In this document: piece by piece, positions 1 through 64,000 of the stretch
Numbering within the stretch: the first letter of the stretch is position 1
Layout of the letters: each line of letters starts with the position of its first letter
Virus record (IMG/VR): IMGVR_UViG_3300049063_000065
Coordinates: 307 to 64,306 of that record
Direction: 5' to 3' (one strand)
Origin: a virus
Length of the DNA: 64,000 nt
The notes under the pieces: generated by a model
The model's database searches: none
What the model saw: the letters and a program-made list of their open reading frames with translations, nothing else
What the model was told of the DNA's origin: nothing
Position numbers and translations under genes: made by a program

Positions 1-8
1 ATCTTCCT

Positions 9-197
9 ATGAAGCGAGAAGTGGAGGATACGCACATCTATTTCCCCGTCAAGGTACTGAATGGGATACGTAAACTTGCCCGAGAGAACCGGCGCTCAGT
101 GTCAGCGGAGATGATCATTGCGGCTGAACGTTATATCGCGGCGTCTAAGCCCGAGAACGGACGTCTATCACACGGGAAAGAAGAACAGATTAAATGA
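9..197 (+). CDS. Arc-like ribbon-helix-helix DNA-binding protein
   Basis: 62 aa; IRKLARENRRSVSAEMI matches the Arc/RHH pattern. ATGA overlap with the next gene. Confidence 0.7.
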   Translation: MKREVEDTHIYFPVKVLNGIRKLARENRRSVSAEMIIAAERYIAASKPENGRLSHGKEEQIK

Positions 198-406
198 CCC
201 TAACCAGCAATCTCCGCTACCGCGTCATCGCAATCGGCGACAACTACCACTGGATCGATCGCCAGACCAATCAACCAGTGCCTTACGAGAACGGCGACAC
301 TGCGCAATTCTCTTCACTGGACAAGGCGATTACCGCGTTTATCGACGGGAAGCTGACAGTGAAGAGGAATAAGATGATGGATCGATTGAAAGGTGAGGAA
401 CGATGA
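194..406 (+). CDS. Hypothetical protein
   Basis: 70 aa ORF coupled by 4-nt overlaps to the neighbours on both sides. Confidence 0.6.
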   Translation: MTLTSNLRYRVIAIGDNYHWIDRQTNQPVPYENGDTAQFSSLDKAITAFIDGKLTVKRNKMMDRLKGEER

Positions 407-597
407 CATTTCGACTAGTAGCTGTGTTGGGTAACTCACTAATAGCCATAGTGCTGTTTACGTGGTCCTTAGTGGACCCAAAGCGGCGACAGACACTTAT
501 CTGCTACGCTATTTGGTTCGAGCTAGTTTCTCTCGTATTCGTGATTGGCGCTATTGCCATTCATACAGGTGCTTATCCACTTTGGAATAATAAATGA
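403..597 (+). CDS. Small membrane protein (2 predicted TM segments)
   Basis: Two hydrophobic stretches; coupled to the downstream glycosyltransferase gene. Confidence 0.6.
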   Translation: MTFRLVAVLGNSLIAIVLFTWSLVDPKRRQTLICYAIWFELVSLVFVIGAIAIHTGAYPLWNNK

Positions 598-2642
598 CAG
601 ATAAAATCTCAGTTCTAATCCCTAGTCGCAACGAAACCTATCTCAACCAGACGATCCAATCCTGTTTCGACAACGCCGCCGGGGAAATCGAGGTCGTCGT
701 CACTTTAGAGGGTTACTGGCCCTCCGATTGGAAAGACATTACCGCGCGTTACTCCAACCTGCACACCGTCCACCACGGCGAACCGCGAGGGCTACGCGCG
801 GCTATCAACTCCGCCGCCGCTTCTGCTATCTCTCGGGGTGCGCGATACCTGCTTAAACTCGACGCGCACTGCATGTTAGACCAGGGGTTTGACGAGAAGC
901 TGAAAGTCGACATGGAGGATAACTGGATTGTCGTCCCGCGGCGCAAGCGTCTCGATGCGGAGAACTGGCAAGTACAGGACGTAGGCAAACCCGACATCGA
1001 CTACCACTACATCTCCTTCCCTGATAATCCGAATGACTTCGGCGGCGCGGGATTGAATGGAAAGGTTTGGGAGGAGCGCGCAAGGGAACGCGCCGGTAAT
1101 CCTGAATACGACATTGACGATGAAATGTCGTCTCAAGGATCGTGCTGGTTTATGACCGCTGACTACTTTCGGCAACTGGAACTCATGGACGAAGCGAGCT
1201 ATGGGCCATTCTGGAATGAGGCGCAGGAACTTTTCCTTAAGTGCTGGCTCTCCGGCGGGCGCGGGGTGATCAACAAGAAAACATGGTACGCACATCTACA
1301 CAAGGGCAAGGACTACAAAGGCACCACGGGTAAGAGTGGGCGTGGTTATCGTCTCGACGAATCATGGCTCACCCAAGGCCGCAATCACACGATGAAGTGG
1401 CTCTATAACGAAGCATGGGCCAGACAGGCCTTGCCGTTCAAATGGTTAATTGAGAGGTTCTGGCCGGTGCCGGGGTGGCCGGAGGATTGGGAAGTAAGGA
1501 TATATGGAGACGTAAAACAGAAAGTCGCATTTGGTTTGCGGCCTGACGCTAACCCGGTCGGAAGAATCGAGGCTCCGATTTCGTCGCTGGAAATAAGCTC
1601 CAATGGCTTACTATTCCTCCTTTGGGCACGCTACGGAATCGGCTTCGACCATCCCAGTCAATACGTTAACGTGCTCCCGGCTCTCAGGGACAAGGTTCTC
1701 AATAATTCACTGGACATCGTGGTAACTAACCACGAATTAGGTGTCGGCAATCCCTTTCGCGGTAAGAAGAAGCGACTACAGGTGGCTTATCGCTACGGCG
1801 GAAACGGTGAGAAGGTTGTAGTTGAACGCGACGAGAAGGACTGGTTGATTATCGGGCAGATGCAGAGGCTTGACGTGCGTGACGGCGAGAACCCGATTCA
1901 GCAGATGCCGGAAGGGTTCGCGGAAGCGGAGAGTCGTGCGAAGCCGTACCAGGAGGCAGTCATAGCCCAGCGTCCCGCCCTCTACGTTCCCGGCGGCGTG
2001 AACACCCTCGTCCCGACCACGCCCACCGCCCTCAACGACTACCTCATCCGCAAGTTCTCCATCTCCGACCGTCGCCTGCGCGCTCCAATGCCGATTGAAC
2101 TGCGAGACTTCCATCGTGACAACTTGGCCCAACTGTTTGCGGAGTTGGGGTTCAAGCGCGGCGCGGAAGTCGGCGTCGCGGAAGGGATATATAGCGAGAT
2201 ACTGCTGAAGGCGAATCCCGAGTGCGAACTCCTGCTGGTCGATCCGTGGCACGCATACAGCGACAATCCGCAGAACAAGTCTAAGGAGAAGCACGAGTTT
2301 GCATATAGAGAAGTCTTACGCAAGACGAAAGACTACGCGGCCCACGCTGTCATGCAGGTCAGCATGGAGGCGGTACAGGATGTAAAAGAGGGATCGCTCG
2401 ACTTCTGCTACATCGACGGCAACCACTCCTTCGACTATGTGATACAGGATCTTATCGAATGGTCCAAGCGCGTCCGTTCAGGTGGGATCGTCTCAGGCGA
2501 TGATTACTACGCTCTCGACGAGAAACGCTGGGGTGCAGGGCCAGTGGAAGCTGTACAAGCGTATACGAAAGCGCATCGGATTCCGATCTGGTTCATCTTT
2601 CAGGGACACAAGTCGGTTGATTTTATGTGGGTGAAACCATGA
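594..2642 (+). CDS. Multidomain glycosyltransferase: GT-A (ppGalNAc-T/GT27-like) + lectin-like domain + class I SAM methyltransferase
   Basis: GT motifs ISVLIPSRNE, LDAHC (DxH), ELFLKCWLSGG...WYAHLHK. Middle segment WARYG...GNPFRGKKKRLQVAY. C-terminal GAEVGVAEG and YIDGNHSF...GGIVSGDDY (Methyltransf_24-like). Confidence 0.85.
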   Translation: MTDKISVLIPSRNETYLNQTIQSCFDNAAGEIEVVVTLEGYWPSDWKDITARYSNLHTVHHGEPRGLRAAINSAAASAISRGARYLLKLDAHCMLDQGFDEKLKVDMEDNWIVVPRRKRLDAENWQVQDVGKPDIDYHYISFPDNPNDFGGAGLNGKVWEERARERAGNPEYDIDDEMSSQGSCWFMTADYFRQLELMDEASYGPFWNEAQELFLKCWLSGGRGVINKKTWYAHLHKGKDYKGTTGKSGRGYRLDESWLTQGRNHTMKWLYNEAWARQALPFKWLIERFWPVPGWPEDWEVRIYGDVKQKVAFGLRPDANPVGRIEAPISSLEISSNGLLFLLWARYGIGFDHPSQYVNVLPALRDKVLNNSLDIVVTNHELGVGNPFRGKKKRLQVAYRYGGNGEKVVVERDEKDWLIIGQMQRLDVRDGENPIQQMPEGFAEAESRAKPYQEAVIAQRPALYVPGGVNTLVPTTPTALNDYLIRKFSISDRRLRAPMPIELRDFHRDNLAQLFAELGFKRGAEVGVAEGIYSEILLKANPECELLLVDPWHAYSDNPQNKSKEKHEFAYREVLRKTKDYAAHAVMQVSMEAVQDVKEGSLDFCYIDGNHSFDYVIQDLIEWSKRVRSGGIVSGDDYYALDEKRWGAGPVEAVQAYTKAHRIPIWFIFQGHKSVDFMWVKP

Positions 2643-2857
2643 TTAAAACAGCAAAAGAGGCGCGTCATTTATTTGACCACGGAAGTAAGACCGTAGACGA
2701 AGTTTTGGAACTAATAGAACGAGCAGCTAGGCGCAATAGTCGCTATGTTCAGTTTGATGGTTGGCCCAGTGACGAGGTAGTAGGTGAGTTAAAGCTACGA
2801 GGCTTTAGCGTTACCTTGTCGGAGGTGTTAAGTCCCTCAACTAAGATTTTCTGGTGA
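2639..2857 (+). CDS. Hypothetical protein
   Basis: ATG at 2639 overlaps the GT stop (ATGA); lies within track ORF 2627..2857. Confidence 0.55.
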   Translation: MIKTAKEARHLFDHGSKTVDEVLELIERAARRNSRYVQFDGWPSDEVVGELKLRGFSVTLSEVLSPSTKIFW

Positions 2858-2863
2858 TACCTA

Positions 2864-2872
2864 TGCTATCAT
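2864..2872 (+). promoter_or_regulatory. Extended -10 promoter (TGcTATCAT), probably leaderless for the second GT gene
   Basis: TG-N-TATCAT ends 9 nt before ATG 2882; no SD. Confidence 0.45.
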
Positions 2873-2881
2873 CCCCGCCCG

Positions 2882-4570
2882 ATGGCATTCCCCGCGCTTT
2901 CGATCCTTATTCCCGCCCGCGACGAGCACTACTACGACATCGATCTCCTTCATCATACTGTTGCTAACGTCCTTGCAAACACTTCCGACGCCACGGAAAT
3001 TGTCATAGTTCTCGATGGGTACTCCGACCACTGGCCCAAGACTCCGCTCCCTGCTAGTCCGCGCGTCACCGTCATTCATCATCGTCAAGCGATAGGCCAA
3101 CGCGCCGCCACCAATGAAGCAGCCCGCGTAGCTCAAGGCGAGTACGTGATGAAGCTGGACGCGCACACGGCACTCGATAAAGACTTCGACACAAAGCTAC
3201 TCGCGGAGTTCGACCCGCTATGGACGGTTGTGCCGCGCCAGTACAACCTGCACGTCTTCGATTGGAAGTGTAAGCAATGCGGCGAGCGTACCTACCAATC
3301 GCCGAAACCTTCGCGCTGCGCCAAGTGCAACAGCCGCTATCACTCCCAAGTTATCGTCTGGCATCCGACTGACGGCACGGGGAAAGAGCGCGGGGTGAGC
3401 AAGGGCGGCTGGAAGCATACTGTTACTGACTTCTGGCGCTTCGACTCTAATTTAGATTTCCAGTATTGGGGAGCATTAGGAAAGAGGCCGGAGTCTCAAG
3501 GTGAGATTGCGGACACTATGAGCTTGCTGGGCGCTTGCTGGGCCATGAGACGAGAAAGGTATTGGGAGCTTGACGGCCTTGATGAATCTCTCGGCTCATG
3601 GGGCGACATGGGAACGGAAATTTCATGCAAGACACATTTATCCGGTGGCAGACTGGTAACTAATAAGCGAACGTGGTTTGCTCATTTCTTCAGGGTTGGT
3701 GGAATTGGGTTTCCTTATCCCGGAGGCGGGCGAAAGGAGATAGCCAAGGCACGAGGAAAAGAAATCTGGCTAGGCAATAAATGGCCCAAGGCGAAGTATT
3801 CGCTCGACTGGCTGGTGAGGAAGTTTGCTCCAGTGCCCGATTGGCCGCAGATCAAACCCACTGTCGGCTGTCTCTATTACACCTGCTCCACTCTCTCCGA
3901 CCCCCTTGCCACCGCCGCGCGCAATCAACTCCTCCACGCTCGCAATGGTCACGAACTCGGCTGCGTTTCCCGTGAACGCTGTGATTTCGGCGACTGGAAC
4001 ATCGTCATCAACGAGCCGCGCGGACCACTAACCATGCACAAACAAATCCTCGCCGGACTGGAGCGACTCAAGGCTGACATCGTTTTCTTCTGCGAGCACG
4101 ATGTCCTGTATCACCCTTCGCACTTCGACTTCATTCCACCTGATAAGACGAAATTCTACTACAATACAAACGTCTGGCGCGTCCGTTCCCCTGACGGTCA
4201 CGCGGTAAAAACTACTGACTGCAAACAACTATCTGGGTTATGCTGTTGGCGGGAGTTAGCCCTTGAACACTACAGGGAGAGAGTGCGACGCATCGAAGCG
4301 GAAGGGTTCAGTCGGAAGAATGGATACGAGCCGGGCACGCGCGGCCTACCAAACGGCTACGACAACTCCCCCGCTGAGTCGTGGCAATCGGAGTTTCCAA
4401 ATCTCGACATTCGCCACGGCGATACAATTACCGGCAACCACTGGACACCGGAGAGTTTCAGGAATAAGAAGTACGCCGAGGGGTGGGAGGAAACGGACGA
4501 CGTGATACCGGGGTGGCCCAAGGTGGCGGGGAGACTAGAAGAAGTATTGAAGGAATTGGCAAATGTCTAA
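2882..4570 (+). CDS. Two-domain glycosyltransferase: ppGalNAc-T/GT27-like domain with Zn-ribbon insert + second GT-A-like domain
   Basis: LSILIPARDE, LDAHT, DESLGSWGDMGTEISCKTHLSGG...WFAHFFR. CKQC...CAKC insert. C-terminal domain with VFFCEHDVLY (DxD-like). Confidence 0.85.
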   Translation: MAFPALSILIPARDEHYYDIDLLHHTVANVLANTSDATEIVIVLDGYSDHWPKTPLPASPRVTVIHHRQAIGQRAATNEAARVAQGEYVMKLDAHTALDKDFDTKLLAEFDPLWTVVPRQYNLHVFDWKCKQCGERTYQSPKPSRCAKCNSRYHSQVIVWHPTDGTGKERGVSKGGWKHTVTDFWRFDSNLDFQYWGALGKRPESQGEIADTMSLLGACWAMRRERYWELDGLDESLGSWGDMGTEISCKTHLSGGRLVTNKRTWFAHFFRVGGIGFPYPGGGRKEIAKARGKEIWLGNKWPKAKYSLDWLVRKFAPVPDWPQIKPTVGCLYYTCSTLSDPLATAARNQLLHARNGHELGCVSRERCDFGDWNIVINEPRGPLTMHKQILAGLERLKADIVFFCEHDVLYHPSHFDFIPPDKTKFYYNTNVWRVRSPDGHAVKTTDCKQLSGLCCWRELALEHYRERVRRIEAEGFSRKNGYEPGTRGLPNGYDNSPAESWQSEFPNLDIRHGDTITGNHWTPESFRNKKYAEGWEETDDVIPGWPKVAGRLEEVLKELANV

Positions 4571-4778
4571 GGAACGAGGAAGGTTGGGAGATTCGTTTCG
4601 AGAACTACGGATTAGTGACGCGCTTAAGAAGCGGTACCTATGCGATCACGTCAAGGCGGGCGCTCAGGCAGTCAAGCGTTACGACACCCCGTACGGAATA
4701 GTGGCCACATGTGAGCAGTGTCAGAGTCTCGAAACCTTGAGATTAACCGTCGCGGGTGAAGTGCTTTCAAATGGCTAA
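4563..4778 (+). CDS. Small protein with possible Zn-binding motifs
   Basis: CDH and CEQC motifs; overlaps both neighbours. Confidence 0.5.
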   Translation: MSKERGRLGDSFRELRISDALKKRYLCDHVKAGAQAVKRYDTPYGIVATCEQCQSLETLRLTVAGEVLSNG

Positions 4779-5154
4779 CGAATGCCTCGATCAATATAAC
4801 GAGCGCTCCTCTGTAACTATCACTGTTACATTTACCGACGAGGATGGCGCGTCCGTCACTCCCGACACTGCCACTTATCGCATTGACGACGAGGCGAGTC
4901 GAACGAACATTCAGCCCTCCACTGCAATCGGCTCTCTCTCTGCGAGTATTGACCTGGAAATCACCAGCGAGCAGAATGCAATTATCAGACCACGTAAGCC
5001 GTTTGAGATTCGCACCGTCACTATCGAGTTCGACTACGATTCAGGGAAACATGGGACGGCGCAATATAAATATAAGTTGGTTAATTTATATGGCGTGGTG
5101 GACGTGCCGAGTGCGAGTGTGAGTCCGTCGGCAAGTGCGAGTCCGAGTGCGTGA
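4771..5154 (+). CDS. Putative virion Ig-like protein with C-terminal (Ser-X)n tail
   Basis: Beta-rich body; ends VPSASVSPSASASPSA. Confidence 0.65.
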   Translation: MANECLDQYNERSSVTITVTFTDEDGASVTPDTATYRIDDEASRTNIQPSTAIGSLSASIDLEITSEQNAIIRPRKPFEIRTVTIEFDYDSGKHGTAQYKYKLVNLYGVVDVPSASVSPSASASPSA

Positions 5155-5367
5155 GATAATGAGGAATAGTATGAACAGGCAGTCAGGTATGTATGAACTG
5201 GGCCGTCACGATGAGCGCCGCCGAATTATGCAGTTAATCGGAGAGGTACGAGAACGTCATCAAGCCGTAGGTATAAGTGAGTCAGGTAGGACGTTAGACA
5301 GCCTTGTGATACTGATTGCCGCTGAACCGCTAGCTGACTATCGTGAGGTTCAGGAAGCTACGAAGTA

Positions 5368-7044
5368 ATGAGCAAACCCTTCCCCACCTTCGACTACGAC
5401 GACGCCGTGAATCTCATCGGCGCAAAGGTCGTACTTCCGCGAGACGGGATGCGCTATTTCCCGCTCCCGTCAACTCTTCGTCGCCTGACATCCTCCACGG
5501 TCGAGCGCAACGTCCGCCGCACTGTGACTGCGATTACCGCCACTGAGATGTACCTAGGCGATATGTGGTTAAACGGGGATGGCTTTATCGGCCAACTCCC
5601 CCCGCGCGCTCTCCCCGGACACGCAGCCATCCTTGCTGACATTGAAGCAGGATTCGTGAGCGAGAACGTCATTAAGGAAGTCACAAACACGCACGTCGGC
5701 GGCATTCTCGGTCGCGAACCCTCGTGGTCCTTCCTTCCCATCGCCGCCACTACCGGAGCCGAACGCGACAAGGAGACTGGCGAAACCCTGACCCCGTGGT
5801 GGAACAAGCGGAAGGCGCTCAAGGACATGCAGAAGGCGCTGCGGATCGCGCTCTGCGAGGGGATCGCGGTGCGTCGTATATTCATTCCGCGCTTCGTCAA
5901 CGGCGCGCCTCTCCCTCCCGGCGCGTCGATCACCGCCTCTGACATCCCGACCGCGCTGAATCTAATCCACTTCGAGACCGTGACCTCAGATCGAGGCGGC
6001 GTATTTATCGATCCCGACACGCAGCAGGAGATAGGTGTCTTCCTCTACGAGGAGCACGACGCGAATGGCGACATCACGCGTAATTGCGCTGAATTGAGCT
6101 TTCTTAACGAACGCGGCGATACAGTATGTCGAGTAGTGAAAGATGACGATTCCAGCGCCGACTACGGTCCCTATCGACTCGGCGGACATTTGCTCATCTA
6201 CCAACTGGAAGTCGAGCAATTGATCACCGAGCAGGTGCAGTCGTCTCAACGCTCAGTCAACCTCGCGCATACGATGATGATGCGCAATGTCAATCTCGCA
6301 GGCTCACGGGGCGTCACTGTGACCAACGCACAGCCCCCACTACCCAAAACCGATAAGCCTACAATTACCACCGCGACTATTAAGACCGCCGATGGGCGCT
6401 TCCCCGGCACGTTCAAAGCTGGCGTCGGCGCGGTGAACTTCCTGATGGGAGTGCCGATTCGAGACGAAGACGGAAACATCACCGGCTACACTAACCCGAA
6501 CGTAAACGTCCTTGAACCTGTCCCAGTGGACTCGTTTCAGAAGACCATCAGCGAGGAGAAGGAGGCAATTTACTCTCAGTGTCACCAGCGCCATGTGCTT
6601 ATTGTCGATAAGGCTGACACGAGTGGACGAGCGCGCGAGGTGGCGCGAAAGGAGTACGAGCGCAGTCTCAAGGATAGTAAGATTGAACTAGACGCCTGTG
6701 GGCGGTGGCAACTGGAGGTAGCGCTACGATTAAGTGCGCAACTGTCGAATCAAACCAGTAAGTTCGCCAAACTCCGCGCCGACTTCAACTGTCTCATCGA
6801 CGCCGGTGTTCCAGATCCCGCGTTTATCCAGCAGGTGATCGAGATGCGTAAACCGGGCGGGCCGCGTCTTAAACCGATTATTAGTGACGAAACGGCGCGC
6901 AACCTTTGCGGCGTGGAGGATAATGGCGCGGAGTTAGCGCGTATTGACGCCGAGGAGGGACAGCTACCTGCTACGCCGACTCCAATGCCGAAAGCGGAAC
7001 CGGACACGGAGACTCCCGTCACGACTACCGGAGCGGTGAATTGA
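5368..7044 (+). CDS. Portal protein
   Basis: 558 aa, upstream of scaffold and capsid. C-terminal IISDETARNL...ELARIDAE is typical of SPP1-type portals. Confidence 0.75.
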   Translation: MSKPFPTFDYDDAVNLIGAKVVLPRDGMRYFPLPSTLRRLTSSTVERNVRRTVTAITATEMYLGDMWLNGDGFIGQLPPRALPGHAAILADIEAGFVSENVIKEVTNTHVGGILGREPSWSFLPIAATTGAERDKETGETLTPWWNKRKALKDMQKALRIALCEGIAVRRIFIPRFVNGAPLPPGASITASDIPTALNLIHFETVTSDRGGVFIDPDTQQEIGVFLYEEHDANGDITRNCAELSFLNERGDTVCRVVKDDDSSADYGPYRLGGHLLIYQLEVEQLITEQVQSSQRSVNLAHTMMMRNVNLAGSRGVTVTNAQPPLPKTDKPTITTATIKTADGRFPGTFKAGVGAVNFLMGVPIRDEDGNITGYTNPNVNVLEPVPVDSFQKTISEEKEAIYSQCHQRHVLIVDKADTSGRAREVARKEYERSLKDSKIELDACGRWQLEVALRLSAQLSNQTSKFAKLRADFNCLIDAGVPDPAFIQQVIEMRKPGGPRLKPIISDETARNLCGVEDNGAELARIDAEEGQLPATPTPMPKAEPDTETPVTTTGAVN

Positions 7045-7256
7045 GCCGCCGTTCCGTCAACGCGGGAGAGTGGATTACGCCGCGACGGCGAGGCTACGAA
7101 ATAGAGTGTTGCGATTGCGGTTTAGTACATCGCCTAAACTTCAAACTGGTTCCGTCGGCCAACGGTGGCAGGTTTATTGTCTTCCAAGCATTCCGTGATA
7201 ATCGGAAAACAGCGCAGACGCGCCGACGACGAAATATCCGATTCAGCGACAAATGA
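7041..7256 (+). CDS. Phage hypothetical protein with CCDCGLVH motif
   Basis: 71 aa; Cys/His motif; coupled to the portal gene. Confidence 0.6.
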   Translation: MSRRSVNAGEWITPRRRGYEIECCDCGLVHRLNFKLVPSANGGRFIVFQAFRDNRKTAQTRRRRNIRFSDK

Positions 7257-7468
7257 CCCCCATCCCCTGCGACCACCCAACCTGCTCTCTCCCCAGCGCC
7301 CGCGTCATCAACGGCTCTCTCGTCATCGAGTCCCGTCATCACGGCGAAATCCATCGCTGCACCATTTCCCTGCACTGGCTGCACGATTTATTGACTAACT
7401 ATGACAAACCTGTGTTAGAGTGTCCGGCGACGGCGGTTTCAACGCGGAAATCCGCGCCTCCGCTATAG
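7253..7468 (+). CDS. Small Cys/His protein
   Basis: CDHPTC...HHGEIHRC; coupled to the upstream gene. Confidence 0.5.
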   Translation: MTPIPCDHPTCSLPSARVINGSLVIESRHHGEIHRCTISLHWLHDLLTNYDKPVLECPATAVSTRKSAPPL

Positions 7469-7498
7469 GGGACATTCCTAAAACGTGCTTCTTCGTAA

Positions 7499-7546
7499 GC
7501 CCGCGCTGAGTGAGCCAAGTGCTCCTTGACGCGGGCATTTTCTTTT
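7499..7546 (+). terminator. Hairpin with T-rich tail upstream of the scaffold gene
   Basis: gcccgcg (7499-7505) pairs with cgcgggc (7530-7536), followed by attttctttt. Confidence 0.45.
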
Positions 7547-7588
7547 AACCAACCCGGCAGCGCCGGAACAACAGGAGTCCAGCGGACA

Positions 7589-8317
7589 ATGTTGCAATCT
7601 TACGCAAATCAAACCGATGTTCCCGAAGCTTTACGGGAGCACTACTCCAAGCGCGAGGATGGGAAGTGGCACGCCGACATTCCCGACGAGCACCCGGCAG
7701 TGAAGCACAACGCTAAGCTTCTCAGCGAGAAACAAGGCGCGGAGACTAAAGTGACGCAACTCACTTCGGATCTGGAAAGCGCTCGCGCAGGGAACCTTGG
7801 GCGGGGGCAGGTGGCAGTATCGAAATCCGACATCGCGCTCCTTGACGAGTACAAGGCGCTGGGCGAGCCTGCTGAGGTGAAGGTCAAATTGACTGAGCAT
7901 GGCACCTTGAAGGAAGGCGAGGACAAGCGCAAGCGCGAGGAGAAGCTGGTAGAAGTAGCAAAAGAGTTGGGTTACGACAACACTAAGGCGTTTGTACTCC
8001 TGCCCAACCTCCCCGACTTCGACATCCGCACCGACAAGGACGGGAAGAAGGTGTTCGCGCTGGTCAAGGACGGTGACAAGACAATTGAGAAGCCTGCGGC
8101 TGAATATCTCGAATCGTCACCGGACCACAGTCCGTTCCTGACTGCGTTGAAGACGAAGACGGAATCGAACGGCGTCACCGTGAATACCACCAGCAGCACT
8201 ACCACGCCACAGCAGAACGATCCGTTCGCTTGGGCGCGAGATTTCGGTAAGAACTGGAATGAAAGCAGGCCCGCGACGGATGTTAAGGCTGCTTTTGGAA
8301 TTGGAAACACAGCATAG
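7589..8317 (+). CDS. Capsid scaffolding protein
   Basis: Charged coiled-coil protein with VPEALREHY...DGKW N-terminus, between portal and capsid genes. ATG 7589 follows aggag. Confidence 0.7.
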   Translation: MLQSYANQTDVPEALREHYSKREDGKWHADIPDEHPAVKHNAKLLSEKQGAETKVTQLTSDLESARAGNLGRGQVAVSKSDIALLDEYKALGEPAEVKVKLTEHGTLKEGEDKRKREEKLVEVAKELGYDNTKAFVLLPNLPDFDIRTDKDGKKVFALVKDGDKTIEKPAAEYLESSPDHSPFLTALKTKTESNGVTVNTTSSTTTPQQNDPFAWARDFGKNWNESRPATDVKAAFGIGNTA

Positions 8318-8329
8318 GAGATTCAATCC

Positions 8330-8749
8330 ATGCCTTTATCTATCAAGAAAACAGTCGGAGACACCACCTACGGGCCGGTGTTCATCGGCAGCGTCCTCGG
8401 TATGCAGCAAGTCGTGGTAGACATCAGCGAGCTAACCACCGCCGAAGTGGACGCGGATGGCTATTTAAAGCCAGGGGTCGCATTTAAGAAAGACGGCACC
8501 CTAGCCGACGGGACGGGCGGAGAGTTTATTTACGCCGTTAACCCTGAGCCGCAAAACCTGCGCATGGCCGTCCTGCCGCCGACCGACGGAACGCTTGCCG
8601 CCGATACCCGCCTTTATCCTCTGGGCATGGGAACTATCGGCGAAATCAACCGAGACATTGCCGAGGATAACCTGGGGCGCGCGTACACCGCCAACGAACT
8701 CGCAGCCTTCAACGCTGCCGGGTCGATGATTCACCTGACCAACACATAA
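8330..8749 (+). CDS. Head decoration protein
   Basis: 139 aa directly before the capsid gene; DADGYLKPG motif; SD ggag. Confidence 0.6.
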   Translation: MPLSIKKTVGDTTYGPVFIGSVLGMQQVVVDISELTTAEVDADGYLKPGVAFKKDGTLADGTGGEFIYAVNPEPQNLRMAVLPPTDGTLAADTRLYPLGMGTIGEINRDIAEDNLGRAYTANELAAFNAAGSMIHLTNT

Positions 8750-8763
8750 GGAGCGACTGAGCG

Positions 8764-9813
8764 ATGAGATCACTAATCCCCGTAGTTGAGGAATTATCGC
8801 CTCCCTCTCTTACCGTGGTGGCGCAAACAATCTCGGCGAACGATTCCGGGCGGCTGCGATGGTCTACCTTCTTTCCTCGACAGGACGTGGACTCGGTAGA
8901 TTTACGTGAAGTAACGACGATTGACTTCCGTCCAACTTCGGATCGACGCGAATGGAACTCTCGGGGCCGCTTGATTCCCGATAAGACCCCGCCGACCCGC
9001 GAACTCTCAATCATTCCTGTGGAAGGTTATTACAAGTGGAATGAGTATGAGATGCAGAAACTGGCGGAGCGCGCGGCAGCGAACTCTGAAGTGATCGATC
9101 AAATCATTGGACGTTCCATTCCCGGCAAGGTGGCGCAGATCGTGGAAGCGAATTATCGCCGCATCGAAGTTGACGCCTTCACCGCCTGGGCTACCGGAAC
9201 CAATGTGGCAATGAACCCGCAAACGGGGCAGACTACCGTGTTCAGTTTCGGTTTCCCGGCGGATCGCCTAACCACTGCTGGCACGGCATGGGATGATCCC
9301 AGTCAGAACGCCTACGATCTCTTGATTAGCTTCCTTGAGGACGCGATTGACAAGGTTGGTCCAGTGGTAGGCGTCGTGCTCAGGACCGCGCTGCATCGCG
9401 CCATCCACGCCGATGCGCCAAATGGGCCGCTCGGAACAATTATCCCACGCGGGCGAATTGCCGAACAGGTCAGCGACGACCTCGGTATCCCCTTCAACTT
9501 CTTCCTGTTCGACGACACGCTCGAAGTATTTACCGACGGCGGCACCGCTACCGTTCCGGCGAATGTTTGGCCTGCTGGCTACATCGCGGCGGTTCCATCA
9601 GGCGGTGTAGTCGGGCGCACTGCTTTCGCTCCCGTGAAGCGTGCAATGGAAATGGTCAGGTCGCTGCCGAAGGCCGGAATCGATCAGCGCGGACAGACGG
9701 TGTACTACGATGAGGCCGTGATGGGCCGAGATCTAACCGTGGAAGTACAGGTCAATCCGTTGACGATTCCCAACGAGCAAAAACTTCGCGTCGAGAACAC
9801 GTTGGTTACATAG
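8764..9813 (+). CDS. Major capsid protein (lambda gpE-like, HK97 fold)
   Basis: 349 aa; FFPRQDV, RRIEVDAFTAWATG, AGTAWDD; syntenic position; SD aaggag. Confidence 0.8.
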   Translation: MRSLIPVVEELSPPSLTVVAQTISANDSGRLRWSTFFPRQDVDSVDLREVTTIDFRPTSDRREWNSRGRLIPDKTPPTRELSIIPVEGYYKWNEYEMQKLAERAAANSEVIDQIIGRSIPGKVAQIVEANYRRIEVDAFTAWATGTNVAMNPQTGQTTVFSFGFPADRLTTAGTAWDDPSQNAYDLLISFLEDAIDKVGPVVGVVLRTALHRAIHADAPNGPLGTIIPRGRIAEQVSDDLGIPFNFFLFDDTLEVFTDGGTATVPANVWPAGYIAAVPSGGVVGRTAFAPVKRAMEMVRSLPKAGIDQRGQTVYYDEAVMGRDLTVEVQVNPLTIPNEQKLRVENTLVT

Positions 9814-9824
9814 GAGATTATTCG

Positions 9825-10037
9825 ATGGCTAAAGATGATCGAGAAATTATCCACGGAATCCGCGTGATGCTTCCGAGTGCTGAAGGACGCAGAACCCCGC
9901 AGTCGAAAACTCTTGTGTCAGGCATGGAAGACGAACTTGCCGCCGCCTTCACGCAGAAGGAACTGAACGCGATGAAAGACCGCGGCGATATCACCGGCAC
10001 GTGGAAGTCGACCAAGAATGCGAAGACTGAGAAGTAG
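9825..10037 (+). CDS. Small head-associated protein
   Basis: 70 aa after the capsid gene; SD aggag. Confidence 0.6.
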   Translation: MAKDDREIIHGIRVMLPSAEGRRTPQSKTLVSGMEDELAAAFTQKELNAMKDRGDITGTWKSTKNAKTEK

Positions 10038-10083
10038 CTGAGTAGGGTTACGGAACCCGTTTGCTGGAAAGCGAGGACGCTAC

Positions 10084-10503
10084 ATGTGGTTTAAGAAAGT
10101 CAACAATCGACTCCTGAGACTGTTCAGTAATAACGGTCGCACTTATGGTGCGTTTCAGTTTGGGATTGACGCCGGTGGGAAGCCTATCGTCATTGGGATG
10201 GATTCGGAATTAGTGCTGGACACCTTATTCACCAACGGCTCCGCGTCGGGCTACGGCAAAGGGTCAATTGCAATGATGCGCGCCGGAGGGATTCGCGTTG
10301 TTGACGCCGACGGTCTCTGGCAGACACCGACCATCACCACCGTGAGTCAGAGTGCGTCGCCGTCAAGCTCCGTGTCGCCCAGCGCGTCGTTATCACCTAG
10401 CGCTTCAGCTTCCTTGAGCGCTTCGCCAAGCGCGAGCGTGTCGCTATCGCCGTCGCCAAGCGCATCAGCATCACCCAGTTCATCGGCAAGTCCGAGCGTG
10501 TAG
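10084..10503 (+). CDS. Virion-module protein with 52-aa C-terminal (Ser-X)n tract
   Basis: Ends SQSASPSSSVSPSAS...ASPSV; SD gagg. Confidence 0.7.
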   Translation: MWFKKVNNRLLRLFSNNGRTYGAFQFGIDAGGKPIVIGMDSELVLDTLFTNGSASGYGKGSIAMMRAGGIRVVDADGLWQTPTITTVSQSASPSSSVSPSASLSPSASASLSASPSASVSLSPSPSASASPSSSASPSV

Positions 10504-10515
10504 TGGAGGTGATAG

Positions 10516-10848
10516 ATGCCTTCTCCTACGCCAACCGACGAGGACGTTACCGATGTTCGTGAAGTTACCGGCGAAATCAGTCGCACTATAATCACCACGC
10601 TCATTGACAACTTAAATAACGCCGAATGGGGACGGGCACTGGATCTCGTCACTGCATGGCGTGAAATTACTCCGGGGGATCTACTCAGTCTGGAAGGTGG
10701 CCGCGATGGCGTCCGGCTCAGCGACCAGGAGGGACTGGATGATATTCGTCGTCGAATGCGTCTCCTCTTAGGACTACCCGAATTGAGAGACGCCGACATT
10801 ACAGGCACAGTAGCGTCAACCAGCGTGCCGGTGCTGTGGGTGTATTGA
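10516..10848 (+). CDS. Putative head-tail adaptor
   Basis: 110 aa helical protein in the connector position; SD ggaggt. Confidence 0.5.
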   Translation: MPSPTPTDEDVTDVREVTGEISRTIITTLIDNLNNAEWGRALDLVTAWREITPGDLLSLEGGRDGVRLSDQEGLDDIRRRMRLLLGLPELRDADITGTVASTSVPVLWVY

Positions 10849-10849
10849 G

Positions 10850-11215
10850 ATGGCTGAACGAGGGACGAAGATAGCGCGAGCGCTGGGTCGCAGTTACGAT
10901 AAGCTCAGATCGATATTTCTCAGTGATGTTTGCTTGAAACTATACAGCGTCACGCAGCCGCCATACGCGACCCCGATTGCCACCTATGACTCGCACTGGT
11001 ATTTGGATAAACGCGAGTACTCGGAACTGGTGACAGGGAAACGATACTTGCTATTGAAGGTAGTGGACGTGGAAGGTTGCCGATTGCAAAAATTGAGAGA
11101 CATGACCGCCGTGCAGGTAGGTGACATGGTATTCAAAGTGATCACGAAGCCAAACTTTACCGGCAGTGTTCCAGCGTGGGAGTTCAAGCTCAGTCCGACA
11201 GGAGAGCGAGTCTAA
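10850..11215 (+). CDS. Putative head closure protein
   Basis: 121 aa beta-rich protein; synteny. Confidence 0.45.
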   Translation: MAERGTKIARALGRSYDKLRSIFLSDVCLKLYSVTQPPYATPIATYDSHWYLDKREYSELVTGKRYLLLKVVDVEGCRLQKLRDMTAVQVGDMVFKVITKPNFTGSVPAWEFKLSPTGERV

Positions 11216-11650
11216 ATGTCCGATCTGGTAACACTACGACTTAGTCCGATATTCAGCGACTTACGCCAGCGAGTCGAAGGGCTGCGTGATGAAATCTTAG
11301 CGAGCGGACGCACGATCCTGCGCCGTGAATACGCGCTTAGTGTCCATCAGCGTTTCTTCCACACTGGCGCAGGTTTGCAATCCACAACGGAAGAGACAGT
11401 TGAGAGCGGTAATCGAAAGACCTATCGCCTGCGTCCGACAGCGTTCTATATGATCTTCGGCGAGTACGGCACTGGCAGGCGAGGCGCAGCGACGGGTAGA
11501 CCAGCGCCGAGAGGTTATCGCTATGGCGACAGGCCCGGAATGACGGCGCGCAGGTTCGGTCGCATTGCAGTGGCAGTAGCAGCGCCGCAGGTAAGGGATA
11601 TGGCGGTATTGAAAGCGAGACGATTTGCGCAGCACGTGACAGTGAACTGA
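11216..11650 (+). CDS. HK97 gp10-like tail completion protein
   Basis: TGAGLQS...YMIFGEYGTG...PGMTARRF pattern. Confidence 0.7.
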   Translation: MSDLVTLRLSPIFSDLRQRVEGLRDEILASGRTILRREYALSVHQRFFHTGAGLQSTTEETVESGNRKTYRLRPTAFYMIFGEYGTGRRGAATGRPAPRGYRYGDRPGMTARRFGRIAVAVAAPQVRDMAVLKARRFAQHVTVN

Positions 11651-11659
11651 GGCAGTAAT

Positions 11660-12238
11660 GTGGCAACTCCACCAACAGCGAATCAGATCAAGACGCAGCT
11701 CGTCGCATTACTGACTCCTGTAATCGCCACTTCGGGAACGAAGAAGGCCAAGATCCTTGACTACTTGCCGCTCGCGTACTTACTACCGGAAGGTGAAGAT
11801 CCGACAGTGCTGAGATCGTCACTCGACGTTGCCACGCTGACTAATGGAACGGAACAACGGATCAATTGCCTGATGATTACTGAGTTGGGATTTGACCAGT
11901 CGCCGCCGCAGTCAGACAGCACGCGATTAATCACCGAGGCGCGCGGACGGAACACTATCACGAGAAGGTTCGGTCTCGCCTACGCTTACCAGTTTGGAAA
12001 CGGCAGCGAGGCGATCTTTAGCACGAACGTGGAATTGATTAGAACGACATTGAACGCTAACCCTAAACTCGGATTCGCCACCACTACTGCCGGACTAGCC
12101 GGACAGGGCGCGTTCATTAAGGACCACGGCGGTTTGCAAATGCCGTCAATGCTGCCCGTGCCGCTTAGTGGAGTTATTTGCCACGCAGCCGAGGGAACGC
12201 TCGCGGTAAGGGTAATCGAACCACTGGAACAGCAATGA
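11660..12238 (+). CDS. Putative tail terminator
   Basis: 192 aa between the gp10-like gene and the tail tube gene. Confidence 0.45.
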   Translation: MATPPTANQIKTQLVALLTPVIATSGTKKAKILDYLPLAYLLPEGEDPTVLRSSLDVATLTNGTEQRINCLMITELGFDQSPPQSDSTRLITEARGRNTITRRFGLAYAYQFGNGSEAIFSTNVELIRTTLNANPKLGFATTTAGLAGQGAFIKDHGGLQMPSMLPVPLSGVICHAAEGTLAVRVIEPLEQQ

Positions 12239-12831
12239 AGTTAAGCGAAGCAATCAGACACGGCGCATCCCTGCGACCGGAATCGCCACACAACGGCAGT
12301 GGTGATCGATTCTCCCGTATCGCCAACACCGGCGAACTGCGGAGCGACGCCTGGGGCGCGGCGTGTGAAGCGGTCCAACCCGCCGTCGCCAGCTTCAACT
12401 GGAACCATCGCGATCCCTTTAAGTACGCATCGGCCAAAGACGCACTTTGCGCCATTCAGGACCAATACTTTGAGCGCTACTGGCAGCTACCTGCCCAGTG
12501 CCCCGGCAGCGAGCAGCGCTTTCTCAAAGTCGGTGGTCGGGTAATCCGGCAAGACGGCCATGAAACGCTCAAGACTTATGACGATTACGCGGTCTCGGAA
12601 GACATGGGCGGCGTGACCAGTGAGTGCGATCGTGTGCAACACCTCGCAGGCATGGTGGACCATCTCTATTACATGCACGGCTGGTCACGGGAGAAGATTG
12701 CAAACGCAGTTCAGTCCTATGAGGACATGCGTTCAGCAGCAGCTATCGTGCAAAACTTCAGTCACGTTTCAGCAGCGCAGGACAAATACGTTAAAACGAT
12801 TATCACAGCAGCAGCGAGTCAGCGTGGTTAA
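12235..12831 (+). CDS. Hypothetical phage protein (MKLSEAIRHGA...)
   Basis: ATG 12235 overlaps the upstream TGA. Confidence 0.65.
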   Translation: MKLSEAIRHGASLRPESPHNGSGDRFSRIANTGELRSDAWGAACEAVQPAVASFNWNHRDPFKYASAKDALCAIQDQYFERYWQLPAQCPGSEQRFLKVGGRVIRQDGHETLKTYDDYAVSEDMGGVTSECDRVQHLAGMVDHLYYMHGWSREKIANAVQSYEDMRSAAAIVQNFSHVSAAQDKYVKTIITAAASQRG

Positions 12832-13450
12832 CTACAAGTCGAGCAGTTTCGAGAAATTCTTCCCGCGTGGAGTCCCACTTCATGCAGTTGACTTTCCGTG
12901 TTACCCATTCGGTATTAGCCGGATCATGACGGAGTTCAGGGAAGCGGGAAATTGGCAGAATATGGTCAAGCGAGTCGTTGACGCCCAGTACGATCAGTTC
13001 GCCAGTGTAGGCGCAGCGATAGTTCTGCGACTTCAGTTTTTCGCCGATCAACTCGCCGTGCTTGGCGGTTCTCAGGCAGTCGGTGGAAGTTTTTCTAAAG
13101 TAACAAGGTTCGCAAAGGGAATCGCAGCGATTTTTCATCGACGGAAGGCAGGGCCGCTTACCGCAACGGTTACACAATCCCGCGTCTCGCATTCGCTGCT
13201 TCCACTCAGTAGTCGCTTTAACGAGCCTTGTTCGACAAGTAGTACAATAGACAAAGCCCTCGCAGGAAGGCTTACTACACAGGGTACACAGCCCTTTTGC
13301 TTTCAGGTTGTAGTAACGTCTAAGGTTCTGTTTTCTCTGCTTGGCCCTGTATCGCTCAGGGTGTTTAGTTCGCCATCTCTTTTGTGCTTCACGACTTTTC
13401 GCACGAGTCTCCTCGGACGTTTTGAACTGGGGTACAATTTGGTCAGCCAC
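12803..13450 (-). CDS. HNH endonuclease with Cys-rich Zn-finger repeats
   Basis: RCAYTG...SLDHILPISR...ANTEWVTRKVNCMK; GLCTLC and GLCNRC repeats; SD aggagagg before GTG. Confidence 0.85.
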   Translation of the reverse strand: MADQIVPQFKTSEETRAKSREAQKRWRTKHPERYRAKQRKQNLRRYYNLKAKGLCTLCSKPSCEGFVYCTTCRTRLVKATTEWKQRMRDAGLCNRCGKRPCLPSMKNRCDSLCEPCYFRKTSTDCLRTAKHGELIGEKLKSQNYRCAYTGELIVLGVNDSLDHILPISRFPELRHDPANTEWVTRKVNCMKWDSTREEFLETARLVVNHADSLLL

Positions 13451-13592
13451 GGCGTGAACCTCTCCTGTAGGTTTGCAAAATGGTTAGGCTCTCTCGGGTG
13501 TCTTAACCACCTGGGCGAGCCGTCTCAATTTTACTACCTAACGCCCCGTTCCGCTATGGAAATGGCGTTTAACAATGATTGGGAGGTGTTAA

Positions 13593-14456
13593 ATGTCGTT
13601 GTTTAGTGGACAAGGCCCTGGATTATGGAGCAACCGCAACACCAGCGGCAACCCAACTGAGTTTGTCTGGTTTGGCAACATCCCCGAGTTCACGCTGGGC
13701 CTCGCCTCCGACACGCTCACGCATAAGGAATCGTACACCGGACGCCGCACTACCGATGCGCGCATTATCACTGAGCTAACCGCGACCGTGGCGATTACGG
13801 TGGATGACTTCCGTGAGACCAACGTCGAGCTGGCGACTTACGGTTCGGCGTCTCAGGTGGCTACAGTCACGCTGACAGACGCGCCAGTTATCGCCGGAGC
13901 GCCGATTGTCGGCGAGCGCTATACCTCGACAACGTTGATTACTGGTCGCATCACTGGCGCAGTTGTCAAGTCAGCAGGCACGCCAGTCACCACTTCCTTC
14001 TACAGCGTGGATCAATCCGGCGTGATCGTTTTCACGGATGTCACCGGCCTCGCTGGCCCGATTACCCTGAGCGGCACAGTCGCGGCAGCGCGGCAAATCG
14101 GCGTATTCAAAAACGCAGCCCCGGAAGTCCACGTCCGGCTGGTCAACTTCAACACCGCAGCGTCGGTCATCGTCGGCGGTCAGTCAGACTTCGAGCGTAC
14201 GATAGTTGATGTGTTCAAGGTGCGGCTTGATCCGGCAGAGAACTTCAATCTCATCAACGATGAGTTTGGCCAACTAGTGCTCAACGGCTCAGCGCTGGTG
14301 GATACGACAAAATCAGAAGCCGGACCTACGGGCCAGTTCGCGCGCTTCATCTATCTCGACCCGCCGGTGCAGGCAGTGCCGTCACCGTCAGTCAGTCCGT
14401 CACTGTCGCCGTCGGCCTCAGTTTCACCTTCGGCTTCAGCGTCGCCGTCAGCCTAG
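13593..14456 (+). CDS. Major tail tube protein with C-terminal (Ser-X)n tail
   Basis: FSGQG...GNIPEFTL...HKESYTGRR...LINDEFGQLVLNG tail-tube pattern; ends PSPSVSPSLSPSASVSPSASASPSA. Confidence 0.8.
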   Translation: MSLFSGQGPGLWSNRNTSGNPTEFVWFGNIPEFTLGLASDTLTHKESYTGRRTTDARIITELTATVAITVDDFRETNVELATYGSASQVATVTLTDAPVIAGAPIVGERYTSTTLITGRITGAVVKSAGTPVTTSFYSVDQSGVIVFTDVTGLAGPITLSGTVAAARQIGVFKNAAPEVHVRLVNFNTAASVIVGGQSDFERTIVDVFKVRLDPAENFNLINDEFGQLVLNGSALVDTTKSEAGPTGQFARFIYLDPPVQAVPSPSVSPSLSPSASVSPSASASPSA

Positions 14457-14464
14457 GAGAACGC

Positions 14465-14965
14465 ATGGATAACCAGCCTCAACTGCCTCGGATTACCAAT
14501 CTGCCAGAGACCGTCAAAGCTTTTACTGGCGAGAACGGCAAGAAGCGTGAGTACCAGATTCGCAGGTTTAATCTGGGGCAGTTGGCGCAAGCGCTGGAGT
14601 GGGCCGGATTTATTGGCGTTCTCGTAGTGCAGGCGATGAAGCTAGGGACCAAGCCGAACGAGGAAGACCTGATCAGCTTCGTGGCCCAGGGCGTCGGAGT
14701 CTCCAGTCCCGCCTTCCTACCAATAGTCAGCATAGCCACGCAGGAGCCTCTGGAATGGCTCAGCGAGCGAGACCAACCGGAAGACCTGGCCGACGCAGTA
14801 GGAATCTTCGTCAAGGCGGTGGTCAAGAACCGCGATTTTTTTACCCCAGCCAATCTCGAACGGTTCAAGGCCATGTTCGCCGAGTTAGCGCCCGAAATCC
14901 CGACCAGTGGTGGGCCATCGTCGACGATCTCATCTACCGAGGACACGATTACGACACCATCGTAA
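14465..14965 (+). CDS. Tail assembly chaperone (gpG-like)
   Basis: Between tail tube and tape measure; VVKNRDFF motif. Confidence 0.7.
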   Translation: MDNQPQLPRITNLPETVKAFTGENGKKREYQIRRFNLGQLAQALEWAGFIGVLVVQAMKLGTKPNEEDLISFVAQGVGVSSPAFLPIVSIATQEPLEWLSERDQPEDLADAVGIFVKAVVKNRDFFTPANLERFKAMFAELAPEIPTSGGPSSTISSTEDTITTPS

Positions 14966-15360
14966 ACGTCTACACGCTGGAACATATCAACCGCTTCATC
15001 CGGGCGATAGACCAGCGCGAGCGGAACGATCGCATCAACCGCATCTACGAATACCGCGTTGCCCAGCTCGACAACGATGGGTACAAAAAGGAGATCCAGC
15101 GTCTCCGGCAATTCAATCGCGTAATAGATCAGCAGCACGCGCAGGTTGAAGGTCGCGCTCCCTCGCGTCTCCGTGGGCCAATGACGCCCGAGGAGCAGCG
15201 CCTATTAGACCTTCAGGCGCACTTCCAGTTCAAAGACCTCTCCCCGCAAGAGCAACAGAAGATTGAAAGCGACATATCCGATATGTGGCGGCAGATTCCC
15301 GTTCATTTACACGAGAAGGCGAAAGACATAAAGGGCTGGAAACAGGTTCACGGTGGCTGA
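14836..15360 (+). CDS. Tail assembly chaperone gpT-like segment, probably expressed by -1 frameshift
   Basis: Open -1 frame with WWAIVDDLIYRGH...YTLEHI and no good start of its own; T7 run at 14836-14842. Confidence 0.55.
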   Translation, partial: FFYPSQSRTVQGHVRRVSARNPDQWWAIVDDLIYRGHDYDTIVNVYTLEHINRFIRAIDQRERNDRINRIYEYRVAQLDNDGYKKEIQRLRQFNRVIDQQHAQVEGRAPSRLRGPMTPEEQRLLDLQAHFQFKDLSPQEQQKIESDISDMWRQIPVHLHEKAKDIKGWKQVHGG

Positions 15361-18300
15361 CAACCAAACAACCTTAACTATTAACATTGACACCCTGCTA
15401 CGCGGGCTGGAGAAGACCCTGCGTGGCTTGAAACAGGTCGAGCAGCAACTCAAACGTACTGCTGGATTAGCTGGTGGAACGCAAGCCGCCACGGGGATTA
15501 ATCGCGCATCGGCAGCGACTCAGCGACTTCAACTACAACAGCAACGAGCGGCTATTAGCGCCCAGCGTCTCGCTCAGCAACAACAGGCGCTTGGTATTCG
15601 CGCTCAGCAATTAAGCAACGCACAGACCCGCGCAACGCAAACCACCCAGCGGCTACAGTTGGCCCAGCAGCGACTAAACACCGCAGCAGCCACTACCAGT
15701 CGGCAACTAGGCCAGCAGGCCGACGCGCACGTTAAGACATTTCGAGCTATTGAACGAGCCGGTCAACAAGCCACTCAGCGTATTCTCGGCGTCGGCAACG
15801 CTCTCCGTAGCGTCGGTCAAGGACTGGCATCACTGGGCGCAACTTTAAGCGTGACTATTACCGCTCCTTTAGCTGCTGTCGGAGCCGCCTCAGTAGACGC
15901 CGCCGTGCGGATGGATTCGCTTAAACGTGGACTCGCGGCCATTGTCGGTTCAACTGATGAGGCTAATCGTCAACTCGCCCGGTTAACGCAGATCGCCAAG
16001 CTTCCCGGCATCGGGTTCGAGGAGGCGATTCAAGGATCGATTCGCCTGCAAGCGGTGGGATTCAGCGCTAAGGAAGCGGAGACAAGTCTACGTCAGTTCG
16101 CGAATGCTGTTGCGCTTACTGGAGGGGGACGCGATGAGCTAAATCGCATTACGGTGCAGTTGGGTCAACTTGCTGCCAAAGGTAAGGTGTTATCACAGGA
16201 TCTCCGTCCGATTATCGAATCAGCGCCCGCTGTGGGACGCGCATTACTACAGGCGTTCGGTACCGTGAATGCTGACGATATTCAGGATCTCGGCCTTACT
16301 ACTAAACAATTCCTCGGCATCCTCACCGATGAACTGGAACGCCTGCCCCGCGCGGCGGCGGGAGCAAAGAACTCGTTTGAGAACTTCCGTGATGAGGTGT
16401 TTCGCGCGGCGGCGGCGGTGGGTGAGGCGCTCCTGCCTAGTCTTATTCGATTAGTAGAAGTAGTTGGTCCAATCATTACCCGCTTGGCCGAGGGGTTCGC
16501 GCGACTGCCCGGCCCGGTACGAGCGGTAGTGATCGGCGTCGGTCTGCTACTTGCCGCGCTTGGCCCAGTGGCTTTTGTAGTAGGCCAGCTTACTTTAGGC
16601 GTGGGCCGCTTGCTGGTGGGATTAATTGAACTGAACGTGGCAGGAATTATTCCCAGTATCGCCGCCATGCGAGCATACGCAGTAGCCGCGCTGAACGCCG
16701 CTGCCGCCTCCAATACTTTTACCGCATCTTTGGCTATCGGCGGTGGTCTCGGTCTCTTCGTTGCGACACTGGCAGCGGGAGCGGCTGCTATAGCGATCTA
16801 TAACGCCTTCCAGAAAGACGCCATCACGATCAGTAAGGAGCACGCGGAAAAGATTAACGACGAGGTTAAGGCGCTGGAGGAGCAGGCTAAGTTTCTCGGC
16901 GGATTAGAAGCGGGAGTTGAACGCACCGCCGACGAGCAGCAGCGACTCTCCGACATCTACGACAAACTCAACACGCAAGCCAAGATTCGAGTATCGGGCA
17001 TTACCGACGAAGAAAAGCGACTGATTGCACTGCGAGCCGAACTGGAGAAAGTGATCGAACTCCGTGGTCAGGAGCGTATCCAGCAGGCCGCCAACGTAGC
17101 CGCACAGATTGCCGCCAGCGCCGCGATTGTCGCTGCTAATGAACAGGGCAGACTGTCGATAGCTGGACGGATCGCCGCAAATAACGCGCTGGTTGAAACA
17201 CTGGAGCGCGAAGGGAGAATTACCGACGTCACGCGGCGCGAACTGGAGCGGTTAGGTCAAAGCACCTCCGTTGACGTCGTGAGAGCTATTCAAAACCTGC
17301 AAGAGCAGTCAGCGCGGCTAGTGGACCGACAGGAAGAGTTATCGGACAACACTAAGGAAACGCGAGAGGAAATGAGCGACTACCTCGCTACCCTGCGCGT
17401 TCTCGATCCGCAGCACCATCTAACCGCTCGTCAGCTTCTTATCCTCGCTAAGAATATGGGCCGGTTTAAAGGCGACGTCGAGCAAATGGTGCCGGTACTG
17501 GAAGCGTACATCAAAAAGACCGACGAAGCCACGAAGTCTACTGACGCCTTTAATCGTTCACTGAGCGAGAACGAGCGACAATTGAATGCGGCAGGCGATA
17601 AGGCCGAGCGAGCAGCAAAGGCGCGACAGGAACTCATTCAATCAGCGGCAGCAGTAGCCCGTGAAACCAGTGTCGATTTCGAGGGAGCGTTAAAGTCGCT
17701 ACGGCAGATGATTGAAGCGGTGCCGGAACTACGACAGACAGTGGAGCGGGAACGGCAGTTACAAGGTAAGTCGCTGGCTGATTTCCTGCATGATCAGTTA
17801 GAGACCGCCTTCAAGGGACGCGCTAAGGACAAGTCCGGCACTACTTTACGTAACGCTCAGGAGCAGCTGGCGAAGACCTTAGCCGAGGTCGCGCTAGCCT
17901 CTGCCGAGCAGCAAGGAATAATCGAGAAACAGAAGAATGATCGGTTGCTACAGGAGAACGAGAACGCCTTCCGTCTTAACCTCCGTTCCCTGCACCTGTA
18001 CCTGTCTCAACGCGCTGCGCTACTAAAAGATAACCTGCAACTGGAGATCAATGACCAGAAAGCACTGGTCGATGCGGCGATCGCCGAGCAGCAGCGTTTC
18101 CTCGCTCGGGCGGGCCAGGCGGGCATTCCCGCAACTGAAAAAATCAAGGCGCAGGCAGGCGCGAAGACCGCTGAAGAGAAGGCTATCAAAGCTCAGACTA
18201 AGATACTGGAACTGACTGACAAACAGCGGCAGGCGGACGCTGAAGCGAGTCAGGAATTAGCCGAGCACAGTCGGCGACAGCAGGCCGATTTACGACAACT

Positions 18301-20095
18301 GGAAGTTGAATACGGTCAACTGCGCGAACGGATCGAAGACGCGCTCAATGCCGCTACCGATGAGAGGTTTCGGGATTCGTTGCAGCAGTTGGCGCTTGAT
18401 CAAGAGACGCTCAATAAACGTATCCGGGCTGCGACTGCTAACAGGAAAGCAGACGAGCTTGAGGAGCTGCGGATCGCGCGAGATCGTAACCAGACGCAGA
18501 TTGAAGCTATTCAGGGAATTATCAGGCAAGAACGAGCACTAAATCGACTCACGGCGGTTCAGGATGTTGTTAACAAGGCACAACAACGACAATCAAACCT
18601 TGAGGATCAGATTACTAACGACGTCGAACTTCGAGGGTTGACTGAAGAACAGGCAGTTAAGCGACGACTAGCGGGCGAGCGCGAGCTTCGCGAGGAGCTT
18701 ATCCGGCAGCGGGACAGCGTCGAAGCAGTAGCGCTGGCCCTCTTCGATGCTGGTCGCACGGTGCCGACGGCGCTGACTGAATTCATAGCTCAGACAGATA
18801 TTGCTATTGATCGCCTTGGAAAGCTTAGTTTTGCCGAACAATTTCGACTGGCCGAGAAGGAGTTCACTCGGTTAAACGATTTGCGACTACAAAAGATCGC
18901 CGACGTGGAGCGCGCGGTGCGAAATCGAGACATCGCTGAAGCCGAGGGGCTGCTGCTTATTCGACGGATTAATGGGCAGTATGTTGGCGATCTAGAACGA
19001 CAACTTGCCCTCCTTAAGTCCATCGCCGAGGCCAGTAATGATCAAGCGCTGCAACAGCAGGCTCAGAGTGCGGCGGAAACAACAAAGGACGCAGCGGATT
19101 CCCTCGCGTCACTTAATCGACAGATTCGCGCCACTTCCATTGACGCCCTTCAGGATAGCCTCACTAACTTCCTGATTGATCTCACCGACCGAACGAAGAC
19201 AGCAAAGGAAAAGCTGCTGGGATTTGTCAACTCACTTGCTGCCAGCGTGAACCGCGTCATTGCGGAAAACCTCAGTCGTAAGTTTGTCGAGTCCCTGTTC
19301 GGTACAGGGGGTATAGATGGTGGCGGTATCATTGCCGGTATTAAGCGACTGTTCGGCTTCGGTGATAAAGGAAAGGGAAGTATTGGCGGCGCTGGGTCCA
19401 TCGTAGGCGGAGCAGTTGAAGGCGCAGGCTTACAGACGGCGGCAGCCTCGGCAGCGGTCACGCTTCAGACCGGCGCGACCACAGCAGCGACAACTACTGT
19501 AGGCTCTGGAGTTACTTTTGCTACGACGGTTGCCTCTGCCGCCAGCGCTTTTGCGGCCATTGTCACCACGGCAGCTACGGCGGTCGCGACGGCCCTGGCA
19601 GCGTCGTCTGCGGTTAGTGGCGCAGGGGGCGGACTAGGAACCGCTCTGGGCGCTGCGGCTACCGGCGATATTCTCCCGGCTCAGCCCGGTGGGCGGATTG
19701 TCAGAGTCGCCGAAGGTGGACATGCCGAAGCGGTGCTCACTACCGATCCGCGCCACGTAACCCGGCAGGCTCGTCTTCTCTCTCGGTTCCTGCGTATGAC
19801 AAAGGGACTACAGGGCCGCTTCCCGGTGCCGGAGATGGCATCAGGAGGGCTAGTAACCCCCTTGCAAGCTGAAGCTAACGTGCTGGGAAGTATCAGCCGC
19901 ACGCCGTTGAGCACTGGAGACGTTGGTAATCTGCCATTAGCAGCAGCGGGTGGTGGATCGATGCGATTGCGACAGGTGTTGGTGGATCAGCGTAACTACC
20001 GCGACTGGCTGACGAGTTCCGAGGGTGAGCAGGTGATTGTCGATTTGCTGTATCGGAATCAGCCGGTGATTCGGAAACTAGGAGGGAACAAGTGA
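15353..20095 (+). CDS. Tail tape measure protein
   Basis: 1580 aa, Ala/Gln/Glu-rich helical; tape-measure motif LGQLAAKGKVLSQDLRPI; TM-like segments. Confidence 0.92.
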   Translation: MADNQTTLTINIDTLLRGLEKTLRGLKQVEQQLKRTAGLAGGTQAATGINRASAATQRLQLQQQRAAISAQRLAQQQQALGIRAQQLSNAQTRATQTTQRLQLAQQRLNTAAATTSRQLGQQADAHVKTFRAIERAGQQATQRILGVGNALRSVGQGLASLGATLSVTITAPLAAVGAASVDAAVRMDSLKRGLAAIVGSTDEANRQLARLTQIAKLPGIGFEEAIQGSIRLQAVGFSAKEAETSLRQFANAVALTGGGRDELNRITVQLGQLAAKGKVLSQDLRPIIESAPAVGRALLQAFGTVNADDIQDLGLTTKQFLGILTDELERLPRAAAGAKNSFENFRDEVFRAAAAVGEALLPSLIRLVEVVGPIITRLAEGFARLPGPVRAVVIGVGLLLAALGPVAFVVGQLTLGVGRLLVGLIELNVAGIIPSIAAMRAYAVAALNAAAASNTFTASLAIGGGLGLFVATLAAGAAAIAIYNAFQKDAITISKEHAEKINDEVKALEEQAKFLGGLEAGVERTADEQQRLSDIYDKLNTQAKIRVSGITDEEKRLIALRAELEKVIELRGQERIQQAANVAAQIAASAAIVAANEQGRLSIAGRIAANNALVETLEREGRITDVTRRELERLGQSTSVDVVRAIQNLQEQSARLVDRQEELSDNTKETREEMSDYLATLRVLDPQHHLTARQLLILAKNMGRFKGDVEQMVPVLEAYIKKTDEATKSTDAFNRSLSENERQLNAAGDKAERAAKARQELIQSAAAVARETSVDFEGALKSLRQMIEAVPELRQTVERERQLQGKSLADFLHDQLETAFKGRAKDKSGTTLRNAQEQLAKTLAEVALASAEQQGIIEKQKNDRLLQENENAFRLNLRSLHLYLSQRAALLKDNLQLEINDQKALVDAAIAEQQRFLARAGQAGIPATEKIKAQAGAKTAEEKAIKAQTKILELTDKQRQADAEASQELAEHSRRQQADLRQLEVEYGQLRERIEDALNAATDERFRDSLQQLALDQETLNKRIRAATANRKADELEELRIARDRNQTQIEAIQGIIRQERALNRLTAVQDVVNKAQQRQSNLEDQITNDVELRGLTEEQAVKRRLAGERELREELIRQRDSVEAVALALFDAGRTVPTALTEFIAQTDIAIDRLGKLSFAEQFRLAEKEFTRLNDLRLQKIADVERAVRNRDIAEAEGLLLIRRINGQYVGDLERQLALLKSIAEASNDQALQQQAQSAAETTKDAADSLASLNRQIRATSIDALQDSLTNFLIDLTDRTKTAKEKLLGFVNSLAASVNRVIAENLSRKFVESLFGTGGIDGGGIIAGIKRLFGFGDKGKGSIGGAGSIVGGAVEGAGLQTAAASAAVTLQTGATTAATTTVGSGVTFATTVASAASAFAAIVTTAATAVATALAASSAVSGAGGGLGTALGAAATGDILPAQPGGRIVRVAEGGHAEAVLTTDPRHVTRQARLLSRFLRMTKGLQGRFPVPEMASGGLVTPLQAEANVLGSISRTPLSTGDVGNLPLAAAGGGSMRLRQVLVDQRNYRDWLTSSEGEQVIVDLLYRNQPVIRKLGGNK

Positions 20096-20304
20096 AAGCC
20101 TGTTTTATAGGTGTCACCTTAGTCGTCACGCCCGAGAACGACAAAGAACGGGAGGAGCTTAAGTATTACGGAACGGGCCATCTCTGGGAGTGCTATGGAA
20201 TTGGCACTGACGGCTCACTGTCTGTCCAGCCCATGTGTCCAGTCGGACTGCAAGATTCGGAAATCATGGAACATATTCGATTCATGTTGGAGGTTCAGGA
20301 ATGA
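20092..20304 (+). CDS. Hypothetical protein
   Basis: Coupled on both sides by 4-nt overlaps. Confidence 0.5.
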   Translation: MKACFIGVTLVVTPENDKEREELKYYGTGHLWECYGIGTDGSLSVQPMCPVGLQDSEIMEHIRFMLEVQE

Positions 20305-20720
20305 GCGGTTGGGCCTCGTACAATATGGCCGAGGAGATTCTGAACTTCTACTATCGCGGCATTGCGATCTCCATCGGCGGCTCGCTGTACCTTCGTCTGC
20401 TCGTTGAACCGTCGTCACGCTCAGGCGGCGGCACTGAGACTGATTATGGCGGCTACGCCCGCAAGGAACTCCCACGCGACACGGCAACTATCTTCACTAC
20501 TGCACCCGCTAATGGGCGATTAACCAATGGCGTCATTATCGCAATGGACACCGTGCCGACCACGGTAGGGAATGGCAGTTTGACCGCTTTCGACATCGTG
20601 GATACCCCGAGCGGAGCGTTCAGTAAGATCTACAACGGCGGGCCTATAGTTCCCGCGAGAGCGGTAATAGTCGGGAAGGCGATCAAGTTCCGCGCCGGGG
20701 CGCTCATCTTCACTTTTTGA
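20301..20720 (+). CDS. Minor tail / structural protein
   Basis: LYLRLL..PS..GGGTETDYGGYAR pattern typical of small phage tail proteins; ATG 20301 after ggagg. Confidence 0.65.
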   Translation: MSGWASYNMAEEILNFYYRGIAISIGGSLYLRLLVEPSSRSGGGTETDYGGYARKELPRDTATIFTTAPANGRLTNGVIIAMDTVPTTVGNGSLTAFDIVDTPSGAFSKIYNGGPIVPARAVIVGKAIKFRAGALIFTF

Positions 20721-20721
20721 A

Positions 20722-21507
20722 ATGATTACTGACTTCCTCTATAGATTCAGCGCCGGTTCCGCGGCTCACCGTTTCGTCAAGGGAGTGTTTCACGTGGAAC
20801 ATCTGGGCGAGGACTACGAACCCGTGCAGGTCACGCACACCCTGCCCACGTGGTCGAATGAGCCGCAAGACGCCGAGATCGATGTAACGATTCACGAGGC
20901 AGTGGAACTAGCCGAGATCCTACTGACCCCGCCGCCCTATCCGATCATTCTCGACATCTACGAATACGACCACGACACCGCGACTATTACTTCCTACTAT
21001 CGTGGTTGGGTGGTGCGCTGCCAGTTCTCGCTCACTGAATCGCTTATCGTCCTGCACTTGAAGACAGTGTGGCACTTCTTCGAGCGGGAGTCGTTAACTG
21101 ATTCACTGAGCGCTCTCTCACGTTATTTGATCTACGATCCTCGCTCCGGCGTTGATACATCGGCACTGGCAGCAGCTATCTCCGTGACGGCGCTCAATGA
21201 CCAGCGTGACGTGCTCACGGTGACAGGGATTACTGAACTCGATAACTACTTCACAGGCGGGTTTATCGAAGCGCCGAATCTCGACAAGCGCACTATTTTG
21301 AGTCAGATCGGCGGCACGTTAACTCTGAATGGCGGCTTCCCGCGTTTCACTCTCGACACGGGATTCAACGCTACCATCTACCCCGGCGACGATCTCCTCT
21401 ATGCCACATGGGCCAATAAGTTCCAGGCGCTTACAAACAACGGTGAAAAGTGGGGCGGGTGGGAATACACACCGAATGTAGATCCGGCAGTGAAGGGAGT
21501 GACGTAG
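20722..21507 (+). CDS. Tail hub protein (BR0599/gpL-like)
   Basis: LIYDPRSGV, NYFTGG, IYPGDD...NKF...NNGEKWGGWEYTPNVDP resemble the BR0599 family C-terminus. Confidence 0.65.
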   Translation: MITDFLYRFSAGSAAHRFVKGVFHVEHLGEDYEPVQVTHTLPTWSNEPQDAEIDVTIHEAVELAEILLTPPPYPIILDIYEYDHDTATITSYYRGWVVRCQFSLTESLIVLHLKTVWHFFERESLTDSLSALSRYLIYDPRSGVDTSALAAAISVTALNDQRDVLTVTGITELDNYFTGGFIEAPNLDKRTILSQIGGTLTLNGGFPRFTLDTGFNATIYPGDDLLYATWANKFQALTNNGEKWGGWEYTPNVDPAVKGVT

Positions 21508-24500
21508 ATGTTCTGGCAACTGGCCCTTCTCTCCGCGCAGATGATTCTCGGCGAGGTGACTCGTCAGCGCCCGAAGCGCATTTCGTTCAAGGAGTTCATT
21601 GATAATAACGAGCCGAGTGAGGTGCGTCCTATCGTCTACGCGGGCGGCACGATCGAACTCACTCCCTCACGTCAATGGTACGGCGACTTCCTGCAACGGG
21701 CGGTAGAACGTGACTCCCAGTGGACTGATTACCTGTTCATGGGCGGGCTGGCGTTCCTGCTCGACGCGATCACGGTTGCCTACCGCTCCTATATTGGCGA
21801 GATGTTCCCTTTGTGCTACGGCCCAGACGTACATATTGAGCGGGTAACGATTGATGATCGCGTGGTCTATCAGGCGACACCGGGGACGGATAACTCAGGC
21901 GGAGGGTTTCTAATCGACGACCCGCAGGCGTGGGGTGGAGATCAACCACCGGGCAGTGGCGGGGAGTATGCGTGGTGCGATATTACGCGCGGGAATTACA
22001 GCGATGGCGCGAATACTTATCTCGAATCGCTACTGGCTGAGCCACCGAATAAGACGCCGTCATTGCGCGGAGTATCAGCACTAGTCAAACGCGGTCCATC
22101 GGGATTCACCGAATCAGGGTACTTCGCTGCTGGTGGAGTCGGGACGATTCCGAAACTGAAAGTATGGAAGGTGACGATTCGCCGCCAGCCCGACAACCTC
22201 GCCACAGGGTTCCATAAAGTCGGGCGGCACATGAATCCGATGGAGACTATCTACGAATGGTCTACGTCGCTGGAGTATGGGGCGCGCGTGCCGCTGGAGG
22301 AGTTGAATCTCGATAGTTGGCGCTCAGCGGCAGAAGACTTGCATACCGAGGGTAATGGCTGGTCAGGACGGATTGAGGCCGCTACTTCTCCGCAAGCGGT
22401 GATTGACGACGTGCTGGCGCAGATCGACGGCATTCTCGATCCCTCACCGTCACTCGGTCTCACTATGCGGCTGATTCGTCGCGACTACTCCTTCGGCTCC
22501 CTGCGCGTATTGAACCGCGACAATATCACGCGCGTCGAGCGCTTTGCACCGGGTACTTACGAGGATACGAAGAATCAAATCCGTGTCGAGTATCCCGATC
22601 AAGACAACAACTTCGAGCAACGTCCGGCTATCTACACCGACCCTGCCAATCAGCAGATCCAGGGCCGACTGGTGCCGGAGACGAAGTCCTTTCTCGGCGT
22701 AGCGGATGCTGAACAAGCTAACGTCATCGCCACGAGGGATGGACGGGCCATTGCACTCCCTCGCGCACCATTGGAATGCTTCGTCTTCCCTTCCTTCGGT
22801 CGTCTCACCTACCGTGGTGAGGTGGTGTTGTTCGAGTGGGAATCGCCATCGTTCTCTATCGTCATGCGCGTCCTCGCGATTACGCCTAACGGTCCTGAAG
22901 AGAAGGATTACCGCCTGGTATTGATCGAGGACCAGTTCTCCACCGGGTTGCGCACCTTTGGCGAACCTGACGGGACGAGGCACGAAGATCCAGGGACGGG
23001 GTTGGATACCGCGCCGCCGAGCGCAACGTGGAATGAGGCTGACTTCGCGCCTGACGGGCTAACTCTTACTCTACTGCTGGACAACACGAATCAGTTCATT
23101 CCAACTATCGAGGGAGGGATTGTCTTCGGCTCGTACGCGCCGGGTGGACAGTATGCGCGGATCTACGCAACTGAACCGGGCGGCGCGCAGACTCTCTCCC
23201 CTGCGAGGCTAGTACCGGACGCCAACAACGAGGCAACTTTCCGCTGGCCCGCGAACGGCGAAGGGAATTACGAGTTCTGCGTGCAGACGTACTCACTGCG
23301 GGGAGTGACGAACGGAGTGAAGGTTTGCGTGGATATCGACGTAGGAGTAATTGGCGCGCCGTCAGTCAGTCCGTCGGCGTCGATTTCTCCCTCGTCGTCG
23401 GTATCGGCTTCTTCGTCCCCTTCACCATCGCGCTCAGCCAGCGCATCGGTCAGCCCTAGCGCGAGCACTAGCCCTAGCTCCAGCGTAAGTCCGAGCAGTG
23501 GTCCAAGTCCGTCGTCGTCAATTTCTCCATCACCATCCGCATCTGCTTCGCCGTCGTCTTCCGTGAGCGCAAGCGACAGTTCCAGTCCGTCCTCATCGGC
23601 ATCGCCCAGTCCCGGCGGCGGCTCACCCGACACTGGTAACATTGTCTTTATGGACAGCGCTGACATGCAGCCGACCAGTGGCACGGCGACGTGGTGGGAT
23701 GGTACTACGTCGTCGGGCATGCTGATCACGTCAGGTGTTTCAGGAGCGCATGATCGAGTGTGGCAATCGTCCAATAGCGGGCGACAGATTAAGACCTTGC
23801 CGTCGACATACAGCACGCTTTCAGGTCGCGCGCGATTCCGAATCACAACAGACGCGACCAAAGGCATCCTCAGATTGTACACACCAGCAGGGGACGAACA
23901 TCTCTCAGTAGAGTACGTGGCGGGCGGTAACTTTCGTTACGTGAACGGTTCAACCCAGCGCGCAATCAGCACGGGTGGTCACATCTCCCTGAATCACTGG
24001 TATGAAATCGAAGCCGTGTTGTTTATTCACGACACAATCGGCACGGTGACAGGTAATCTTTATGATAGCGAAGGAGCGGGCACGGGCGATCTTTTGGAAA
24101 CACTTCTCTTTGGGCCGGGGGACACTAGGGATGGATCAAGCACGGCCAACAGCGCCCTATTCGGTGCCGCTGATCAAATGGAAGACTTGGCAGTTGATTC
24201 CACTGGAGAACTATATGGTCCATCGCGTATTGAAGTATTGTCGCCGAGCGGCGCGGGCAACTACACCCAGCTATCGCGGACGGGAGCCGTAAACACTGGC
24301 GCAAACTTCTCGCAGGTTAACGAGCTGCCGTTTGTGGTCAGCAGTGGCGCTGGTGGCAGTGTTACTTCGACTGGCTCCAATCAGCGAGATAGCTATGCGT
24401 TTGCGAATCGAAGTATTGTCGGAACACCGCGATGCATAGGAGTTCACGCTGCCGTGGTTCGCGCAGTTACCGGCACCTTTACCTTCAAACTGTTCGTTCG

Positions 24501-24705
24501 CGTAGACGGCGTAGACTACGACTCTGCGACCACGTTCACCGCAGCGAGTATAACCGCCATTCATAGCGTCTACCTGCAAAACAATCCAGCGACGGGTAAC
24601 GCATGGACCGACAGCGAGATCGACGGCTCGGAGTTTGGCATTCTCTGTATCGATACGAGTGTGGCAATGAAAGCGATAGCGGTTCAGGTGTTTGTGCAGC
24701 TATAA
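21508..24705 (+). CDS. Tail tip / host-specificity protein with internal 85-aa (Ser-X)n linker
   Basis: Phage-tail_3-like core (NPMETIYE, MRLIRRDY, NQIRVEYPD); Ser tract 23359-23613; C-terminal beta-sandwich region. Confidence 0.8.
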   Translation: MFWQLALLSAQMILGEVTRQRPKRISFKEFIDNNEPSEVRPIVYAGGTIELTPSRQWYGDFLQRAVERDSQWTDYLFMGGLAFLLDAITVAYRSYIGEMFPLCYGPDVHIERVTIDDRVVYQATPGTDNSGGGFLIDDPQAWGGDQPPGSGGEYAWCDITRGNYSDGANTYLESLLAEPPNKTPSLRGVSALVKRGPSGFTESGYFAAGGVGTIPKLKVWKVTIRRQPDNLATGFHKVGRHMNPMETIYEWSTSLEYGARVPLEELNLDSWRSAAEDLHTEGNGWSGRIEAATSPQAVIDDVLAQIDGILDPSPSLGLTMRLIRRDYSFGSLRVLNRDNITRVERFAPGTYEDTKNQIRVEYPDQDNNFEQRPAIYTDPANQQIQGRLVPETKSFLGVADAEQANVIATRDGRAIALPRAPLECFVFPSFGRLTYRGEVVLFEWESPSFSIVMRVLAITPNGPEEKDYRLVLIEDQFSTGLRTFGEPDGTRHEDPGTGLDTAPPSATWNEADFAPDGLTLTLLLDNTNQFIPTIEGGIVFGSYAPGGQYARIYATEPGGAQTLSPARLVPDANNEATFRWPANGEGNYEFCVQTYSLRGVTNGVKVCVDIDVGVIGAPSVSPSASISPSSSVSASSSPSPSRSASASVSPSASTSPSSSVSPSSGPSPSSSISPSPSASASPSSSVSASDSSSPSSSASPSPGGGSPDTGNIVFMDSADMQPTSGTATWWDGTTSSGMLITSGVSGAHDRVWQSSNSGRQIKTLPSTYSTLSGRARFRITTDATKGILRLYTPAGDEHLSVEYVAGGNFRYVNGSTQRAISTGGHISLNHWYEIEAVLFIHDTIGTVTGNLYDSEGAGTGDLLETLLFGPGDTRDGSSTANSALFGAADQMEDLAVDSTGELYGPSRIEVLSPSGAGNYTQLSRTGAVNTGANFSQVNELPFVVSSGAGGSVTSTGSNQRDSYAFANRSIVGTPRCIGVHAAVVRAVTGTFTFKLFVRVDGVDYDSATTFTAASITAIHSVYLQNNPATGNAWTDSEIDGSEFGILCIDTSVAMKAIAVQVFVQL

Positions 24706-24723
24706 GAGAGGGAACGGCGACAG

Positions 24724-26961
24724 TTGGCAACCTTCGAGGAAACAGTTCTAGCGCTCAACCCGGTCCTCTTCTGGCGCTGCAAGGATCTAGCCGGTAGTCA
24801 AATCACCGACTACTCCGGTAATGACTTCCACGGAGACGCCGGTCCTGTCCTACTAGGCCAGCAATCAGCAGTGGAGACTGACCCGGCAGCGCGTAGCGTC
24901 TATATCCCTAACGGGTTTGCTAATAATATCTGCGAAATAGCCGTTCCGCCCGCCGAGTTGCTATTCACGGGCAATTTCACTATCGCGTGCTTTGTGCGGC
25001 ATCAATCGTCATCGGGGTTTAAGTATCTCTTTGCGCGCGGTGGCGGCGCTGGCAGTCCAGGGGATGGCTTGCATTTTCTCACCACCGGCCTTGCCACTCG
25101 CACGCTGCATTGTTGGTTCGTTACGACAGACGGCATAACTAATACTTCAAATCAAGTCAGCGCCTCAGTCAGCCACCTCAACGACGTTGACTATTTCGCC
25201 GTCGTGACGCGCAACGCCGATGTAGTGACGCTGTATCTCAACGCGGAAGTTGTGGGCCAGGATTCAGGATTAAGTATCGACCCGCTGGAGATAGACGGCA
25301 GCGACAGGATTACGTTTGGCTCGGGAGCGAATAACCTTGGACCACTCAAAGGGTGGGCCTCGGAGTTAATGATCTTCGACTATGCGCTTACCGAAACCCA
25401 GCAGCGGGAAGTATACGAGTCGGCGCTCAACGTCATCTTCCTCAATGGCAGGAGTGACGCTAACCCGACTGCAATCCTACGCTCCAATTTCGACCCTGAT
25501 CCAGTCAGTTACCCGTGGCGACACAATTGGACCGAGATACTGACCGAGCGAATCGCCTTCCGCAGCGCAATCTCGCAGGCAGTCACCGGAAGCGAGGAAG
25601 CGACAGGAGAGAGGTTAACGCCACGCAGGGAGTTGGAGTTTACGCAAGTATTGAAGTCGCAGGCAGAGCGTCGCAAGCTCCGCGCGCTCCTCTGGGCCAA
25701 CCAGCACGCGAAGTGGTTCATCCCCGTGAGACAGTACGCGGAACAATTACTGGAACCATTAGCCACATCGGCCACTGTGACGCCGATCACTACTGCGTAT
25801 AAGGATTACGAGGATGGAAGGTGGATTGGATTTCGCGAAGTGGATGACAGCGGAAACATCACCCACTGGGAAGAGAGGGTGATTACGGCGCTTAATCCGA
25901 ACTCGGTCGAACACGAGCCGCTGGTGAATTCCTACGTCGCTTATCGCTCCTCGTGCTATCCGGTGCGACGCGCGCTGCTTCCGCCTTCACTGAGTATCAA
26001 AGGCCATACCGACATAGTGGAGGAATTGACGATCACCGCGCGTCTCCTCCCTGAAGACGAGGTCGTTCCCCCGAACCGTATTACCGCGTTCATACCAGCG
26101 ATCAAATATCGCGATTACGAGGTATTCGATGGACAGGTATGGCAATCGAACGACTGGTCAGAGGAGCGGGAGTACGAGGTTGAACGCGCGGTGCAGGAGA
26201 TGGATTTCGATACTGGGTTGATTAGGCGCGAGTCGGACACGCCGGGAGCCAGTGAGGTGTTCAGTTATCGCATGGTGCTGGATGGCCACGAGAACATTGC
26301 GCAGTTCCTCGGCTGGTTCTACGAGCGACGCGGAGCACTCGCCTATCTCTGGGTGCCGACAGCGCAAGATGACTTTGAGGTGCTTTCATCTAACACCGGC
26401 GAGCATCAGATCACGGTGCGCGATACTAATTACAGCGATGCGTTTGCACTGGCTAAGGGACGGCGGGATTTAGCCTTCGTCTATTGGGACGGGTCGATGA
26501 GGTTTCGACGAGTGATCGCTTTCGAGGGCACGGTGAATGAGACGTTGACACTGGACGCAACTCTGCCCTCATTCGTCAACTTGCGCTTCGTCTCCCTGCT
26601 GAAGTTCTGTCGTTTAGATGCTGATCAACTGGAACTCGCATGGCACACCGACAACAAGGTAGTGGCGGCGTGGCGCTTTCGAGAATTACTGACTACACCT
26701 GAAGGGACTGGACGATCTTCTCTAAGTCCGTCAGCCTCGATGAGCGTATCTCTATCGCCAAGCTCGTCGCCTTCCCCGTCCAGTAGTATCTCGCTTAGTC
26801 GTTCCCCGTCAGCATCTCCATCACCCTCGGCGTCAGAGAGTCCGTCGAGCAGTCAGTCGCCTTCGTCGAGCGAATCGGGTTCACAATCACCCAGCAGTAG
26901 CGTGAGTCGCTCGCCAAGTAGTAGTACGTCGCCGTCTTCATCGCCTTCTCCGTCAGTGTAA
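24724..26961 (+). CDS. LamG-domain / minor tail fusion protein with 81-aa C-terminal (Ser-X)n tract
   Basis: LNPVLFWR...DYSGNDFHG...TLYLNAE...ELMIFDYALT (LamG). HNW...TPRRELEF and FYERRGALAYLWVP (minor tail). Ser tract 26716-26958. Confidence 0.75.
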   Translation: MATFEETVLALNPVLFWRCKDLAGSQITDYSGNDFHGDAGPVLLGQQSAVETDPAARSVYIPNGFANNICEIAVPPAELLFTGNFTIACFVRHQSSSGFKYLFARGGGAGSPGDGLHFLTTGLATRTLHCWFVTTDGITNTSNQVSASVSHLNDVDYFAVVTRNADVVTLYLNAEVVGQDSGLSIDPLEIDGSDRITFGSGANNLGPLKGWASELMIFDYALTETQQREVYESALNVIFLNGRSDANPTAILRSNFDPDPVSYPWRHNWTEILTERIAFRSAISQAVTGSEEATGERLTPRRELEFTQVLKSQAERRKLRALLWANQHAKWFIPVRQYAEQLLEPLATSATVTPITTAYKDYEDGRWIGFREVDDSGNITHWEERVITALNPNSVEHEPLVNSYVAYRSSCYPVRRALLPPSLSIKGHTDIVEELTITARLLPEDEVVPPNRITAFIPAIKYRDYEVFDGQVWQSNDWSEEREYEVERAVQEMDFDTGLIRRESDTPGASEVFSYRMVLDGHENIAQFLGWFYERRGALAYLWVPTAQDDFEVLSSNTGEHQITVRDTNYSDAFALAKGRRDLAFVYWDGSMRFRRVIAFEGTVNETLTLDATLPSFVNLRFVSLLKFCRLDADQLELAWHTDNKVVAAWRFRELLTTPEGTGRSSLSPSASMSVSLSPSSSPSPSSSISLSRSPSASPSPSASESPSSSQSPSSSESGSQSPSSSVSRSPSSSTSPSSSPSPSV

Positions 26962-27042
26962 CAATTTCGCCACAGGGGAAGAGACGTGTGCGATAATAAT
27001 AGGTCGTGAACTCCAGACCGTAGCCAGCAAGGAATCACTTCT

Positions 27043-28755
27043 ATGGACCTGCAACTCGCAATCAATGCCGCCACGCCCGGCGCAACAATTCAGATTCCCG
27101 ACAACGAGCGCTGCGTTGGTAACTTTGTAATCGACAAGGCGCTCACGATCATCGGTGGCGTGGACAGTAAAATCCTCGCTGCGATGGGAAACGAATTTCC
27201 CGCGATCTATGTCCCGCCGGGCACTGGGCCTGTGGTGCTGCGCAAGCTGAACATCACCGTGCAGGATTCGGTAATGAAGATTGGCGACATTATTCGCTTT
27301 GGCGGGGCGACTCTCGACACTGGGCAAATCTCCGCAGATAAGTGCCCGCAAGGGCTGTGGCTGGATGGGTGCGATGTCTTCGGCAGGCCGAACCTGGAGT
27401 CACAGCGTGGAATCTCAGCTAATGGATTGAACCTCAAGATCACCAAGTCCAAAGTGCGCGAGATTCACGCCAGAGGCTACGACACTCAGGCGGTGTGTTC
27501 GTGGAATGGCCCTGGTCCTTTTACTTTCGAGGACTCGTACTTTGAGGCAGCGGGCGAGAACGTGATGTTTGGTGGCTCGCCTCCTATTATTTCCGGTCTT
27601 ATCCATCAGAATATCGTTATCCGGCGCTGCGTCTTTTTCAAGCCACAATCATGGCGCGGCGTATGGACCGTGAAGAACCTGTTCGAGCTGAAGAACGCGC
27701 GTAACGTGCTGGTAGACGGTTGCGTGTTTGATGGCTGCTGGACCGACGCGCAGACCGGACGGGCGCTGCAATTCACTCCTCGACCGAGTGACTCAGGGCT
27801 GGCGGCACTAATCGAGGATGTGCAGTTTCTCAATAGTGTAATTCGCAACACCGGAGCAGGGGCGAATATCCTTGGGGCCGATGAATCAAACAACGGGACC
27901 GTGCCGACTGATACACGATTGAAACGGCTACGCATTGCGAATTGCGTGTTTGAGATCGACGGGGCGAAGTTCGGTAGCGATGGCGTGTTTCTGGTAATCA
28001 CCAACAAGACCGAGGACGTGACAGTCGAAAACTGCACGGTTGTTCATACCGGAAATGTAATCTCATCGGACTACGCGCCGAACACGGGATTCGTCTATCG
28101 CAGTAACATCTCCCGTCACAACACCTATGGCGTGTTTGGAAGCGGAATGTCCACGGGAAATCCGTCGCTCCAGCAATACTTCCCCGGCGCGGTGTTCACA
28201 GGGAATGTGATGACTAAGGAAGGCGTAGCGCCGTCGAACGTCGAGACGCTGTATCCGACTGGTAACTTCTTCCCGACGTCACTGGCCGAGGTGGGATTTG
28301 TCGATCTCGCTGCCGGGGATTACCACTTGATAGATTCTAGTCCGTACAAGGGCGCGGGAGCTGATATTGAGGCGATTAAGGCGGCGCAGGGCGGAACTAC
28401 GACAACGCCATTACCGACGCCGCCACCTCCTGCGCCTGAACCGACGCCTACGCCCATTCCTGAACCAACTCCCGCGCCACCTCCCGCTCCTTGCGCAATG
28501 ACCATCAGCGTCGTTCCTCCAGTGCTGACCCAGTGGGGAACCGGGAAGCTGGTCGTCACCCTGACTGGATTGACTGACTCGGCGACCGTGCGCGCAACGG
28601 CAAGCTCCGGTCAGATCACCGTTACACCGGCATCGAAATCCGTCACCGGGACCAGCGCTATTATCGAGTTCCGGTTACAAGCCAAGAAGAAGTCCAGTAG
28701 TATTACGATTACTGGCCCATGTGGGACGCAGATCGTTCCCGTCCCGGTCAAATAA
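27043..28755 (+). CDS. Right-handed beta-helix (pectate-lyase-like) protein with Pro/Thr linker and C-terminal Ig-like domain
   Basis: DLQLAINAATPGATI, WNGPGPF, EAAGENVMFGG, VKNLFELKNAR, GDYHLIDSSPY; PTPPPPAPEPTPTP linker. Confidence 0.8.
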   Translation: MDLQLAINAATPGATIQIPDNERCVGNFVIDKALTIIGGVDSKILAAMGNEFPAIYVPPGTGPVVLRKLNITVQDSVMKIGDIIRFGGATLDTGQISADKCPQGLWLDGCDVFGRPNLESQRGISANGLNLKITKSKVREIHARGYDTQAVCSWNGPGPFTFEDSYFEAAGENVMFGGSPPIISGLIHQNIVIRRCVFFKPQSWRGVWTVKNLFELKNARNVLVDGCVFDGCWTDAQTGRALQFTPRPSDSGLAALIEDVQFLNSVIRNTGAGANILGADESNNGTVPTDTRLKRLRIANCVFEIDGAKFGSDGVFLVITNKTEDVTVENCTVVHTGNVISSDYAPNTGFVYRSNISRHNTYGVFGSGMSTGNPSLQQYFPGAVFTGNVMTKEGVAPSNVETLYPTGNFFPTSLAEVGFVDLAAGDYHLIDSSPYKGAGADIEAIKAAQGGTTTTPLPTPPPPAPEPTPTPIPEPTPAPPPAPCAMTISVVPPVLTQWGTGKLVVTLTGLTDSATVRATASSGQITVTPASKSVTGTSAIIEFRLQAKKKSSSITITGPCGTQIVPVPVK

Positions 28756-28841
28756 GCTGCCGTATTAGTTTTCCGGCACGATTACGACAAACATGGTAAA
28801 CTCTGTTGGTCTAAGGCAGTCCTGCCAATGAAGGAGCTTAA

Positions 28842-29363
28842 ATGAACCGACGCGAGATGATGACGACTACGGTGCTGGGCGCGGCTGGTTTCGCTACCGG
28901 GACAGCGTTCACTGCTCCGGCGTGTCCAGGTGGCGTCTCCAAGGAGAAAGCAGTCAAGGTTGCGACGCTGGTGATCGAACTTAGCGAACAGGCCGTGCCA
29001 CTGCTGGATCTCCTCGGCGCGCACGACATCGCCATCACCGTTGACGCTAAGGTTATTCCCGCGCTAGAGAAGTTGAAAGACGCGCTGGCTAACGCCGACA
29101 TCCCATCGTCACAGTCGATGTTGGCTAACGTGCGAAGCGTGCTGAGTGGCGTAGCAAAGGCACTCTCGAATCTACCTGAAAGTCCGCGCGTAATCACCGT
29201 CATGGGCATTCTCGCGTCGGTGAACATCATGCTCCTGACCGTGGAAGCGTTCATCGATTCGGAGACGCCGGTAACTGGACCCCCTCCTGGAGCAGCAGGC
29301 GCACCGAAATCACGGCCTCACATTGAGGCGATCAAGCGTGTGTTTGAGGCATCGAGACAGTAG
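28842..29363 (+). CDS. Putative Tat-exported lipoprotein
   Basis: MNRREMM twin-arginine start, hydrophobic stretch, APAC lipobox-like site; SD aaggag. Confidence 0.6.
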   Translation: MNRREMMTTTVLGAAGFATGTAFTAPACPGGVSKEKAVKVATLVIELSEQAVPLLDLLGAHDIAITVDAKVIPALEKLKDALANADIPSSQSMLANVRSVLSGVAKALSNLPESPRVITVMGILASVNIMLLTVEAFIDSETPVTGPPPGAAGAPKSRPHIEAIKRVFEASRQ

Positions 29364-29369
29364 GCGAGG

Positions 29370-29627
29370 ATGACGCTGATGGCATGGCTAAGAACAGAGC
29401 GCGTGGTTCACGATGTTGACAAGGGGAGTAATCTCGACCTGCTGGTGCGCGGGTTTCACGGGATCGGAAACCGGCTCGTGGACGCGATAGGTGGAGGATT
29501 ACAAGCAATCGCCCTCGCTCTCTCAACGCCGCAGGACAACTCGCAGCAAGTGCAGGAAGTAATCGATCGTATTCACAACGTGCGCAATAACCTTCAATCG
29601 GCAATTGATCAATCTAAGGAGAAATAA
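29370..29627 (+). CDS. Hypothetical coiled-coil protein
   Basis: 85 aa; SD gagg. Confidence 0.55.
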   Translation: MTLMAWLRTERVVHDVDKGSNLDLLVRGFHGIGNRLVDAIGGGLQAIALALSTPQDNSQQVQEVIDRIHNVRNNLQSAIDQSKEK

Positions 29628-29629
29628 CG

Positions 29630-29857
29630 ATGGCTAATTTCGATGAACTGAACGCCGAGGTATCCAACCTGACCTCGGTAGTAGATTCGGCAGTGGCGTT
29701 AATCAACGGTATCGCGGCAAAGATCGAAGCGGCAGTGGCGGCGAATGACGCGGGCGACAACTCGCAACTGATATCACTGGCGTCTTCAGTGCGCGCACAG
29801 GCGGATGGATTGGCGGCGGCAGTCGCGGCGAATACTCCAGCCGAACCGACCCCGTAG
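29630..29857 (+). CDS. Ala-rich coiled-coil protein
   Basis: 75 aa; SD aaggag; ends AVAANTPAEPTP. Confidence 0.65.
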   Translation: MANFDELNAEVSNLTSVVDSAVALINGIAAKIEAAVAANDAGDNSQLISLASSVRAQADGLAAAVAANTPAEPTP

Positions 29858-29868
29858 GAGCGCTCTCA

Positions 29869-30030
29869 ATGGCAATCGTAATCAATGGCAAAACCTACCA
29901 GTCGTCAAGCGTGGGATTCATTCTCGTGCTGCTCGTACTTGTGAGTTGTCTGGTGTTGTGGCTGTTAGGGCGGGGTGATTTCACTCTCGCCTTGATAGCC
30001 GCACTGGCGCTCGCGTGGTTGATAGGCTAG
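29869..30030 (+). CDS. 53-aa two-TM membrane protein (holin candidate; not in track)
   Basis: Translated by hand: MAIVINGKTYQSSSVGFILVLLVLVSCLVLWLLGRGDFTLALIAALALAWLIG; SD aggag. Confidence 0.6.
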   Translation: MAIVINGKTYQSSSVGFILVLLVLVSCLVLWLLGRGDFTLALIAALALAWLIG

Positions 30031-30043
30031 TTCTCGCAGATGA

Positions 30044-30334
30044 ATGCTCGCGTTACTCCAATCCGAGTGGGAACCAATCCTGAAACTCTACGGACCTCTC
30101 GGGGTTGTGTTCCTACTCGCGGTAATGGGGTTCATCGGTGGCGCGCGGTGGTTAAAGTCGTTCATCACCGACACCCTAGCTGACGCGCGCAGGGATCGAG
30201 ACGCGGCGCGCTTGGCAACCGAGACACAGGCTAATCGATTTCTCGACTCGCTTACCAAGCGCGATGAGATTATGGAAAAGGGATTCGATGAAATCCTTTA
30301 CGAGATCCGAAACCAACACCCCCGACGTAAATGA
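30044..30334 (+). CDS. Membrane protein (1 TM + coiled coil), holin-like
   Basis: YGPLGVVFLLAVMGFIGG followed by a charged helix. Confidence 0.55.
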   Translation: MLALLQSEWEPILKLYGPLGVVFLLAVMGFIGGARWLKSFITDTLADARRDRDAARLATETQANRFLDSLTKRDEIMEKGFDEILYEIRNQHPRRK

Positions 30335-30873
30335 GAACCGCAGCCACACTGTTCTTTATAGTTGTCTGGTTCGTTCATCTCATCGTCGGAATCGGAGCCG
30401 GATACGCGGCGCTTCGCCTATGGTATTCGCGACACCATCCACTAATCAAATGGGTAGGTCTGTACATGAACGCGTTCATCGTCGAGGTACTAAGCACGAT
30501 AGCGCTGCTGTTTGTCGCGCGCGGCGTAACTTTAACGTGGAAGTTCTCGTCAGTACTATTTGTCAGCGCATTGCTCGGCGACTTACTGCGAGCGCCTTTA
30601 ATCCTCTATCTAATTAGAGGACCAGCAAAGGAGCCGTTACTACCACGCTCGGCGGAGACAAGTGGAGGAATGCCGCCCCAATTCTGGCTAGATGCTTTTA
30701 GAGTAATAGTGAGAGAGGAAATCGCTGAGATGACACCTAATGATAAAGACAAGGATCGACCGGATAAACCAGCACCGCCGCAGCGTGAACCGAAACCTGC
30801 TCCCCGGCCCAAACCGCAAGATGACCCTCAAACACCCCTACCGCCGGGCGACGTTCCCGGCCCAGGCCGCTAA
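30331..30873 (+). CDS. Multi-TM membrane protein with Pro-rich C-terminus
   Basis: Three hydrophobic segments; tail KPAPPQREPKPAPRPKP. Confidence 0.6.
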   Translation: MRTAATLFFIVVWFVHLIVGIGAGYAALRLWYSRHHPLIKWVGLYMNAFIVEVLSTIALLFVARGVTLTWKFSSVLFVSALLGDLLRAPLILYLIRGPAKEPLLPRSAETSGGMPPQFWLDAFRVIVREEIAEMTPNDKDKDRPDKPAPPQREPKPAPRPKPQDDPQTPLPPGDVPGPGR

Positions 30874-30889
30874 AGCAAAAGAACAGCCC

Positions 30890-31324
30890 ATGCTGGACGA
30901 TGAAATCAGAACTGCGTACATAGCCTTCCAGACGAAATCACTGGACGATGATCCTCACGTGCCGCGACTCGTGAAGTGGCTACTGAGGCGCGTCTATCAC
31001 CGTTACGGCTGGACGGCGATGGATCACGATGGCAAGAGCTATTCCAAATGGGCCTTCCTTGGGATCTTCGACACTGCAACAGGCGCTCGATGGGCGGCAA
31101 TGGTTCCCGGCGGCTCTTGGATGGAACTACCGCTGAATGAGTCGCTACCAGAAGAGACAAGCCAGTTTCGCGTTCACGATTTCCCGTGCTCGTCCGTGTC
31201 GGTGGAGTACCGTAATCGCAAACTTCCTTATGTTGCTATTGCCCGTCAACAGCTAGATGAACTTGAAACGAAGATCAATCAGACCGCTGACTGTGCTGAG
31301 GGTCGCTGTGCGAAAGTTGTATGA
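30890..31324 (+). CDS. Hypothetical protein
   Basis: Likely ATG 30890 (MLDDEIR) within track ORF 30740..31324. Confidence 0.55.
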   Translation: MLDDEIRTAYIAFQTKSLDDDPHVPRLVKWLLRRVYHRYGWTAMDHDGKSYSKWAFLGIFDTATGARWAAMVPGGSWMELPLNESLPEETSQFRVHDFPCSSVSVEYRNRKLPYVAIARQQLDELETKINQTADCAEGRCAKVV

Positions 31325-31327
31325 ACG

Positions 31328-31756
31328 ATGCAGGAATCCCCCGCGTGGCCTCACTGGATACAAACCGCCCTCGGCTGGCTTGCTCCAGTCGTTGCAGGCG
31401 GGGCTATCCACAGACTTGTCACCACTTGGCTAAATCGTCATAAACCCGCCGCTGAGGTTCACGTAACAGAAGCTACCGCTGCTGAAATTACCGTTCGTGC
31501 CGGTTCTAGCGCCGGAGACGCCGTGATGCGTATGATGGATCGACTGGACGCTGCGCAGTTGACGATCGACAGGTTGAGAACCGAGCGCGATGACTGGCGA
31601 ATGAAGGCGTTAAGCGCGGGAGACGACGCGAAGGCGTCTCAATTATTTACGGACCAATTGACTGCTGCCGGGAAGCTGACCGTTTGCGAGCACTATCCGA
31701 ACGGAGTGCGACTAAGCGATTACTTGCCGCATCAGTTAAATCCACCTAAGTCCTGA
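31328..31756 (+). CDS. Membrane-anchored coiled-coil protein
   Basis: N-terminal hydrophobic segment followed by a coiled coil. Confidence 0.6.
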   Translation: MQESPAWPHWIQTALGWLAPVVAGGAIHRLVTTWLNRHKPAAEVHVTEATAAEITVRAGSSAGDAVMRMMDRLDAAQLTIDRLRTERDDWRMKALSAGDDAKASQLFTDQLTAAGKLTVCEHYPNGVRLSDYLPHQLNPPKS

Positions 31757-31764
31757 ATAGACAT

Positions 31765-31808
31765 AAAAGAGACGACGCCCGCCTCCCACGGTTGACGCCG
31801 CCTCTTTT
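31765..31808. terminator. Intrinsic terminator at the late/early convergence (possibly bidirectional)
   Basis: aaaagag...ctctttt ends; the minus-strand stem gaggcggcgtc/ggcgtcgtctc pairs with G-U. Confidence 0.7.
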
Positions 31809-31893
31809 ACGGGGTAGCTCTCCACCTGCTTCCCGCGTCCTGCGCAATTAAGCCATGCCGCTGGCCCGCAGTCACGACCACCCACTGTCCGGG

Positions 31894-32202
31894 TTAGTTA
31901 TTAATCGGACACCCATGCGCGCCCATGCAGCCCTGGTAGAGATGAACGGCATGCGCCACGCAAGATTGAAACTGGTCCGGCGTGATGTCGCTGCCGTAGA
32001 CCAGCACGCAGGTTGACATGTCCGCGTCCGCGAAAGCTTCGCAGGCCGCGTTGGCCTGGTCGCAGGGAATCGAAGAAGTTGCTGTTGAGGGGGCTGGCGG
32101 CAGCGCTAAAACCGCCACTGCTAGAACCGTGAGTATTAGTAAGCGAGTCTTCACTGTGATCTCCTTAGTTGATAGTTGATTAGGCTGACTGATTAGTTTC
32201 AC
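31894..32202 (-). CDS. Secreted small protein with 6 Cys
   Basis: Signal-peptide-like KTRLLILTVLAVAVLALPPA; probable internal GTG start after aaggag. Confidence 0.7.
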   Translation of the reverse strand: MKLISQPNQLSTKEITVKTRLLILTVLAVAVLALPPAPSTATSSIPCDQANAACEAFADADMSTCVLVYGSDITPDQFQSCVAHAVHLYQGCMGAHGCPINN

Positions 32203-32451
32203 CCGCCTTGTTCGTCTGCGCGAGAAGCGCCCACCCCGCCAGTTCCATCATCGTCCCTTCCGAGTGCTAGTCGCCATTCGACGATGATCACCTCTCCGCG
32301 ACGGAGTGAGAAGTCGTAAGATCGTATACGTTCAGCGCTTGGCACGTCTCAACTCTTCCGATCGATTACCGTCCACTGTGACCTCTTCGACCGTCGATTG
32401 GCCCAGTGCCTACTTAGTCGTCCTCTCAGTATTATCGGCAATAATCGTAGC

Positions 32452-32724
32452 TTAGTGACTGAGCGGGCAGTCCGGGTACGAATGATCCATGCAAAACCAG
32501 TAGCACGTATACTGAACCGGACCGTAGCAGTAGGCGAACCCTCCGCCGTTATTGATGCACGGCTGGGCGTAGCCGTAAATGCAGGTGTCCCAGCAGGTAA
32601 CGTTACCTGTCTCGCAGTAGGCGTCCACAGATGCCCGTCCCGGCAGCGCGCTGACAGTTAAAGCGATACCTAGGACGAGCAGTGTCAGTAGCTTGCGTAA
32701 TAGTGATTGTCGTTGTTGTTTCAT
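32452..32724 (-). CDS. Secreted small protein with 8 Cys
   Basis: Signal peptide RKLLTLLVLGIALTVSALPGRAS; SD aaggaggt. Confidence 0.75.
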   Translation of the reverse strand: MKQQRQSLLRKLLTLLVLGIALTVSALPGRASVDAYCETGNVTCWDTCIYGYAQPCINNGGGFAYCYGPVQYTCYWFCMDHSYPDCPLSH

Positions 32725-32751
32725 TGAGCGACCTCCTTCTCCTTTTGCGGT

Positions 32752-33102
32752 TTAGTCTTTCTCTCTCTCCTGTACGGGCAGTCTTACTCCTCGCCGCACC
32801 TCCCAATCCAACCTCTCCCTCGTCCCTAATCGGGGCACAGAGAGCCTCTCTCGGTCAGGAAGCGTGCCCAGGGCGATGGTTAGGGCGGTATAGAGTCGCC
32901 TGTCGTCATCATTCCACGTCCCCGCTAGTCGCTTGGCCTCAATTGCGTCGTAGAGTCGCTGGGAGTCGTCTAGGCGCGCGAACTGAGTGTCAGTGTCGCT
33001 GAAGACGAGGGCGACGAGGTGCGAGGGTGGGAGCGGGGAAGCGTTGACTGATTGCCGTGGTGATTGCGCAAGGGCGATCAATAGGGTTAGCTCGATGAGC
33101 AC
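32752..33102 (-). CDS. Hypothetical, possibly exported protein
   Basis: Hydrophobic N-terminus; SD aaggag. Confidence 0.55.
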   Translation of the reverse strand: MLIELTLLIALAQSPRQSVNASPLPPSHLVALVFSDTDTQFARLDDSQRLYDAIEAKRLAGTWNDDDRRLYTALTIALGTLPDRERLSVPRLGTRERLDWEVRRGVRLPVQEREKD

Positions 33103-33590
33103 TTGGGGTCTCCTTCATTATCGTCCGATTTCGCGGTCAATACGTCTAGCTCCTCTTGCCACTCCTTGACCATCAACTCATACAGAGCAACCTTCGCGCG
33201 GTAGTAGTTAATCGCCGTCCGAGCCCATTCCTGCTGCCGTGGTAAGTTGATCATTATCGTTCACTGTCATCGTAAACCGCTGCATCGTTCAGGTGTTCGT
33301 CAAACTTTTTGCCCGCGTCTTCCCACGAAGCGCCAATACATTCTTCGCCGCATGTGCATCGGAGGCAGCAACTGCCCTGACTGTCGGCAATTTCAACGTC
33401 GTGAAAACTCATCCCACCCTCCAAACTCTCTCCCGCGTTTCAGTTCTATCAAACAACGCCCATCCCGCCACAACCGCAATCGATACTATGCGATTATCGG
33501 GTTGTAACCGTCGCAATAACTCCTCCCGCCGCAACTCGCAGGCAAGACAGTAGCGGTAGTAGGAAGTGTCGCAGTTGGGACAGAAGGGCA

Positions 33591-33866
33591 TCAGGCAGTC
33601 TCCACGTTCACGGGTTGAGTAGCCGCCGGATCAACATCCTTGCTGAGACTGCTTAGGAATCCGCCACCCGCGATCATTGTAAACGTGATCCGGTGTCCGT
33701 CTCGCGTCCAGATGCACTTACGGTTGTTACTGAGCACGCCCGCACCTTTAGATAGATCGGCATCACCAAGACGAACGACCATTGCTTCGATAGGCCGTAG
33801 CGTTCGTGCGAGCATATCCAGATTCGCCTGTGTCAACGGTTCACGCTTTAGAACTTCGTCAAACAT
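33591..33866 (-). CDS. Hypothetical protein
   Basis: Part of a stop/start-coupled minus-strand chain. Confidence 0.55.
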   Translation of the reverse strand: MFDEVLKREPLTQANLDMLARTLRPIEAMVVRLGDADLSKGAGVLSNNRKCIWTRDGHRITFTMIAGGGFLSSLSKDVDPAATQPVNVETA

Positions 33867-34066
33867 TATGCGCCTCCTGTAATCTCCCTATCCTGCACCC
33901 TCGGCATCACTTCCTCCAACTTCCGCTTCAGTACCGAGATCGTCAGTAGCACTTCCTTGCGCTCCGGCTCAGTCAGATAAGTGAAAGTGCTCGTCATTGG
34001 CTCAAATACCGTGAGCCCAGTGTAAAAGCCCAGTAGAAAGTTATATTCAGTCTTTGGCAGTTCCAT
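33866..34066 (-). CDS. Hypothetical protein
   Basis: Part of the same coupled chain. Confidence 0.55.
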   Translation of the reverse strand: MELPKTEYNFLLGFYTGLTVFEPMTSTFTYLTEPERKEVLLTISVLKRKLEEVMPRVQDREITGGA

Positions 34067-34286
34067 TAGTCGCCACTTTCTCCACCACTTGCAGGGCTTG
34101 GATTGCGCCTCGAATCGCGCCCATGTTCACCTTGACCGACTGCAACCTCTCGTACTCCTCGGCGGTGATCTCGTAAGTCGTGAAGCGCGCGTCGCAATTT
34201 CGACAGCGATGACGCCGTGAACGCCTGTGCTCCTCCTGGCGGGAGTCGATCACATATGCCTGGCGGTGACAGGAAGGGCATTGCAT
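34047..34286 (-). CDS. NrdR-like Zn-ribbon protein (no ATP-cone domain)
   Basis: MQCPSC...VIDSR...RRHRCRNCDARFTTYE. Confidence 0.75.
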   Translation of the reverse strand: MQCPSCHRQAYVIDSRQEEHRRSRRHRCRNCDARFTTYEITAEEYERLQSVKVNMGAIRGAIQALQVVEKVATNGTAKD

Positions 34287-34299
34287 TAGTCGTCCAGTC

Positions 34300-34896
34300 T
34301 CACTCGCTACTTCCTGCGCCCGCTGCAACTGAGACATTTTCCGAAGCGATCTCGGAACTCTGATCTGGCCCGTTCGTGGACGATCTCTCCGCCGCAGGTC
34401 GTGCAGAGGAAGACGAGACGAAAGGGTGGTGGCCTAGATAGCCAAGCGACTTGTCGTGAATCCCGTCACCTTCAGCGCCGAGACACGTCTTGCCGCCGTT
34501 GACGTAGGCACACTTCACTTCAGTCGCCTGTAGCTGCTGGGCTAAACTCTTGCTCAACGTGGTCTGCATGTCCACCGCCCGTGCTGACTTGTTCTCAATT
34601 TTCTCGATCTTCGCACTCGACGACTTCGGCAGCATGAACTCGTGATAGCCGGGAGCGTTGACGTCCTTATGCACCGCCGCCCGTCTCGTGTAATTGCAGG
34701 CGTCGCACTTCTCGATCTTGCGCGTTAACACCTCGGCTGGTTTCTTCTTTGTCGTCACTGTCTCGGGTTGTAACTCCTCGGCCAGCAGCTGGCGCTCACC
34801 CTCATTCATCGCGCGCAGGGTAGTAAGGAAGGCGGACTCGTCGTCGGAGAGTTGACGGAGTAGCGCGTAAGTCCTAAGTACATTGCGTAAGTTCAT
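34300..34896 (-). CDS. Hypothetical protein with two Cys/His motifs
   Basis: CDACNY...H...HEF and C...C...H...HHPF. Confidence 0.6.
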   Translation of the reverse strand: MNLRNVLRTYALLRQLSDDESAFLTTLRAMNEGERQLLAEELQPETVTTKKKPAEVLTRKIEKCDACNYTRRAAVHKDVNAPGYHEFMLPKSSSAKIEKIENKSARAVDMQTTLSKSLAQQLQATEVKCAYVNGGKTCLGAEGDGIHDKSLGYLGHHPFVSSSSARPAAERSSTNGPDQSSEIASENVSVAAGAGSSE

Positions 34897-35204
34897 TAAT
34901 CCTCACATCCTTTCAGCATCTTTTCGCACTGTCGGACAATCGCCAGTGCCTTCTCCGGTGTGTCGAAGTAGACAGCCTCGCGCGCCTTGGCTCGCAGTGC
35001 TTCGTTACGCTTTCCGGCCTGACATCGCAGTCGGCTTTCCTCTTTATCCCAACGCTCGACAATCTTCCGCGCCTGCTTGACCTCGGCAGGTTCGGGTCGC
35101 TCCTTGTAGCCGTTCATCTGGTACGATGACGGGATTCGTTGTAGTAGGTATTTCTGCTCGACGGTCAATTGTCGCCGTCCTGTTGATATTTGCTTACTTG
35201 CCAT
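34896..35204 (-). CDS. Hypothetical protein
   Basis: Coupled chain; SD aaggag. Confidence 0.55.
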   Translation of the reverse strand: MASKQISTGRRQLTVEQKYLLQRIPSSYQMNGYKERPEPAEVKQARKIVERWDKEESRLRCQAGKRNEALRAKAREAVYFDTPEKALAIVRQCEKMLKGCED

Positions 35205-35499
35205 CTGCTATCTCCTTCTGCCTCTTGGCAGCCCATTGTAAGAAGGCCTCCATCGTCCATTCTATTTGCACTTTTAGATCGCTGTCAGCGCCCGCTACTT
35301 CGTCGATATACTCGCGCATCAGCTCGCGCCACTGATCGTAATTGATAACGATCCCCGTGCGCGCCGGAAACTCGCGGAGGTTGGTGGGGCGAGGCTCGTG
35401 GTCGTGGTATTTCATCGCGGTATCGCCATCACCACAGGCTGAGCACGGGCCGCTGATTGGGCCTTTGTACGATTGTTGTATAGTAGTTGTCATTCGCAC
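35194..35499 (-). CDS. Hypothetical protein
   Basis: Coupled chain. Confidence 0.5.
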   Translation of the reverse strand: MRMTTTIQQSYKGPISGPCSACGDGDTAMKYHDHEPRPTNLREFPARTGIVINYDQWRELMREYIDEVAGADSDLKVQIEWTMEAFLQWAAKRQKEIADGK

Positions 35500-36038
35500 C
35501 CCTTCCCAACCTGTCCGTAGTCGCCCTTACCATCGTCGTAGGCGGTGAACTCTTTCCAGTGTCGCCAACCCGACGAGCACAAGAAACCCCAATCCCGCAC
35601 GACGCGGCCTGTCGTCACTAATGTCCAGCACGGCACTGGCCGATCCTTGTAATCACGCTTCAAGACAACTCGGTGTGCATGCGTTGCCGATCTGAAAGCT
35701 ATCGAAGGAGCGCCACGCTCAAAGAAGTAATCACCGGAAGAATTCGTAACTTCTCGATATTTCCCCCAGACCATGACGCTGACGAACCACCACGGATGAT
35801 CATGTAACGCCCGATCCTCATCGTCATGCAGGAACTTATGCAAGTAGACGTTGAGCCACGGGTTGCGCGGAATAACGTACCAGCGTAGCAAGTAACGATC
35901 TCCTATGATGAAGTGTGGCCCACCCATGAACCAACCTTTCGCCCACTGCCACAACGAGGCGCGTAAGCTGAATCCACTACCGCCAGATCGTGTTCCGTAC
36001 GTCATTGTTATCGCCTCGTGCTCTCCCGTCCGACACAC
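35490..36038 (-). CDS. Cupin-fold protein (HDHPW family)
   Basis: YLHKFLHDDEDRALHDHPWWF...HRV...WTLV...DWGF. Confidence 0.7.
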   Translation of the reverse strand: MCRTGEHEAITMTYGTRSGGSGFSLRASLWQWAKGWFMGGPHFIIGDRYLLRWYVIPRNPWLNVYLHKFLHDDEDRALHDHPWWFVSVMVWGKYREVTNSSGDYFFERGAPSIAFRSATHAHRVVLKRDYKDRPVPCWTLVTTGRVVRDWGFLCSSGWRHWKEFTAYDDGKGDYGQVGKGCE

Positions 36039-36039
36039 T

Positions 36040-36402
36040 TCAATCCGAGGATTCGATCAGCTCCCCACTGGTCGTCATTCCGCGCACGGTCGTTCTCGTA
36101 AAGAGGCGCGTCGGCAGCCTCAAACCTTCCAGCGTTTTCACTTCGAGCACGTGATTCTTCGTCCATCGCGCCTCCTTGACTGCAATTGGGTGCGGGAAGC
36201 CGTCAATCACCGCGTAGACCACTAATCCCGCTGCCCACGCCTTCTTGATTAGACTTGGCCCGAACTTAACCTTGCCATGATTCACCGGCCAGGGGTTTGC
36301 GCCGCCCGCGTGCGCGTAGTCGAACTCGTAGCTGACCTCGGTCGGAGCACTCACCTCGAAATCGCCGGGAGATTGGCGATTGGCCCAGTTCAAGCGCGGC
36401 AC
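36040..36402 (-). CDS. Hypothetical protein
   Basis: Abuts both neighbours. Confidence 0.5.
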   Translation of the reverse strand: MPRLNWANRQSPGDFEVSAPTEVSYEFDYAHAGGANPWPVNHGKVKFGPSLIKKAWAAGLVVYAVIDGFPHPIAVKEARWTKNHVLEVKTLEGLRLPTRLFTRTTVRGMTTSGELIESSD

Positions 36403-36732
36403 TTACAGCCTCTCCACTTCAAGGGTTTCAACAAAGTCAGACCAGCGAGTCGGTTTACCGAGGACTGCAATGATCGTGAGCCGTGAGTCCTCGTCGTCCT
36501 CTCCCTTCTTATCGCTGTTCAGGTAAGCTATTGCCGCATCCCAGCCTGCCACGAATGAATCTCGCGGAATACGCAATACGTCAGCAGCGTCCGCTACAAG
36601 CGGTGGTTCATAGCGGTCAGCGGCGACCTCCCGCGCCAGCAGCGCCTTCTCGTTATCGTTGAGTTCGACTGTCGTTGTCGCCATCGTTGATTCCCGTCCT
36701 TCCTCAAGCATCCCCTCCCCCGCCCACCACAC
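36403..36732 (-). CDS. Hypothetical protein
   Basis: Likely internal start at MATTT. Confidence 0.5.
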   Translation of the reverse strand: MWWAGEGMLEEGRESTMATTTVELNDNEKALLAREVAADRYEPPLVADAADVLRIPRDSFVAGWDAAIAYLNSDKKGEDDEDSRLTIIAVLGKPTRWSDFVETLEVERL

Positions 36733-36816
36733 CTACCCGATTGAATCCTCTCCTGTTCCACCGGAGCGCGGGGAGGAGGGGTGCGAGAGATTGTCAAACT
36801 TCAAAATTCCACAGGT

Positions 36817-37224
36817 TCACAGTTCGCGCAGTACCACTTCCACCTTCTCATCCGGTGAATCCACCGCATCCCACGACCCGCGCCGCACCAGGAAATCGTT
36901 AAACCCGCACTTCTCGGCAATGCAGTCGATGGTCAGCTTTAAAAGGTTCGCTACATCGAACACGCGAGGCTTTCCATTGCGGTAATGAAACGGGTAGTAG
37001 TAGGTTGCGTGAATCTCCACCGATGCGCCCGCTGTCGGCTTAAACCTTGATACGTACTTTTTGGACTCCGACTTCCATCGGGAACATTCCGGTTTCAAGA
37101 AGACCTCCCTTGTCGAATAACGAATCGAATATAAGCTGTTCACGCTGACGGGAAGCGACGGCAAGGTAAAGCGAACCTCGTTAGCCATGATTACACCCGT
37201 CCCTGCCGTCGCTTGCTCCGTCAT
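36817..37224 (-). CDS. rusA: RusA-like Holliday junction resolvase
   Basis: LPVSVNSLY...DVANLLKLTIDCI...FNDFLV...KVEV. Confidence 0.75.
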   Translation of the reverse strand: MTEQATAGTGVIMANEVRFTLPSLPVSVNSLYSIRYSTREVFLKPECSRWKSESKKYVSRFKPTAGASVEIHATYYYPFHYRNGKPRVFDVANLLKLTIDCIAEKCGFNDFLVRRGSWDAVDSPDEKVEVVLREL

Positions 37225-37234
37225 TCCACGCCCC

Positions 37235-37804
37235 CTACGCGGATGCTGAGTCTGCTGATTCCGCAGAGCGAAAGTTGGACAGCTCGTTTTTGAAGTCGCC
37301 GGTCCCCTCGTACTTACCATTGACCTTCGTTTTAATCTCCCGGCGTTTAATGTCGGCGATAAACTCCCGCCCGATAAGCGATGTCAGGAAGTCGTCGTTG
37401 ACCCGCACGCTGGTTACGTCTTCGCCCATTGCTTTGAGGAATTGCTTGGTTGGGTAACGCGCCTCGTTCTGCCACCACGGGGATTTGTAGGTGTCAGGAA
37501 AATCCTTGCTATTGAAGGTCAGCACGAGTTCGGGGAATAGTACTTTTCGCGCGTATTTACCCTCGCCGTCCACGCCTTCGGGGCCAATTTGCGCCTCGAC
37601 CACCAGCCGTTTGACCATCCACGTGCGCGTGTCTTTGTCCTCCGCTATCCGCACCGACGCCTTCTTGATATGAAAGTGAACCTTCGCCGCCGGTTCCAAC
37701 ACGCCCCCTTGCTGGTCGGAGAGATCACCCACGTCCACTTCGTCGGTCACGCTGAACGGCGCTTCACTGTTGTCGTCAACTGTTCCGTAGTCTAATTCTG
37801 GCAT
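37235..37804 (-). CDS. DUF669-like single-stranded DNA-binding protein
   Basis: Follows the Sak4-like gene; GKYARKVLF, LIGREFIADI...KNEL. Confidence 0.6.
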   Translation of the reverse strand: MPELDYGTVDDNSEAPFSVTDEVDVGDLSDQQGGVLEPAAKVHFHIKKASVRIAEDKDTRTWMVKRLVVEAQIGPEGVDGEGKYARKVLFPELVLTFNSKDFPDTYKSPWWQNEARYPTKQFLKAMGEDVTSVRVNDDFLTSLIGREFIADIKRREIKTKVNGKYEGTGDFKNELSNFRSAESADSASA

Positions 37805-37883
37805 AGTCGTTCCTCACTTGTTGGTTAGTTGTTGATTGTTAGAATGTCGAAGTCCACAGATAGACCTCAGTAGAACATCGTGT

Positions 37884-38774
37884 TCACGACGCCGACGCAG
37901 GCTTAGTCGCCACTGGAGTCGTGGTCGCCGTTGCTGCCCCCTGTTTCGACTGGCCATTGCGCGCCGTCGCCGTCAAAATCTCATAGAAACTCTTATTGGT
38001 AATATCGATCTTCGCAGGCAGCCCGTACTTGTTCTTCGCCTGGATAATGGTTTGCATCGCCGGGGTTTTTTGGCAGTAGGCCCAATAGTTAAGCGATTGA
38101 TTCCCAGCGGCATCCTTGCCAACCTTGTGTTCAAGGTAGATCACCGCACCCGGCAACCCGTCGATAGTGTTACGAAACGAACCGATGATCCTCGGTGCTA
38201 TGTCGCTGTCCTTCACCGTCTTCTTCTCCATCGCTTCGTCGCTCTCTCGTTGGATATGACAGGTCATCACCACGTTAAGCCGGAGCCGAGTTGCCATTGT
38301 TAGGAAGTCGGCCCGAATGAACTCGTTAAGGAAGATCGATAACGCATCAAACGCTGCAAACTTATTCGCCTCGTTCGCCGGATTTGCCTTGATCTGCGCC
38401 CATTTCATCTGCATAAAGTAGGTCAATCCATCGAGGGTGATCGTTTTAACCTTACCTTCTTTCGCTAGTTGTTTGGCATGGGCCAGTATCCCGTAAATCG
38501 ACGAACGGTCGTCGGGGTTAACGGTGCGCTTAAACGCATCCTTCAGCTCGCTCGACTGCTCACTATTGAACTCCTCCAAGTGAACAAGGTTCTTCGCAAG
38601 CTCGACGCTTCTTGCGCGTTTCAGCTTGAGAAACTCCAGCCCCACCGGGTCGCACGCAATCACGTAGTTCGCGGGGAAGGTGAGCGCTAGATCGCTTTTA
38701 CCGGCATCCGGTGGTCCATTGACCAAGAGGATGTAAATTGGGTCGGCTTTTAAGAATTCAGCGGCTGTTGGCAT
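37884..38774 (-). CDS. Sak4-like AAA_24 ATPase (ssDNA annealing/recombination)
   Basis: Walker A GPPDAGKS, TITLDGLT, NVVMTCH, AKNKYGLP. Confidence 0.8.
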   Translation of the reverse strand: MPTAAEFLKADPIYILLVNGPPDAGKSDLALTFPANYVIACDPVGLEFLKLKRARSVELAKNLVHLEEFNSEQSSELKDAFKRTVNPDDRSSIYGILAHAKQLAKEGKVKTITLDGLTYFMQMKWAQIKANPANEANKFAAFDALSIFLNEFIRADFLTMATRLRLNVVMTCHIQRESDEAMEKKTVKDSDIAPRIIGSFRNTIDGLPGAVIYLEHKVGKDAAGNQSLNYWAYCQKTPAMQTIIQAKNKYGLPAKIDITNKSFYEILTATARNGQSKQGAATATTTPVATKPASAS

Positions 38775-38806
38775 TGGTTCCTCATATAATCGCTATCGTA
38801 ATTAAT

Positions 38807-39766
38807 TTAAACTTCCACTACCACTTCCATCGGCGCGTCGAACAACGTCACCGGACTACACTTACCATCGTGATCTCTGTCCAGCACGCAGCGACGCAGT
38901 TCCTCCGTTGTCCGATTGCACACCTGTCGATACTGGACCTCGATCAACTCCTGGTCCTGTGGATAAGACCACCCAGCAGCGCAGATCGCCCGGTATGAAC
39001 AGAAGCGACAGGAATTAGTATTAATACGCCAGACCCCTACCTCTCGACTTCTCTCAATATCGGCAATCCAGTCCGACTCCGACCGTTGCTCAATTGTCAG
39101 TTGCTCCTCATTTCGGTTGAACATCTGCCGCTCGAAAGCGTTCCAAAAACCCGCCGGTTCACCCTTGTAAGCATGTTGACGAAACCGGAAACTAAGCGCA
39201 TTGATATAGAATCCATCGCACTCTCCGTATCGCTCTTTGATAAACTTCACGTATTGGGTGATTTGACTATTCGGGTTGAACTGCAACCAGTAATCGCTGT
39301 TGAGATATTTCCCTGTGGTCTTATGGTCAAACCCGTAAATCCCACCTTGTTCAAGGTTTTCCATTACCAGATCCAAGTGGACAATGTAGCCGTCTTCACG
39401 CGCGTCGGCTTTCTCGCACGACACTACCTTCCACTTACGATCCTCGTCTCGCCAGCGACGCGCATACGACGCAAGCGCAACTACCCCGTTCTCGCGGGTT
39501 TTAGCAAGGTCGGTCGGGTCAAGCTGCACTGGATAGGTGGACAGAAATGCCTCCTGCGCCGCCTTTAACGTGTCGCCCAGGTAGAGGTGTCGCAGTCCCT
39601 CATGAATCGCTTCTCCGAACCTGAGATGATGATCCGACGATTCGTCGCCCCGTTTTCGCAACCCGACCTCGTACTCATAGAAGTAGCGCAATGGACACTG
39701 TTTGTAGGAGTCGAGTTGACTATGGGAGTAGGTCGTCGTGGTCGTTGTCGTCACCGTTGTCATCAC
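38807..39766 (-). CDS. Cas4/AddB-like PD-(D/E)xK exonuclease
   Basis: SHSQLDSYKQCP...FGEAIH...DLV...DHKT...Q...CRFCSYRAIC. Confidence 0.85.
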   Translation of the reverse strand: MMTTVTTTTTTTYSHSQLDSYKQCPLRYFYEYEVGLRKRGDESSDHHLRFGEAIHEGLRHLYLGDTLKAAQEAFLSTYPVQLDPTDLAKTRENGVVALASYARRWRDEDRKWKVVSCEKADAREDGYIVHLDLVMENLEQGGIYGFDHKTTGKYLNSDYWLQFNPNSQITQYVKFIKERYGECDGFYINALSFRFRQHAYKGEPAGFWNAFERQMFNRNEEQLTIEQRSESDWIADIERSREVGVWRINTNSCRFCSYRAICAAGWSYPQDQELIEVQYRQVCNRTTEELRRCVLDRDHDGKCSPVTLFDAPMEVVVEV

Positions 39767-39773
39767 GTCGCGC

Positions 39774-39844
39774 ACTATACATACAACTTTGACTCAGGTC
39801 AACATTTATTTTTAGTTGACTGCGAATTATTTTTGGTCTAGTAT
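39774..39844. promoter_or_regulatory. Back-to-back sigma70 promoters
   Basis: Plus strand TTGACT(39816)-17-TAGTAT; minus strand TTGACC(39802)-17-TATAGT. Each ends 7-8 nt before a start codon. Confidence 0.75.
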
Positions 39845-39852
39845 CCGCGAGC

Positions 39853-40047
39853 ATGGGAGATTTCCTGACAGTGCCAGACTTCGCGCGACGAATCGGCGTG
39901 AAAGACGCTACAGTCTACACGGCCATTAAGGAAAAGCGTGTACAGTTCACCAAGATCCTCGGACGCCTGGCGGTGCCGAAAACCGAACTGCGCAGGTTTA
40001 AACGTCGCACAAACGGCATCGAAACTAAAATCTTCAGAAAAATCTAA
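39853..40047 (+). CDS. Excisionase-like HTH DNA-binding protein
   Basis: FLTVPDFARRIGVKDATVYTAIKEKR. Confidence 0.75.
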   Translation: MGDFLTVPDFARRIGVKDATVYTAIKEKRVQFTKILGRLAVPKTELRRFKRRTNGIETKIFRKI

Positions 40048-40056
40048 CAGTCAACC

Positions 40057-41316
40057 GTGCCACTATCCCCCCACCTGGAAGTCCGTAATCGCTTTCTAGC
40101 GGGTAATCGCCAGTCTCTCTGTTATGGATTGGGCGAATGGCGTCGGTACTCCGAGGGTGTATGGGAATCGGTGCCAGAATTAAAAATCAAGTACGAGGTT
40201 CAGGTAGCAGCGGCAAAGTACGGGAAGGTTAGTGTTACAAACGGAACAGTCACGTCGATCACTGAGCTTGTGCGTCAATGCGTGGCAGTATCGGATCTTC
40301 TGTTCGACGCCAACCCAAACATCATCACTTTTAAAGACCGCGTGCTCGACCTTGCTACATGGTCCACCGTGCCGCACTCCCCGAGTCATTACAATACGAG
40401 CAAATTGCCGTTTAAGTACGACCTAACGGCGCGACTTCCCGAATGGGAACGGTTCCTTACCTCTCTTCCCCACGTTGAGTTTATGCAACGGTTTGCCGGT
40501 TACTGTCTCACCTCCGAAACCAAGTACGAATTGGCCCTCTGGTTGTGGGGGCCACCAGGAGGCGGGAAGTCAACCTATATCGAAGCGTTATGTGCGATGT
40601 TAGGGGCAAAGGCGTGCGTGTTGGGGTTGAGCGAGATCGAACGGTCACAGTTTGCCCTCTCCCAACTTCCCGGTCGCAACCTGGCTATCTCCACTGAAAT
40701 GCCCGCCCGTATTATCCGTGCGGCTAACGTGATCAATGCCATCATCTCCGGCGAACTCATCCCCGTGGAACGTAAATACATCAACCCTTACACGATTCGT
40801 CCCCACGCAAAGATCATCTGGGGTATGAATATGCTGCCGACAATCGGCAATGAAGGGGCAGGGATCTTTCGTCGAGTACTTCCGATCCATTTCCCCTCGA
40901 TCCCAGAACCTGAGCGTGACCCACGGCTAAAAGAAGCCATCCTCGCGCACCCGATGGCTGTAGCAAACTGGGCGCTCGAAGGGTTACGCGACCTACAAAA
41001 ACGACAGACGATGGATGTACCTGTTGAACTCCTCACCGCTCGCGACCAGTACAAGGAGCACAACGATGTTACATTTTGTTTTGTCGATGAGACCTGCGAG
41101 CGTGATTCAAGTTCCCGAGTAAAAACGTCATTTCTGCACGCTAAATACCGGGAGTGGGCGACTAAAAACGGCTACCGAGCCATGTCGATGAGGAATTTTA
41201 CCCACGATCTCGACCGCCTTGGCTTTATCAACGTCAAACCTCATAACGTCAGCTACTACATGGGTTTACGACATATGGAAGACGCCGACCTGGACGCCGA
41301 AATCCTTGTTGAGTAG
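40057..41316 (+). CDS. D5/P4-family SF3 helicase, no primase domain seen
   Basis: D5_N-like region; Walker A GPPGGGKST; AISTE; N..P...GIFRRV; C-terminal winged helix. Confidence 0.88.
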   Translation: MPLSPHLEVRNRFLAGNRQSLCYGLGEWRRYSEGVWESVPELKIKYEVQVAAAKYGKVSVTNGTVTSITELVRQCVAVSDLLFDANPNIITFKDRVLDLATWSTVPHSPSHYNTSKLPFKYDLTARLPEWERFLTSLPHVEFMQRFAGYCLTSETKYELALWLWGPPGGGKSTYIEALCAMLGAKACVLGLSEIERSQFALSQLPGRNLAISTEMPARIIRAANVINAIISGELIPVERKYINPYTIRPHAKIIWGMNMLPTIGNEGAGIFRRVLPIHFPSIPEPERDPRLKEAILAHPMAVANWALEGLRDLQKRQTMDVPVELLTARDQYKEHNDVTFCFVDETCERDSSSRVKTSFLHAKYREWATKNGYRAMSMRNFTHDLDRLGFINVKPHNVSYYMGLRHMEDADLDAEILVE

Positions 41317-41323
41317 GTGGGCG

Positions 41324-41419
41324 GGTTAGGTTAGGTTAGGTCATTTTCCTATTGTTTTGTTCTCTTTTCGTACGCGCGTAGAGAGAATGGAGTAGAGGAT
41401 AACCTAACCTAACCTAACC
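41324..41419. repeat. 18-bp perfect inverted repeat of TTAGG units around a central palindrome (origin candidate)
   Basis: ggttaggttaggttaggt (41324-41341) / acctaacctaacctaacc (41402-41419); tacgcgcgta at 41371-41380. Confidence 0.85.
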
Positions 41420-41428
41420 TTGGCGGTG

Positions 41429-42826
41429 TTAAATCCACCGTTGAACGCGAGGGTCGATCTTGCAGCGGGTAGTTAGCAGCTTTTCATCTCCGACAATCCT
41501 CAACCCCTCCGGTGTTCGGCACCTGCTCACCGCCACGTAGGTCATCGCCGGGGAACCGAAGAAGAAGTTGCGGAGGTCGAGTTGGACGCGATCCAAAGTC
41601 AAACCCTGGCTTTTGTGTACCGTACTCGCCCAAGCAAGGCGGAGGGGTAGATACTGCACCGCCCCTACCACGTACTTCTCCGCTTGTTCGTCAAAGTGCG
41701 GTTCGCCCCAGGTTGGCACAGGCGACAATCCCCCGCATTCGTCGGGGTCCACTGTATGCACCTTTCGCGTAATTGCGCCGACATCCACTACCTCATCGTT
41801 ACGAGCAAGGCGCACTTGGACTGAGGAGGCGTCCCGACCAACGATCAACCCGCAGTCGCCGTTCGCGTATCGAAACTCACCCGAGGTCGTATCGTTGGCA
41901 AGAATCATCACATACGCTCCAACTTTTAATTCCAGCTTCTGTGGAATGTGCGACCACTCGCCGGGAGGACCTGCAACGTGCCAGCGTTTTGAGTTCACGG
42001 CGAACTTCTCCCCGCGCACTCGTTGGAGCGCTTGCCAGTTGAAGCGATCCACTTCATCGTTTTTCGCCATGATGGTCGTGCCGGGGAAATGGAGGTCGAG
42101 AGCCGACGAGAATTCAGTCGCAGTCCCTCGTAGCGCTTCCGCTCCCTCCGCGCCTCGGCCAGCGCGTAAGTGGTTAATCGCCCCTAGAAACGTCTCATCC
42201 CCCTGTCGCCAGTTTTTCTCCAGTCGGGTCGTCCCAGCGTCGAACTCACCCCAGCAGTCCGCCTCGAAGATCCACCGGGCCTTGATCGGGGGGAGTTGAC
42301 AGAGGTCGCCAACCAGCACGATCCCGATTCCTTCCGGGTTGTGCGAGTTCAGCACCGACTTGCGCCGATTCGCCTGCCTGATCGCTTGGTGCAGGGTGTC
42401 GAGCTGCTCGGCGGGCATCATACTCACCTCGTCCACGTATAGGTTCCGCGCTGACTGCGCCAACTTCGCCAGTCGAGTTACCAACCGGCCCGACACGAAC
42501 GCATTGAGAAGGGAGTCGGTATCGAAGTACCTCAGCAGGGAGTTGATAGTCACCGTGCCGAGGTTTACGCCTGCGATCCCCGTAGTTGCACAGAGGACGC
42601 CTTCACCTGGATCGTTACGGATCGTTTCGCGCGCTTGATATGTTTTACCGCAACCTGCTGCGCCAGTCAGGAACGCGCACCGCACCGGCGCAACTTCCTC
42701 GAAGTTGAGATCAATATCAGCATCGGCGCTGTCGTCGGCTGTTATTGGTCGTCGTTGTAATACCTCTTCGTCTTCACGTTTTGCTTTCATCGTTGCCGCC
42801 TTTCCGTCGTCGTCCCTCCCGCCCAA
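41429..42826 (-). CDS. Pif1/RecD-like SF1B helicase
   Basis: GAAGCGKT, DEVSM, VGDLCQLPPI, NWRQ, LELKVGAYVM, LRLAWASTVHKSQGLTLD, YVAVSR. Confidence 0.92.
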   Translation of the reverse strand: MGGRDDDGKAATMKAKREDEEVLQRRPITADDSADADIDLNFEEVAPVRCAFLTGAAGCGKTYQARETIRNDPGEGVLCATTGIAGVNLGTVTINSLLRYFDTDSLLNAFVSGRLVTRLAKLAQSARNLYVDEVSMMPAEQLDTLHQAIRQANRRKSVLNSHNPEGIGIVLVGDLCQLPPIKARWIFEADCWGEFDAGTTRLEKNWRQGDETFLGAINHLRAGRGAEGAEALRGTATEFSSALDLHFPGTTIMAKNDEVDRFNWQALQRVRGEKFAVNSKRWHVAGPPGEWSHIPQKLELKVGAYVMILANDTTSGEFRYANGDCGLIVGRDASSVQVRLARNDEVVDVGAITRKVHTVDPDECGGLSPVPTWGEPHFDEQAEKYVVGAVQYLPLRLAWASTVHKSQGLTLDRVQLDLRNFFFGSPAMTYVAVSRCRTPEGLRIVGDEKLLTTRCKIDPRVQRWI

Positions 42827-43851
42827 ACTCCGCTACGATGATCTCCGCTATCTCGCTAATCGCATTGCCGTCAGGCCGACCGTCGCCGCCTGCCCAGGCC
42901 GCTACTTTCTCTGCCGCCCGTCGTGCTCGCTCAGTGATATCGGGTGGAGCGGGCAGGCCGATGTCAATGTCTTCCAGTAAGTTTTCCAGTACGCCGACAG
43001 CGCCGTCGAGACGAAGTGCGTCTTTGTCATAGCCGCTCCGTTCGGCGTTCTCTTTTTCTGACCGCGCCAAGGCCAAGCGCTGTGCGATCTCTGTTCTTAC
43101 ATCTGCGCTGCTTGGGGTAGTTGCGGGCTGAGTGGCGCGGTAGGTCCAAGTCGCGACATTGGACACGTGGATGTACTGCGGCTGAAACTTCAGCCCTACC
43201 CAATAACAGGGAACTCTATGGTTCACGATGAAGTAATCCTTGTCGTAGGGCATGGCTTCTGCTCCGCAGTAAGGGCAGCGGTCCGGCACTGCCGCCACGT
43301 CTGCTGGTTGGGGTGGGTTGTTGTTAGTGGTCATTGTTTTCCTTGTTTGATTAAGCGGGCCTCTTCGCAAATAGCAATCAACACTCGGAGCTGTTCTGGA
43401 GAGAACGTGATTGAATACCCAAGGTCAACCGCCGTCTGCAACAGTTTGACGATCTCGTCGGCCTTGTTCAGCATGGCTCGAATATCATCACCCGCTGTCG
43501 CCGTACTAAGCGCCTGCTGTTCATCTTTTCCGCTCATTAGGTTCTCCGTTATTCATTTCCATTGCCCTACACATGAAGCACCATCGTCGCGGCTGTCCGT
43601 GCAGCAAAGGCAAGTGGAAAACACAGGCAAGCAGGTAAGCCAGCGCAGCGAACACGATCAAGTCAGTCATTACTTCTCCCTCTTCCCTTTCTGCGGGGTG
43701 GTTAGTCGCGCCTTTGCGCGATGCGATTTGTTCTCGTGCTTCGTGCTGCGGATACGTCGCCGCTTCTGCGAATGCGGTGTCTAGGGACGTTAGTACCTTG
43801 TCAGCAAGGTCATCGCAGGCAAGTAGCGATGCCTCTAAACAGCAAGCACGT

Positions 43852-44997
43852 TCAGGTAGTCGTAGTTGGCCCATCGTCTCCCTCTTTAGCTAGTGATTCC
43901 AGAGCAGCGGCGAATACGATCATCGCGCTGTGTTTGGCAAAACACTGGTCGCGTGAATCTTCGTCAATGGCCCTCGCTTCAGGCAGCGTCTCCCGCTTTG
44001 CATGTTCAGCGTACCGCTCGGCAGTTGCGCGATACTCTTCAGCCTTCTGATTGGCGGCATCGCGGCACTCTCTGATAGCGTTGGCGCGGGCGTCGTCACG
44101 CTGCGCACGGAGACGTTCAATCCGAAACTCGTGGCCCTGTCCTTCGAGGGTGGCCGCTAGTGGGTCGCCTTCACAAAGCGCAACCTTAGCCTGTGCCGCA
44201 GAGAGTTCGGCGCGTAGTTGGTTCACGGTTGCGCAGAGCGATTTATTAAGCGACAAAAGATCAACACCGTGGCGCAGCCGCTCTACTTCTCCGGCGTCAG
44301 TACAGTGCCTGGAGATGATTGCGGCGACAAGTTTTGCGAGATCGGCAAACTCACCGGGAGATGCTTGATAAACGCGCTGAACGACTTCATTCGCCGCTGC
44401 TTCTACTGCTACTTGCGCAGCCTCAGTGGGCGGGAAGTTGGAAAGCAGTGCGATAAACCTGTCAGCCTCTTTGCGGTCGTTTTCCTTTTCAGGTTCAGAC
44501 AGATCCGCATAGCTGGTATTCATTTGGCGTTTCCAGCGGATAGCGAAACTCTCAGGAATCAAGGAGCAATGCTCAAACAGATAGCGCATCCATCCTGACC
44601 ACTGATCGTGGCACAGCGCCGCTATCTCCTCGCGCGCTTCCCTTGCCGTCTCTTCGGGAGTGGGAATGCTCCTTTCGTCCTCTTGCCTGATGAGGTTGTA
44701 GTAGTCGCAGTCGGCTGGAAACACGCACTTGCAGCCGCAGTCCTTCGCAGCCCCGTAACTATCAAGAGACACGGTCGCGACGCAGTAGCCTAAATCCGCG
44801 CGGAAGTAGCGCCGTTCATGTCCGCACTCCCCGCACCGCTCGCTGGTACTGGGTTGCTGGAGTAGTGACTCGACGTAATTCCAGTCGTCCACTGTGATGG
44901 TTCCAGAACGCCGTGTGCGCTTCCTGATTCCATTCAAGCGATCACTCGGAGTCTCGTCTGGTTCGCGCTCCGCTGCTTCCAGTTGCTTCTCAGTCAT
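43852..44997 (-). CDS. Mosaic hypothetical protein with RyR-repeat-like segment
   Basis: HDQWSGWM...YADLSEPEKENDRKEA; Cys motif CGECGH; C-terminal coiled coil. Confidence 0.55.
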   Translation of the reverse strand: MTEKQLEAAEREPDETPSDRLNGIRKRTRRSGTITVDDWNYVESLLQQPSTSERCGECGHERRYFRADLGYCVATVSLDSYGAAKDCGCKCVFPADCDYYNLIRQEDERSIPTPEETAREAREEIAALCHDQWSGWMRYLFEHCSLIPESFAIRWKRQMNTSYADLSEPEKENDRKEADRFIALLSNFPPTEAAQVAVEAAANEVVQRVYQASPGEFADLAKLVAAIISRHCTDAGEVERLRHGVDLLSLNKSLCATVNQLRAELSAAQAKVALCEGDPLAATLEGQGHEFRIERLRAQRDDARANAIRECRDAANQKAEEYRATAERYAEHAKRETLPEARAIDEDSRDQCFAKHSAMIVFAAALESLAKEGDDGPTTTT

Positions 44998-45536
44998 TTC
45001 GTTTGCCGCCTTTCACTCCGACATGACACGCTGAAACTCTCGCTGCTTTGCGTCGTCGGCAATCCGTCTCAATAGAACACTGAAGTGAGCCCTTCCGGGA
45101 TTGTGAACAGCGCCCTCCGCGATCAGTCGACGCTCCGACTTCACGACATAGCGATATTTACCAAAATCAGCAACACCTACGCGCTCAAATTGATTCTCGA
45201 TCTCAGGTGTGATTTCAATCGTTAGAATCACCTTCACCGCCTTTCACTTACCACCGCATCCTCGTAGACCGCGTCGATTGCTGCGGTCATTTCTCGATAT
45301 TGCTCGTCAACGGCGCGCATTGCCATATGAACAGAGCAATAGCACATGCCTGTTTCGTAGACGATGCAGGTCGAGTCATGCGGTAGTCCGTGTGCCCATT
45401 TTGAGAACTCGTCTGCCAGCGCGTTAATAGCTAGTCTTACACGTTCACGCGCGCCCTTGATTGGCTTATCGCACTCGCATTGTTGCCAAACTGAATGTCC
45501 GCATTTACGAGTTGCCGTTGCGCTCATCCCCTTCCA

Positions 45537-45793
45537 CCACCTTTCTTACCGGGTTGTTACTTCACGTTGCGGGGCATGGTATTGACTGATCAACTTGTCA
45601 AAAATTGGCTTAGGAATGGCCATTTCCTGTTGCGCGAGCTGGTTGTGCGCTTGTTGGCTTAACCAGACAGTCGAGCCATCCGTCAGTAAGTTATAGTCGT
45701 CTACTTCGACAGAATCCCGCTCCAGTGCCTCAGGGCCGTCTAGGTCATTGGTTTGTGCTAAACTTTTCATATTCCACCTTTCTTACCGGGTTG
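45537..45793. repeat. 20-bp direct repeat flanking gene 45546..45770
   Basis: ccacctttcttaccgggttg at 45537-45556 and 45774-45793. Confidence 0.85.
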
Positions 45794-48700
45794 AGCCAAG
45801 TTAATGCTCTTTGAGCCGCTTACGAACTTCTTCAAACGGCGTTACGTCACCCCTGATTTACATCGGCCATCCCTGCCGCGATTTCTTCTATTTCTTTCTT
45901 TGCGGCGTAGAGCCGATCAACCTCTTCCGACAACACCTGGCCATGACGACAAGCGGTTGCGAGCTCCCTCGTCAGCGCTTCGTTCTCATTGATGATGGCA
46001 AGGACGGCGGCGGGCGTAGCCAGTTGTCGGAAGTCGGCAGCTTCGACCGAGTTCCATAGCACCGCTTGCGTACACGCTTCCTTCATCTCCGCTATCCGCT
46101 GTTTCATCTCGTCAGTTGGCATCTCCGCCTCCCTCTCGGCTCACGGTATAAGCGTATTCAGTCCCTCAAGCGGATAGATCTTATGTTCTGGCGCGTCGGT
46201 GAGCATCTCCCCTACGTGCCGCGTACAAGACTCGGTATAGTCGTCCGAGGTGCTGCCGTGGACGATTCGCCATTCGGCATCAGAGCCGCATTGGTAGCCG
46301 GACTTGGGGCCGATGAAACAACAACTATTCGGTTCGTTCGTTTCCATTGGTTTCTCCTTTGTGTTAGTTGGCATTGGAATCCTCACTTAGACCGTTACGA
46401 AAAAGTAAAACGGTTTCACTGGTCTGCCGTTGTCGAAGTCCCGAATAAAGTTGCAGGCGTTATCAGGCGTGTCACCAAAACCGATGCCCTCAACAATCCA
46501 TCGCGATGCGACGTTGACATCGCCCTCCGGCACATTGAAAGTCCGGGTGAGTGCTAGCGCAATCGGGCAATGACTACACGAGTGTAAGCCGTTAGAAATG
46601 TCTTCCTGCGTCACGTTAATTTTTACGCTTCTCACTTTGGAATCTTCACTTATCAGTGCGAAGTTTCTCGTAAAGCGCACGGGCGCTTTCAAGGCACAGG
46701 CGACGCGCGGGAAGCGGTGTAATCTCAAACGCTTCGATAACCTGATCGCTAAACTCAATCAGTCCGTCCAGTACTTCGCGGACTTCTGCAAGTTCAGTGT
46801 CCACGTTACTAGCCAGTCTCAACGCTCCAACCGTCTGTATCGTTTCGCAGTGTCGTTGCGCGATTTGTAGTGCGAGTTTACTTGGCATCAGCTACGTTCT
46901 CCTTCCTGTGCCTCCGGTATTATTACTCGCTTTCGTATCAACGCGCACTCACGGCCAAGTTGTCCGCGCATGACCGCCGCTACCTCCAATTCGCCGTCCG
47001 GTCTTCGTATATTGAAGCGGTATCGCATGGACTTAGACCGCTCAACTGTGTAACCCGTGCCCGTCAGCAGTGCGAGGGCGAAGATTGGAATAGAGTCATT
47101 GTGTCGCGGCATTCGCTCCCTCCGGTTTCACTAAATCGAAGTAGTCAAATTCTTCTTGCGCCTCACAATTAGCTCTACGATGCAAGTCCCGCAAAGGAGA
47201 TTAAACACTCCTGAAATCTTGGCCCACTGGTCATCGGACAACATAAAGTCAACGCAGTAATGATAGTTACAACGCTGGCAGAGACAGCCATTGTCACGCG
47301 GGTCAGAATTACTAGCCGTCACCTTTACTCCCCTTCCTGCGGTATGTCGTCGCGGCGGCGGATTGTCGCTGCCAGTTCATCGCAGACGGCAGCTTGAGCC
47401 TTAAAGCGAGCGATAGTTTCACTGTCCAGCAACGGCGCGAACGCCATTTGTTTTAGCTCCTTTGCGCGACCGCTGACCGCGCGTGTAATCGCTGCCCGCA
47501 CTTCCTGTTCTCGCTGGCGCAGGGCGGCGTCGATTGCGTCAATTAGCCAGTCCTCGCTCTGAAACTGCCAGCACCCAATGGCGACTTGATTTACGATTCC
47601 TACGGCAACTTCCCTGGTACTACTCATTTGGTTTCTCCAAGTGCTGCGCGAGCACGTCTACCGCCGTCCCTGGTTACATCGATCCGAAATGGCCCGGCTG
47701 ATACTTCGTCGGGATCGGCGCGTTGATTCGGTCCTTCGTACTTGCGTGGATCAGCGTAGAATCTCAACGCCTCTCTCAGCGCGTCTCGTTCTCTTTCCAG
47801 TTCAGCGACGGACGTGATGAGCGATTTCATTAACGCAGGGCCGCGCATGTCGAATAGGTAGGCGTCAGCACCGTTCGTAATCTTGCCTTTGGGCGCAACC
47901 TTCGATAACAACGCCTGCGCTTCCCCCGTCTCCGGTGCAGTTGAATTAGATTGAGTGGTCATTGGTCTCCGTTCCGCTTAACGCTTTCTCGACTTCACTC
48001 TTGAACTTCATCAACGCGCCCGCCATGACCGCGATCTTCTTCAAGCACTTGGAGCAACTAACGCCCATCGGGAACATTGGACTACGCGCTCCAATTGCAC
48101 GGTCGCTGGCAATACCGCAGATCGGCCCAAGGCTATCTGAGAAATGAATCACGCGCTTTCGTTTAGCCATTGCTACTCAGCTCCCTCGTCACTGTTTGTT
48201 TTCCTCGTGCCATTGCCGGTCGTCATAACCTCTCCCTCGCACAGTCTCGACACTCGCCCGCGTGCGCCGCCAGTCGCGCTCGTTTATGTCGATCGCAAAG
48301 CAAGTGGAGCTGCGGGAAGTCGTGCGGCGGGGATTGGAGTTCGATCACACGAAGCAGGACGGCATCGGCAAACAGCGCTCGTTGCTCACTGGCGAAGTCC
48401 TCAAGGCCAGAATCAAGCCGCCATTCGTGCGTCATGTCGTCGGGGTGTTGACAGCCTTCATCGATCACGTCCATCAACGCCGCTCTGACCGTCATCGCAT
48501 CAGCCCACAACCTCTGCTCAGTCTGATTCTCAGCCAGCGCCGCATCGCAGGCTGCGTCGATGCGCGCGGCGCGTTCTTCAGGCGACAGGCGATGAAGCGG
48601 ACAGTCGCAGGGGGTCTTCGCCTGTTGTCCTTGCGCTCCGCCGGATTCCGTCGCCAGTTGTGACGACCCGCTAAATACGCCAGCTTGAGCGAGCGTCTTC

Positions 48701-49589
48701 AGTGCCTGCTGTCGCTGTTTGCGCTTGTAGCTGATACTGACCAGTTGCGCCGCCGTTGCCGCAAGGTCGCGAGATTTGTCGCCGGATGGGTAGATACCTC
48801 TATGATCTGTATCGATAACGCAGTACCCTTCGTTGTCCAGCGGGTAAGAGCAGACGCAAAGCACGTTTTCGAAATCGAACTCCTCATCCATGTTAACTTC
48901 CTCTCTTTGTCGCCGCTCGTACTCATCCGCCGCCACGCACATGTCGCAGGGCGTGTCGTTCGGGCCGAGAGTGCAGGTGTCGCTGTCGTGAACACTGCCG
49001 GGCGCGCCGTCGTCTATATCGCTCGGTCGTAACGGCTGTTGTTCCACTTGCCAGTCGCCGCCGTCCACGCGCCATTCGTCGTTGGGTTTGATGTGGGTCA
49101 TAGCGTCTCCTTTAGTCCAGTGGGTAGTAGCTTTTTAACGAGGGCTGAATTTCCCGGATCTTCTCCGTTAGTTCGCCAAGTTCTCCGTTGAGCTTTGCGT
49201 TATAGCTTGCCATCGGCATCTTGGCATACGCCCGGATGACTGCTTTCGCCATGCGCTCCCACAGTTCCAGCTTCGCCTTGTCGCTACTGTAGTCGTCGCT
49301 TATTACGGGCTGCGTCTGTCGTTCGCGTTCAGTCGTCATAACCCTGCCTCCCATCCATTTCAGTCTTCATTAGTCTCCATGTGAATACCCATCCCATCCG
49401 TAATCGCCGCGCTCCACTTCGTTCAAATCCTCATCATCCGATTCAATACTCGACTTGCACTGAGTGCAGAATCCCAGCTCCCGATCCGTCTCCGTTAGCC
49501 CTGCGCGGCAGTTGTCGCAGATCGTGGCGTCGTCATCACGTTCAGTCTGACGTTCGTGGAGCCGGGCGAGCAGGGTGTCAGAATCAAAG

Positions 49590-50021
49590 TCAGCGCTTAC
49601 CATAGAGCACTCCCTTACCCTGTTGGGCCATCGTCACCATTCGCTGCATGTTAGCCAGCGCGTCATACGCCACCTTGCGCACCTTCTCAATTGCCTCTTC
49701 TGGCGTGTTCGCACTCTCGGCCCACTTACCTGCGTAACTGAACGGCTCACCAAGAAAAGCGGTATAGCTCATTGCTTTCCCATAGCGATGAATGGTGATG
49801 TACCAGCAGCCGCTCTTGTCAATAACCGCTGCGTGCCAGCCCATGTTTTCGTGAACGTGCGGCTTCCAGTTTAGACCGAGGCGTTTAGCTACTCTCGCCG
49901 CCAGTGACTTCGCTCGCTCGTAATCCTGAACCTTACATCCGGCACCGCACGCAGAAGCGCAGTAGATATTCCCACGTCTGCGCGGCGTCCATGAAAGTTG
50001 TCGAATAGTCGTCGCCATCAT
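49590..50021 (-). CDS. Phage hypothetical protein (YCASACGAGC)
   Basis: 143 aa; SD aggagagg. Confidence 0.6.
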   Translation of the reverse strand: MMATTIRQLSWTPRRRGNIYCASACGAGCKVQDYERAKSLAARVAKRLGLNWKPHVHENMGWHAAVIDKSGCWYITIHRYGKAMSYTAFLGEPFSYAGKWAESANTPEEAIEKVRKVAYDALANMQRMVTMAQQGKGVLYGKR

Positions 50022-50735
50022 CCTCTCCTTCTCACTCGTCAGGTTGCGCGCGGAACATCGTCAACTTCCCACTCTTTCACCAAGTCCGGCGCGTGAATCA
50101 GAATCCAATTTAACGCTTCGGTAATCGCCCGGCAGTCGCTGTCTTCTCGTTCGTAGGGTTGCCATTTCCCGTTCTGGAACTGACTAAGACTTAACCAACG
50201 TCCGGTTGGGGTTTGGATTATCGGACGAGAAGCTCCGTCGTACAGTATTTCAAATAGTTTCATCGCTTTTCCCTCTTCATTAACGCCGGGGAGTCTTAGT
50301 GCGGCATCTTGCGTTTTGCCATCTGCCCTACCTTGACTACGACCGCGTCTACCAGCCGCTCCAACGGTTCGCGTAGCTGATCCAAAGTGAAGTGCCGCTG
50401 GTCGTTATCGACGGTAGGACATTCACAACTCTCGCAGTGTGATTCGTCTGTATCGTTAGCGGCGAATCCCCGAATCATTTCAAAGGTTTTCAAGTGTCCT
50501 GTGATACCCCACATTCTAACCAGTGATTCAAAGTTCTCAAGGTCGGCGCGTTTAGCGTCCAACAGGTTGCAGCCGCCGTTGTTGTAGATGTCGTAATAGA
50601 CGTTCGACATGGTTCGCAATAGCTCACCGGAATCACTGCCCGCCTCATCTGCGTCCGGCACTAGCTTGGGATACAGGCGGTCATACAGTCTTTGATGTCT
50701 GCCCTTGCCGTTCCAGTAAGTGCCGTGATGACGTC

Positions 50736-50939
50736 TCATTTCTTCCCCTTTGGCCCCGGCTTCGTGCTTCGCTGCATCATCCGGCGCACCTGCTGCTGGC
50801 TGTAATTGAATCCGTTGTACCGTTTCCACGTCAGGCTGATATTCATAGACTTCGCAATCTGGCTCACACGGCTAAGAGACACCCCTAAGAGAGTCGCCGT
50901 CTCCGCTCTCGTGTAGCTTGGCTTCTCCAGTTTCATCAT
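50736..50939 (-). CDS. HTH DNA-binding protein
   Basis: SYTRAETATLLGVSLSRVSQIA; ATG 50939 lies 8 nt after the -10 element. Confidence 0.7.
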   Translation of the reverse strand: MMKLEKPSYTRAETATLLGVSLSRVSQIAKSMNISLTWKRYNGFNYSQQQVRRMMQRSTKPGPKGKK

Positions 50940-50943
50940 GGAA

Positions 50944-50976
50944 AGTAACTCTATCATAGTTACTAACTCTCGTCAA
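50944..50976 (-). promoter_or_regulatory. Sigma70 promoter with overlapping palindrome
   Basis: TTGACG-17-TAGAGT on the minus strand; agtaact-N7-agttact inverted repeat at 50944-50964. Confidence 0.7.
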
Positions 50977-53846
50977 CTAAGAAAATCACCGCCGCAACCA
51001 GCGCAAGATACGCCTCCAAAGCGGCAGCCCAGCATCGCTATTCAGCTTCCACTTCACTACAGCCTCCAGTCTTCGTGTCGTATCCGGGTCTGAGGGGAAG
51101 CGCATGTGGAGGGTCTGATCGTTTTTGCGAGCGGCCAGGAGTTCGGAGACGTTCATGCGTTATCCTCTACTTTCCGCAGATGCTTCTTCAGCCACAGCGC
51201 CGTCTCGTAGTCGCCGCGCTTGAGACAGTAGATCATCATCGTGAAGACGTGTTCGTAGGCGTCTCTCTGATGATCTCTGATGCGGTCGTGGGAGAGGTCG
51301 AGACGAGGGCGGTTGAGTTGACCGTTCACGCCTAGCGCTCCTCTCCGCACCACTTACAGCATTGGTAAACCCTGAACGTAATCGAACAGTAATTCTCGTA
51401 GTCGTGACCCTGTTCCTCGCAGCGCTCTTTCATGGCTTCGATTACGTCTGATCTCGACAGCAGTTCTCGAATCCTTTCGGCACGTTCTTCGACTGCGAGA
51501 GGCATCACTCCCGTCCTTTCACGAGCGCGAGGGCGGCGCGCACGATTTCTATTACCGGCCACGCCTTGGCGCCGGGAATCCACGGATGCTGCTCGCTGTC
51601 GAGGGGTATCAACTTTCCTCTTACTACGTTGGCTCCAGACTTGGCATCCTCAAAGAATGCCGCCTCAACCGCTTCGAGTGCCGCGACGAGCTTCGGGACT
51701 ACGTTGTGGTTGGAGACGATTTGCGCGGCGTACTTGCGCTTGACTTGCCCGATCCATTCCATGCCCGCTTTGATCGTTGCCTCTCCGTCCTCTCGTGAGC
51801 TTTCAGACGCGACGTGCCACTCCTCGCCAGTATCCGGTTCGGGCAGAGGCGCACACGTACACGGATAGCCAAGTCGTGAATCACAGTTCAGTACGTGCGT
51901 CTCCGTCGTTGTCGTCTCACTCATCTGCTTTCCTCGTTTCTGTCTGATACGTCGAATCTCCTGCTCCGTCGCCTCGTCTTCAATCACGTCCGCGTCATCT
52001 GACTTCATGGTTGTACTCCTTCGTGATCGCTCAGATCCTTGCCGTAGTTCGGTGACTGCGTATCGAAGTAGCCGTTCGTCCGCAACCGCTTCTCAATCTC
52101 GTAACAGGCCATCGCTGCTTCCACGTAGGCGTCACGGCTTGCCGTAAAGTCAAACCCCGGATGCGCGTACACGGTTTTTAGGATCGGGAACGGGCCGCCC
52201 TTGCCCCGACTTAACCAGCCGCGCTTCACGTACTTGTTCAATTGGTACAAGTCTGATTTCGATAACTGGCCGACGTCGGTGACTGTCTCGACAAGAGCGC
52301 GTCTGACGATTTCCGGCAGTTCTGATGGTTTCATGGGGTTACTCTCCGTTCTAATGGCGTCGTTCCCGCTCATTCCAGCCTATCTAAGCGATTTCTACCC
52401 CTCGTTTGACCTCGGACACGGTGAAATGCGTCTGAGAGGCTCTATTCGCCGGATTCCCCATCTCGCGCCTGTCTGAGCGCCTCAACCCGTCCCACAGCCT
52501 CCTCCAGCCCTTGGAACCCGCCCGAACGTCGCATCTGATCTCTGTCATAGTTGCAATTATTCATCGCAATCAGGAGCTTCGCGGCTTCGAGGACGTCAAG
52601 TAGGGCGGTGTGGCTGGCGATTACGGGCAAATCTGATTGCAAGTCTGGTTGTTTGTGTTCCGTTAACGATTGATTCATTTTGCGCTCCTATGCCCCGCCT
52701 CGTGCTTGAGTCAGGGCGGCGTCAATCATCGCAATTGCCTTCGCCGTGGCCGGATCGTCGTCATAGAGCACGTTACGCGCTTGTTCCAACGCCGCAACCA
52801 GGGATTTGTGCGAGTTGACAGCGGTTAATACAAACTCTTCCCGCTTGTCCATCTGCTCGTTACTGAACGTGCCGATTGCGGAAGTCAGAGTCATAACTAT
52901 GCGGCCCTTGTTGTCTTTTAGGTGCATTCCGGTACTTGTCCACGGCAGGGCTAGATCGTGTTCCCCGCCCACCGCTTGGCTTGGCTGCGCGGGGTCTGAT
53001 GATTTCTCCGGTATTCGATGTTGAGACTTGGAATAGCCGCAGTCCGGCATCCCGCAGAGTCGTACGTTGTAATCGTCCTGAGGTACGAAACCGTGATCTG
53101 TTATCAGCACATCATCCCGCAGACCGTCTAACATCGCAGCAATCAATTCCCGCTCACCATAAGCAGCGGCGATCCGACTCGGAAAGGTGGGTCGTGACTC
53201 TTCGGGACGCGGATCGCAGACGATGCGCCACTTCTTATCGGGATAGTTACGACTCACGCAGCCGACCGCGCCTGATGGATAACGAAGGTTATCGATGTAC
53301 CATCCGCCGTGTCGCCACGGTGAGAACTGAGGCTCCCATTGTTGCGCGGTCGCGTCGTCGCGCGTTGTTGCCGTCTTTGTTGTGCCTATGGTCATGATTG
53401 CTCCTGTTCTATCTCCAGTTGTTGCCTTGCCGTCTTAACCGCGCTCGACGTAACTGGATAACCCTCGCGTAGTAGTTCCTCTAGTGCCGATAAGACAGCA
53501 TCGTATCCGTCGTTAAGAATTACTAACCGTTCAAGTTGGCTTAAAAGTAGCTGTCGATTCATCACTTTTCAATTCTCCTTTCTGTCAGTGGTAATCAGCT
53601 CGCCTCTCGCGGCAACTCAATAAAATCCCCTAACACCGCCCGGCTTCTCATCGTCAGCGGATCAACTCCTGTCGCCAGTTTGCGTTCGCCGGCCAGTTCC
53701 AGGACCGCGGTTGACAGCACTTCGACTTGAGCGAGGAGCTTGAGCGTCACTTGTCGCCGGGCCGTCTCGTCGCCTTCGGTTAGCGCGTAGAATGCTTCAC
53801 GCGCGGTTAATGATTTGCTTGTCATGGTCCAATCGTCCTTTCAGTT

Positions 53847-54362
53847 TTAATCAACACAGCACGCCACGCCGCGCGTATACACCGAATCCAACTGCTCGCC
53901 GTCGCTCAACTTCTCGCGCGGCACCAGCCACAGCGCACAGCCGCGCGGATCTGATTGATGGTAGTAGGTCAACTCCGGGTAGCGAACCATGATCTTCTCC
54001 AGCCGCTTCAACGCACCTTTTTCACGATCGGCGGTTGGCGTGCGAGTCATTCGATCCGGCCATTGACCGTGACCGTAGACGTGGTTGACGAAATACGGCT
54101 TCCCGGTCTCATCGTCACGTTCAATCGCCCACGATCCGTGCTCATTGCCGTCGCCGCATTCGAGTTCGGCCCAACGGTGCAGCGCGCGCTCGATCAGTCT
54201 TAGTTTATCGGCGTCCTCGATTGACACGCCGATCTTCTCTAACGACCGGAAATACCTGGCCGTTTTGGTTGCTTTGGTTTCTCTCATTGTTCTGATTCTC
54301 CTTGCTGTTTTGTACTCGCCCAAGTCTGGTTTTTTTTTACACCGTAGTCCGCAACCCTTCAA
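53847..54362 (-). CDS. Phage hypothetical protein (QSDPRG motif)
   Basis: LHRWAELECG...YHQSDPRGCALW; real start probably internal (MRET). Confidence 0.6.
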   Translation of the reverse strand: MKGCGLRCKKKPDLGEYKTARRIRTMRETKATKTARYFRSLEKIGVSIEDADKLRLIERALHRWAELECGDGNEHGSWAIERDDETGKPYFVNHVYGHGQWPDRMTRTPTADREKGALKRLEKIMVRYPELTYYHQSDPRGCALWLVPREKLSDGEQLDSVYTRGVACCVD

Positions 54363-54845
54363 TCATCTCCGCAAAAGTAGGACTACCGTCTCTTAATTGC
54401 GCAACTTGCGCGCCGTCTGGGTCAGTGGTTACCGCAACTCTCTCAACCGTGGTGCTGTACGTCTCGATATGTTCCTCATTGACGAGGAACACCACTTCAA
54501 GATCACCAGGGAGCGCTTGCAGTTGTTCGATCAGCTGACTCACTTTCATTGTTTTAGCCTTTCTCCAGTGTTTACCCGGTTATGCAAGTGGGTTGTGCGC
54601 TTATCTCAACGCCTCAGACGCGGCATCATAGGCCGCCTGTGCGTTCGGGAATACTTGCCCGCACTCTTTGCAGTGCGCCTCACCATAAGACGGCGCAAAT
54701 AGCCAACCATGTGTACAGATGCCTTTTCGTTTCAGCGCGGCAGCACGATTGCCAGCGTTAACCAGCGCGGCCATTTCAATGTCGGCATCCTGAAATCCAT
54801 TTGGTAGTTCGTTATCGTAGTAGTTCATCGTCATCTCTCCCTTTC

Positions 54846-55142
54846 CCCGTCTCAGTTATCTGAAACATGCGCTACCAAAGCTGTACAGCGTCGTTGTACG
54901 CCCGTCTCGCCGTCTCCCAAACTTCGCGACGAATATCGTCAGAGCTTTGTCCGTTTTCTGCGGCGGTGTCACCTCGTAATTCCCAGAACTCTTCTGAATG
55001 CTTATCCGTGAAGCCGTAGTGGTTGGTAGCGCAAAGCAGTTGACCTAAAGCCTTAAGAGCCTCTTCTAGTGCCTGTTCGCGCGTAACTAACACTTCCATA
55101 ATTGTCGTGTCCATGCCGTTTTCTCCTCCCGTCTCAGTTATC
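54846..55142. repeat. 15-bp direct repeat upstream of two consecutive genes
   Basis: cccgtctcagttatc at 54846-54860 and 55128-55142. Confidence 0.8.
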
Positions 55143-55673
55143 AATTCCAACCCTTAGTAACCAAGCTAATCTAGAACTTCCTGTGCGTCGTACTCGTCGC
55201 GTTCGCCGATGTCTTCAAACATTTCCCGTGCGTCCACGTCGTGAGAACGGCATTCCTGAATTGCTCGCTGTTTGGTAATTACTTCACCCTCTGCGCTTTC
55301 ATAGTAGGTCATTACCGTATCTCCTCTTCGTGTTTCAATCGATGCGTGGGCATCCTACTTTCGCTAATCAACAAATATCTTCTTACCCTTGACCGTGAAC
55401 CACGTTGACGCCGCGTTGCCGTAACATGTCGCGTACAGGCGATATTCCTTACCGTTGAAGTTGATCTTGCGAGGCGTGGTCAACCTTGCGCCGTATCCGC
55501 TCGCTGTCTGTGTTAGTCCTTGTTTCTGCCATGCTAACGGCGCGTCAATTAGTTCATCCGGCGAGGCAAGCAACCCTTGATGTCCTGCCCACGGTTGCAA
55601 ATCGCTATCCGTGAATATCTTTGTCATTTTGTTTTTTTTCAACCTTTCCTTATCGATCAAATCGAACAAACGC

Positions 55674-55745
55674 ACTCTACTCCTCTTAGTTTTACCTGTC
55701 AAGCAAATAATCGCTATTGACAAGAATTATTTTAATGGGTAGATT
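55674..55745. promoter_or_regulatory. Divergent sigma70 promoters at the main strand switch
   Basis: Plus strand TTGACA(55717)-17-TAGATT, then GTG 55752; minus strand TTGACA(55702)-17-TAGAGT. Confidence 0.8.
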
Positions 55746-55751
55746 GTCCGT

Positions 55752-55985
55752 GTGAAACTACTGACGGTAACAGAAGCAGCGGCAATGAAAGGCGTGACGA
55801 AGCAGGCGATCCATGCGGCGATCAAGGCCGGACGCTTGCCAATAGTGACGATTCAATTGCCGGTGGTGCGGATTGACAGCGAGGATCTAAGACGATTCCA
55901 GGTTAATCGAAACATGCAAAACACTGGTAGACCAGCTCGCGCCAATGGACATAAGGGCGGTAGGCCGCGAAGGGGTGAGAAATGA
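55752..55985 (+). CDS. Excisionase-like HTH DNA-binding protein
   Basis: LLTVTEAAAMKGVTKQAIHAAIKAGRL; C-terminal NGHKGGRPR. Confidence 0.8.
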   Translation: MKLLTVTEAAAMKGVTKQAIHAAIKAGRLPIVTIQLPVVRIDSEDLRRFQVNRNMQNTGRPARANGHKGGRPRRGEK

Positions 55986-56227
55986 AGTTATACGAACAAG
56001 CGCGCAAGATGTCATTAAAAGAAGAGGCATCGGAAATGACACGACAGCAAGCTAGGGAATTTGGCGCGATATCCGTCAAGGAATTTAAGACAGGCAAAAT
56101 AGAAGCAGTCTTTACAAGCCTTAGAACAATGGCGGAATTTCGCTCCGAGTTATCTAGGCGGAACATTCAGTTTACCGATCACTTTGCAATGGCAGGCAGG
56201 GCGTTAAAGTTTAAGTGGACAAACTAG
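55982..56227 (+). CDS. Hypothetical protein
   Basis: ATGA-coupled to the HTH gene. Confidence 0.55.
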   Translation: MKLYEQARKMSLKEEASEMTRQQAREFGAISVKEFKTGKIEAVFTSLRTMAEFRSELSRRNIQFTDHFAMAGRALKFKWTN

Positions 56228-56233
56228 CAAGGC

Positions 56234-56307
56234 CGTATCCGGTTAGTCACGATAGGCGCACCGCCTTCCAGCGAGGGTCAAAGGCCGACAACCGCTAACC
56301 GGATACG
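56234..56307. repeat. 13-bp perfect inverted repeat in intergenic DNA
   Basis: cgtatccggttag (56234-56246) / ctaaccggatacg (56295-56307). Confidence 0.8.
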
Positions 56308-56369
56308 CTGTTTCGATATTAAATCGCCGTCACCGCAGCAAACCCACGCGCCAGGTGAAGGATTGAGAA

Positions 56370-56648
56370 ATGATGAGCGCACGACGTACACTTGAATCAA
56401 CCGGCTTACTGCCTACCGTAGTCGCGGCAGACGTGCTGCATCAGATTGGAATCGACGATGAGACGCTTATCGACTACGTTGAGCGAAAGACTGAAAGCGC
56501 CTACCAGCATAGTGATCACTTTCGCCGTGGCCTACATAGCGCCGATCCGCGCGCGTGGTATCGCATGTGGGTTGAACACTGGATTAAGGGTGAACATGGC
56601 CGCAGAGAGAAACGCAGGCGACTGGAGGTCGCGCATGACCAACAGTAA
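56370..56648 (+). CDS. Hypothetical protein
   Basis: 92 aa with purine-rich upstream sequence. Confidence 0.55.
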   Translation: MMSARRTLESTGLLPTVVAADVLHQIGIDDETLIDYVERKTESAYQHSDHFRRGLHSADPRAWYRMWVEHWIKGEHGRREKRRRLEVAHDQQ

Positions 56649-56995
56649 TACTTTAAACGTAGGCGACTACGTTCGCTGCTACGGCGATAAGCGATGCGCG
56701 CAACTAATTGGCGAAGTTGTCAGTATCGCGCGCGTGAATATCAAGGTGCGCAGTTACTACAATCCCGGCGGACTACAAGCGCCAATTGAGCAAATCCACA
56801 AGGTTGCCAGAACTGACATTCAGGAAGTGAGACACGTATGAAAGACCTACTCGAAACCACCACCACGATCGCCCTTGCAATCGCCTTAATCGCCACTACC
56901 TACCTTACTCTCGGCGCGTGGTTAACAAGCTTGATCACTGGGCAATTCGATAACCTGGCGCAATTACTACCGTAGATCATAGTAATATCCCACTT

Positions 56996-57211
56996 ATGAG
57001 CACGGCAGACGCACTCACTACCGCGCAAGCGATAATCGACAGCGTAATGGATATTCGTCCGTCGCTGAAAGGTAAGACCGTTACTAGGGTGGAGCGCGGA
57101 CCATTGACTGAACCACCAACCGCCCGAGTAAAGTTCAGCGATGGCAGTGAAGTGCGTTTTAGCGGGTTGTACGCTCGGCAAATCCTCAAACACTTACCTA
57201 CCGTGTTATAA
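56996..57211 (+). CDS. Hypothetical protein
   Basis: 71 aa directly upstream of terS. Confidence 0.5.
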   Translation: MSTADALTTAQAIIDSVMDIRPSLKGKTVTRVERGPLTEPPTARVKFSDGSEVRFSGLYARQILKHLPTVL

Positions 57212-57220
57212 TCTTCACTT

Positions 57221-57757
57221 ATGAGTACTACTCTAGACCCGCAAACTATTGAATCTACAGGGTTTACAGACTACGATGACTACACCTTCGAGGGAGACGA
57301 TGGGACAGTAGAGAAGAAACGCAGGGTAGTCGAAGGTTATCGAATCAAGGCATCCCTTTACCATGCAGCTCAATATGCCGGATGCGCACGGGCCTCGATC
57401 TACCGCTGGATGGAACGTGATATTGAATTTGCCCAAGCGATAGCAGATGCTCATGAGGACAGTGCCGACATCATGGAAACCTCGGTATATGAGCGTGCCT
57501 TCAATGACAATCTACTGGCTATGTTCTGGCTCAAGGCTCATCGCCATAAGTTCCGAGATAAGACCACTATTGACATCACTGTAGTCCAGGGTGAGATTAA
57601 TGAACGGATGCAGCAACTAGGATTGAAACAGTTACCGGCTATTACTACGGAGTTTATCAACACCAGTGAGGAGTCTATTACTGCTGTTCCTGTTGATAGT
57701 ACCGCTACCCGTGCTGCAAATCCCCTTCCCGAGCGAGAATCAGCAAAAAAGGAATAG
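57221..57757 (+). CDS. terS: Terminase small subunit (HTH type)
   Basis: AAQYAGCARASIYRWMERDIEFAQA...LAMFWLKAHRHKFRD; upstream of terL; TGtTATAAT 8 nt before ATG. Confidence 0.75.
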   Translation: MSTTLDPQTIESTGFTDYDDYTFEGDDGTVEKKRRVVEGYRIKASLYHAAQYAGCARASIYRWMERDIEFAQAIADAHEDSADIMETSVYERAFNDNLLAMFWLKAHRHKFRDKTTIDITVVQGEINERMQQLGLKQLPAITTEFINTSEESITAVPVDSTATRAANPLPERESAKKE

Positions 57758-58188
57758 AGGATATAGGTAGTTGCGGCGGTAGTAGGTGGCTGTTACTACC
57801 ACGCTCTATCCCTGCCTGTATCACGCCTCATCGTGCCCCGTTATGCCGCAATTGTCGGCACTCTGACATCACACCTATTACATTAAGGGACGATTTATAA
57901 CTACTACTATGCGCTGTGGTTATAGGTGAGTGTGAGCCGTCGCCCTGATCGCCCTTTTACATTGTACAACCGTTGTAATAAGTACAATCGCCTTGACGTG
58001 TGGTGATTACAACAACCAGGACCGGCGACGACGACTGCGATGTACCCCCATGCCGGGAAGTGACTTGTTTGTGGTGAAGAGGGGCGGGGCAGACCAGATC
58101 CACGCACTCCGTCTTGACTAAGGTTTAACAGCGCTTAACACGACTAATGCTGAAGTCAAATTTTTAGTAGTTCAATTCGACAAAAAGG

Positions 58189-58452
58189 TTAAATAAAGTG
58201 TTGTTTGGCGAGTTCGGACTCATGGATATAACAACGGAAGCCGTTTAGCTCGTCAGCCACTGAAATGTAGTCTCCGCCGTCTAGGCCGACTACTTGGCGC
58301 TCTCCTTCAGGGGTTTCCACTAGCGCCCAACAGGTCAAGGCGGCGTCTACGTAGCCGGACGGGTCGTTAGGATCATCATAACGAGCGAACCAGCCCATTG
58401 CGGGAACGATTTGAACTATCTTATCGTCGATTGCCATTTTAGTTTTGGTCAC
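58189..58452 (-). CDS. Hypothetical protein antisense between terS and terL
   Basis: IVQIVPAMGWFARY...CWALVE...VVGL. Confidence 0.6.
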   Translation of the reverse strand: MTKTKMAIDDKIVQIVPAMGWFARYDDPNDPSGYVDAALTCWALVETPEGERQVVGLDGGDYISVADELNGFRCYIHESELAKQHFI

Positions 58453-58472
58453 TTGGACAGTTCTCTCAATGG

Positions 58473-58673
58473 TTAGTTCCGATACCGCTCAATCTCCTCC
58501 GCCGCGTTGATGGCCCAGATTGCGATTGTCACCCCTAGCGATTCGTCGTCCACGCCGCGCAGGCCGTTGATTAGATCCGCTGCTGCATCGCGGTCGTAAT
58601 GATCGTCCTGCGTACCGAATAGAACGCGAAACATCATTGCCGCCTGAATGTCCTTATCTAACTTGATTACCAT
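58473..58673 (-). CDS. Hypothetical protein antisense between terS and terL
   Basis: 66 aa; TGgTAGAAT upstream on the minus strand. Confidence 0.55.
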   Translation of the reverse strand: MVIKLDKDIQAAMMFRVLFGTQDDHYDRDAAADLINGLRGVDDESLGVTIAIWAINAAEEIERYRN

Positions 58674-58732
58674 TGATGGTCTATAATTCTACCAGCGTTT
58701 ACCGCGCTTGTGTTGTGTTATCCTGACCGATC

Positions 58733-60343
58733 ATGGTCGCCCGCCTCCAGCAGCGTCGCAAGCACCCCGTCCTCGGTCCCGACTGGACGCAGTGGCCGCC
58801 CGAGGCACAGGTCCAACTCCTTGAATACCTTCGCTCGCTGGACAAACCGGGTGAACAGTTCAAGCAAACCTATCGCAGCAATCCAGTCGCCTTCGCTCAT
58901 GATTGCATCGACTGGCGCGACGAATCGCTAACTCAATACCAGGACGAAATCCTCGACGCGCTCCCTCGTCATCGTCGCGTTGCAGTCCGTGGCCCTCACG
59001 GGCTGGGTAAAACCTGTCTCGCAGCAATCTCCCTGCTCCATTTCTCCCTGACGCACGACGGCGACGACTGGAAAGTCCCTACCACGGCCTCCGCGTGGCG
59101 ACAGTTGAGCGAATTCTTCTGGCCGGAGATCCATAAATGGGCCACCCGGATTCGCTGGGATAAGGTGGGACGACCGCAATTCACGCAATTAGAGTTGCAG
59201 ACCATGCTTTTGCGTCTCAATACCGGGCGCGCGTTTGCAATGGCGTCCTCGGATGACGAACTTACAGAAGGAGCGCACGCTTCCCACCTTCTCTACATCT
59301 TCGACGAAGCGAAAGCCATCCCCGCTGGTCGCTGGGACGCCGCCGAGGGCGCGTTGATGACCGGCGACACCTACGCACTCGCTATCTCGACTCCCGGCGA
59401 ACCCCAAGGACGCTTCTACGACATCCACGCGCGTCGTCCGGGGTACGAGAACTGGTGGGTGCGGCACGTGACAGTGGATGAGTGCATCGCGGCGGGACGC
59501 ATCAAGCAGCAGGACGTAGAGCAGCTCGCTCGCCAGTGGGGTGAGAACTCCGCCGTGTTCAAGAATCGCGTTTTGGGCGAATTCTGTGAATCAACCGAGG
59601 ATACCGTCATCCCACTCTCGTGGATTGAAGCCGCCAATCGCCGCTGGGAGGAAAGGATCGAAGTAATCGACCGCCACTGGAACTGGATCGAAGGCGCGAA
59701 ACAAGGGAAGTGGCCGAGATGGCAGTGGCGACGAGAGGCGTTTCCCGTGGACGCGCTCGGTGTAGATATTGCGCGTAGCGATAAGGGTGACAAGACCGTC
59801 ATTGGGCGGCGTCAGGGACGCATCATCACTCAACTCGACCGCTACGCCATCGCTGACACGCAACCAGTGGTGGGATATACCTCAAACCTCTTAGAGCGCT
59901 GGCACCAGGCTTATGCGGTGATTGACATGATCGGTATCGGCAGTGGGCCATTTGATCAGCTCCGAGAGAGGTTCGGACACCGCGCAGTGGCGTTCAACGC
60001 GGGCGAAGCGACCACTCTCAAGGACAGATCAAAGGAGTTGGAATTTGCCGACAAGCGCTCCGCCGCGTGGTGGAACATGCGCGAACTCCTCGATCCGGCC
60101 TACGACAGCGATGTCGCCCTCCCGCCCTGCGATCTCCTTACCGGCGACCTTACTGGACCACGTCGTGGGCGGATGACCGGCAGTGGCAAGTTACGTGTCG
60201 AGTCCAAAGACGATCTGCGCAAGCCCGCGCGCCTCGGTCGCTCCACCGACGACGGCGACGCAGTGGTGCAGGCGTTCTTCCCGCGTAAGAAGGAACCCGC
60301 GCAGGACGATGCGTATTCATACTCGTACGAGGAGTACATGTGA
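58733..60343 (+). CDS. terL: Terminase large subunit
   Basis: YQDEIL, Walker A GPHGLGKT, Walker B YIFDEA, ISTP, RVLGEF; nuclease LGVDIAR...DKT and STDDGDA. Confidence 0.95.
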   Translation: MVARLQQRRKHPVLGPDWTQWPPEAQVQLLEYLRSLDKPGEQFKQTYRSNPVAFAHDCIDWRDESLTQYQDEILDALPRHRRVAVRGPHGLGKTCLAAISLLHFSLTHDGDDWKVPTTASAWRQLSEFFWPEIHKWATRIRWDKVGRPQFTQLELQTMLLRLNTGRAFAMASSDDELTEGAHASHLLYIFDEAKAIPAGRWDAAEGALMTGDTYALAISTPGEPQGRFYDIHARRPGYENWWVRHVTVDECIAAGRIKQQDVEQLARQWGENSAVFKNRVLGEFCESTEDTVIPLSWIEAANRRWEERIEVIDRHWNWIEGAKQGKWPRWQWRREAFPVDALGVDIARSDKGDKTVIGRRQGRIITQLDRYAIADTQPVVGYTSNLLERWHQAYAVIDMIGIGSGPFDQLRERFGHRAVAFNAGEATTLKDRSKELEFADKRSAAWWNMRELLDPAYDSDVALPPCDLLTGDLTGPRRGRMTGSGKLRVESKDDLRKPARLGRSTDDGDAVVQAFFPRKKEPAQDDAYSYSYEEYM

Positions 60344-60379
60344 TAGGATGCGCTGCCGACACCACTCGAAGGAGCACTC

Positions 60380-61081
60380 ATGGACGCAGCTAAAAACTTT
60401 GCCAAGGCCACAGTTGACGGTTTATACGACGACGAAGCCACCTCAATCGACGTAGCTTCCGGCGGCGGCGCGCGATTTCCCGCCGTGCCGTTCAATGCCG
60501 TCTGGTGGAACGCGACTGATTTCCCTGATCCCTCAGACGACCCCAACGTGGAAGTGATCCGCGTCACCGGCATATCTACCGACACACTAACCATCGCACG
60601 CGGCCATGAAGGCACGGGATCGCCCGGCGTGGCGGGATTTACTCATGAGATCGAAGGCAAGACCTACAAGCTCGTCGCCGGACTGACCGCCAAGGCCATC
60701 AACGACGACATGCTGCCCACCACCCGCACTGGAGACGACTTCAACGTTCCAGCGCCCGGCGCGCTGGAGTTTGAAGCGACCGATCAGGTCGCCCTGCGAA
60801 GTGTTTCCAGCACGGTGCGCGTGGAATCACAAGCTGGCGGTATGGTGATGGAAGTTGGAGTGGGAGGCACGGCAGGACTGGGCGATGCCGATGAGAACGA
60901 TTCAGGAGCGGCGCTGCTGGTGAGCAATTCACTGGCCCAGGTCTCAGCCAGGGGACATTTCGGCACGGATCAAACCGCATCCGCGACAGTGGCGGTCGGC
61001 ACGCTTGCTGCCAAGATGCCGATCTATAACCTCGCAGGCACGCTTATTGGTTATATCCCTATCTACGGTTCAATTACCTAG
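60380..61081 (+). CDS. Fibre-like virion protein
   Basis: N-terminal EVIRVTGISTDTLTIARGHEGT is typical of phage fibre anchor domains; SD aaggag. Confidence 0.65.
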   Translation: MDAAKNFAKATVDGLYDDEATSIDVASGGGARFPAVPFNAVWWNATDFPDPSDDPNVEVIRVTGISTDTLTIARGHEGTGSPGVAGFTHEIEGKTYKLVAGLTAKAINDDMLPTTRTGDDFNVPAPGALEFEATDQVALRSVSSTVRVESQAGGMVMEVGVGGTAGLGDADENDSGAALLVSNSLAQVSARGHFGTDQTASATVAVGTLAAKMPIYNLAGTLIGYIPIYGSIT

Positions 61082-61090
61082 GAGGCTCGA

Positions 61091-61477
61091 ATGTCCTACG
61101 GCTCAACTGCTTTTGCGGCGGCCCCAATAGGCGGATTAATCGCCTCCGCAGGGACGTTCTTCTCTCCCAGTGAATCACTGCCCCGAGGTTCGCGCTTCCG
61201 CACTTTGGAGTACATCGGAAACGCTCAATGGTTTCAGGTAGTCCTGCAAATGGAGAACGTGCCCACTGAACCGCTTCGCACTGTGCGCGTCTACAGCAAC
61301 AATGATCCCGGTGAAAATCCGCAGTTACAAGTGACGATGGGTGAGGCTAACTACTCTCAGGGAATTATCGGCGCTGCTCGTTTTATCACCGTTGAGCTGG
61401 AAATGTTAGACCCGTGGCCGGAAACGCCGACCGGCCCTATCGATATTACGATCACCGGCAACGAATACTTCCAGTAA
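61091..61477 (+). CDS. Putative virion protein
   Basis: MSYGSTAFAAAPIGG N-terminus; SD ggagg. Confidence 0.6.
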   Translation: MSYGSTAFAAAPIGGLIASAGTFFSPSESLPRGSRFRTLEYIGNAQWFQVVLQMENVPTEPLRTVRVYSNNDPGENPQLQVTMGEANYSQGIIGAARFITVELEMLDPWPETPTGPIDITITGNEYFQ

Positions 61478-61483
61478 ACGCAT

Positions 61484-64000
61484 GTGGCTAACCCTATCGT
61501 ATTCGACTCTACGGCGACCAGTCCTGGCGGAACCGGGACGACGATAACCGTCACCCTGCCCACTCACGCGGTTGGCGACATCATCTACATTGAAATCGGG
61601 AACACGGGATCGACGCTCTGGGCGGGCAATCCGGCGGGGTGGACCCGCGTTCAACAAGTCCAGGTTGGCACTTCAACTAACGGACTCGTAGGAACGTGGT
61701 TCTGGCACAAGGTGGTTTCTGGCGACTCTCTTCCTCTCTCCAATCCCATCTTCACTCTCGGCGCAACGGTTACGCGAGAGGCGTTTGCAAAGACCTGGCG
61801 CGCGGCTGATATTGAAGGCCCGTTCTCGCTGCCCGAATGGACCCAGCGTTCTTACAATACAGGTACCGCCAACCCTATTAGACCATCCAGTGTCACTACG
61901 CCTGCGCCTGAGATGCTGGTCAACGTCGGCTACTTCCAGCGCGCAGCCACCAACGCCCCCGATCAATCAGGCTATACACAGGATGAAGAGATCATCATCA
62001 GTGGCACGCTGGTAGGGAACGCCTCGAATAAAGTCGTCGCAGGTCAGCAAACAGTTCTCAGCAGCCAAGACGCCTCACCTACCTCTGGCGCACGATGGGT
62101 GGCGGGAATAGTCTGTGTTCCGTCCCCGGATTACGTCTATTACCGCTCCGGCTCACAGGCTTTGACTGCTTCAGGCACCTCGGCGACCCCTGCGCTGCCA
62201 ACCGGCACCAGCGCAAACGACAACGCCGGTCGCAAGGATCTAATCGTCGCCACAGTGGAATGCGCTGGAACACCGACGATCTCCCCTAACACTGGAGCCG
62301 ACTGGAACGAGATTGGCGGCGCGTGGTCCACTACCACCAGCGGTAACGGCTCGACGGTGCGAAAGTACTGGACGCTGTACGACGGCACGCTCGATCTCCA
62401 GTTCAATCGCTCCTCCACGGGCGAGATCTACGTCTATTTCAGTACTTATCGAAACATAGACCAGGCCGATCCAATCGGCGCTTTCGAGACCCAGCAGAAC
62501 GCCTCTTCAACTACCAGCGCCTTCCCCGCAATGACGCGCACTGAGACTAAGTCCACGGTCCAGATCACGTGCGTCGCCGATGGTACTCCAACCTTCACCT
62601 CGCCGTCCTCGTGGCTGGAGCGTAACGATGGCAATGGCGCGACTTGCGCCGACCAGCCTTTCAATACAGGAGGAGTAGTCGGCTCTGCCTCGTTTACGCT
62701 CTCGACTGCGAGTCCGACACTTGCCGGTCAGTTGGAAATCCTGAGTGCTTCCGGTGTGGCGGCAGGTTCTCCTTCTTCGTCAGTCTCTCCCTCGATTTCG
62801 CCCTCCGCGTCGCAGTCTCCCAGCGCGAGCGTTTCTCCCAGCATTAGCCCTTCGCCAAGTCCAAGTCTCTCTCCATCTGCAAGCGTCTCACCAAGCGTAT
62901 CGCCCTCGGTGAGTTCGTCTCCTTCAGCGAGTTCCAGCGCATCCCTGTCACCATCGTCCAGCGTTTCACCAAGTGAGAGTCCTTCGCCGAGTCCGAGTGT
63001 TTCGCCGAGCGCATCGCAATCACCGAGTTCCAGCGAGTCTCCGAGTTTATCTCCCAGTGCAAGCCTGTCACCGAGCGCTAGTGTTTCACCCAGTCTATCG
63101 CCTTCAGCTAGCACCTCACCTTCGAGTTCTCCTTCTCCCAGTGAATCGCCTTCAGCCTCGCTAAGTCCGTCGAGCAGTGCGAGTGAGAGCCTCTCGCCAT
63201 CGGCCTCAGTCAGTCCCTCCTCCTCCCCTTCTCCATCCGTGAGTCCGAGTGCCAGTCAGTCGCCCAGCAGCTCAGAATCACCGAGCGTCTCCCCGTCAGC
63301 ATCTACGAGTCCCAGCAGCTCACCTTCTCTATCCCAGTCTCCTTCAGCCAGTGTCTCTCCCAGCAGTTCTCCCTCACCAAGCATATCGCCGAGTGCGAGC
63401 GCTTCCCCTAGTGCCTCAGAATCCCCCAGTATCTCACCTTCGGCGAGCATCTCACCCTCGTCATCTCCATCCCCTAGTCTCAGTCCTTCATCGAGCGTCT
63501 CGCCCTCGGCGTCAATTAGTCCATCCAGCAGCGGGAGCGCAAGTCAGTCTCCGAGCGCATCCGAAAGTCCGTCTTCGTCAATATCGCCAAGCGTTAGTCC
63601 GAGCGCATCCGTCTCTCCCAGCAGCAGCGCATCTCCAAGCGAGAGTCCGTCTCTCAGTCCGTCCGCAAGTGAGAGTGCTAGTGCGTCGCCTTCAGGGAGT
63701 GCCAGTCCGAGTTCAAGCGTCTCCCCTTCAGTGCCGCCTGGTTCACCTTCGGTCTCTCCTAGTGCCAGTATATCGCCCAGCCAGTCGCCTTCGAGTTCTA
63801 TTTCACCTTCGTCCAGCATCAGTCCGTCGCTCTCTCCGAGTGCCAGCCCCTCGCCGTCAGCCAGTGAGTCCCCCAGCCCGTCACCCAGTAGTAGTGAGTC
63901 ACCGTCGCTTAGTCCCTCGGCAAGCGAGTCTCCCAGTCTCTCGCCCAGTTCCTCCATCTCACCATCAATCAGCCTTTCAGTCTCTCCTTCGCTCAGTCCC
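61484..64000 (+). CDS. Large serine-rich-repeat virion protein, truncated by the window end (not in track)
   Basis: Frame read by hand is open from GTG 61484 to 64000 (839 codons): about 428 aa of beta-rich sequence, then at least 411 aa of (Ser-X)n from 62768. Confidence 0.88.
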   Translation, partial: MANPIVFDSTATSPGGTGTTITVTLPTHAVGDIIYIEIGNTGSTLWAGNPAGWTRVQQVQVGTSTNGLVGTWFWHKVVSGDSLPLSNPIFTLGATVTREAFAKTWRAADIEGPFSLPEWTQRSYNTGTANPIRPSSVTTPAPEMLVNVGYFQRAATNAPDQSGYTQDEEIIISGTLVGNASNKVVAGQQTVLSSQDASPTSGARWVAGIVCVPSPDYVYYRSGSQALTASGTSATPALPTGTSANDNAGRKDLIVATVECAGTPTISPNTGADWNEIGGAWSTTTSGNGSTVRKYWTLYDGTLDLQFNRSSTGEIYVYFSTYRNIDQADPIGAFETQQNASSTTSAFPAMTRTETKSTVQITCVADGTPTFTSPSSWLERNDGNGATCADQPFNTGGVVGSASFTLSTASPTLAGQLEILSASGVAAGSPSSSVSPSISPSASQSPSASVSPSISPSPSPSLSPSASVSPSVSPSVSSSPSASSSASLSPSSSVSPSESPSPSPSVSPSASQSPSSSESPSLSPSASLSPSASVSPSLSPSASTSPSSSPSPSESPSASLSPSSSASESLSPSASVSPSSSPSPSVSPSASQSPSSSESPSVSPSASTSPSSSPSLSQSPSASVSPSSSPSPSISPSASASPSASESPSISPSASISPSSSPSPSLSPSSSVSPSASISPSSSGSASQSPSASESPSSSISPSVSPSASVSPSSSASPSESPSLSPSASESASASPSGSASPSSSVSPSVPPGSPSVSPSASISPSQSPSSSISPSSSISPSLSPSASPSPSASESPSPSPSSSESPSLSPSASESPSLSPSSSISPSISLSVSPSLSP

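Follow-up and report, generated by a model that had tools for sequence, protein, structure and literature searches.

Does a phage that carries its own glycosyltransferases (GTs) beside its virion genes use them to glycosylate a repeated serine tag on its structural proteins? The question is raised by an IMG/VR record of a complete, uncultivated 64.3-kb phage from soil, almost all of which is covered by the window (the whole stretch of DNA analyzed, 64,000 nt). The phage is a virus of prokaryotes, its record carries a 127-bp direct terminal repeat, and its only genome match was a contig of 10.7 kb that had been placed in an Anaerolineae MAG bin. Two GT-A genes had been reported at positions 594 and 2882 in a first-pass annotation, and both match Pfam Glycos_transf_2. 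These are the only GT-A genes in the phage, and they lie (594-4570) between fiber genes and the portal gene, all on one strand. A Pfam scan of 20 further ORFs revealed no DNA-modification pathway.

A six-frame regex scan of the window identified six long Ser-X (SX) tracts, all on the plus strand: C-terminal tails of 14 aa (5110-5151), 52 aa (10345-10500), 24 aa in the tail tube protein (14382-14453), and 80 aa in a LamG protein (26719-26958), an internal tract of 84 aa in the tail tip protein (23362-23613), and a tract of 411 aa in a fiber-like protein (62768-64000) that is open at the window end. The coordinates reported earlier agree with the scan to within one residue, with four of the tracts starting one residue later in the scan. 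The remaining matches comprised four stretches of 10 aa (345-374, 10713-10742, and 20130-20159 on the minus strand and 54190-54219 on the plus strand), such that, as noted earlier, early-region ORFs are free of real tracts. No SX tract was detected in the major capsid protein in the six-frame scan.

The tracts are composed of 50-59% Ser and 14-21% Pro, and the X residues are Pro (128), Ala (61), Val (33), Leu (22), Ile (15), Glu (14), Gln (9), Gly (5), Thr (4), Arg (3), Asp (1), and Met (1). Thr thus accounts for 4 of 664 residues, and Lys and aromatics are nearly absent; outside of the tracts, Ser accounts for 5.2% of 6,482 codons. Codon counts for tract Ser (AGT 84, TCG 82, AGC 66, TCA 63, TCT 39, and TCC 34) agree with the mixed use of all six Ser codons noted previously, and Tandem Repeats Finder detected no array inside the tracts except for a 2-copy, 18-bp unit at 14370-14407. 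The mixed codons and the general lack of tandem arrays fit the proposal that the repeat is kept at the protein level rather than by recent DNA slippage.

The Ser residues of the tracts are under purifying selection. In orthologous tails, the alternate Ser are all invariant, their codons interchange between TCN and AGY, the length is fixed, and the X positions vary. The 14-aa tail of the protein encoded at 4756..5154 has the same length in all 10 orthologs, and 7/7 of its alternate Ser are invariant, with TCN and AGY codons both represented at six. Likewise, the tail of the tail tube protein is 24 aa in seven phages, with 12/12 alternate Ser invariant, nine of which are encoded by both codon families. 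The SX tag also looks portable, as had been proposed from the sequence: tail tube homologs of two isolated phages without the GTs stop 0-4 residues past the conserved core, and 250 tail tube homologs from isolated phages align only to ~aa 255. In some relatives, SX tracts exceed 1000 residues.

All six carriers had been assigned to the virion module. For three of them, this assignment is supported by protein family: the major tail (tube) protein (13593..14456, +; 287 aa) matches phrog_807 (major tail protein with Ig-like domain; E 1.7e-46, aa 1-254); the tail tip protein (21508..24705, +; 1065 aa), in which the tract separates a conserved N-terminal part from a C-terminal domain, matches phrog_1101 (tail protein; E 9.2e-67, aa 31-495), Pfam Phage-tail_3, and, in its C-terminal part, phrog_6368; and the LamG-domain tail protein (24724..26961, +; 745 aa) matches Pfam Laminin_G_3 (E 3.4e-10) and phrog_1082 (tail assembly protein; E 1.2e-69). 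The other three are putative virion components by gene position only. A small beta-rich protein (4756..5154, +; 132 aa from GTG, with an ATG at 4771) is encoded between GT_B and the portal gene, matches phrog_912 (function unknown; E 1.9e-5), and has homologs that adjoin GTs in other lineages as well (L190, L191, and L207). A 139-aa protein (10084..10503, +) is encoded directly after the major capsid gene and has no Pfam or PHROG family match. Finally, the fiber-like protein (61484..64000, +, continuing past the window; ~890 aa) comprises a 428-aa N-terminal part with no Pfam or PHROG family match, the SX tract, and a 43-aa non-repeat C-terminus encoded in record bases 1-280. This ORF had been read to the window end, but it actually continues for 51 further residues through the 127-bp terminal repeat. 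Tail fiber PHROG matches (E 1.7e-7) were identified at 60380-61081, two genes before it.

GT_A (594..2642, +; 682 aa) comprises a GT27-like GT-A domain (nt 594-1508; aa 1-~305), a small beta-rich middle domain (nt 1611-1853; aa ~340-420), and a domain resembling SAM-dependent O-methyltransferases (nt 2097-2639; aa ~502-682). Pfam matches cover aa 6-127 (Glycos_transf_2, 38.7 bits) and aa 525-638 (Methyltransf_24, 48 bits), and aa 502-682 align to O-methyltransferases with a VIA Z of ~16.7. PHROGs names the family that matches this methyltransferase domain ‘DNA methyltransferase’. GT_B (2882..4570, +; 562 aa; Glycos_transf_2, 61.4 bits) also begins with a GT27-like GT-A domain (nt 2882-3853; aa 1-324), into which a four-Cys ribbon is inserted (nt 3269-3328; C130, C133, C146, and C149), and ends with a second domain resembling nucleotide-sugar transferases (nt 3854-4567; aa 325-562), of which aa 325-558 resemble IspD/MobA (VIA Z ~11). 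The N-terminal domains of GT_A and GT_B are paralogous (hhalign E 5.8e-46). At least 3995 proteins in a metagenome protein collection match GT_B, and a relative is encoded on at least 193 stretches in IMG/VR.

By profile and by modeled fold, the nearest solved relatives of both N-terminal domains are polypeptide GalNAc-transferases (ppGalNAc-Ts; GT27), the eukaryotic enzymes that initiate mucin-type glycosylation. GT27 was, with GT2, one of the two families to which HHpred and Foldseek comparisons had been suggested in the first-pass annotation. A phmmer search with GT_B recovered ppGalNAc-T10 (E 1.2e-6), and 16 of 17 PDB matches in a profile search were ppGalNAc-Ts (best E 2.1e-12), with the alignment covering LDAHC and WG..E...H.FR. 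Structures in the comparison included PDB 8v9q, 1xhb, 2d7i, 6nqt, and 8uhv. The AF2 model of GT_B (pLDDT 88) had ppGalNAc-Ts and K4CP as its best Foldseek matches, and aligned in VIA to GalNAc-T1 (8v9q) with a Z of 26.3 (rmsd 2.9, 274 aligned) and to TgGalNAc-T3 (8uhv) with a Z of 24.6, as compared to 17.6 for the next family; K4CP and PmHS2 align across aa 1-530. For the AF2 model of GT_A (pLDDT 75.5), the best PDB matches listed by Foldseek, down to rank 50, were ppGalNAc-Ts without exception, with VIA Z of 25.4 to GalNAc-T1, also 24.4 to ppGalNAc-T, and 17.6 to the next family.

Among 31 homologs of GT_B, D93, H95, W240, G241, E246, H268, E405, D407, H414, and all four Cys of the ribbon are invariant, as are D90, H92, H234, and H236 among 32 homologs of GT_A. 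W240, G241, and E246 of the GT_B family align to WGGENLE of ppGalNAc-T, where GT_A has FWNE; we take WGGE...E to be the Gal/GalNAc-T motif. GT_B D93/H95/H268 and GT_A D90/H92/H234 align to each other and to LDAHC and HVFR of 1xhb. In mouse GalNAc-T1, the Mn ligands are Asp209, His211, and His344 (a DxH plus a third His), according to the portion of PMC4202792 consulted.

The phage enzymes also depart from GT27. Whereas a ppGalNAc-T is a type II membrane protein of the Golgi lumen, the phage GTs have no anchor, are soluble, and are predicted to be cytoplasmic: in both models the first beta strand is at residues 5-12, and the N-terminal helix, stem, and membrane segment are absent. No ricin-type lectin domain was found among the Pfam matches of either GT; a genome-wide search with PF00652 also gave no match, but neither did its controls. 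Where GT27 enzymes have the ricin-type lectin domain, the C-termini of the phage GTs carry the methyltransferase domain or the second GT-A-like domain, and the four-Cys ribbon is a further difference. Ser/Pro-rich disordered tracts as acceptors would be a shared feature, although the phage tracts are nearly free of Thr.

The GTs and the tracts are associated across related phages in both directions, a check proposed along with the original claim, in counts that lack phylogenetic independence and include many fragmentary records. Among GT loci, complex SX tracts were present at 8/8 close loci and within 10 kb of 68/80 loci found by profile; two further loci of the 80 encoded a 17-aa (SA)n tail, and 10 had no SX tract. 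Because of these 10 loci, the GT family is not strictly tied to the SX tag. The pattern SPSxSxSPSxS was absent from five tractless GT records, one of which is 112 kb and 76% complete. Structural genes in common with this phage (capsid, portal, or head-tail) were found in just 8 of the 84 GT loci compared. Among 72 distinct records selected for a complex tract of ≥30 aa, 49 encoded the GT family, as did 12 of 14 tract-bearing records that were ≥90% complete, such that tracts without the GTs, the observation named earlier as speaking against the pairing, were mostly not found. SX-bearing records without the GT family include G070, which is complete and has other GT2 genes, G087, which is complete and has a sole, Pro-rich tract of 32 aa, and G004 (184 kb, 51% complete). 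The GT family was identified in 0/40 control records with simple (SP)n-type repeats. Terminase relatives with GTs had tracts in 4/4 cases, and a tract >12 aa was present in 0/16 of those without GTs that had ≥8 kb downstream. Similarly, all eight capsid relatives with GTs encode an ortholog of the 10084..10503 protein with a 42-56-aa tail, as compared to tails in 0/5 capsid relatives without GTs (whole records checked for four).

We consider it probable, at roughly 70%, that the phage encodes a self-contained cytoplasmic system that O-glycosylates the portable Ser-X tag carried by its virion proteins. GT_A and GT_B would be soluble, Mn-dependent GT-A enzymes with paralogous, ppGalNAc-T-like catalytic domains. 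Late in infection, at least one of them would move a sugar from a nucleotide sugar to serines of (Ser-X)n, where X is mostly Pro, Ala, Val, or Leu and where the tag is placed C-terminally or between domains on the six virion-module proteins. We infer a division of labor: elongation of the glycan is the likely task of the second GT-A-like domain in GT_B, and O-methylation of the glycan is the likely task of the methyltransferase domain in GT_A. Tail tube, tail tip, and fiber-type proteins, and probably the head, would then bear glycan bristles that are mucin-like and resist proteases.

Alternatively, the tracts could be unmodified linkers or bristles, as low-complexity spacers typical of the lineage, and the GTs could have a different substrate, for example a small molecule, a free polysaccharide, or the envelope of the host, with GTs and fiber genes traveling together as accessory cargo of one variable region. 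The tracts of the tail tip and fiber-like proteins are indeed interdomain, the 10 tractless GT loci and the two complete SX-bearing phages without the GT family fit such an arrangement, and the resemblance of GT_B aa 1-530 to the glycosaminoglycan polymerases K4CP and PmHS2 makes a free polymer possible. However, the other four tracts have nothing to link, being free tails at the C-terminus, and a fixed tail length with invariant alternate Ser despite codon turnover exceeds what a spacer needs. Linkers elsewhere in this phage, at the C-terminus of the portal protein and within a beta-helix protein (27043-28755), are rich in Pro and Thr. Moreover, the pairing recurs on backbones without common structural genes and is absent from the simple-repeat controls, and the enzymes are soluble, with models that have no membrane segment. 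We regard this alternative as unlikely.

A second alternative retains virion glycosylation but moves it off the SX serines, with the tracts serving as docking sites that recruit the enzymes or as spacers that present adjacent domains, or binding a GT_B polymer non-covalently. The sections of PMC4202792 consulted describe ppGalNAc-Ts as reading their substrates via appended domains, an additional beta-rich domain lies in the middle of GT_A, and GT-bearing phages without tracts exist. Yet tracts that are >50% Ser and have nearly no Thr, Lys, or aromatics offer hydroxyl acceptors and little else, and the SX repeats of serine-rich adhesins are glycosylated on those very serines in the portions of PMC6973325 and PMC7948813 consulted. 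This version is decidedly improbable. It is barely plausible that host enzymes or another process (e.g., phosphate addition) modify the tracts, with the phage GTs having no part in it, since nothing specific favors this reading, the association of GTs and tracts is strong, two-way, and spans backbones, and a Pfam scan of 46 window proteins revealed no kinase or other modifying enzyme.

The proposed glycosylation of Ser-X serines by the phage itself has partial parallels in known systems. Freeman and colleagues reportedly described mycobacteriophage virion glycosylation in 2023 (Che8 gp108-110, Corndog gp35-38, and Myrna). Che8 gp108 shares the Glycos_transf_2 and Methyltransf_24 fusion of GT_A. 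Matches between the phage GTs and Che8 gp108-110 were insignificant (best BLASTP E 0.016; HMM ≤7.6 bits), and a tblastn search of 50,697 phage records with GT_B gave no match. Che8 gp110 is of the GT25 type, whereas the GTs here are GT27-like, and Che8 has short ends (...TGS and ...DGS) on its capsid and tail tube proteins in place of SX tracts. In Corndog, O-methyltransferase and GT genes adjoin the portal gene, as given in part of PMC4351075, and the phage studied here similarly has GTs and a methyltransferase in or beside the virion module, near the portal gene. Excerpts of three other studies describe mycobacteriophages whose own GTs glycosylate the capsid and the tail tube at the C-termini of these proteins (PMC11600133, PMC12619734, PMC12363180). 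In contrast, the tag here is long, repeated, present on six proteins, and absent from the major capsid protein.

Long Ser-X dipeptide repeat regions like the phage tracts are found in serine-rich repeat proteins (SRRPs; GspB, Fap1, and SraP). Their initiating enzymes, GtfA/GtfB, presumably belong to another GT family, PF00534 (Glycos_transf_1). The parts of PMC6973325 and PMC7948813 consulted describe SRRPs as having Ser at every second residue, with Ala, Val, Glu, Ile, etc. as X, and as being O-glycosylated intracellularly prior to export. The phage system differs in that its complete genome had no match to PF00534 (a control search was positive in 14/14 genomes), its carriers are particle proteins, its commonest X is Pro, and accessory Sec, a part of SRRP systems, is presumably not part of it. 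Chlorovirus PBCV-1 A064R and other giant-virus enzymes for the glycosylation of capsids or fibrils are multidomain proteins that join GT domains to a sugar methyltransferase and decorate the virus’s own structural protein. The viruses in question are eukaryotic, with N-linked or otherwise atypical capsid glycans and no repeat tag. The literature searched contained no description of a phage system that combines such a Ser-X tag with GT27-like enzymes.

To our knowledge, phage-encoded virion glycosylation has been documented so far for only a few mycobacteriophages, in which it blunts antibody recognition. The present case suggests that another form exists, one that works by a different mechanism and is far more widespread. 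There is about an even chance that the fuller picture holds as well, in which (Ser-X)n is a genetically encoded, portable glyco-tag read by soluble phage enzymes, the closest non-eukaryotic relatives of the mucin-initiating GT27 family, that, aided by a two-domain extender and a methyltransferase acting on sugar, build mucin-like glycan bottle brushes on tails, fibers, and heads, and in which the cassette is common among soil viromes and hops from one unrelated backbone to another. If true, the tag-plus-enzyme pair could be a tool for making O-glycoproteins in the bacterial cytoplasm. It would also point to a large unrecognized class of viral glycoproteins and to a prokaryotic-virus branch of GT27-like enzymes, and would revise the picture of soil phage surfaces, whose glycans may contribute to matrix adhesion, resistance to proteases and desiccation, and masking from defenses.

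A six-frame pattern scan of the window identified six long tracts, and no more, in which every second residue is Ser (Ser-X tracts, represented by peptides of the type SPSASVSPSASASPSA), all within one residue of where the first-pass annotation had placed them; the only other matches were four of 10 aa, a size attributable to chance. Four of the six tracts form C-terminal tails, on a small protein (4756–5154), a 139-aa protein encoded after the capsid (10084–10503), the tail tube protein (13593–14456), and a LamG tail protein (24724–26961). The other two lie inside their proteins, one in the tail tip protein (21508–24705) and one in a fibre-like protein (61484–64000) encoded by the last ORF, which extends 51 residues further through the terminal repeat. 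All six carriers had been assigned to the virion module; three are indeed tail proteins by family, and the other three are so assigned by position only. In the ESM Atlas, the small carrier (4771–5106) matched unnamed viral clusters only, and part of the 139-aa carrier (10084–10344) returned only chance P450 matches.

The tracts comprise 50–59% Ser and 14–21% Pro, with Thr at just 4 of 664 residues, against a Ser background of 5.2% elsewhere. All six Ser codons are mixed in the tracts, as had been claimed, and are used in comparable numbers; this mixture, together with the lack of TRF arrays, leads us to reject an origin through DNA slippage. Single tracts of 900–1350 residues were observed in related loci (L187, L198, L242, L346, L373, and others), far longer than the longest in the window. 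Other linkers in the same phage are Pro/Thr-rich and occur at the portal C-terminus and in a right-handed, depolymerase-like beta-helix protein (27043–28755, plus strand; sub-threshold match to Pfam Beta_helix). In the latter, the linker TTTPLPTPPPPAPEPTPTPIPEPTPAPPPAP precedes the C-terminal domain and thus represents a second, non-Ser-X linker type.

Comparison with homologs indicates that the Ser-X tag has been added on and is under selection. In the tail tube protein, the phrog_807 match ends at residue 254, and 250 homologs from isolated phages align to approximately residue 255, the two that were inspected ending 0–4 residues later. Among orthologs that carry the tag, the tail is 14 aa in all 10 small proteins and 24 aa in all seven tube proteins. 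The alternate Ser are invariant (7 of 7 in the small protein and 12 of 12 in the tube) even though 6 and 9 of the respective alternate-Ser columns include switches between TCN and AGY codons, and the X positions vary. The fixed lengths and the retention of Ser despite codon switches mark a precise, selected motif rather than a drifting spacer.

Two glycosyltransferase (GT) genes, GT_A (594–2642, plus strand, 682 aa) and GT_B (2882–4570, plus strand, 562 aa), both match Pfam Glycos_transf_2, and GT_A additionally matches Methyltransf_24. The proposed likeness to GT27, the family of polypeptide GalNAc-transferases (ppGalNAc-Ts), holds for both. When a GT_B profile built from 31 homologs was searched against PDB sequences, 16 of 17 matches with E ≤ 1e-3 were ppGalNAc-Ts (best 2.1e-12), with the LDAHC and WG..E...H.FR stretches aligning, while the GT_A profile matched 1xhb weakly (E 7.3e-4). 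The two N-domains are nonetheless unambiguous paralogs (hhalign E 5.8e-46 over 276 columns). AF2 models (pLDDT 88 for GT_B and 75.5 for GT_A) compared with the exhaustive aligner VIA were closest to GalNAc-T1 (Z 26.3 for GT_B and 25.4 for GT_A) and Toxoplasma GalNAc-T3 (Z 24.6 and 24.4), with the next family at 17.6 in both cases; the Foldseek matches listed for both models agree. The Asp and His of DxH and a downstream His are invariant in both GT families, and GT_B has an invariant four-Cys insertion. Neither model has an N-terminal helix ahead of the first strand.

Both enzymes carry additional domains. Residues 325–558 of GT_B form a conserved second domain with a nucleotide-sugar-transferase-type fold (Z ~11), and the two-domain polymerases K4CP and PmHS2 align to residues 1–530. 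Residues 502–682 of GT_A resemble small-molecule and sugar O-methyltransferases (Z ~16.7). The middle of GT_A (window 1611–1853, residues ~340–420) is a conserved, beta-rich domain with a sub-threshold match to DnaJ-like_C11_C (PF11875; 19.5 bits, cut-off 27.1), a family also precomputed on many GT_A homologs; this domain may bind carbohydrate or peptide. The GT-A and methyltransferase parts of GT_A are encoded by separate genes in several relatives (L003/L144, L004, L008, and G003), and one locus (L009) encodes four GT-A paralogs. No further PF00535 gene and no PF00534 gene was found in the phage. DNA glycosylation was considered and rejected, as a Pfam scan of 20 further ORFs revealed no hypermodification genes, its matches being confined to AAA_24, PD-(D/E)XK, and two helicase families (D5-like and PIF1-like).

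The association between the enzymes and the tag was evaluated through four independent sampling routes, starting from the GTs, from the tag, from simple-repeat controls, and from neutral markers. Screening of 50,697 isolated phage records yielded no match to GT_B. Tracts accompany the GTs in all eight close loci, and the predicted co-occurrence was seen in most of the best 80 of at least 193 IMG/VR loci found by profile: 68 have one or more complex tracts of at least 12 aa no further than 10 kb away, a 17-aa (SA)n tail is present in another two, and 10 have no tract. The SPSxSxSPSxS pattern occurs nowhere in five of the tract-less GT records. Only 8 of 84 GT loci have capsid, portal, or head-tail genes in common with this phage, and a capsid homolog is missing from 8 of the compared loci, among them a complete 45.9-kb genome; the pairing therefore spans many backbones. 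Homologs of the small tagged protein (4756–5154) adjoin GTs in three phages (L190, L191, and L207) that have no further structural gene in common with this one, and this protein may be part of a mobile cassette.

Sampling from the tag relied on two DNA patterns, the first of which recovered mostly simple (SP)n repeats; the second, SPSASxSPSAS, required Ala codons and yielded 118 stretches, 82 with a complex tract of at least 30 aa. GT profile matches were present in 23 of 41 and 28 of 33 tag-found records (49 of 72 distinct records), and in none of 40 control records with simple (SP)n or similar repeats. The first-pass annotation had named Ser-X tracts in phages without these GTs as evidence against its proposal; 12 of 14 distinct records at least 90% complete have the GT family, and two, G070 and G087, do not. 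The tract of G087 is only 32 aa and Pro-rich. G070 (L356; loci L411–L414) is a complete 44.5-kb phage with ~1000 aa of Ser-X tracts and no GT27-like gene. It encodes three other PF00535 (GT2) genes, none fitting the GT profile, and these may be alternative enzymes for the same kind of tag; by eye, sulfotransferase-like and NAD-epimerase-like ORFs adjoin one of them. A 184-kb half-genome (G004) has 180 aa of tract and only a sub-threshold GT2 match.

The neutral markers were the terminase and the capsid. Among 43 terminase relatives, all four with both GTs have 598–927 aa of tract, and none of 16 without GTs but with at least 8 kb downstream has a tract longer than 12 aa; three short contigs with tracts stop before the expected GT position. 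Among 13 capsid relatives, all eight with GTs are tailed on the same three orthologous proteins. None of the other five has a tract (whole records were checked for four, one of them complete), although this contrast is between modules rather than orthologs because those five have different tail modules.

The window corresponds to bases 307–64306 of an IMG/VR virus record of 64,306 bp. This record is a siphovirus-type genome, carries a direct terminal repeat of 127 bp, and has a completeness rating of 100%. The large terminase (58733–60343, plus strand) opens a plus-strand late block that continues through fibre-like genes, across the record ends, to the two GT genes, portal, scaffold, and major capsid (phrog_29), and then to connector genes, tail tube, tape measure, and tail tip proteins, ending at ~29 kb. 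In the region of window 63874–64000 and record bases 1–306, the terminal repeat falls within the Ser-X-coding part of the fibre gene. Because that ORF reads through the repeat, the assembled record closes into a circle. A single contiguous block comprises the terminase, the fibre genes, the GTs, and the portal. The early block is mostly on the minus strand and encodes Pfam matches to AAA_24, PD-(D/E)XK, D5-like primase-helicase, and PIF1-like helicase. Neither tRNA genes nor Rfam matches were found in the phage. Between a 192-aa gene and that of the tail tube, the plus-strand structural operon is broken by a gap of ~1.35 kb, as compared to ~0.5 kb, by start positions, in relative L139. A 215-aa minus-strand ORF here (12803–13450), Cys-rich and with HNH-like motifs (DH..P...N) read by eye, is likely a homing-endonuclease insertion; next to it, on the plus strand, is an ORF of 217 aa (12178–12831) that belongs to no known family. 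The terminase resembles those of Actinoplanes and Streptomyces phages, whereas the tail tube resembles those of Pseudomonas, Vibrio, and Ralstonia phages. Near-identical DNA is present in soil metagenome runs, with no RNA run among the matches listed. A search of genome contigs yielded a single match, 10.7 kb long and binned to an Anaerolineae MAG; this contig is probably itself phage.

The alternatives are that the tracts are an unmodified linker and the GTs act elsewhere, that glycosylation takes place at sites other than the tag, and that the host carries out the modification. They become less likely in view of the tails with free C-terminal ends, the serines that do not vary, the association of GTs and tag in both directions, and the solubility of the enzymes. 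They keep some probability through the GT-bearing loci that have no tract and the two Ser-X-bearing phages that lack this GT family.

In the literature searched, nothing describes phages that pair Ser-X tracts with GT27-like enzymes. The phage system would work like mucin-type initiation, although its enzymes are not GT27 members in the full sense: they lack a membrane anchor, and the Pfam matches of the two proteins include no lectin domain. A genome-wide search for the ricin-lectin family was silent, as were its controls. Mycobacteriophage virion glycosylation, as reported in papers citing Freeman et al. (2023), is parallel in logic, gene placement, and GT2-methyltransferase fusion, and the architecture of Che8 gp108 matches GT_A. 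Close kinship is rejected, as there is no detectable sequence similarity. The Che8 acceptor ends are short (...TGS, ...DGS), unlike the Ser-X tracts. Serine-rich repeat adhesins resemble the phage system in the acceptor only. What the analysis shows is the anatomy of enzymes and tag and the association between them; the best reading of it is that the GT27-like domains would O-glycosylate the tag serines in the cytoplasm, after which the second domain of GT_B would extend the glycan and the methyltransferase domain of GT_A would O-methylate it. The products would be mucin-like bristles.

Follow-up and report, generated by a model that had tools for sequence, protein, structure and literature searches.

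A probable virion O-glycosylation cassette in an uncultured tailed phage, with two enzymes akin to eukaryotic ppGalNAc-transferases

Two glycosyltransferase-like proteins encoded by an uncultured, siphovirus-type tailed phage raise the question of what a virus would glycosylate with enzymes that resemble the eukaryotic ppGalNAc-transferases (ppGalNAc-Ts). The phage record is complete (64.3 kb with a 127-bp terminal repeat), and the window, i.e. the whole stretch of DNA that was analysed, comprises 64,000 nucleotides. The two proteins are called GT-A (594..2642, 682 amino acids) and GT-B (2882..4570, 562 amino acids); the terms GT-A fold and GT-B fold refer to the glycosyltransferase fold classes. 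Their genes lie between those for the large terminase and the portal protein and adjoin the gene with the largest array of alternating serines, (Ser-x)n. The proteins are paralogues; two segments of their N-domains align with 37% identity (E 4.8e-19 and 8.1e-14). The answer that we consider probable is a phage-encoded cassette for virion O-glycosylation, kin to the kind found in mycobacteriophages. The enzymes are composed of the following parts:

594..1523, + strand: GT-A N-terminal domain (aa 1-310), ppGalNAc-T-like GT-A fold; D90-x-H92 at 861..869, H234/H236 at 1293..1301
1611..1856, + strand: GT-A middle beta-domain (aa 340-421), confidently modelled (pLDDT 83-95 in blocks 341-420)
2094..2642, + strand: GT-A C-terminal SAM-dependent methyltransferase domain (about aa 501-682), PF13578 Methyltransf_24
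2882..3853, + strand: GT-B N-terminal domain (aa 1-324), ppGalNAc-T-like GT-A fold; D93-x-H95 at 3158..3166, W240-G241...E246, H268 at 3683..3685
3269..3328, + strand: GT-B zinc-ribbon-like hairpin, an inserted CxxC...CxxC (aa 130-149) within the N-domain
3854..4570, + strand: GT-B C-terminal domain (aa 325-562), nucleotide-diphospho-sugar-transferase (GT-A-like) fold

Fold and motifs of the N-terminal domains

The sequence-only reading had proposed structure prediction and superposition as a check, with ordinary GT2 polysaccharide enzymes as the competing match. In the models (pLDDT 88.5 for GT-B; 76.2 overall for GT-A, with mostly 86-97 in its N-domain) these were not the best match, and ppGalNAc-Ts ranked first for both proteins. 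Among the Foldseek matches listed, ppGalNAc-Ts account for 29 of 31 rows with GT-B and for all 28 with GT-A (E 4.4e-13 to 6e-11). In the VIA structure comparison 29 ppGalNAc-T entries occupy ranks 1-29 for both proteins, with Z scores of 23.8-27.2 for GT-B and 23.4-25.8 for GT-A over 258-285 aligned residues at 16-25% identity; the rmsd is mostly 2.6-3.4 Å, with four GT-A rows reaching up to 5.7 Å. The next family follows at Z 19.3 for GT-B and 17.8 (K4CP) for GT-A, a gap of 4.5-5.6. An exhaustive scan of 48,161 chains, independent of Foldseek, gave GalNAc-T1 (26.1) and TgGalNAc-T3 (24.5), then K4CP (18.1). By these models, the eukaryotic ppGalNAc-Ts are the closest solved structures to the N-domains of both GT-A and GT-B. 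A kindred fold is not proof of the same acceptor class, as lipids, polysaccharides and small molecules are among the acceptors of GT-A enzymes with a similar fold.

At the sequence level the resemblance of GT-B to ppGalNAc-Ts is far above chance. A phmmer search of the PDB returned 16 distinct sequences at E<=1, of which 14 are ppGalNAc-Ts (T10 best, 1.2e-6), and the alignments place LDAH on LDAHC/LDSHC, W-G...E-I-S on WGGE..EIS and AHFFR on GHVFR/GHIYR. With a profile of the 41-sequence GT-B family, the top 16 of 19 matches are ppGalNAc-Ts (best 2.7e-12; best other glycosyltransferase 2.9e-5). The sequence kinship of GT-A is weak to marginal, whereas its fold evidence is as clear as that of GT-B: the single sequence found 3bcv alone (0.035), and the profile placed this plain GT2 enzyme (1.1e-5) ahead of GalNAc-T1 (5.9e-4). 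Both proteins exceed the Pfam cut-off for PF00535 (23.3), GT-A with 38.7 bits over residues 6-127 and GT-B with 61.4 bits over residues 7-117.

All motif strings quoted in the sequence-only reading are present in the translations, at the places where it had put them. In GT-A, KLDAHCML (D90, H92) is followed by GSCWFMTADYFRQLELMDEASYGPFWNEAQELFLKCWLSGG and AHLHK (H234, H236); in GT-B the order is KLDAHTAL (D93, H95), GACWAMRRERYWELDGLDESLGSWGDMGTEISCKTHLSGG and AHFFR (H268). The metal-site Asp and His and the downstream His are invariant in a 41-sequence alignment of each family, down to 52-54% identity, and also in a joint 22-sequence alignment that includes GT-A at 33% identity. This invariance argues against the highly improbable reading that the domains lack catalytic activity and act as scaffolds or, like lectins, bind Ser/Pro tails or sugars; the degenerate WGGENxE motif may be cited for it, and nothing direct speaks in its favour. 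The strict WGGENxE motif is absent from both proteins. GT-B keeps W240-G241 and E246 and retains the W-G...E-I-S of the Gal/GalNAc-T motif, and GT-A has F206-W207-x-E209-x-Q211-E212 in this region. At the GGE positions, whose residues line the sugar site of ppGalNAc-Ts, both paralogues carry other residues, so that the donor chemistry, and even that of the acceptor, may differ.

The designation "signature motifs" is too strong, since WGGENxE is kept only in part and neither the lectin domain nor the membrane anchor of ppGalNAc-Ts is present; these differences make the phage proteins GT27-like soluble enzymes and not typical members. No hydrophobic segment is present in GT-A or GT-B (maximum Kyte-Doolittle 19-residue means 1.13 and 1.15), and both begin directly at strand 1. 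The earlier suggestion that the variants FWNE and WGDM reflect a different donor or acceptor is merely consistent with the alignments, in which each variant is conserved inside its own orthologue group. Both paralogues are present in 14 of the 18 GT-positive records of the array-pattern-derived set described below, which argues for non-redundant roles without saying which.

Accessory domains and the first sugar

The middle domain of GT-A gave a weak match to PF11875 (E 9e-4, below the cut-off) and shows the conserved pattern YG...DVT...SLDI...NPFRGKKK...Y in the family alignment. The C-terminal domain matches PF13578 with E 2.5e-12 (48 bits, cut-off 26.3), and RMNT_CmcI at 0.0027, below its cut-off; the best fold match in VIA is the O-methyltransferase 5x7f from M. 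tuberculosis (Z 16.5, 161 aligned residues, rmsd 2.6, model 502..682). It is probably a sugar O-methyltransferase. The C-domain of GT-B has an invariant E405-x-D407 behind a hydrophobic strand (FFCEHD) and occurs as a standalone ORF in 11 of 39 related loci. It has no sequence-level match to the PDB or to the N-domain; in a wide VIA scan its model (323..559) matched MobA-like 2e8b (Z 11.2), IspD (11.2), GlmU (11.1) and MobA (11.0), and two-domain alignments of GT-B to K4CP and heparosan synthase 2 extend over 1..512/525. As modelled, this domain is probably a second, extending glycosyltransferase.

Which domain would add the first sugar is a separate matter. It is possible, but unlikely, that the ppGalNAc-T-like domains do not initiate, the first sugar being added by a host enzyme or by the GT-B C-domain and then extended or branched by the DxH domains on the Ser-x arrays. 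The co-retention of the paralogues would fit successive steps of this kind, and the replaced sugar-site part of WGGENxE and the autonomy of the C-domain as a module also speak for this reading. However, the match to ppGalNAc-Ts (Z 24-27) extends over the whole catalytic domain and takes in the C-terminal helical part, which forms the peptide groove in these enzymes, whereas polysaccharide-extending glycosyltransferases all remain at Z <=19.3 and the best matches of the C-domain reach merely Z 11.

Serine arrays as candidate acceptors

Over the six reading frames of the window, nine (Ser-x)>=6 arrays are found, eight of them in frame within six genes of the structural module. The six virion-module proteins contain 334 alternating Ser residues in their arrays, and four of the arrays are placed at the very C-terminus. 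Pro takes 38% of the x positions, and the others are mostly Ala, Ser or Val. The sequence-only reading had overlooked these arrays, which are the likely acceptor. They are carried by:

4756..5154, + strand: 132-aa protein between GT-B and the portal gene, phrog_912; C-terminal (Ser-x)7, aa 119-132, 5110..5151
10084..10503, + strand: 139-aa head-module protein; perfect (Ser-x)26 over the last 52 aa (88-139; 10345..10500)
13593..14456, + strand: major tail protein, phrog_807 (E 1.7e-46, residues 1-254); (Ser-x)12 tail, aa 264-287, 14382..14453
21508..24705, + strand: 1065-aa tail protein, phrog_1101 (E 9.2e-67); internal arrays aa 619-664 and 667-702, 23362..23613
24724..26961, + strand: 745-aa tail protein, phrog_1082 (E 1.2e-69); C-terminal (Ser-x)40, aa 666-745, 26719..26958
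61484..64000, + strand, open at the window end: 890-aa (Ser-x)n protein, ending at record position 283 via the 127-bp terminal repeat

The 890-aa gene spans the terminal repeat up to just before the window start and is therefore located directly upstream of GT-A on the circularised map. The protein (31.6% Ser, 13% Pro) has two arrays, aa 429-750 and aa 754-847, which together count 208 alternating Ser; this region resembles a 'serine-rich protein' model and the Ser-Asp repeat regions of ClfA, SdrC and SdrD, with every match far below its cut-off, and the N-terminal 428 aa match no PHROG or Pfam family. The 139-aa protein also has no PHROG family, and array-bearing equivalent ORFs are present in related loci L004-L010, L014 and L016. 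The small ORF orthologous to the 132-aa protein, downstream of GT-B in relatives, likewise ends in a Ser-x tail. In the major tail protein the family profile stops at aa 254, before the C-terminal array, which is shared by orthologues in relatives. The major capsid protein (8764..9813) is without an array.

The arrays and the GT family occur together beyond this phage. Of 38 viral loci found via GT-B, 34 have a (Ser-x)>=8 array within 10 kb, and one more has an array elsewhere in the record, which gives 35 of 38 GT-bearing records; the other three, 32-49% complete, show none in the available DNA. For the reverse approach, viral contigs were scanned for the DNA pattern encoding SPSASxSPS, which yielded at least 120 stretches; 80 made loci, and 77 of the 80 records were searched. 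Among the matches listed, 27 records have an array of at least 50 aa, and the GT family is present in 18 of these and in 0 of 50 other records (Fisher p 2.9e-11); the array status of most of these pattern-derived records is that of the fetched locus and not of the whole record. The co-occurrence counts in both directions lack phylogenetic independence. The nine long-array records without the GT are all <=38% complete, and in records at least 90% complete the GT is found in 4/4 with long arrays and 0/11 without (both among the matches listed). The association holds across contigs of 41-65 kb with differing gene orders.

The claim of a protein acceptor is hereby independently backed, both by the arrays on six virion-module proteins and by their co-occurrence with the GT family. 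We regard it as rather improbable that the enzymes act instead on phage DNA or, in serotype conversion or superinfection exclusion, on a lipid carrier or envelope polysaccharide of the host, with the arrays being flexible linkers common in the same lineages. In favour of such acceptors, Pfam and NCBIfam detect just the generic GT2 nucleotide-binding half, the PgaC, MftF and NodC models score 15-34 bits, far below their cut-offs, and PHROG names the methyltransferase region of GT-A 'DNA methyltransferase' (phrog_2675); moreover, DNA or host O-antigen is the target of most phage glycosyltransferases described so far, according to PMC12619734. Against such acceptors stand the position between terminase and portal beside the largest array gene, the lack of a membrane segment in both enzymes, the O-methyltransferase as best fold match of the methyltransferase domain, and the manner in which the GT family follows the arrays. 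Pfam scans of 30 other window proteins revealed no enzyme for sugar-nucleotide synthesis or DNA-base modification, so that no rival pathway is seen there.

The glycosylation of virion proteins thus remains our preferred reading, and the Ser-x tails are probably sugar-coated by GT-A and GT-B. Beyond the observed kinship in fold and motifs, the domain architecture and the arrays with their co-occurrence, we infer the acceptor residue, initiating domain, donor, order of steps and role of the coat as follows. GT-A and GT-B would be soluble cytoplasmic enzymes, each with a metal-dependent ppGalNAc-T-type domain (DxH and downstream His), which during infection would transfer sugar from a host nucleotide-sugar to the Ser hydroxyls of the disordered arrays on the major tail protein, the two distal tail proteins, the two small head-module proteins and the 890-aa protein. 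The glycan would then be extended by the second GT-A-like domain of GT-B and O-methylated by the methyltransferase domain of GT-A, giving a mucin-like glycan brush over tail tube and appendages. Such a coat could serve in stiffening or protease protection of the extended tails, in shielding or in adhesion.

Comparison with known glycosylation systems

With generic GT2 enzymes (PF00535; SpsA, K4CP, TarS) the phage proteins share the N-terminal nucleotide-binding half, above the Pfam cut-off, whereas the acceptor half and overall fold are nearer to GT27 and DxH replaces DxD. The catalytic domain, DxH and downstream His match those of ppGalNAc-Ts (CAZy GT27; human T1, T2 and T10, Toxoplasma T3), which start mucin-type sugar coats in animals, and the likely phage acceptors are Ser residues in Pro-rich, mucin-like repeats. 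Unlike ppGalNAc-Ts, the phage enzymes are viral, would work in the bacterial cytoplasm, and have no type-II membrane anchor, secretory targeting or ricin-type lectin domain; the catalytic domain is joined in GT-B to a second GT-A-like domain and in GT-A to a beta-domain and methyltransferase, G-E-N of WGGENxE is replaced, and GT-B has the zinc-ribbon insertion.

Virion glycosylation cassettes are described for the mycobacteriophages Che8, Corndog and Myrna (Freeman et al. 2023, as related in PMC12619734, PMC12363180 and PMC11256854), with glycans reported at the C-termini of capsid and tail-tube subunits (Freeman 2023, as related in PMC12619734 and PMC12363180). PMC4351075 places an O-methyltransferase and three glycosyltransferase genes within the structural operon of Corndog. 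Similarly, glycosyltransferases and an O-methyltransferase are encoded amid structural genes here, the tail-tube protein bears a Ser-x tail, and Corndog gp35 and the GT-A methyltransferase domain belong to a common Pfam family, PF13578. The glycosyltransferases themselves are not detectably related: Corndog gp36, gp37 and gp38 gave no Pfam match, a weak Glyco_tranf_2_2 and GT25, respectively, and a tblastn search of 50,697 phage records with the N-domain of GT-B gave no match at E<=1e-5 and seven weak ones at E<=1, none of them to a mycobacteriophage. The capsid and tail-tube C-termini of Corndog have no Ser-x array; here the capsid protein is arrayless, but arrays as long as 322 aa are present on fibre and tail proteins.

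In Gram-positive bacteria, serine-rich repeat proteins are glycosylated by GtfA/GtfB and the Ser-Asp repeat proteins of the ClfA/Sdr type by SdgA/SdgB; the initiating enzymes of these adhesins have the GT-B fold and belong to GT4. The phage system is similar in its long arrays, in which every second residue is Ser, and in dedicated, probably cytoplasmic glycosyltransferases encoded beside a putative substrate gene, whereas its enzymes have the GT-A fold with DxH, its putative substrates are virion proteins, and x is mainly Pro, Ala or Val instead of Asp or Ala/Val/Thr.

Gene layout and alternating-serine arrays

The phage record (64,306 bases, of which the window covers 307-64306) has direct terminal repeats and a completeness rating of 100%, and the window holds a siphovirus-type gene set. 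The genes for the paired glycosyltransferases GT-A and GT-B (protein names, not fold classes), GT-A also carrying the putative O-methyltransferase, sit inside the virion structural operon. The gene order is small terminase (TerS), large terminase (TerL), a fibre-like protein of 233 aa, a serine-rich protein of 890 aa, GT-A with its methyltransferase domain, GT-B, a 132-aa protein and portal.

Features of the phage genome and of GT-A and GT-B (window positions unless stated otherwise)
594..2642: GT-A, 682 aa
1611..1856: β-domain of GT-A (aa 340-421), small, confidently modelled, at the position of the ppGalNAc-T lectin domain
2882..4570: GT-B, 562 aa
3269..3328: CxxC...CxxC hairpin of GT-B (aa 130-149), inserted in the GT-A fold; C130, C133, C146 and C149 invariant
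Directly downstream of GT-B: 132-aa protein, Ser-x array in the C-terminal 14 aa
5368..7044: ORF of 558 aa at the portal position, no Pfam or PHROG match
8764..9813: major head protein (phrog_29), same operon as the portal-position ORF
10084..10503: 139-aa head-module protein, array in the C-terminal 52 aa
13593..14456: major tail protein (phrog_807), same operon as the portal-position ORF; array in the C-terminal 24 aa, past the end of the family profile
Within the structural operon: chaperone, 1580-aa tape measure protein, distal tail proteins
Two distal tail proteins: arrays of 82 and 80 aa
Leftward replication module: D5-type primase-helicase, PIF1-like helicase, PD-(D/E)XK nuclease, AAA_24 protein
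57221..: TerS
58733..60343: TerL
61484..64000, continued at record positions 1..283: 890-aa protein, arrays of 322 and 94 aa

Six virion-module proteins contain stretches with serine at every second residue, here called Ser-x or (Ser-x)n arrays, which the sequence-only reading had overlooked. Taken together the arrays have 334 alternating serines, with x being Pro in 38%, Ala in 19%, Ser in 12% and Val in 10% of the cases. Scanning the window in six frames for (Ser-x)≥6 gave nine places: the eight coding arrays of these proteins plus a chance match of 12 residues. The arrays are likely candidates for the acceptor of GT-A and GT-B. The gene for the 890-aa protein leaves the window at its end and continues through the terminal repeat of 127 bases to a stop 23 bases short of the window start; the gene is thus located directly upstream of GT-A. 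Since this gene crosses the end of the record, the record 'ends' represent an assembly or permutation point within the gene and not the physical ends of the genome. The 233-aa protein (60380..61081), encoded between TerL and the 890-aa protein, matches tail-fibre PHROGs over its first ca. 80 residues (E 1.7e-7), and it may be an anchor or partner of the 890-aa protein.

No tRNA genes were found in the window, and for 20 further ORFs of 111-328 aa (28842..37800 and 44000..57000) Pfam assigned no family at E≤0.001; the non-structural half of the phage is mostly beyond Pfam annotation. Searches for cultured relatives by blastn and tblastn against 50,697 GenBank phage records returned 0 matches at E≤1e-5, and tblastn with the N-domain of GT-B against the same records gave 7 partial, weak matches at E≤1.

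Relation of GT-A and GT-B to polypeptide GalNAc-transferases

Over the N-terminal ca. 320 residues GT-A and GT-B are paralogues with 37% identity. The sequence-only reading had claimed motifs of the eukaryotic polypeptide N-acetylgalactosaminyltransferases (ppGalNAc-Ts, CAZy family GT27) for both domains, and all motif strings that it quoted were found in the translations. DxH replaces DxD in the two proteins (D90-A-H92 in GT-A, D93-A-H95 in GT-B), and both sites pair with LDAHC of human GalNAc-T1. Further downstream, H268 of GT-B (AHFFR) pairs with the His of GHVFR/GHIYR in ppGalNAc-Ts and is by alignment the putative third metal ligand; H234 of GT-A, likewise a putative metal ligand, is matched to H268 only via the paralogue alignment. 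The full W-G-G-E-N-x-E motif is absent from both paralogues, which retain W(G) and the final E alone. At this site GT-B has W-G-D-M-G-T-E (family consensus W-G-Q-M/Q-G-T-E) and GT-A has W-N-E-A-Q-E, with G-E-N exchanged in both. Alignments of 41 orthologous sequences for each protein showed invariant residues D93, H95, W240, G241, E246 and H268 in GT-B and D90, H92, W207, E209, Q211, E212, H234 and H236 in GT-A. The columns of D93, H95, E246 and H268 are still invariant in a joint alignment of 22 sequences that includes GT-A.

Both proteins match the GT2 model PF00535 (Glycos_transf_2) in their N-terminal half only (38.7 bits for GT-A and 61.4 bits for GT-B against a gathering score of 23.3). 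For GT-B, 14 of the 16 PDB sequences found by phmmer at E≤1 are ppGalNAc-Ts (top E 1.2e-6). The top 16 PDB sequences obtained with the family profile are ppGalNAc-Ts as well (2.7e-12 to 1.9e-5), followed by a plain GT2 protein as the best sequence outside GT27 (2.9e-5). These alignments place LDAH on LDAHC, W-G...E-I-S on WGGENLEIS and AHFFR on GHVFR, and the likeness of the GT-B sequence to ppGalNAc-Ts is clearly above chance. With the GT-A profile, 3bcv (1.1e-5) outscores GalNAc-T1 (5.9e-4), and the sequence signal for kinship is marginal. Scanned against Pfam with a limit of E≤0.1, the two proteins showed no match to the GT60 model PF11397, no GT60 structure for comparison was found in the PDB, and no NCBIfam model came near its own cut-off.

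AlphaFold2 models were built on the family alignments, with a mean pLDDT of 88.5 for GT-B and 76.2 for GT-A (N-domain mostly 86-97). Among the Foldseek rows listed, ppGalNAc-Ts account for 29 of 31 for GT-B, the remaining two being K4CP, and for all 28 for GT-A. VIA-align of GT-B with 29 ppGalNAc-T entries gave Z-scores of 23.8-27.2 (258-272 residues aligned, rmsd 2.6-3.2 Å, 19-25% identity), and residues 1..324 of the model superpose on 134..440 of human T2. For GT-A the ppGalNAc-Ts scored 23.4-25.8. The next best were a Leptospira GT2 at 19.3 for GT-B and K4CP at 17.8 for GT-A. A Foldseek-independent scan of 48,161 representative chains gave GalNAc-T1 (26.1), Toxoplasma GalNAc-T3 (24.5) and then K4CP (18.1). 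According to the models, both N-terminal catalytic domains would have, over their full length, the GT-A fold in its ppGalNAc-T form, and at the level of the predicted structures the comparison settles the likeness to ppGalNAc-Ts for GT-A as well as for GT-B. Over both proteins, the Z-scores are 23.4-27.2 for ppGalNAc-Ts versus at most 19.3 for other glycosyltransferases. As ppGalNAc-Ts are the top fold matches, the contrary case, with ordinary GT2 polysaccharide enzymes as the best matches, is not realised. The claim of kinship stands for DxH, the downstream His and the catalytic fold, and does not extend to a strict WGGENxE motif.

The nearest structural neighbours of the GT-B model in BFVD come from uncultured phages and giant viruses and have either no name or a generic one, and none of the best ones carries a ppGalNAc-T annotation. 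Five uncultured Caudovirales proteins named 'Glycosyltransferase, GlcNAc' also match the model (Foldseek E 1.2e-9 to 1.4e-7). The fourth-ranked BFVD match is a Catovirus 'glycosyltransferase and methyltransferase domain protein', and therefore related fusions of these two domains may exist in giant viruses.

Outside the catalytic domain the phage proteins depart from ppGalNAc-Ts. Neither GT-A nor GT-B gave a Ricin_B_lectin match at E≤0.1 in Pfam. A hydrophobic stretch that could serve as type-II membrane anchor is absent from both (maximum 19-residue hydropathy, KD19, 1.13/1.15), and the chains begin at strand 1 (residue 2-6). From sequence and models, GT-A and GT-B are predicted to be soluble, cytoplasmic, GT27-like enzymes and not typical GT27 members. 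The Cys hairpin is present in GT-B and its orthologues and missing from GT-A; a rubredoxin-like model of NCBIfam matches it weakly (E 0.008), and because of it some databases name GT-B-type proteins 'Zn-ribbon', 'RpoP' or 'rubrerythrin'.

The C-terminal part of GT-A consists of the β-domain and a methyltransferase, and that of GT-B is a GT-A-like domain. The β-domain has the conserved pattern YG..DVT...SLDI..N...NPFRGKKK..L.V.Y and matches DnaJ-like_C11_C (PF11875) below the threshold. The SAM methyltransferase domain matches PF13578 (48 bits, cut-off 26.3) and, weakly, CmcI/rhamnosyl-O-methyltransferase; its fold matches the M. tuberculosis O-methyltransferase 5x7f (Z 16.5), and phmmer of this region against the PDB gave no match below E 0.4. 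The C-domain of GT-B (238 aa) has a nucleotide-diphospho-sugar-transferase fold: over 323..559 it matches MobA-like proteins, IspD and GlmU with Z-scores of 11.0-11.2, and it is also included where K4CP and heparosan synthase 2 align with both domains. It gave no Pfam match, 0 matches at E≤10 in hmmsearch against the PDB, and no similarity to the N-domain (hhalign probability 1.2%). With the sequence searches empty, the fold assignment therefore comes solely from VIA. E405-x-D407, located behind a hydrophobic strand, is invariant. In 11 of 39 related loci (L029, L031-L037, L039-L041) the C-domain is an ORF of its own (ca. 215-250 aa), and its matches in the ESM Atlas are all unnamed viral clusters (217-241 aa). 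The C-domain forms a viral domain family of its own, autonomous and without annotation, and its modelled fold suggests a putative second, extending glycosyltransferase.

Viral distribution and co-occurrence with the arrays

When clustered at 90%, at least 3,995 proteins match GT-B at E≤0.001 (7,999 candidates scored), and many of them are encoded on contigs of 62-68 kb together with a GT-A orthologue. The search with the N-domain of GT-B gave 1,163 representatives at 50% clustering, and 197 of these reach E≤1e-30. A scan of prokaryote genomes (185,579 species) with two peptide patterns yielded one GT-B relative, on the 10.7-kb contig L042 of an Anaerolineae MAG, with 47% identity and accompanied by a 246-aa Ser-x array. 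The contig probably belongs to a phage and was binned into the MAG, or else it hints at a host among the Chloroflexota; the family looks essentially viral.

Of 38 viral loci with GT-B relatives (40-60% identity, contigs of 8 to 113 kb), 34 have an array of (Ser-x)≥8 in the flanks that were fetched. In a complete 59-kb record (L032) the array lies further from the GT-B relative than these flanks reach, and the remaining three loci without an array come from records that are 32-49% complete. The reverse search started from the arrays: a DNA pattern encoding SPSASxSPS was found in at least 120 stretches of viral contigs, 80 of which became loci, and for 77 of these the whole record was searched with the N-domain of GT-B. 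Among the pattern matches listed, the family occurs in 18 of the 27 records whose array reaches 50 aa or more (including the record of L063, whose array was located separately) and in none of the 50 other records, which have chance matches or arrays below 35 aa, array status being mostly scored from the fetched locus and not from the whole record. For long arrays and the family, this corresponds to a Fisher p of 2.9e-11 among the matches listed, calculated on records that are not phylogenetically independent. The nine long-array records without the glycosyltransferase are, among these matches, all fragments of at most 38% completeness. Restricted to records that are at least 90% complete, the matches listed contain the family in 4/4 records with long arrays and 0/11 without. 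Two or more paralogous ORFs of the family are present in 14 of the 18 positive records among the matches listed.

A candidate virion glycosylation cassette and its known counterparts

The interpretation of GT-A and GT-B as peptide-initiating O-glycosyltransferases has partial support, and taking the Ser-x arrays into account makes it considerably stronger. We consider it fairly probable that the genes form a phage virion O-glycosylation cassette, in which GT27-like enzymes would act on (Ser-x)n tails. A wider reading, rather unlikely in its entirety, is that a large group of uncultured tailed phages has a true mucin-like coat, that soluble GT27-type enzymes initiate on hundreds of serines in (Ser-Pro-Ser-x)n of tail and fibre proteins, and that a viral/prokaryotic lineage is the sister or source of the eukaryotic mucin-type initiators.

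If the cassette reading holds, virion glycosylation would be widespread in environmental phages and would rely on a different enzyme family, which among those known on the prokaryote side stands closest to the animal enzymes that initiate mucin glycans. The acceptor code would be simple, with Ser at every second residue and often beside Pro, and would provide a sequence rule for predicting from metagenomes which virion proteins are glycosylated. Enzymes resembling ppGalNAc-Ts, yet small, soluble and free of membrane anchor and lectin domain, would become available for structural work and for peptide glyco-engineering in bacteria. The origin of mucin-type O-glycosylation would gain a concrete test case, and there is a bearing on phage stability, adhesion and antigenicity as well.

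To our knowledge, phage-encoded virion glycosylation has been reported only recently and only for mycobacteriophages, and enzymes initiating mucin-type glycans are generally held to be a eukaryotic invention. In the openly accessible main texts covered, no description of ppGalNAc-T-like phage enzymes or of phage Ser-x arrays was found. According to PMC4351075, phage Corndog has an O-methyltransferase, two glycosyltransferases and a putative GlcNAc-transferase (gp35-38) between its genes for portal and protease. The mycobacteriophage glycans decorate capsid and tail-tube subunits at their C-termini, as outlined in the summaries of Freeman 2023 in PMC12619734, PMC12363180 and PMC11256854. The mycobacteriophage cassettes follow the same logic and have the same gene position as the candidate cassette of the present phage, and the Corndog methyltransferase shares PF13578 with the methyltransferase domain of GT-A. 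However, the glycosyltransferases of Che8, Corndog and Myrna are not detectably related to GT-B, those of Corndog belonging to other Pfam families, and none of the 50,697 GenBank phage records yielded a mycobacteriophage homologue of the GT-B N-domain at E≤1 by tblastn. The ends of the Corndog capsid and tail-tube proteins are free of Ser-x arrays, unlike the major tail protein described here. Gram-positive adhesins with Ser-dipeptide repeats are modified by dedicated glycosyltransferases. The Ser-x acceptor architecture of the phage resembles these repeats, and the array of the 890-aa protein weakly matches the ClfA/Sdr repeat models.
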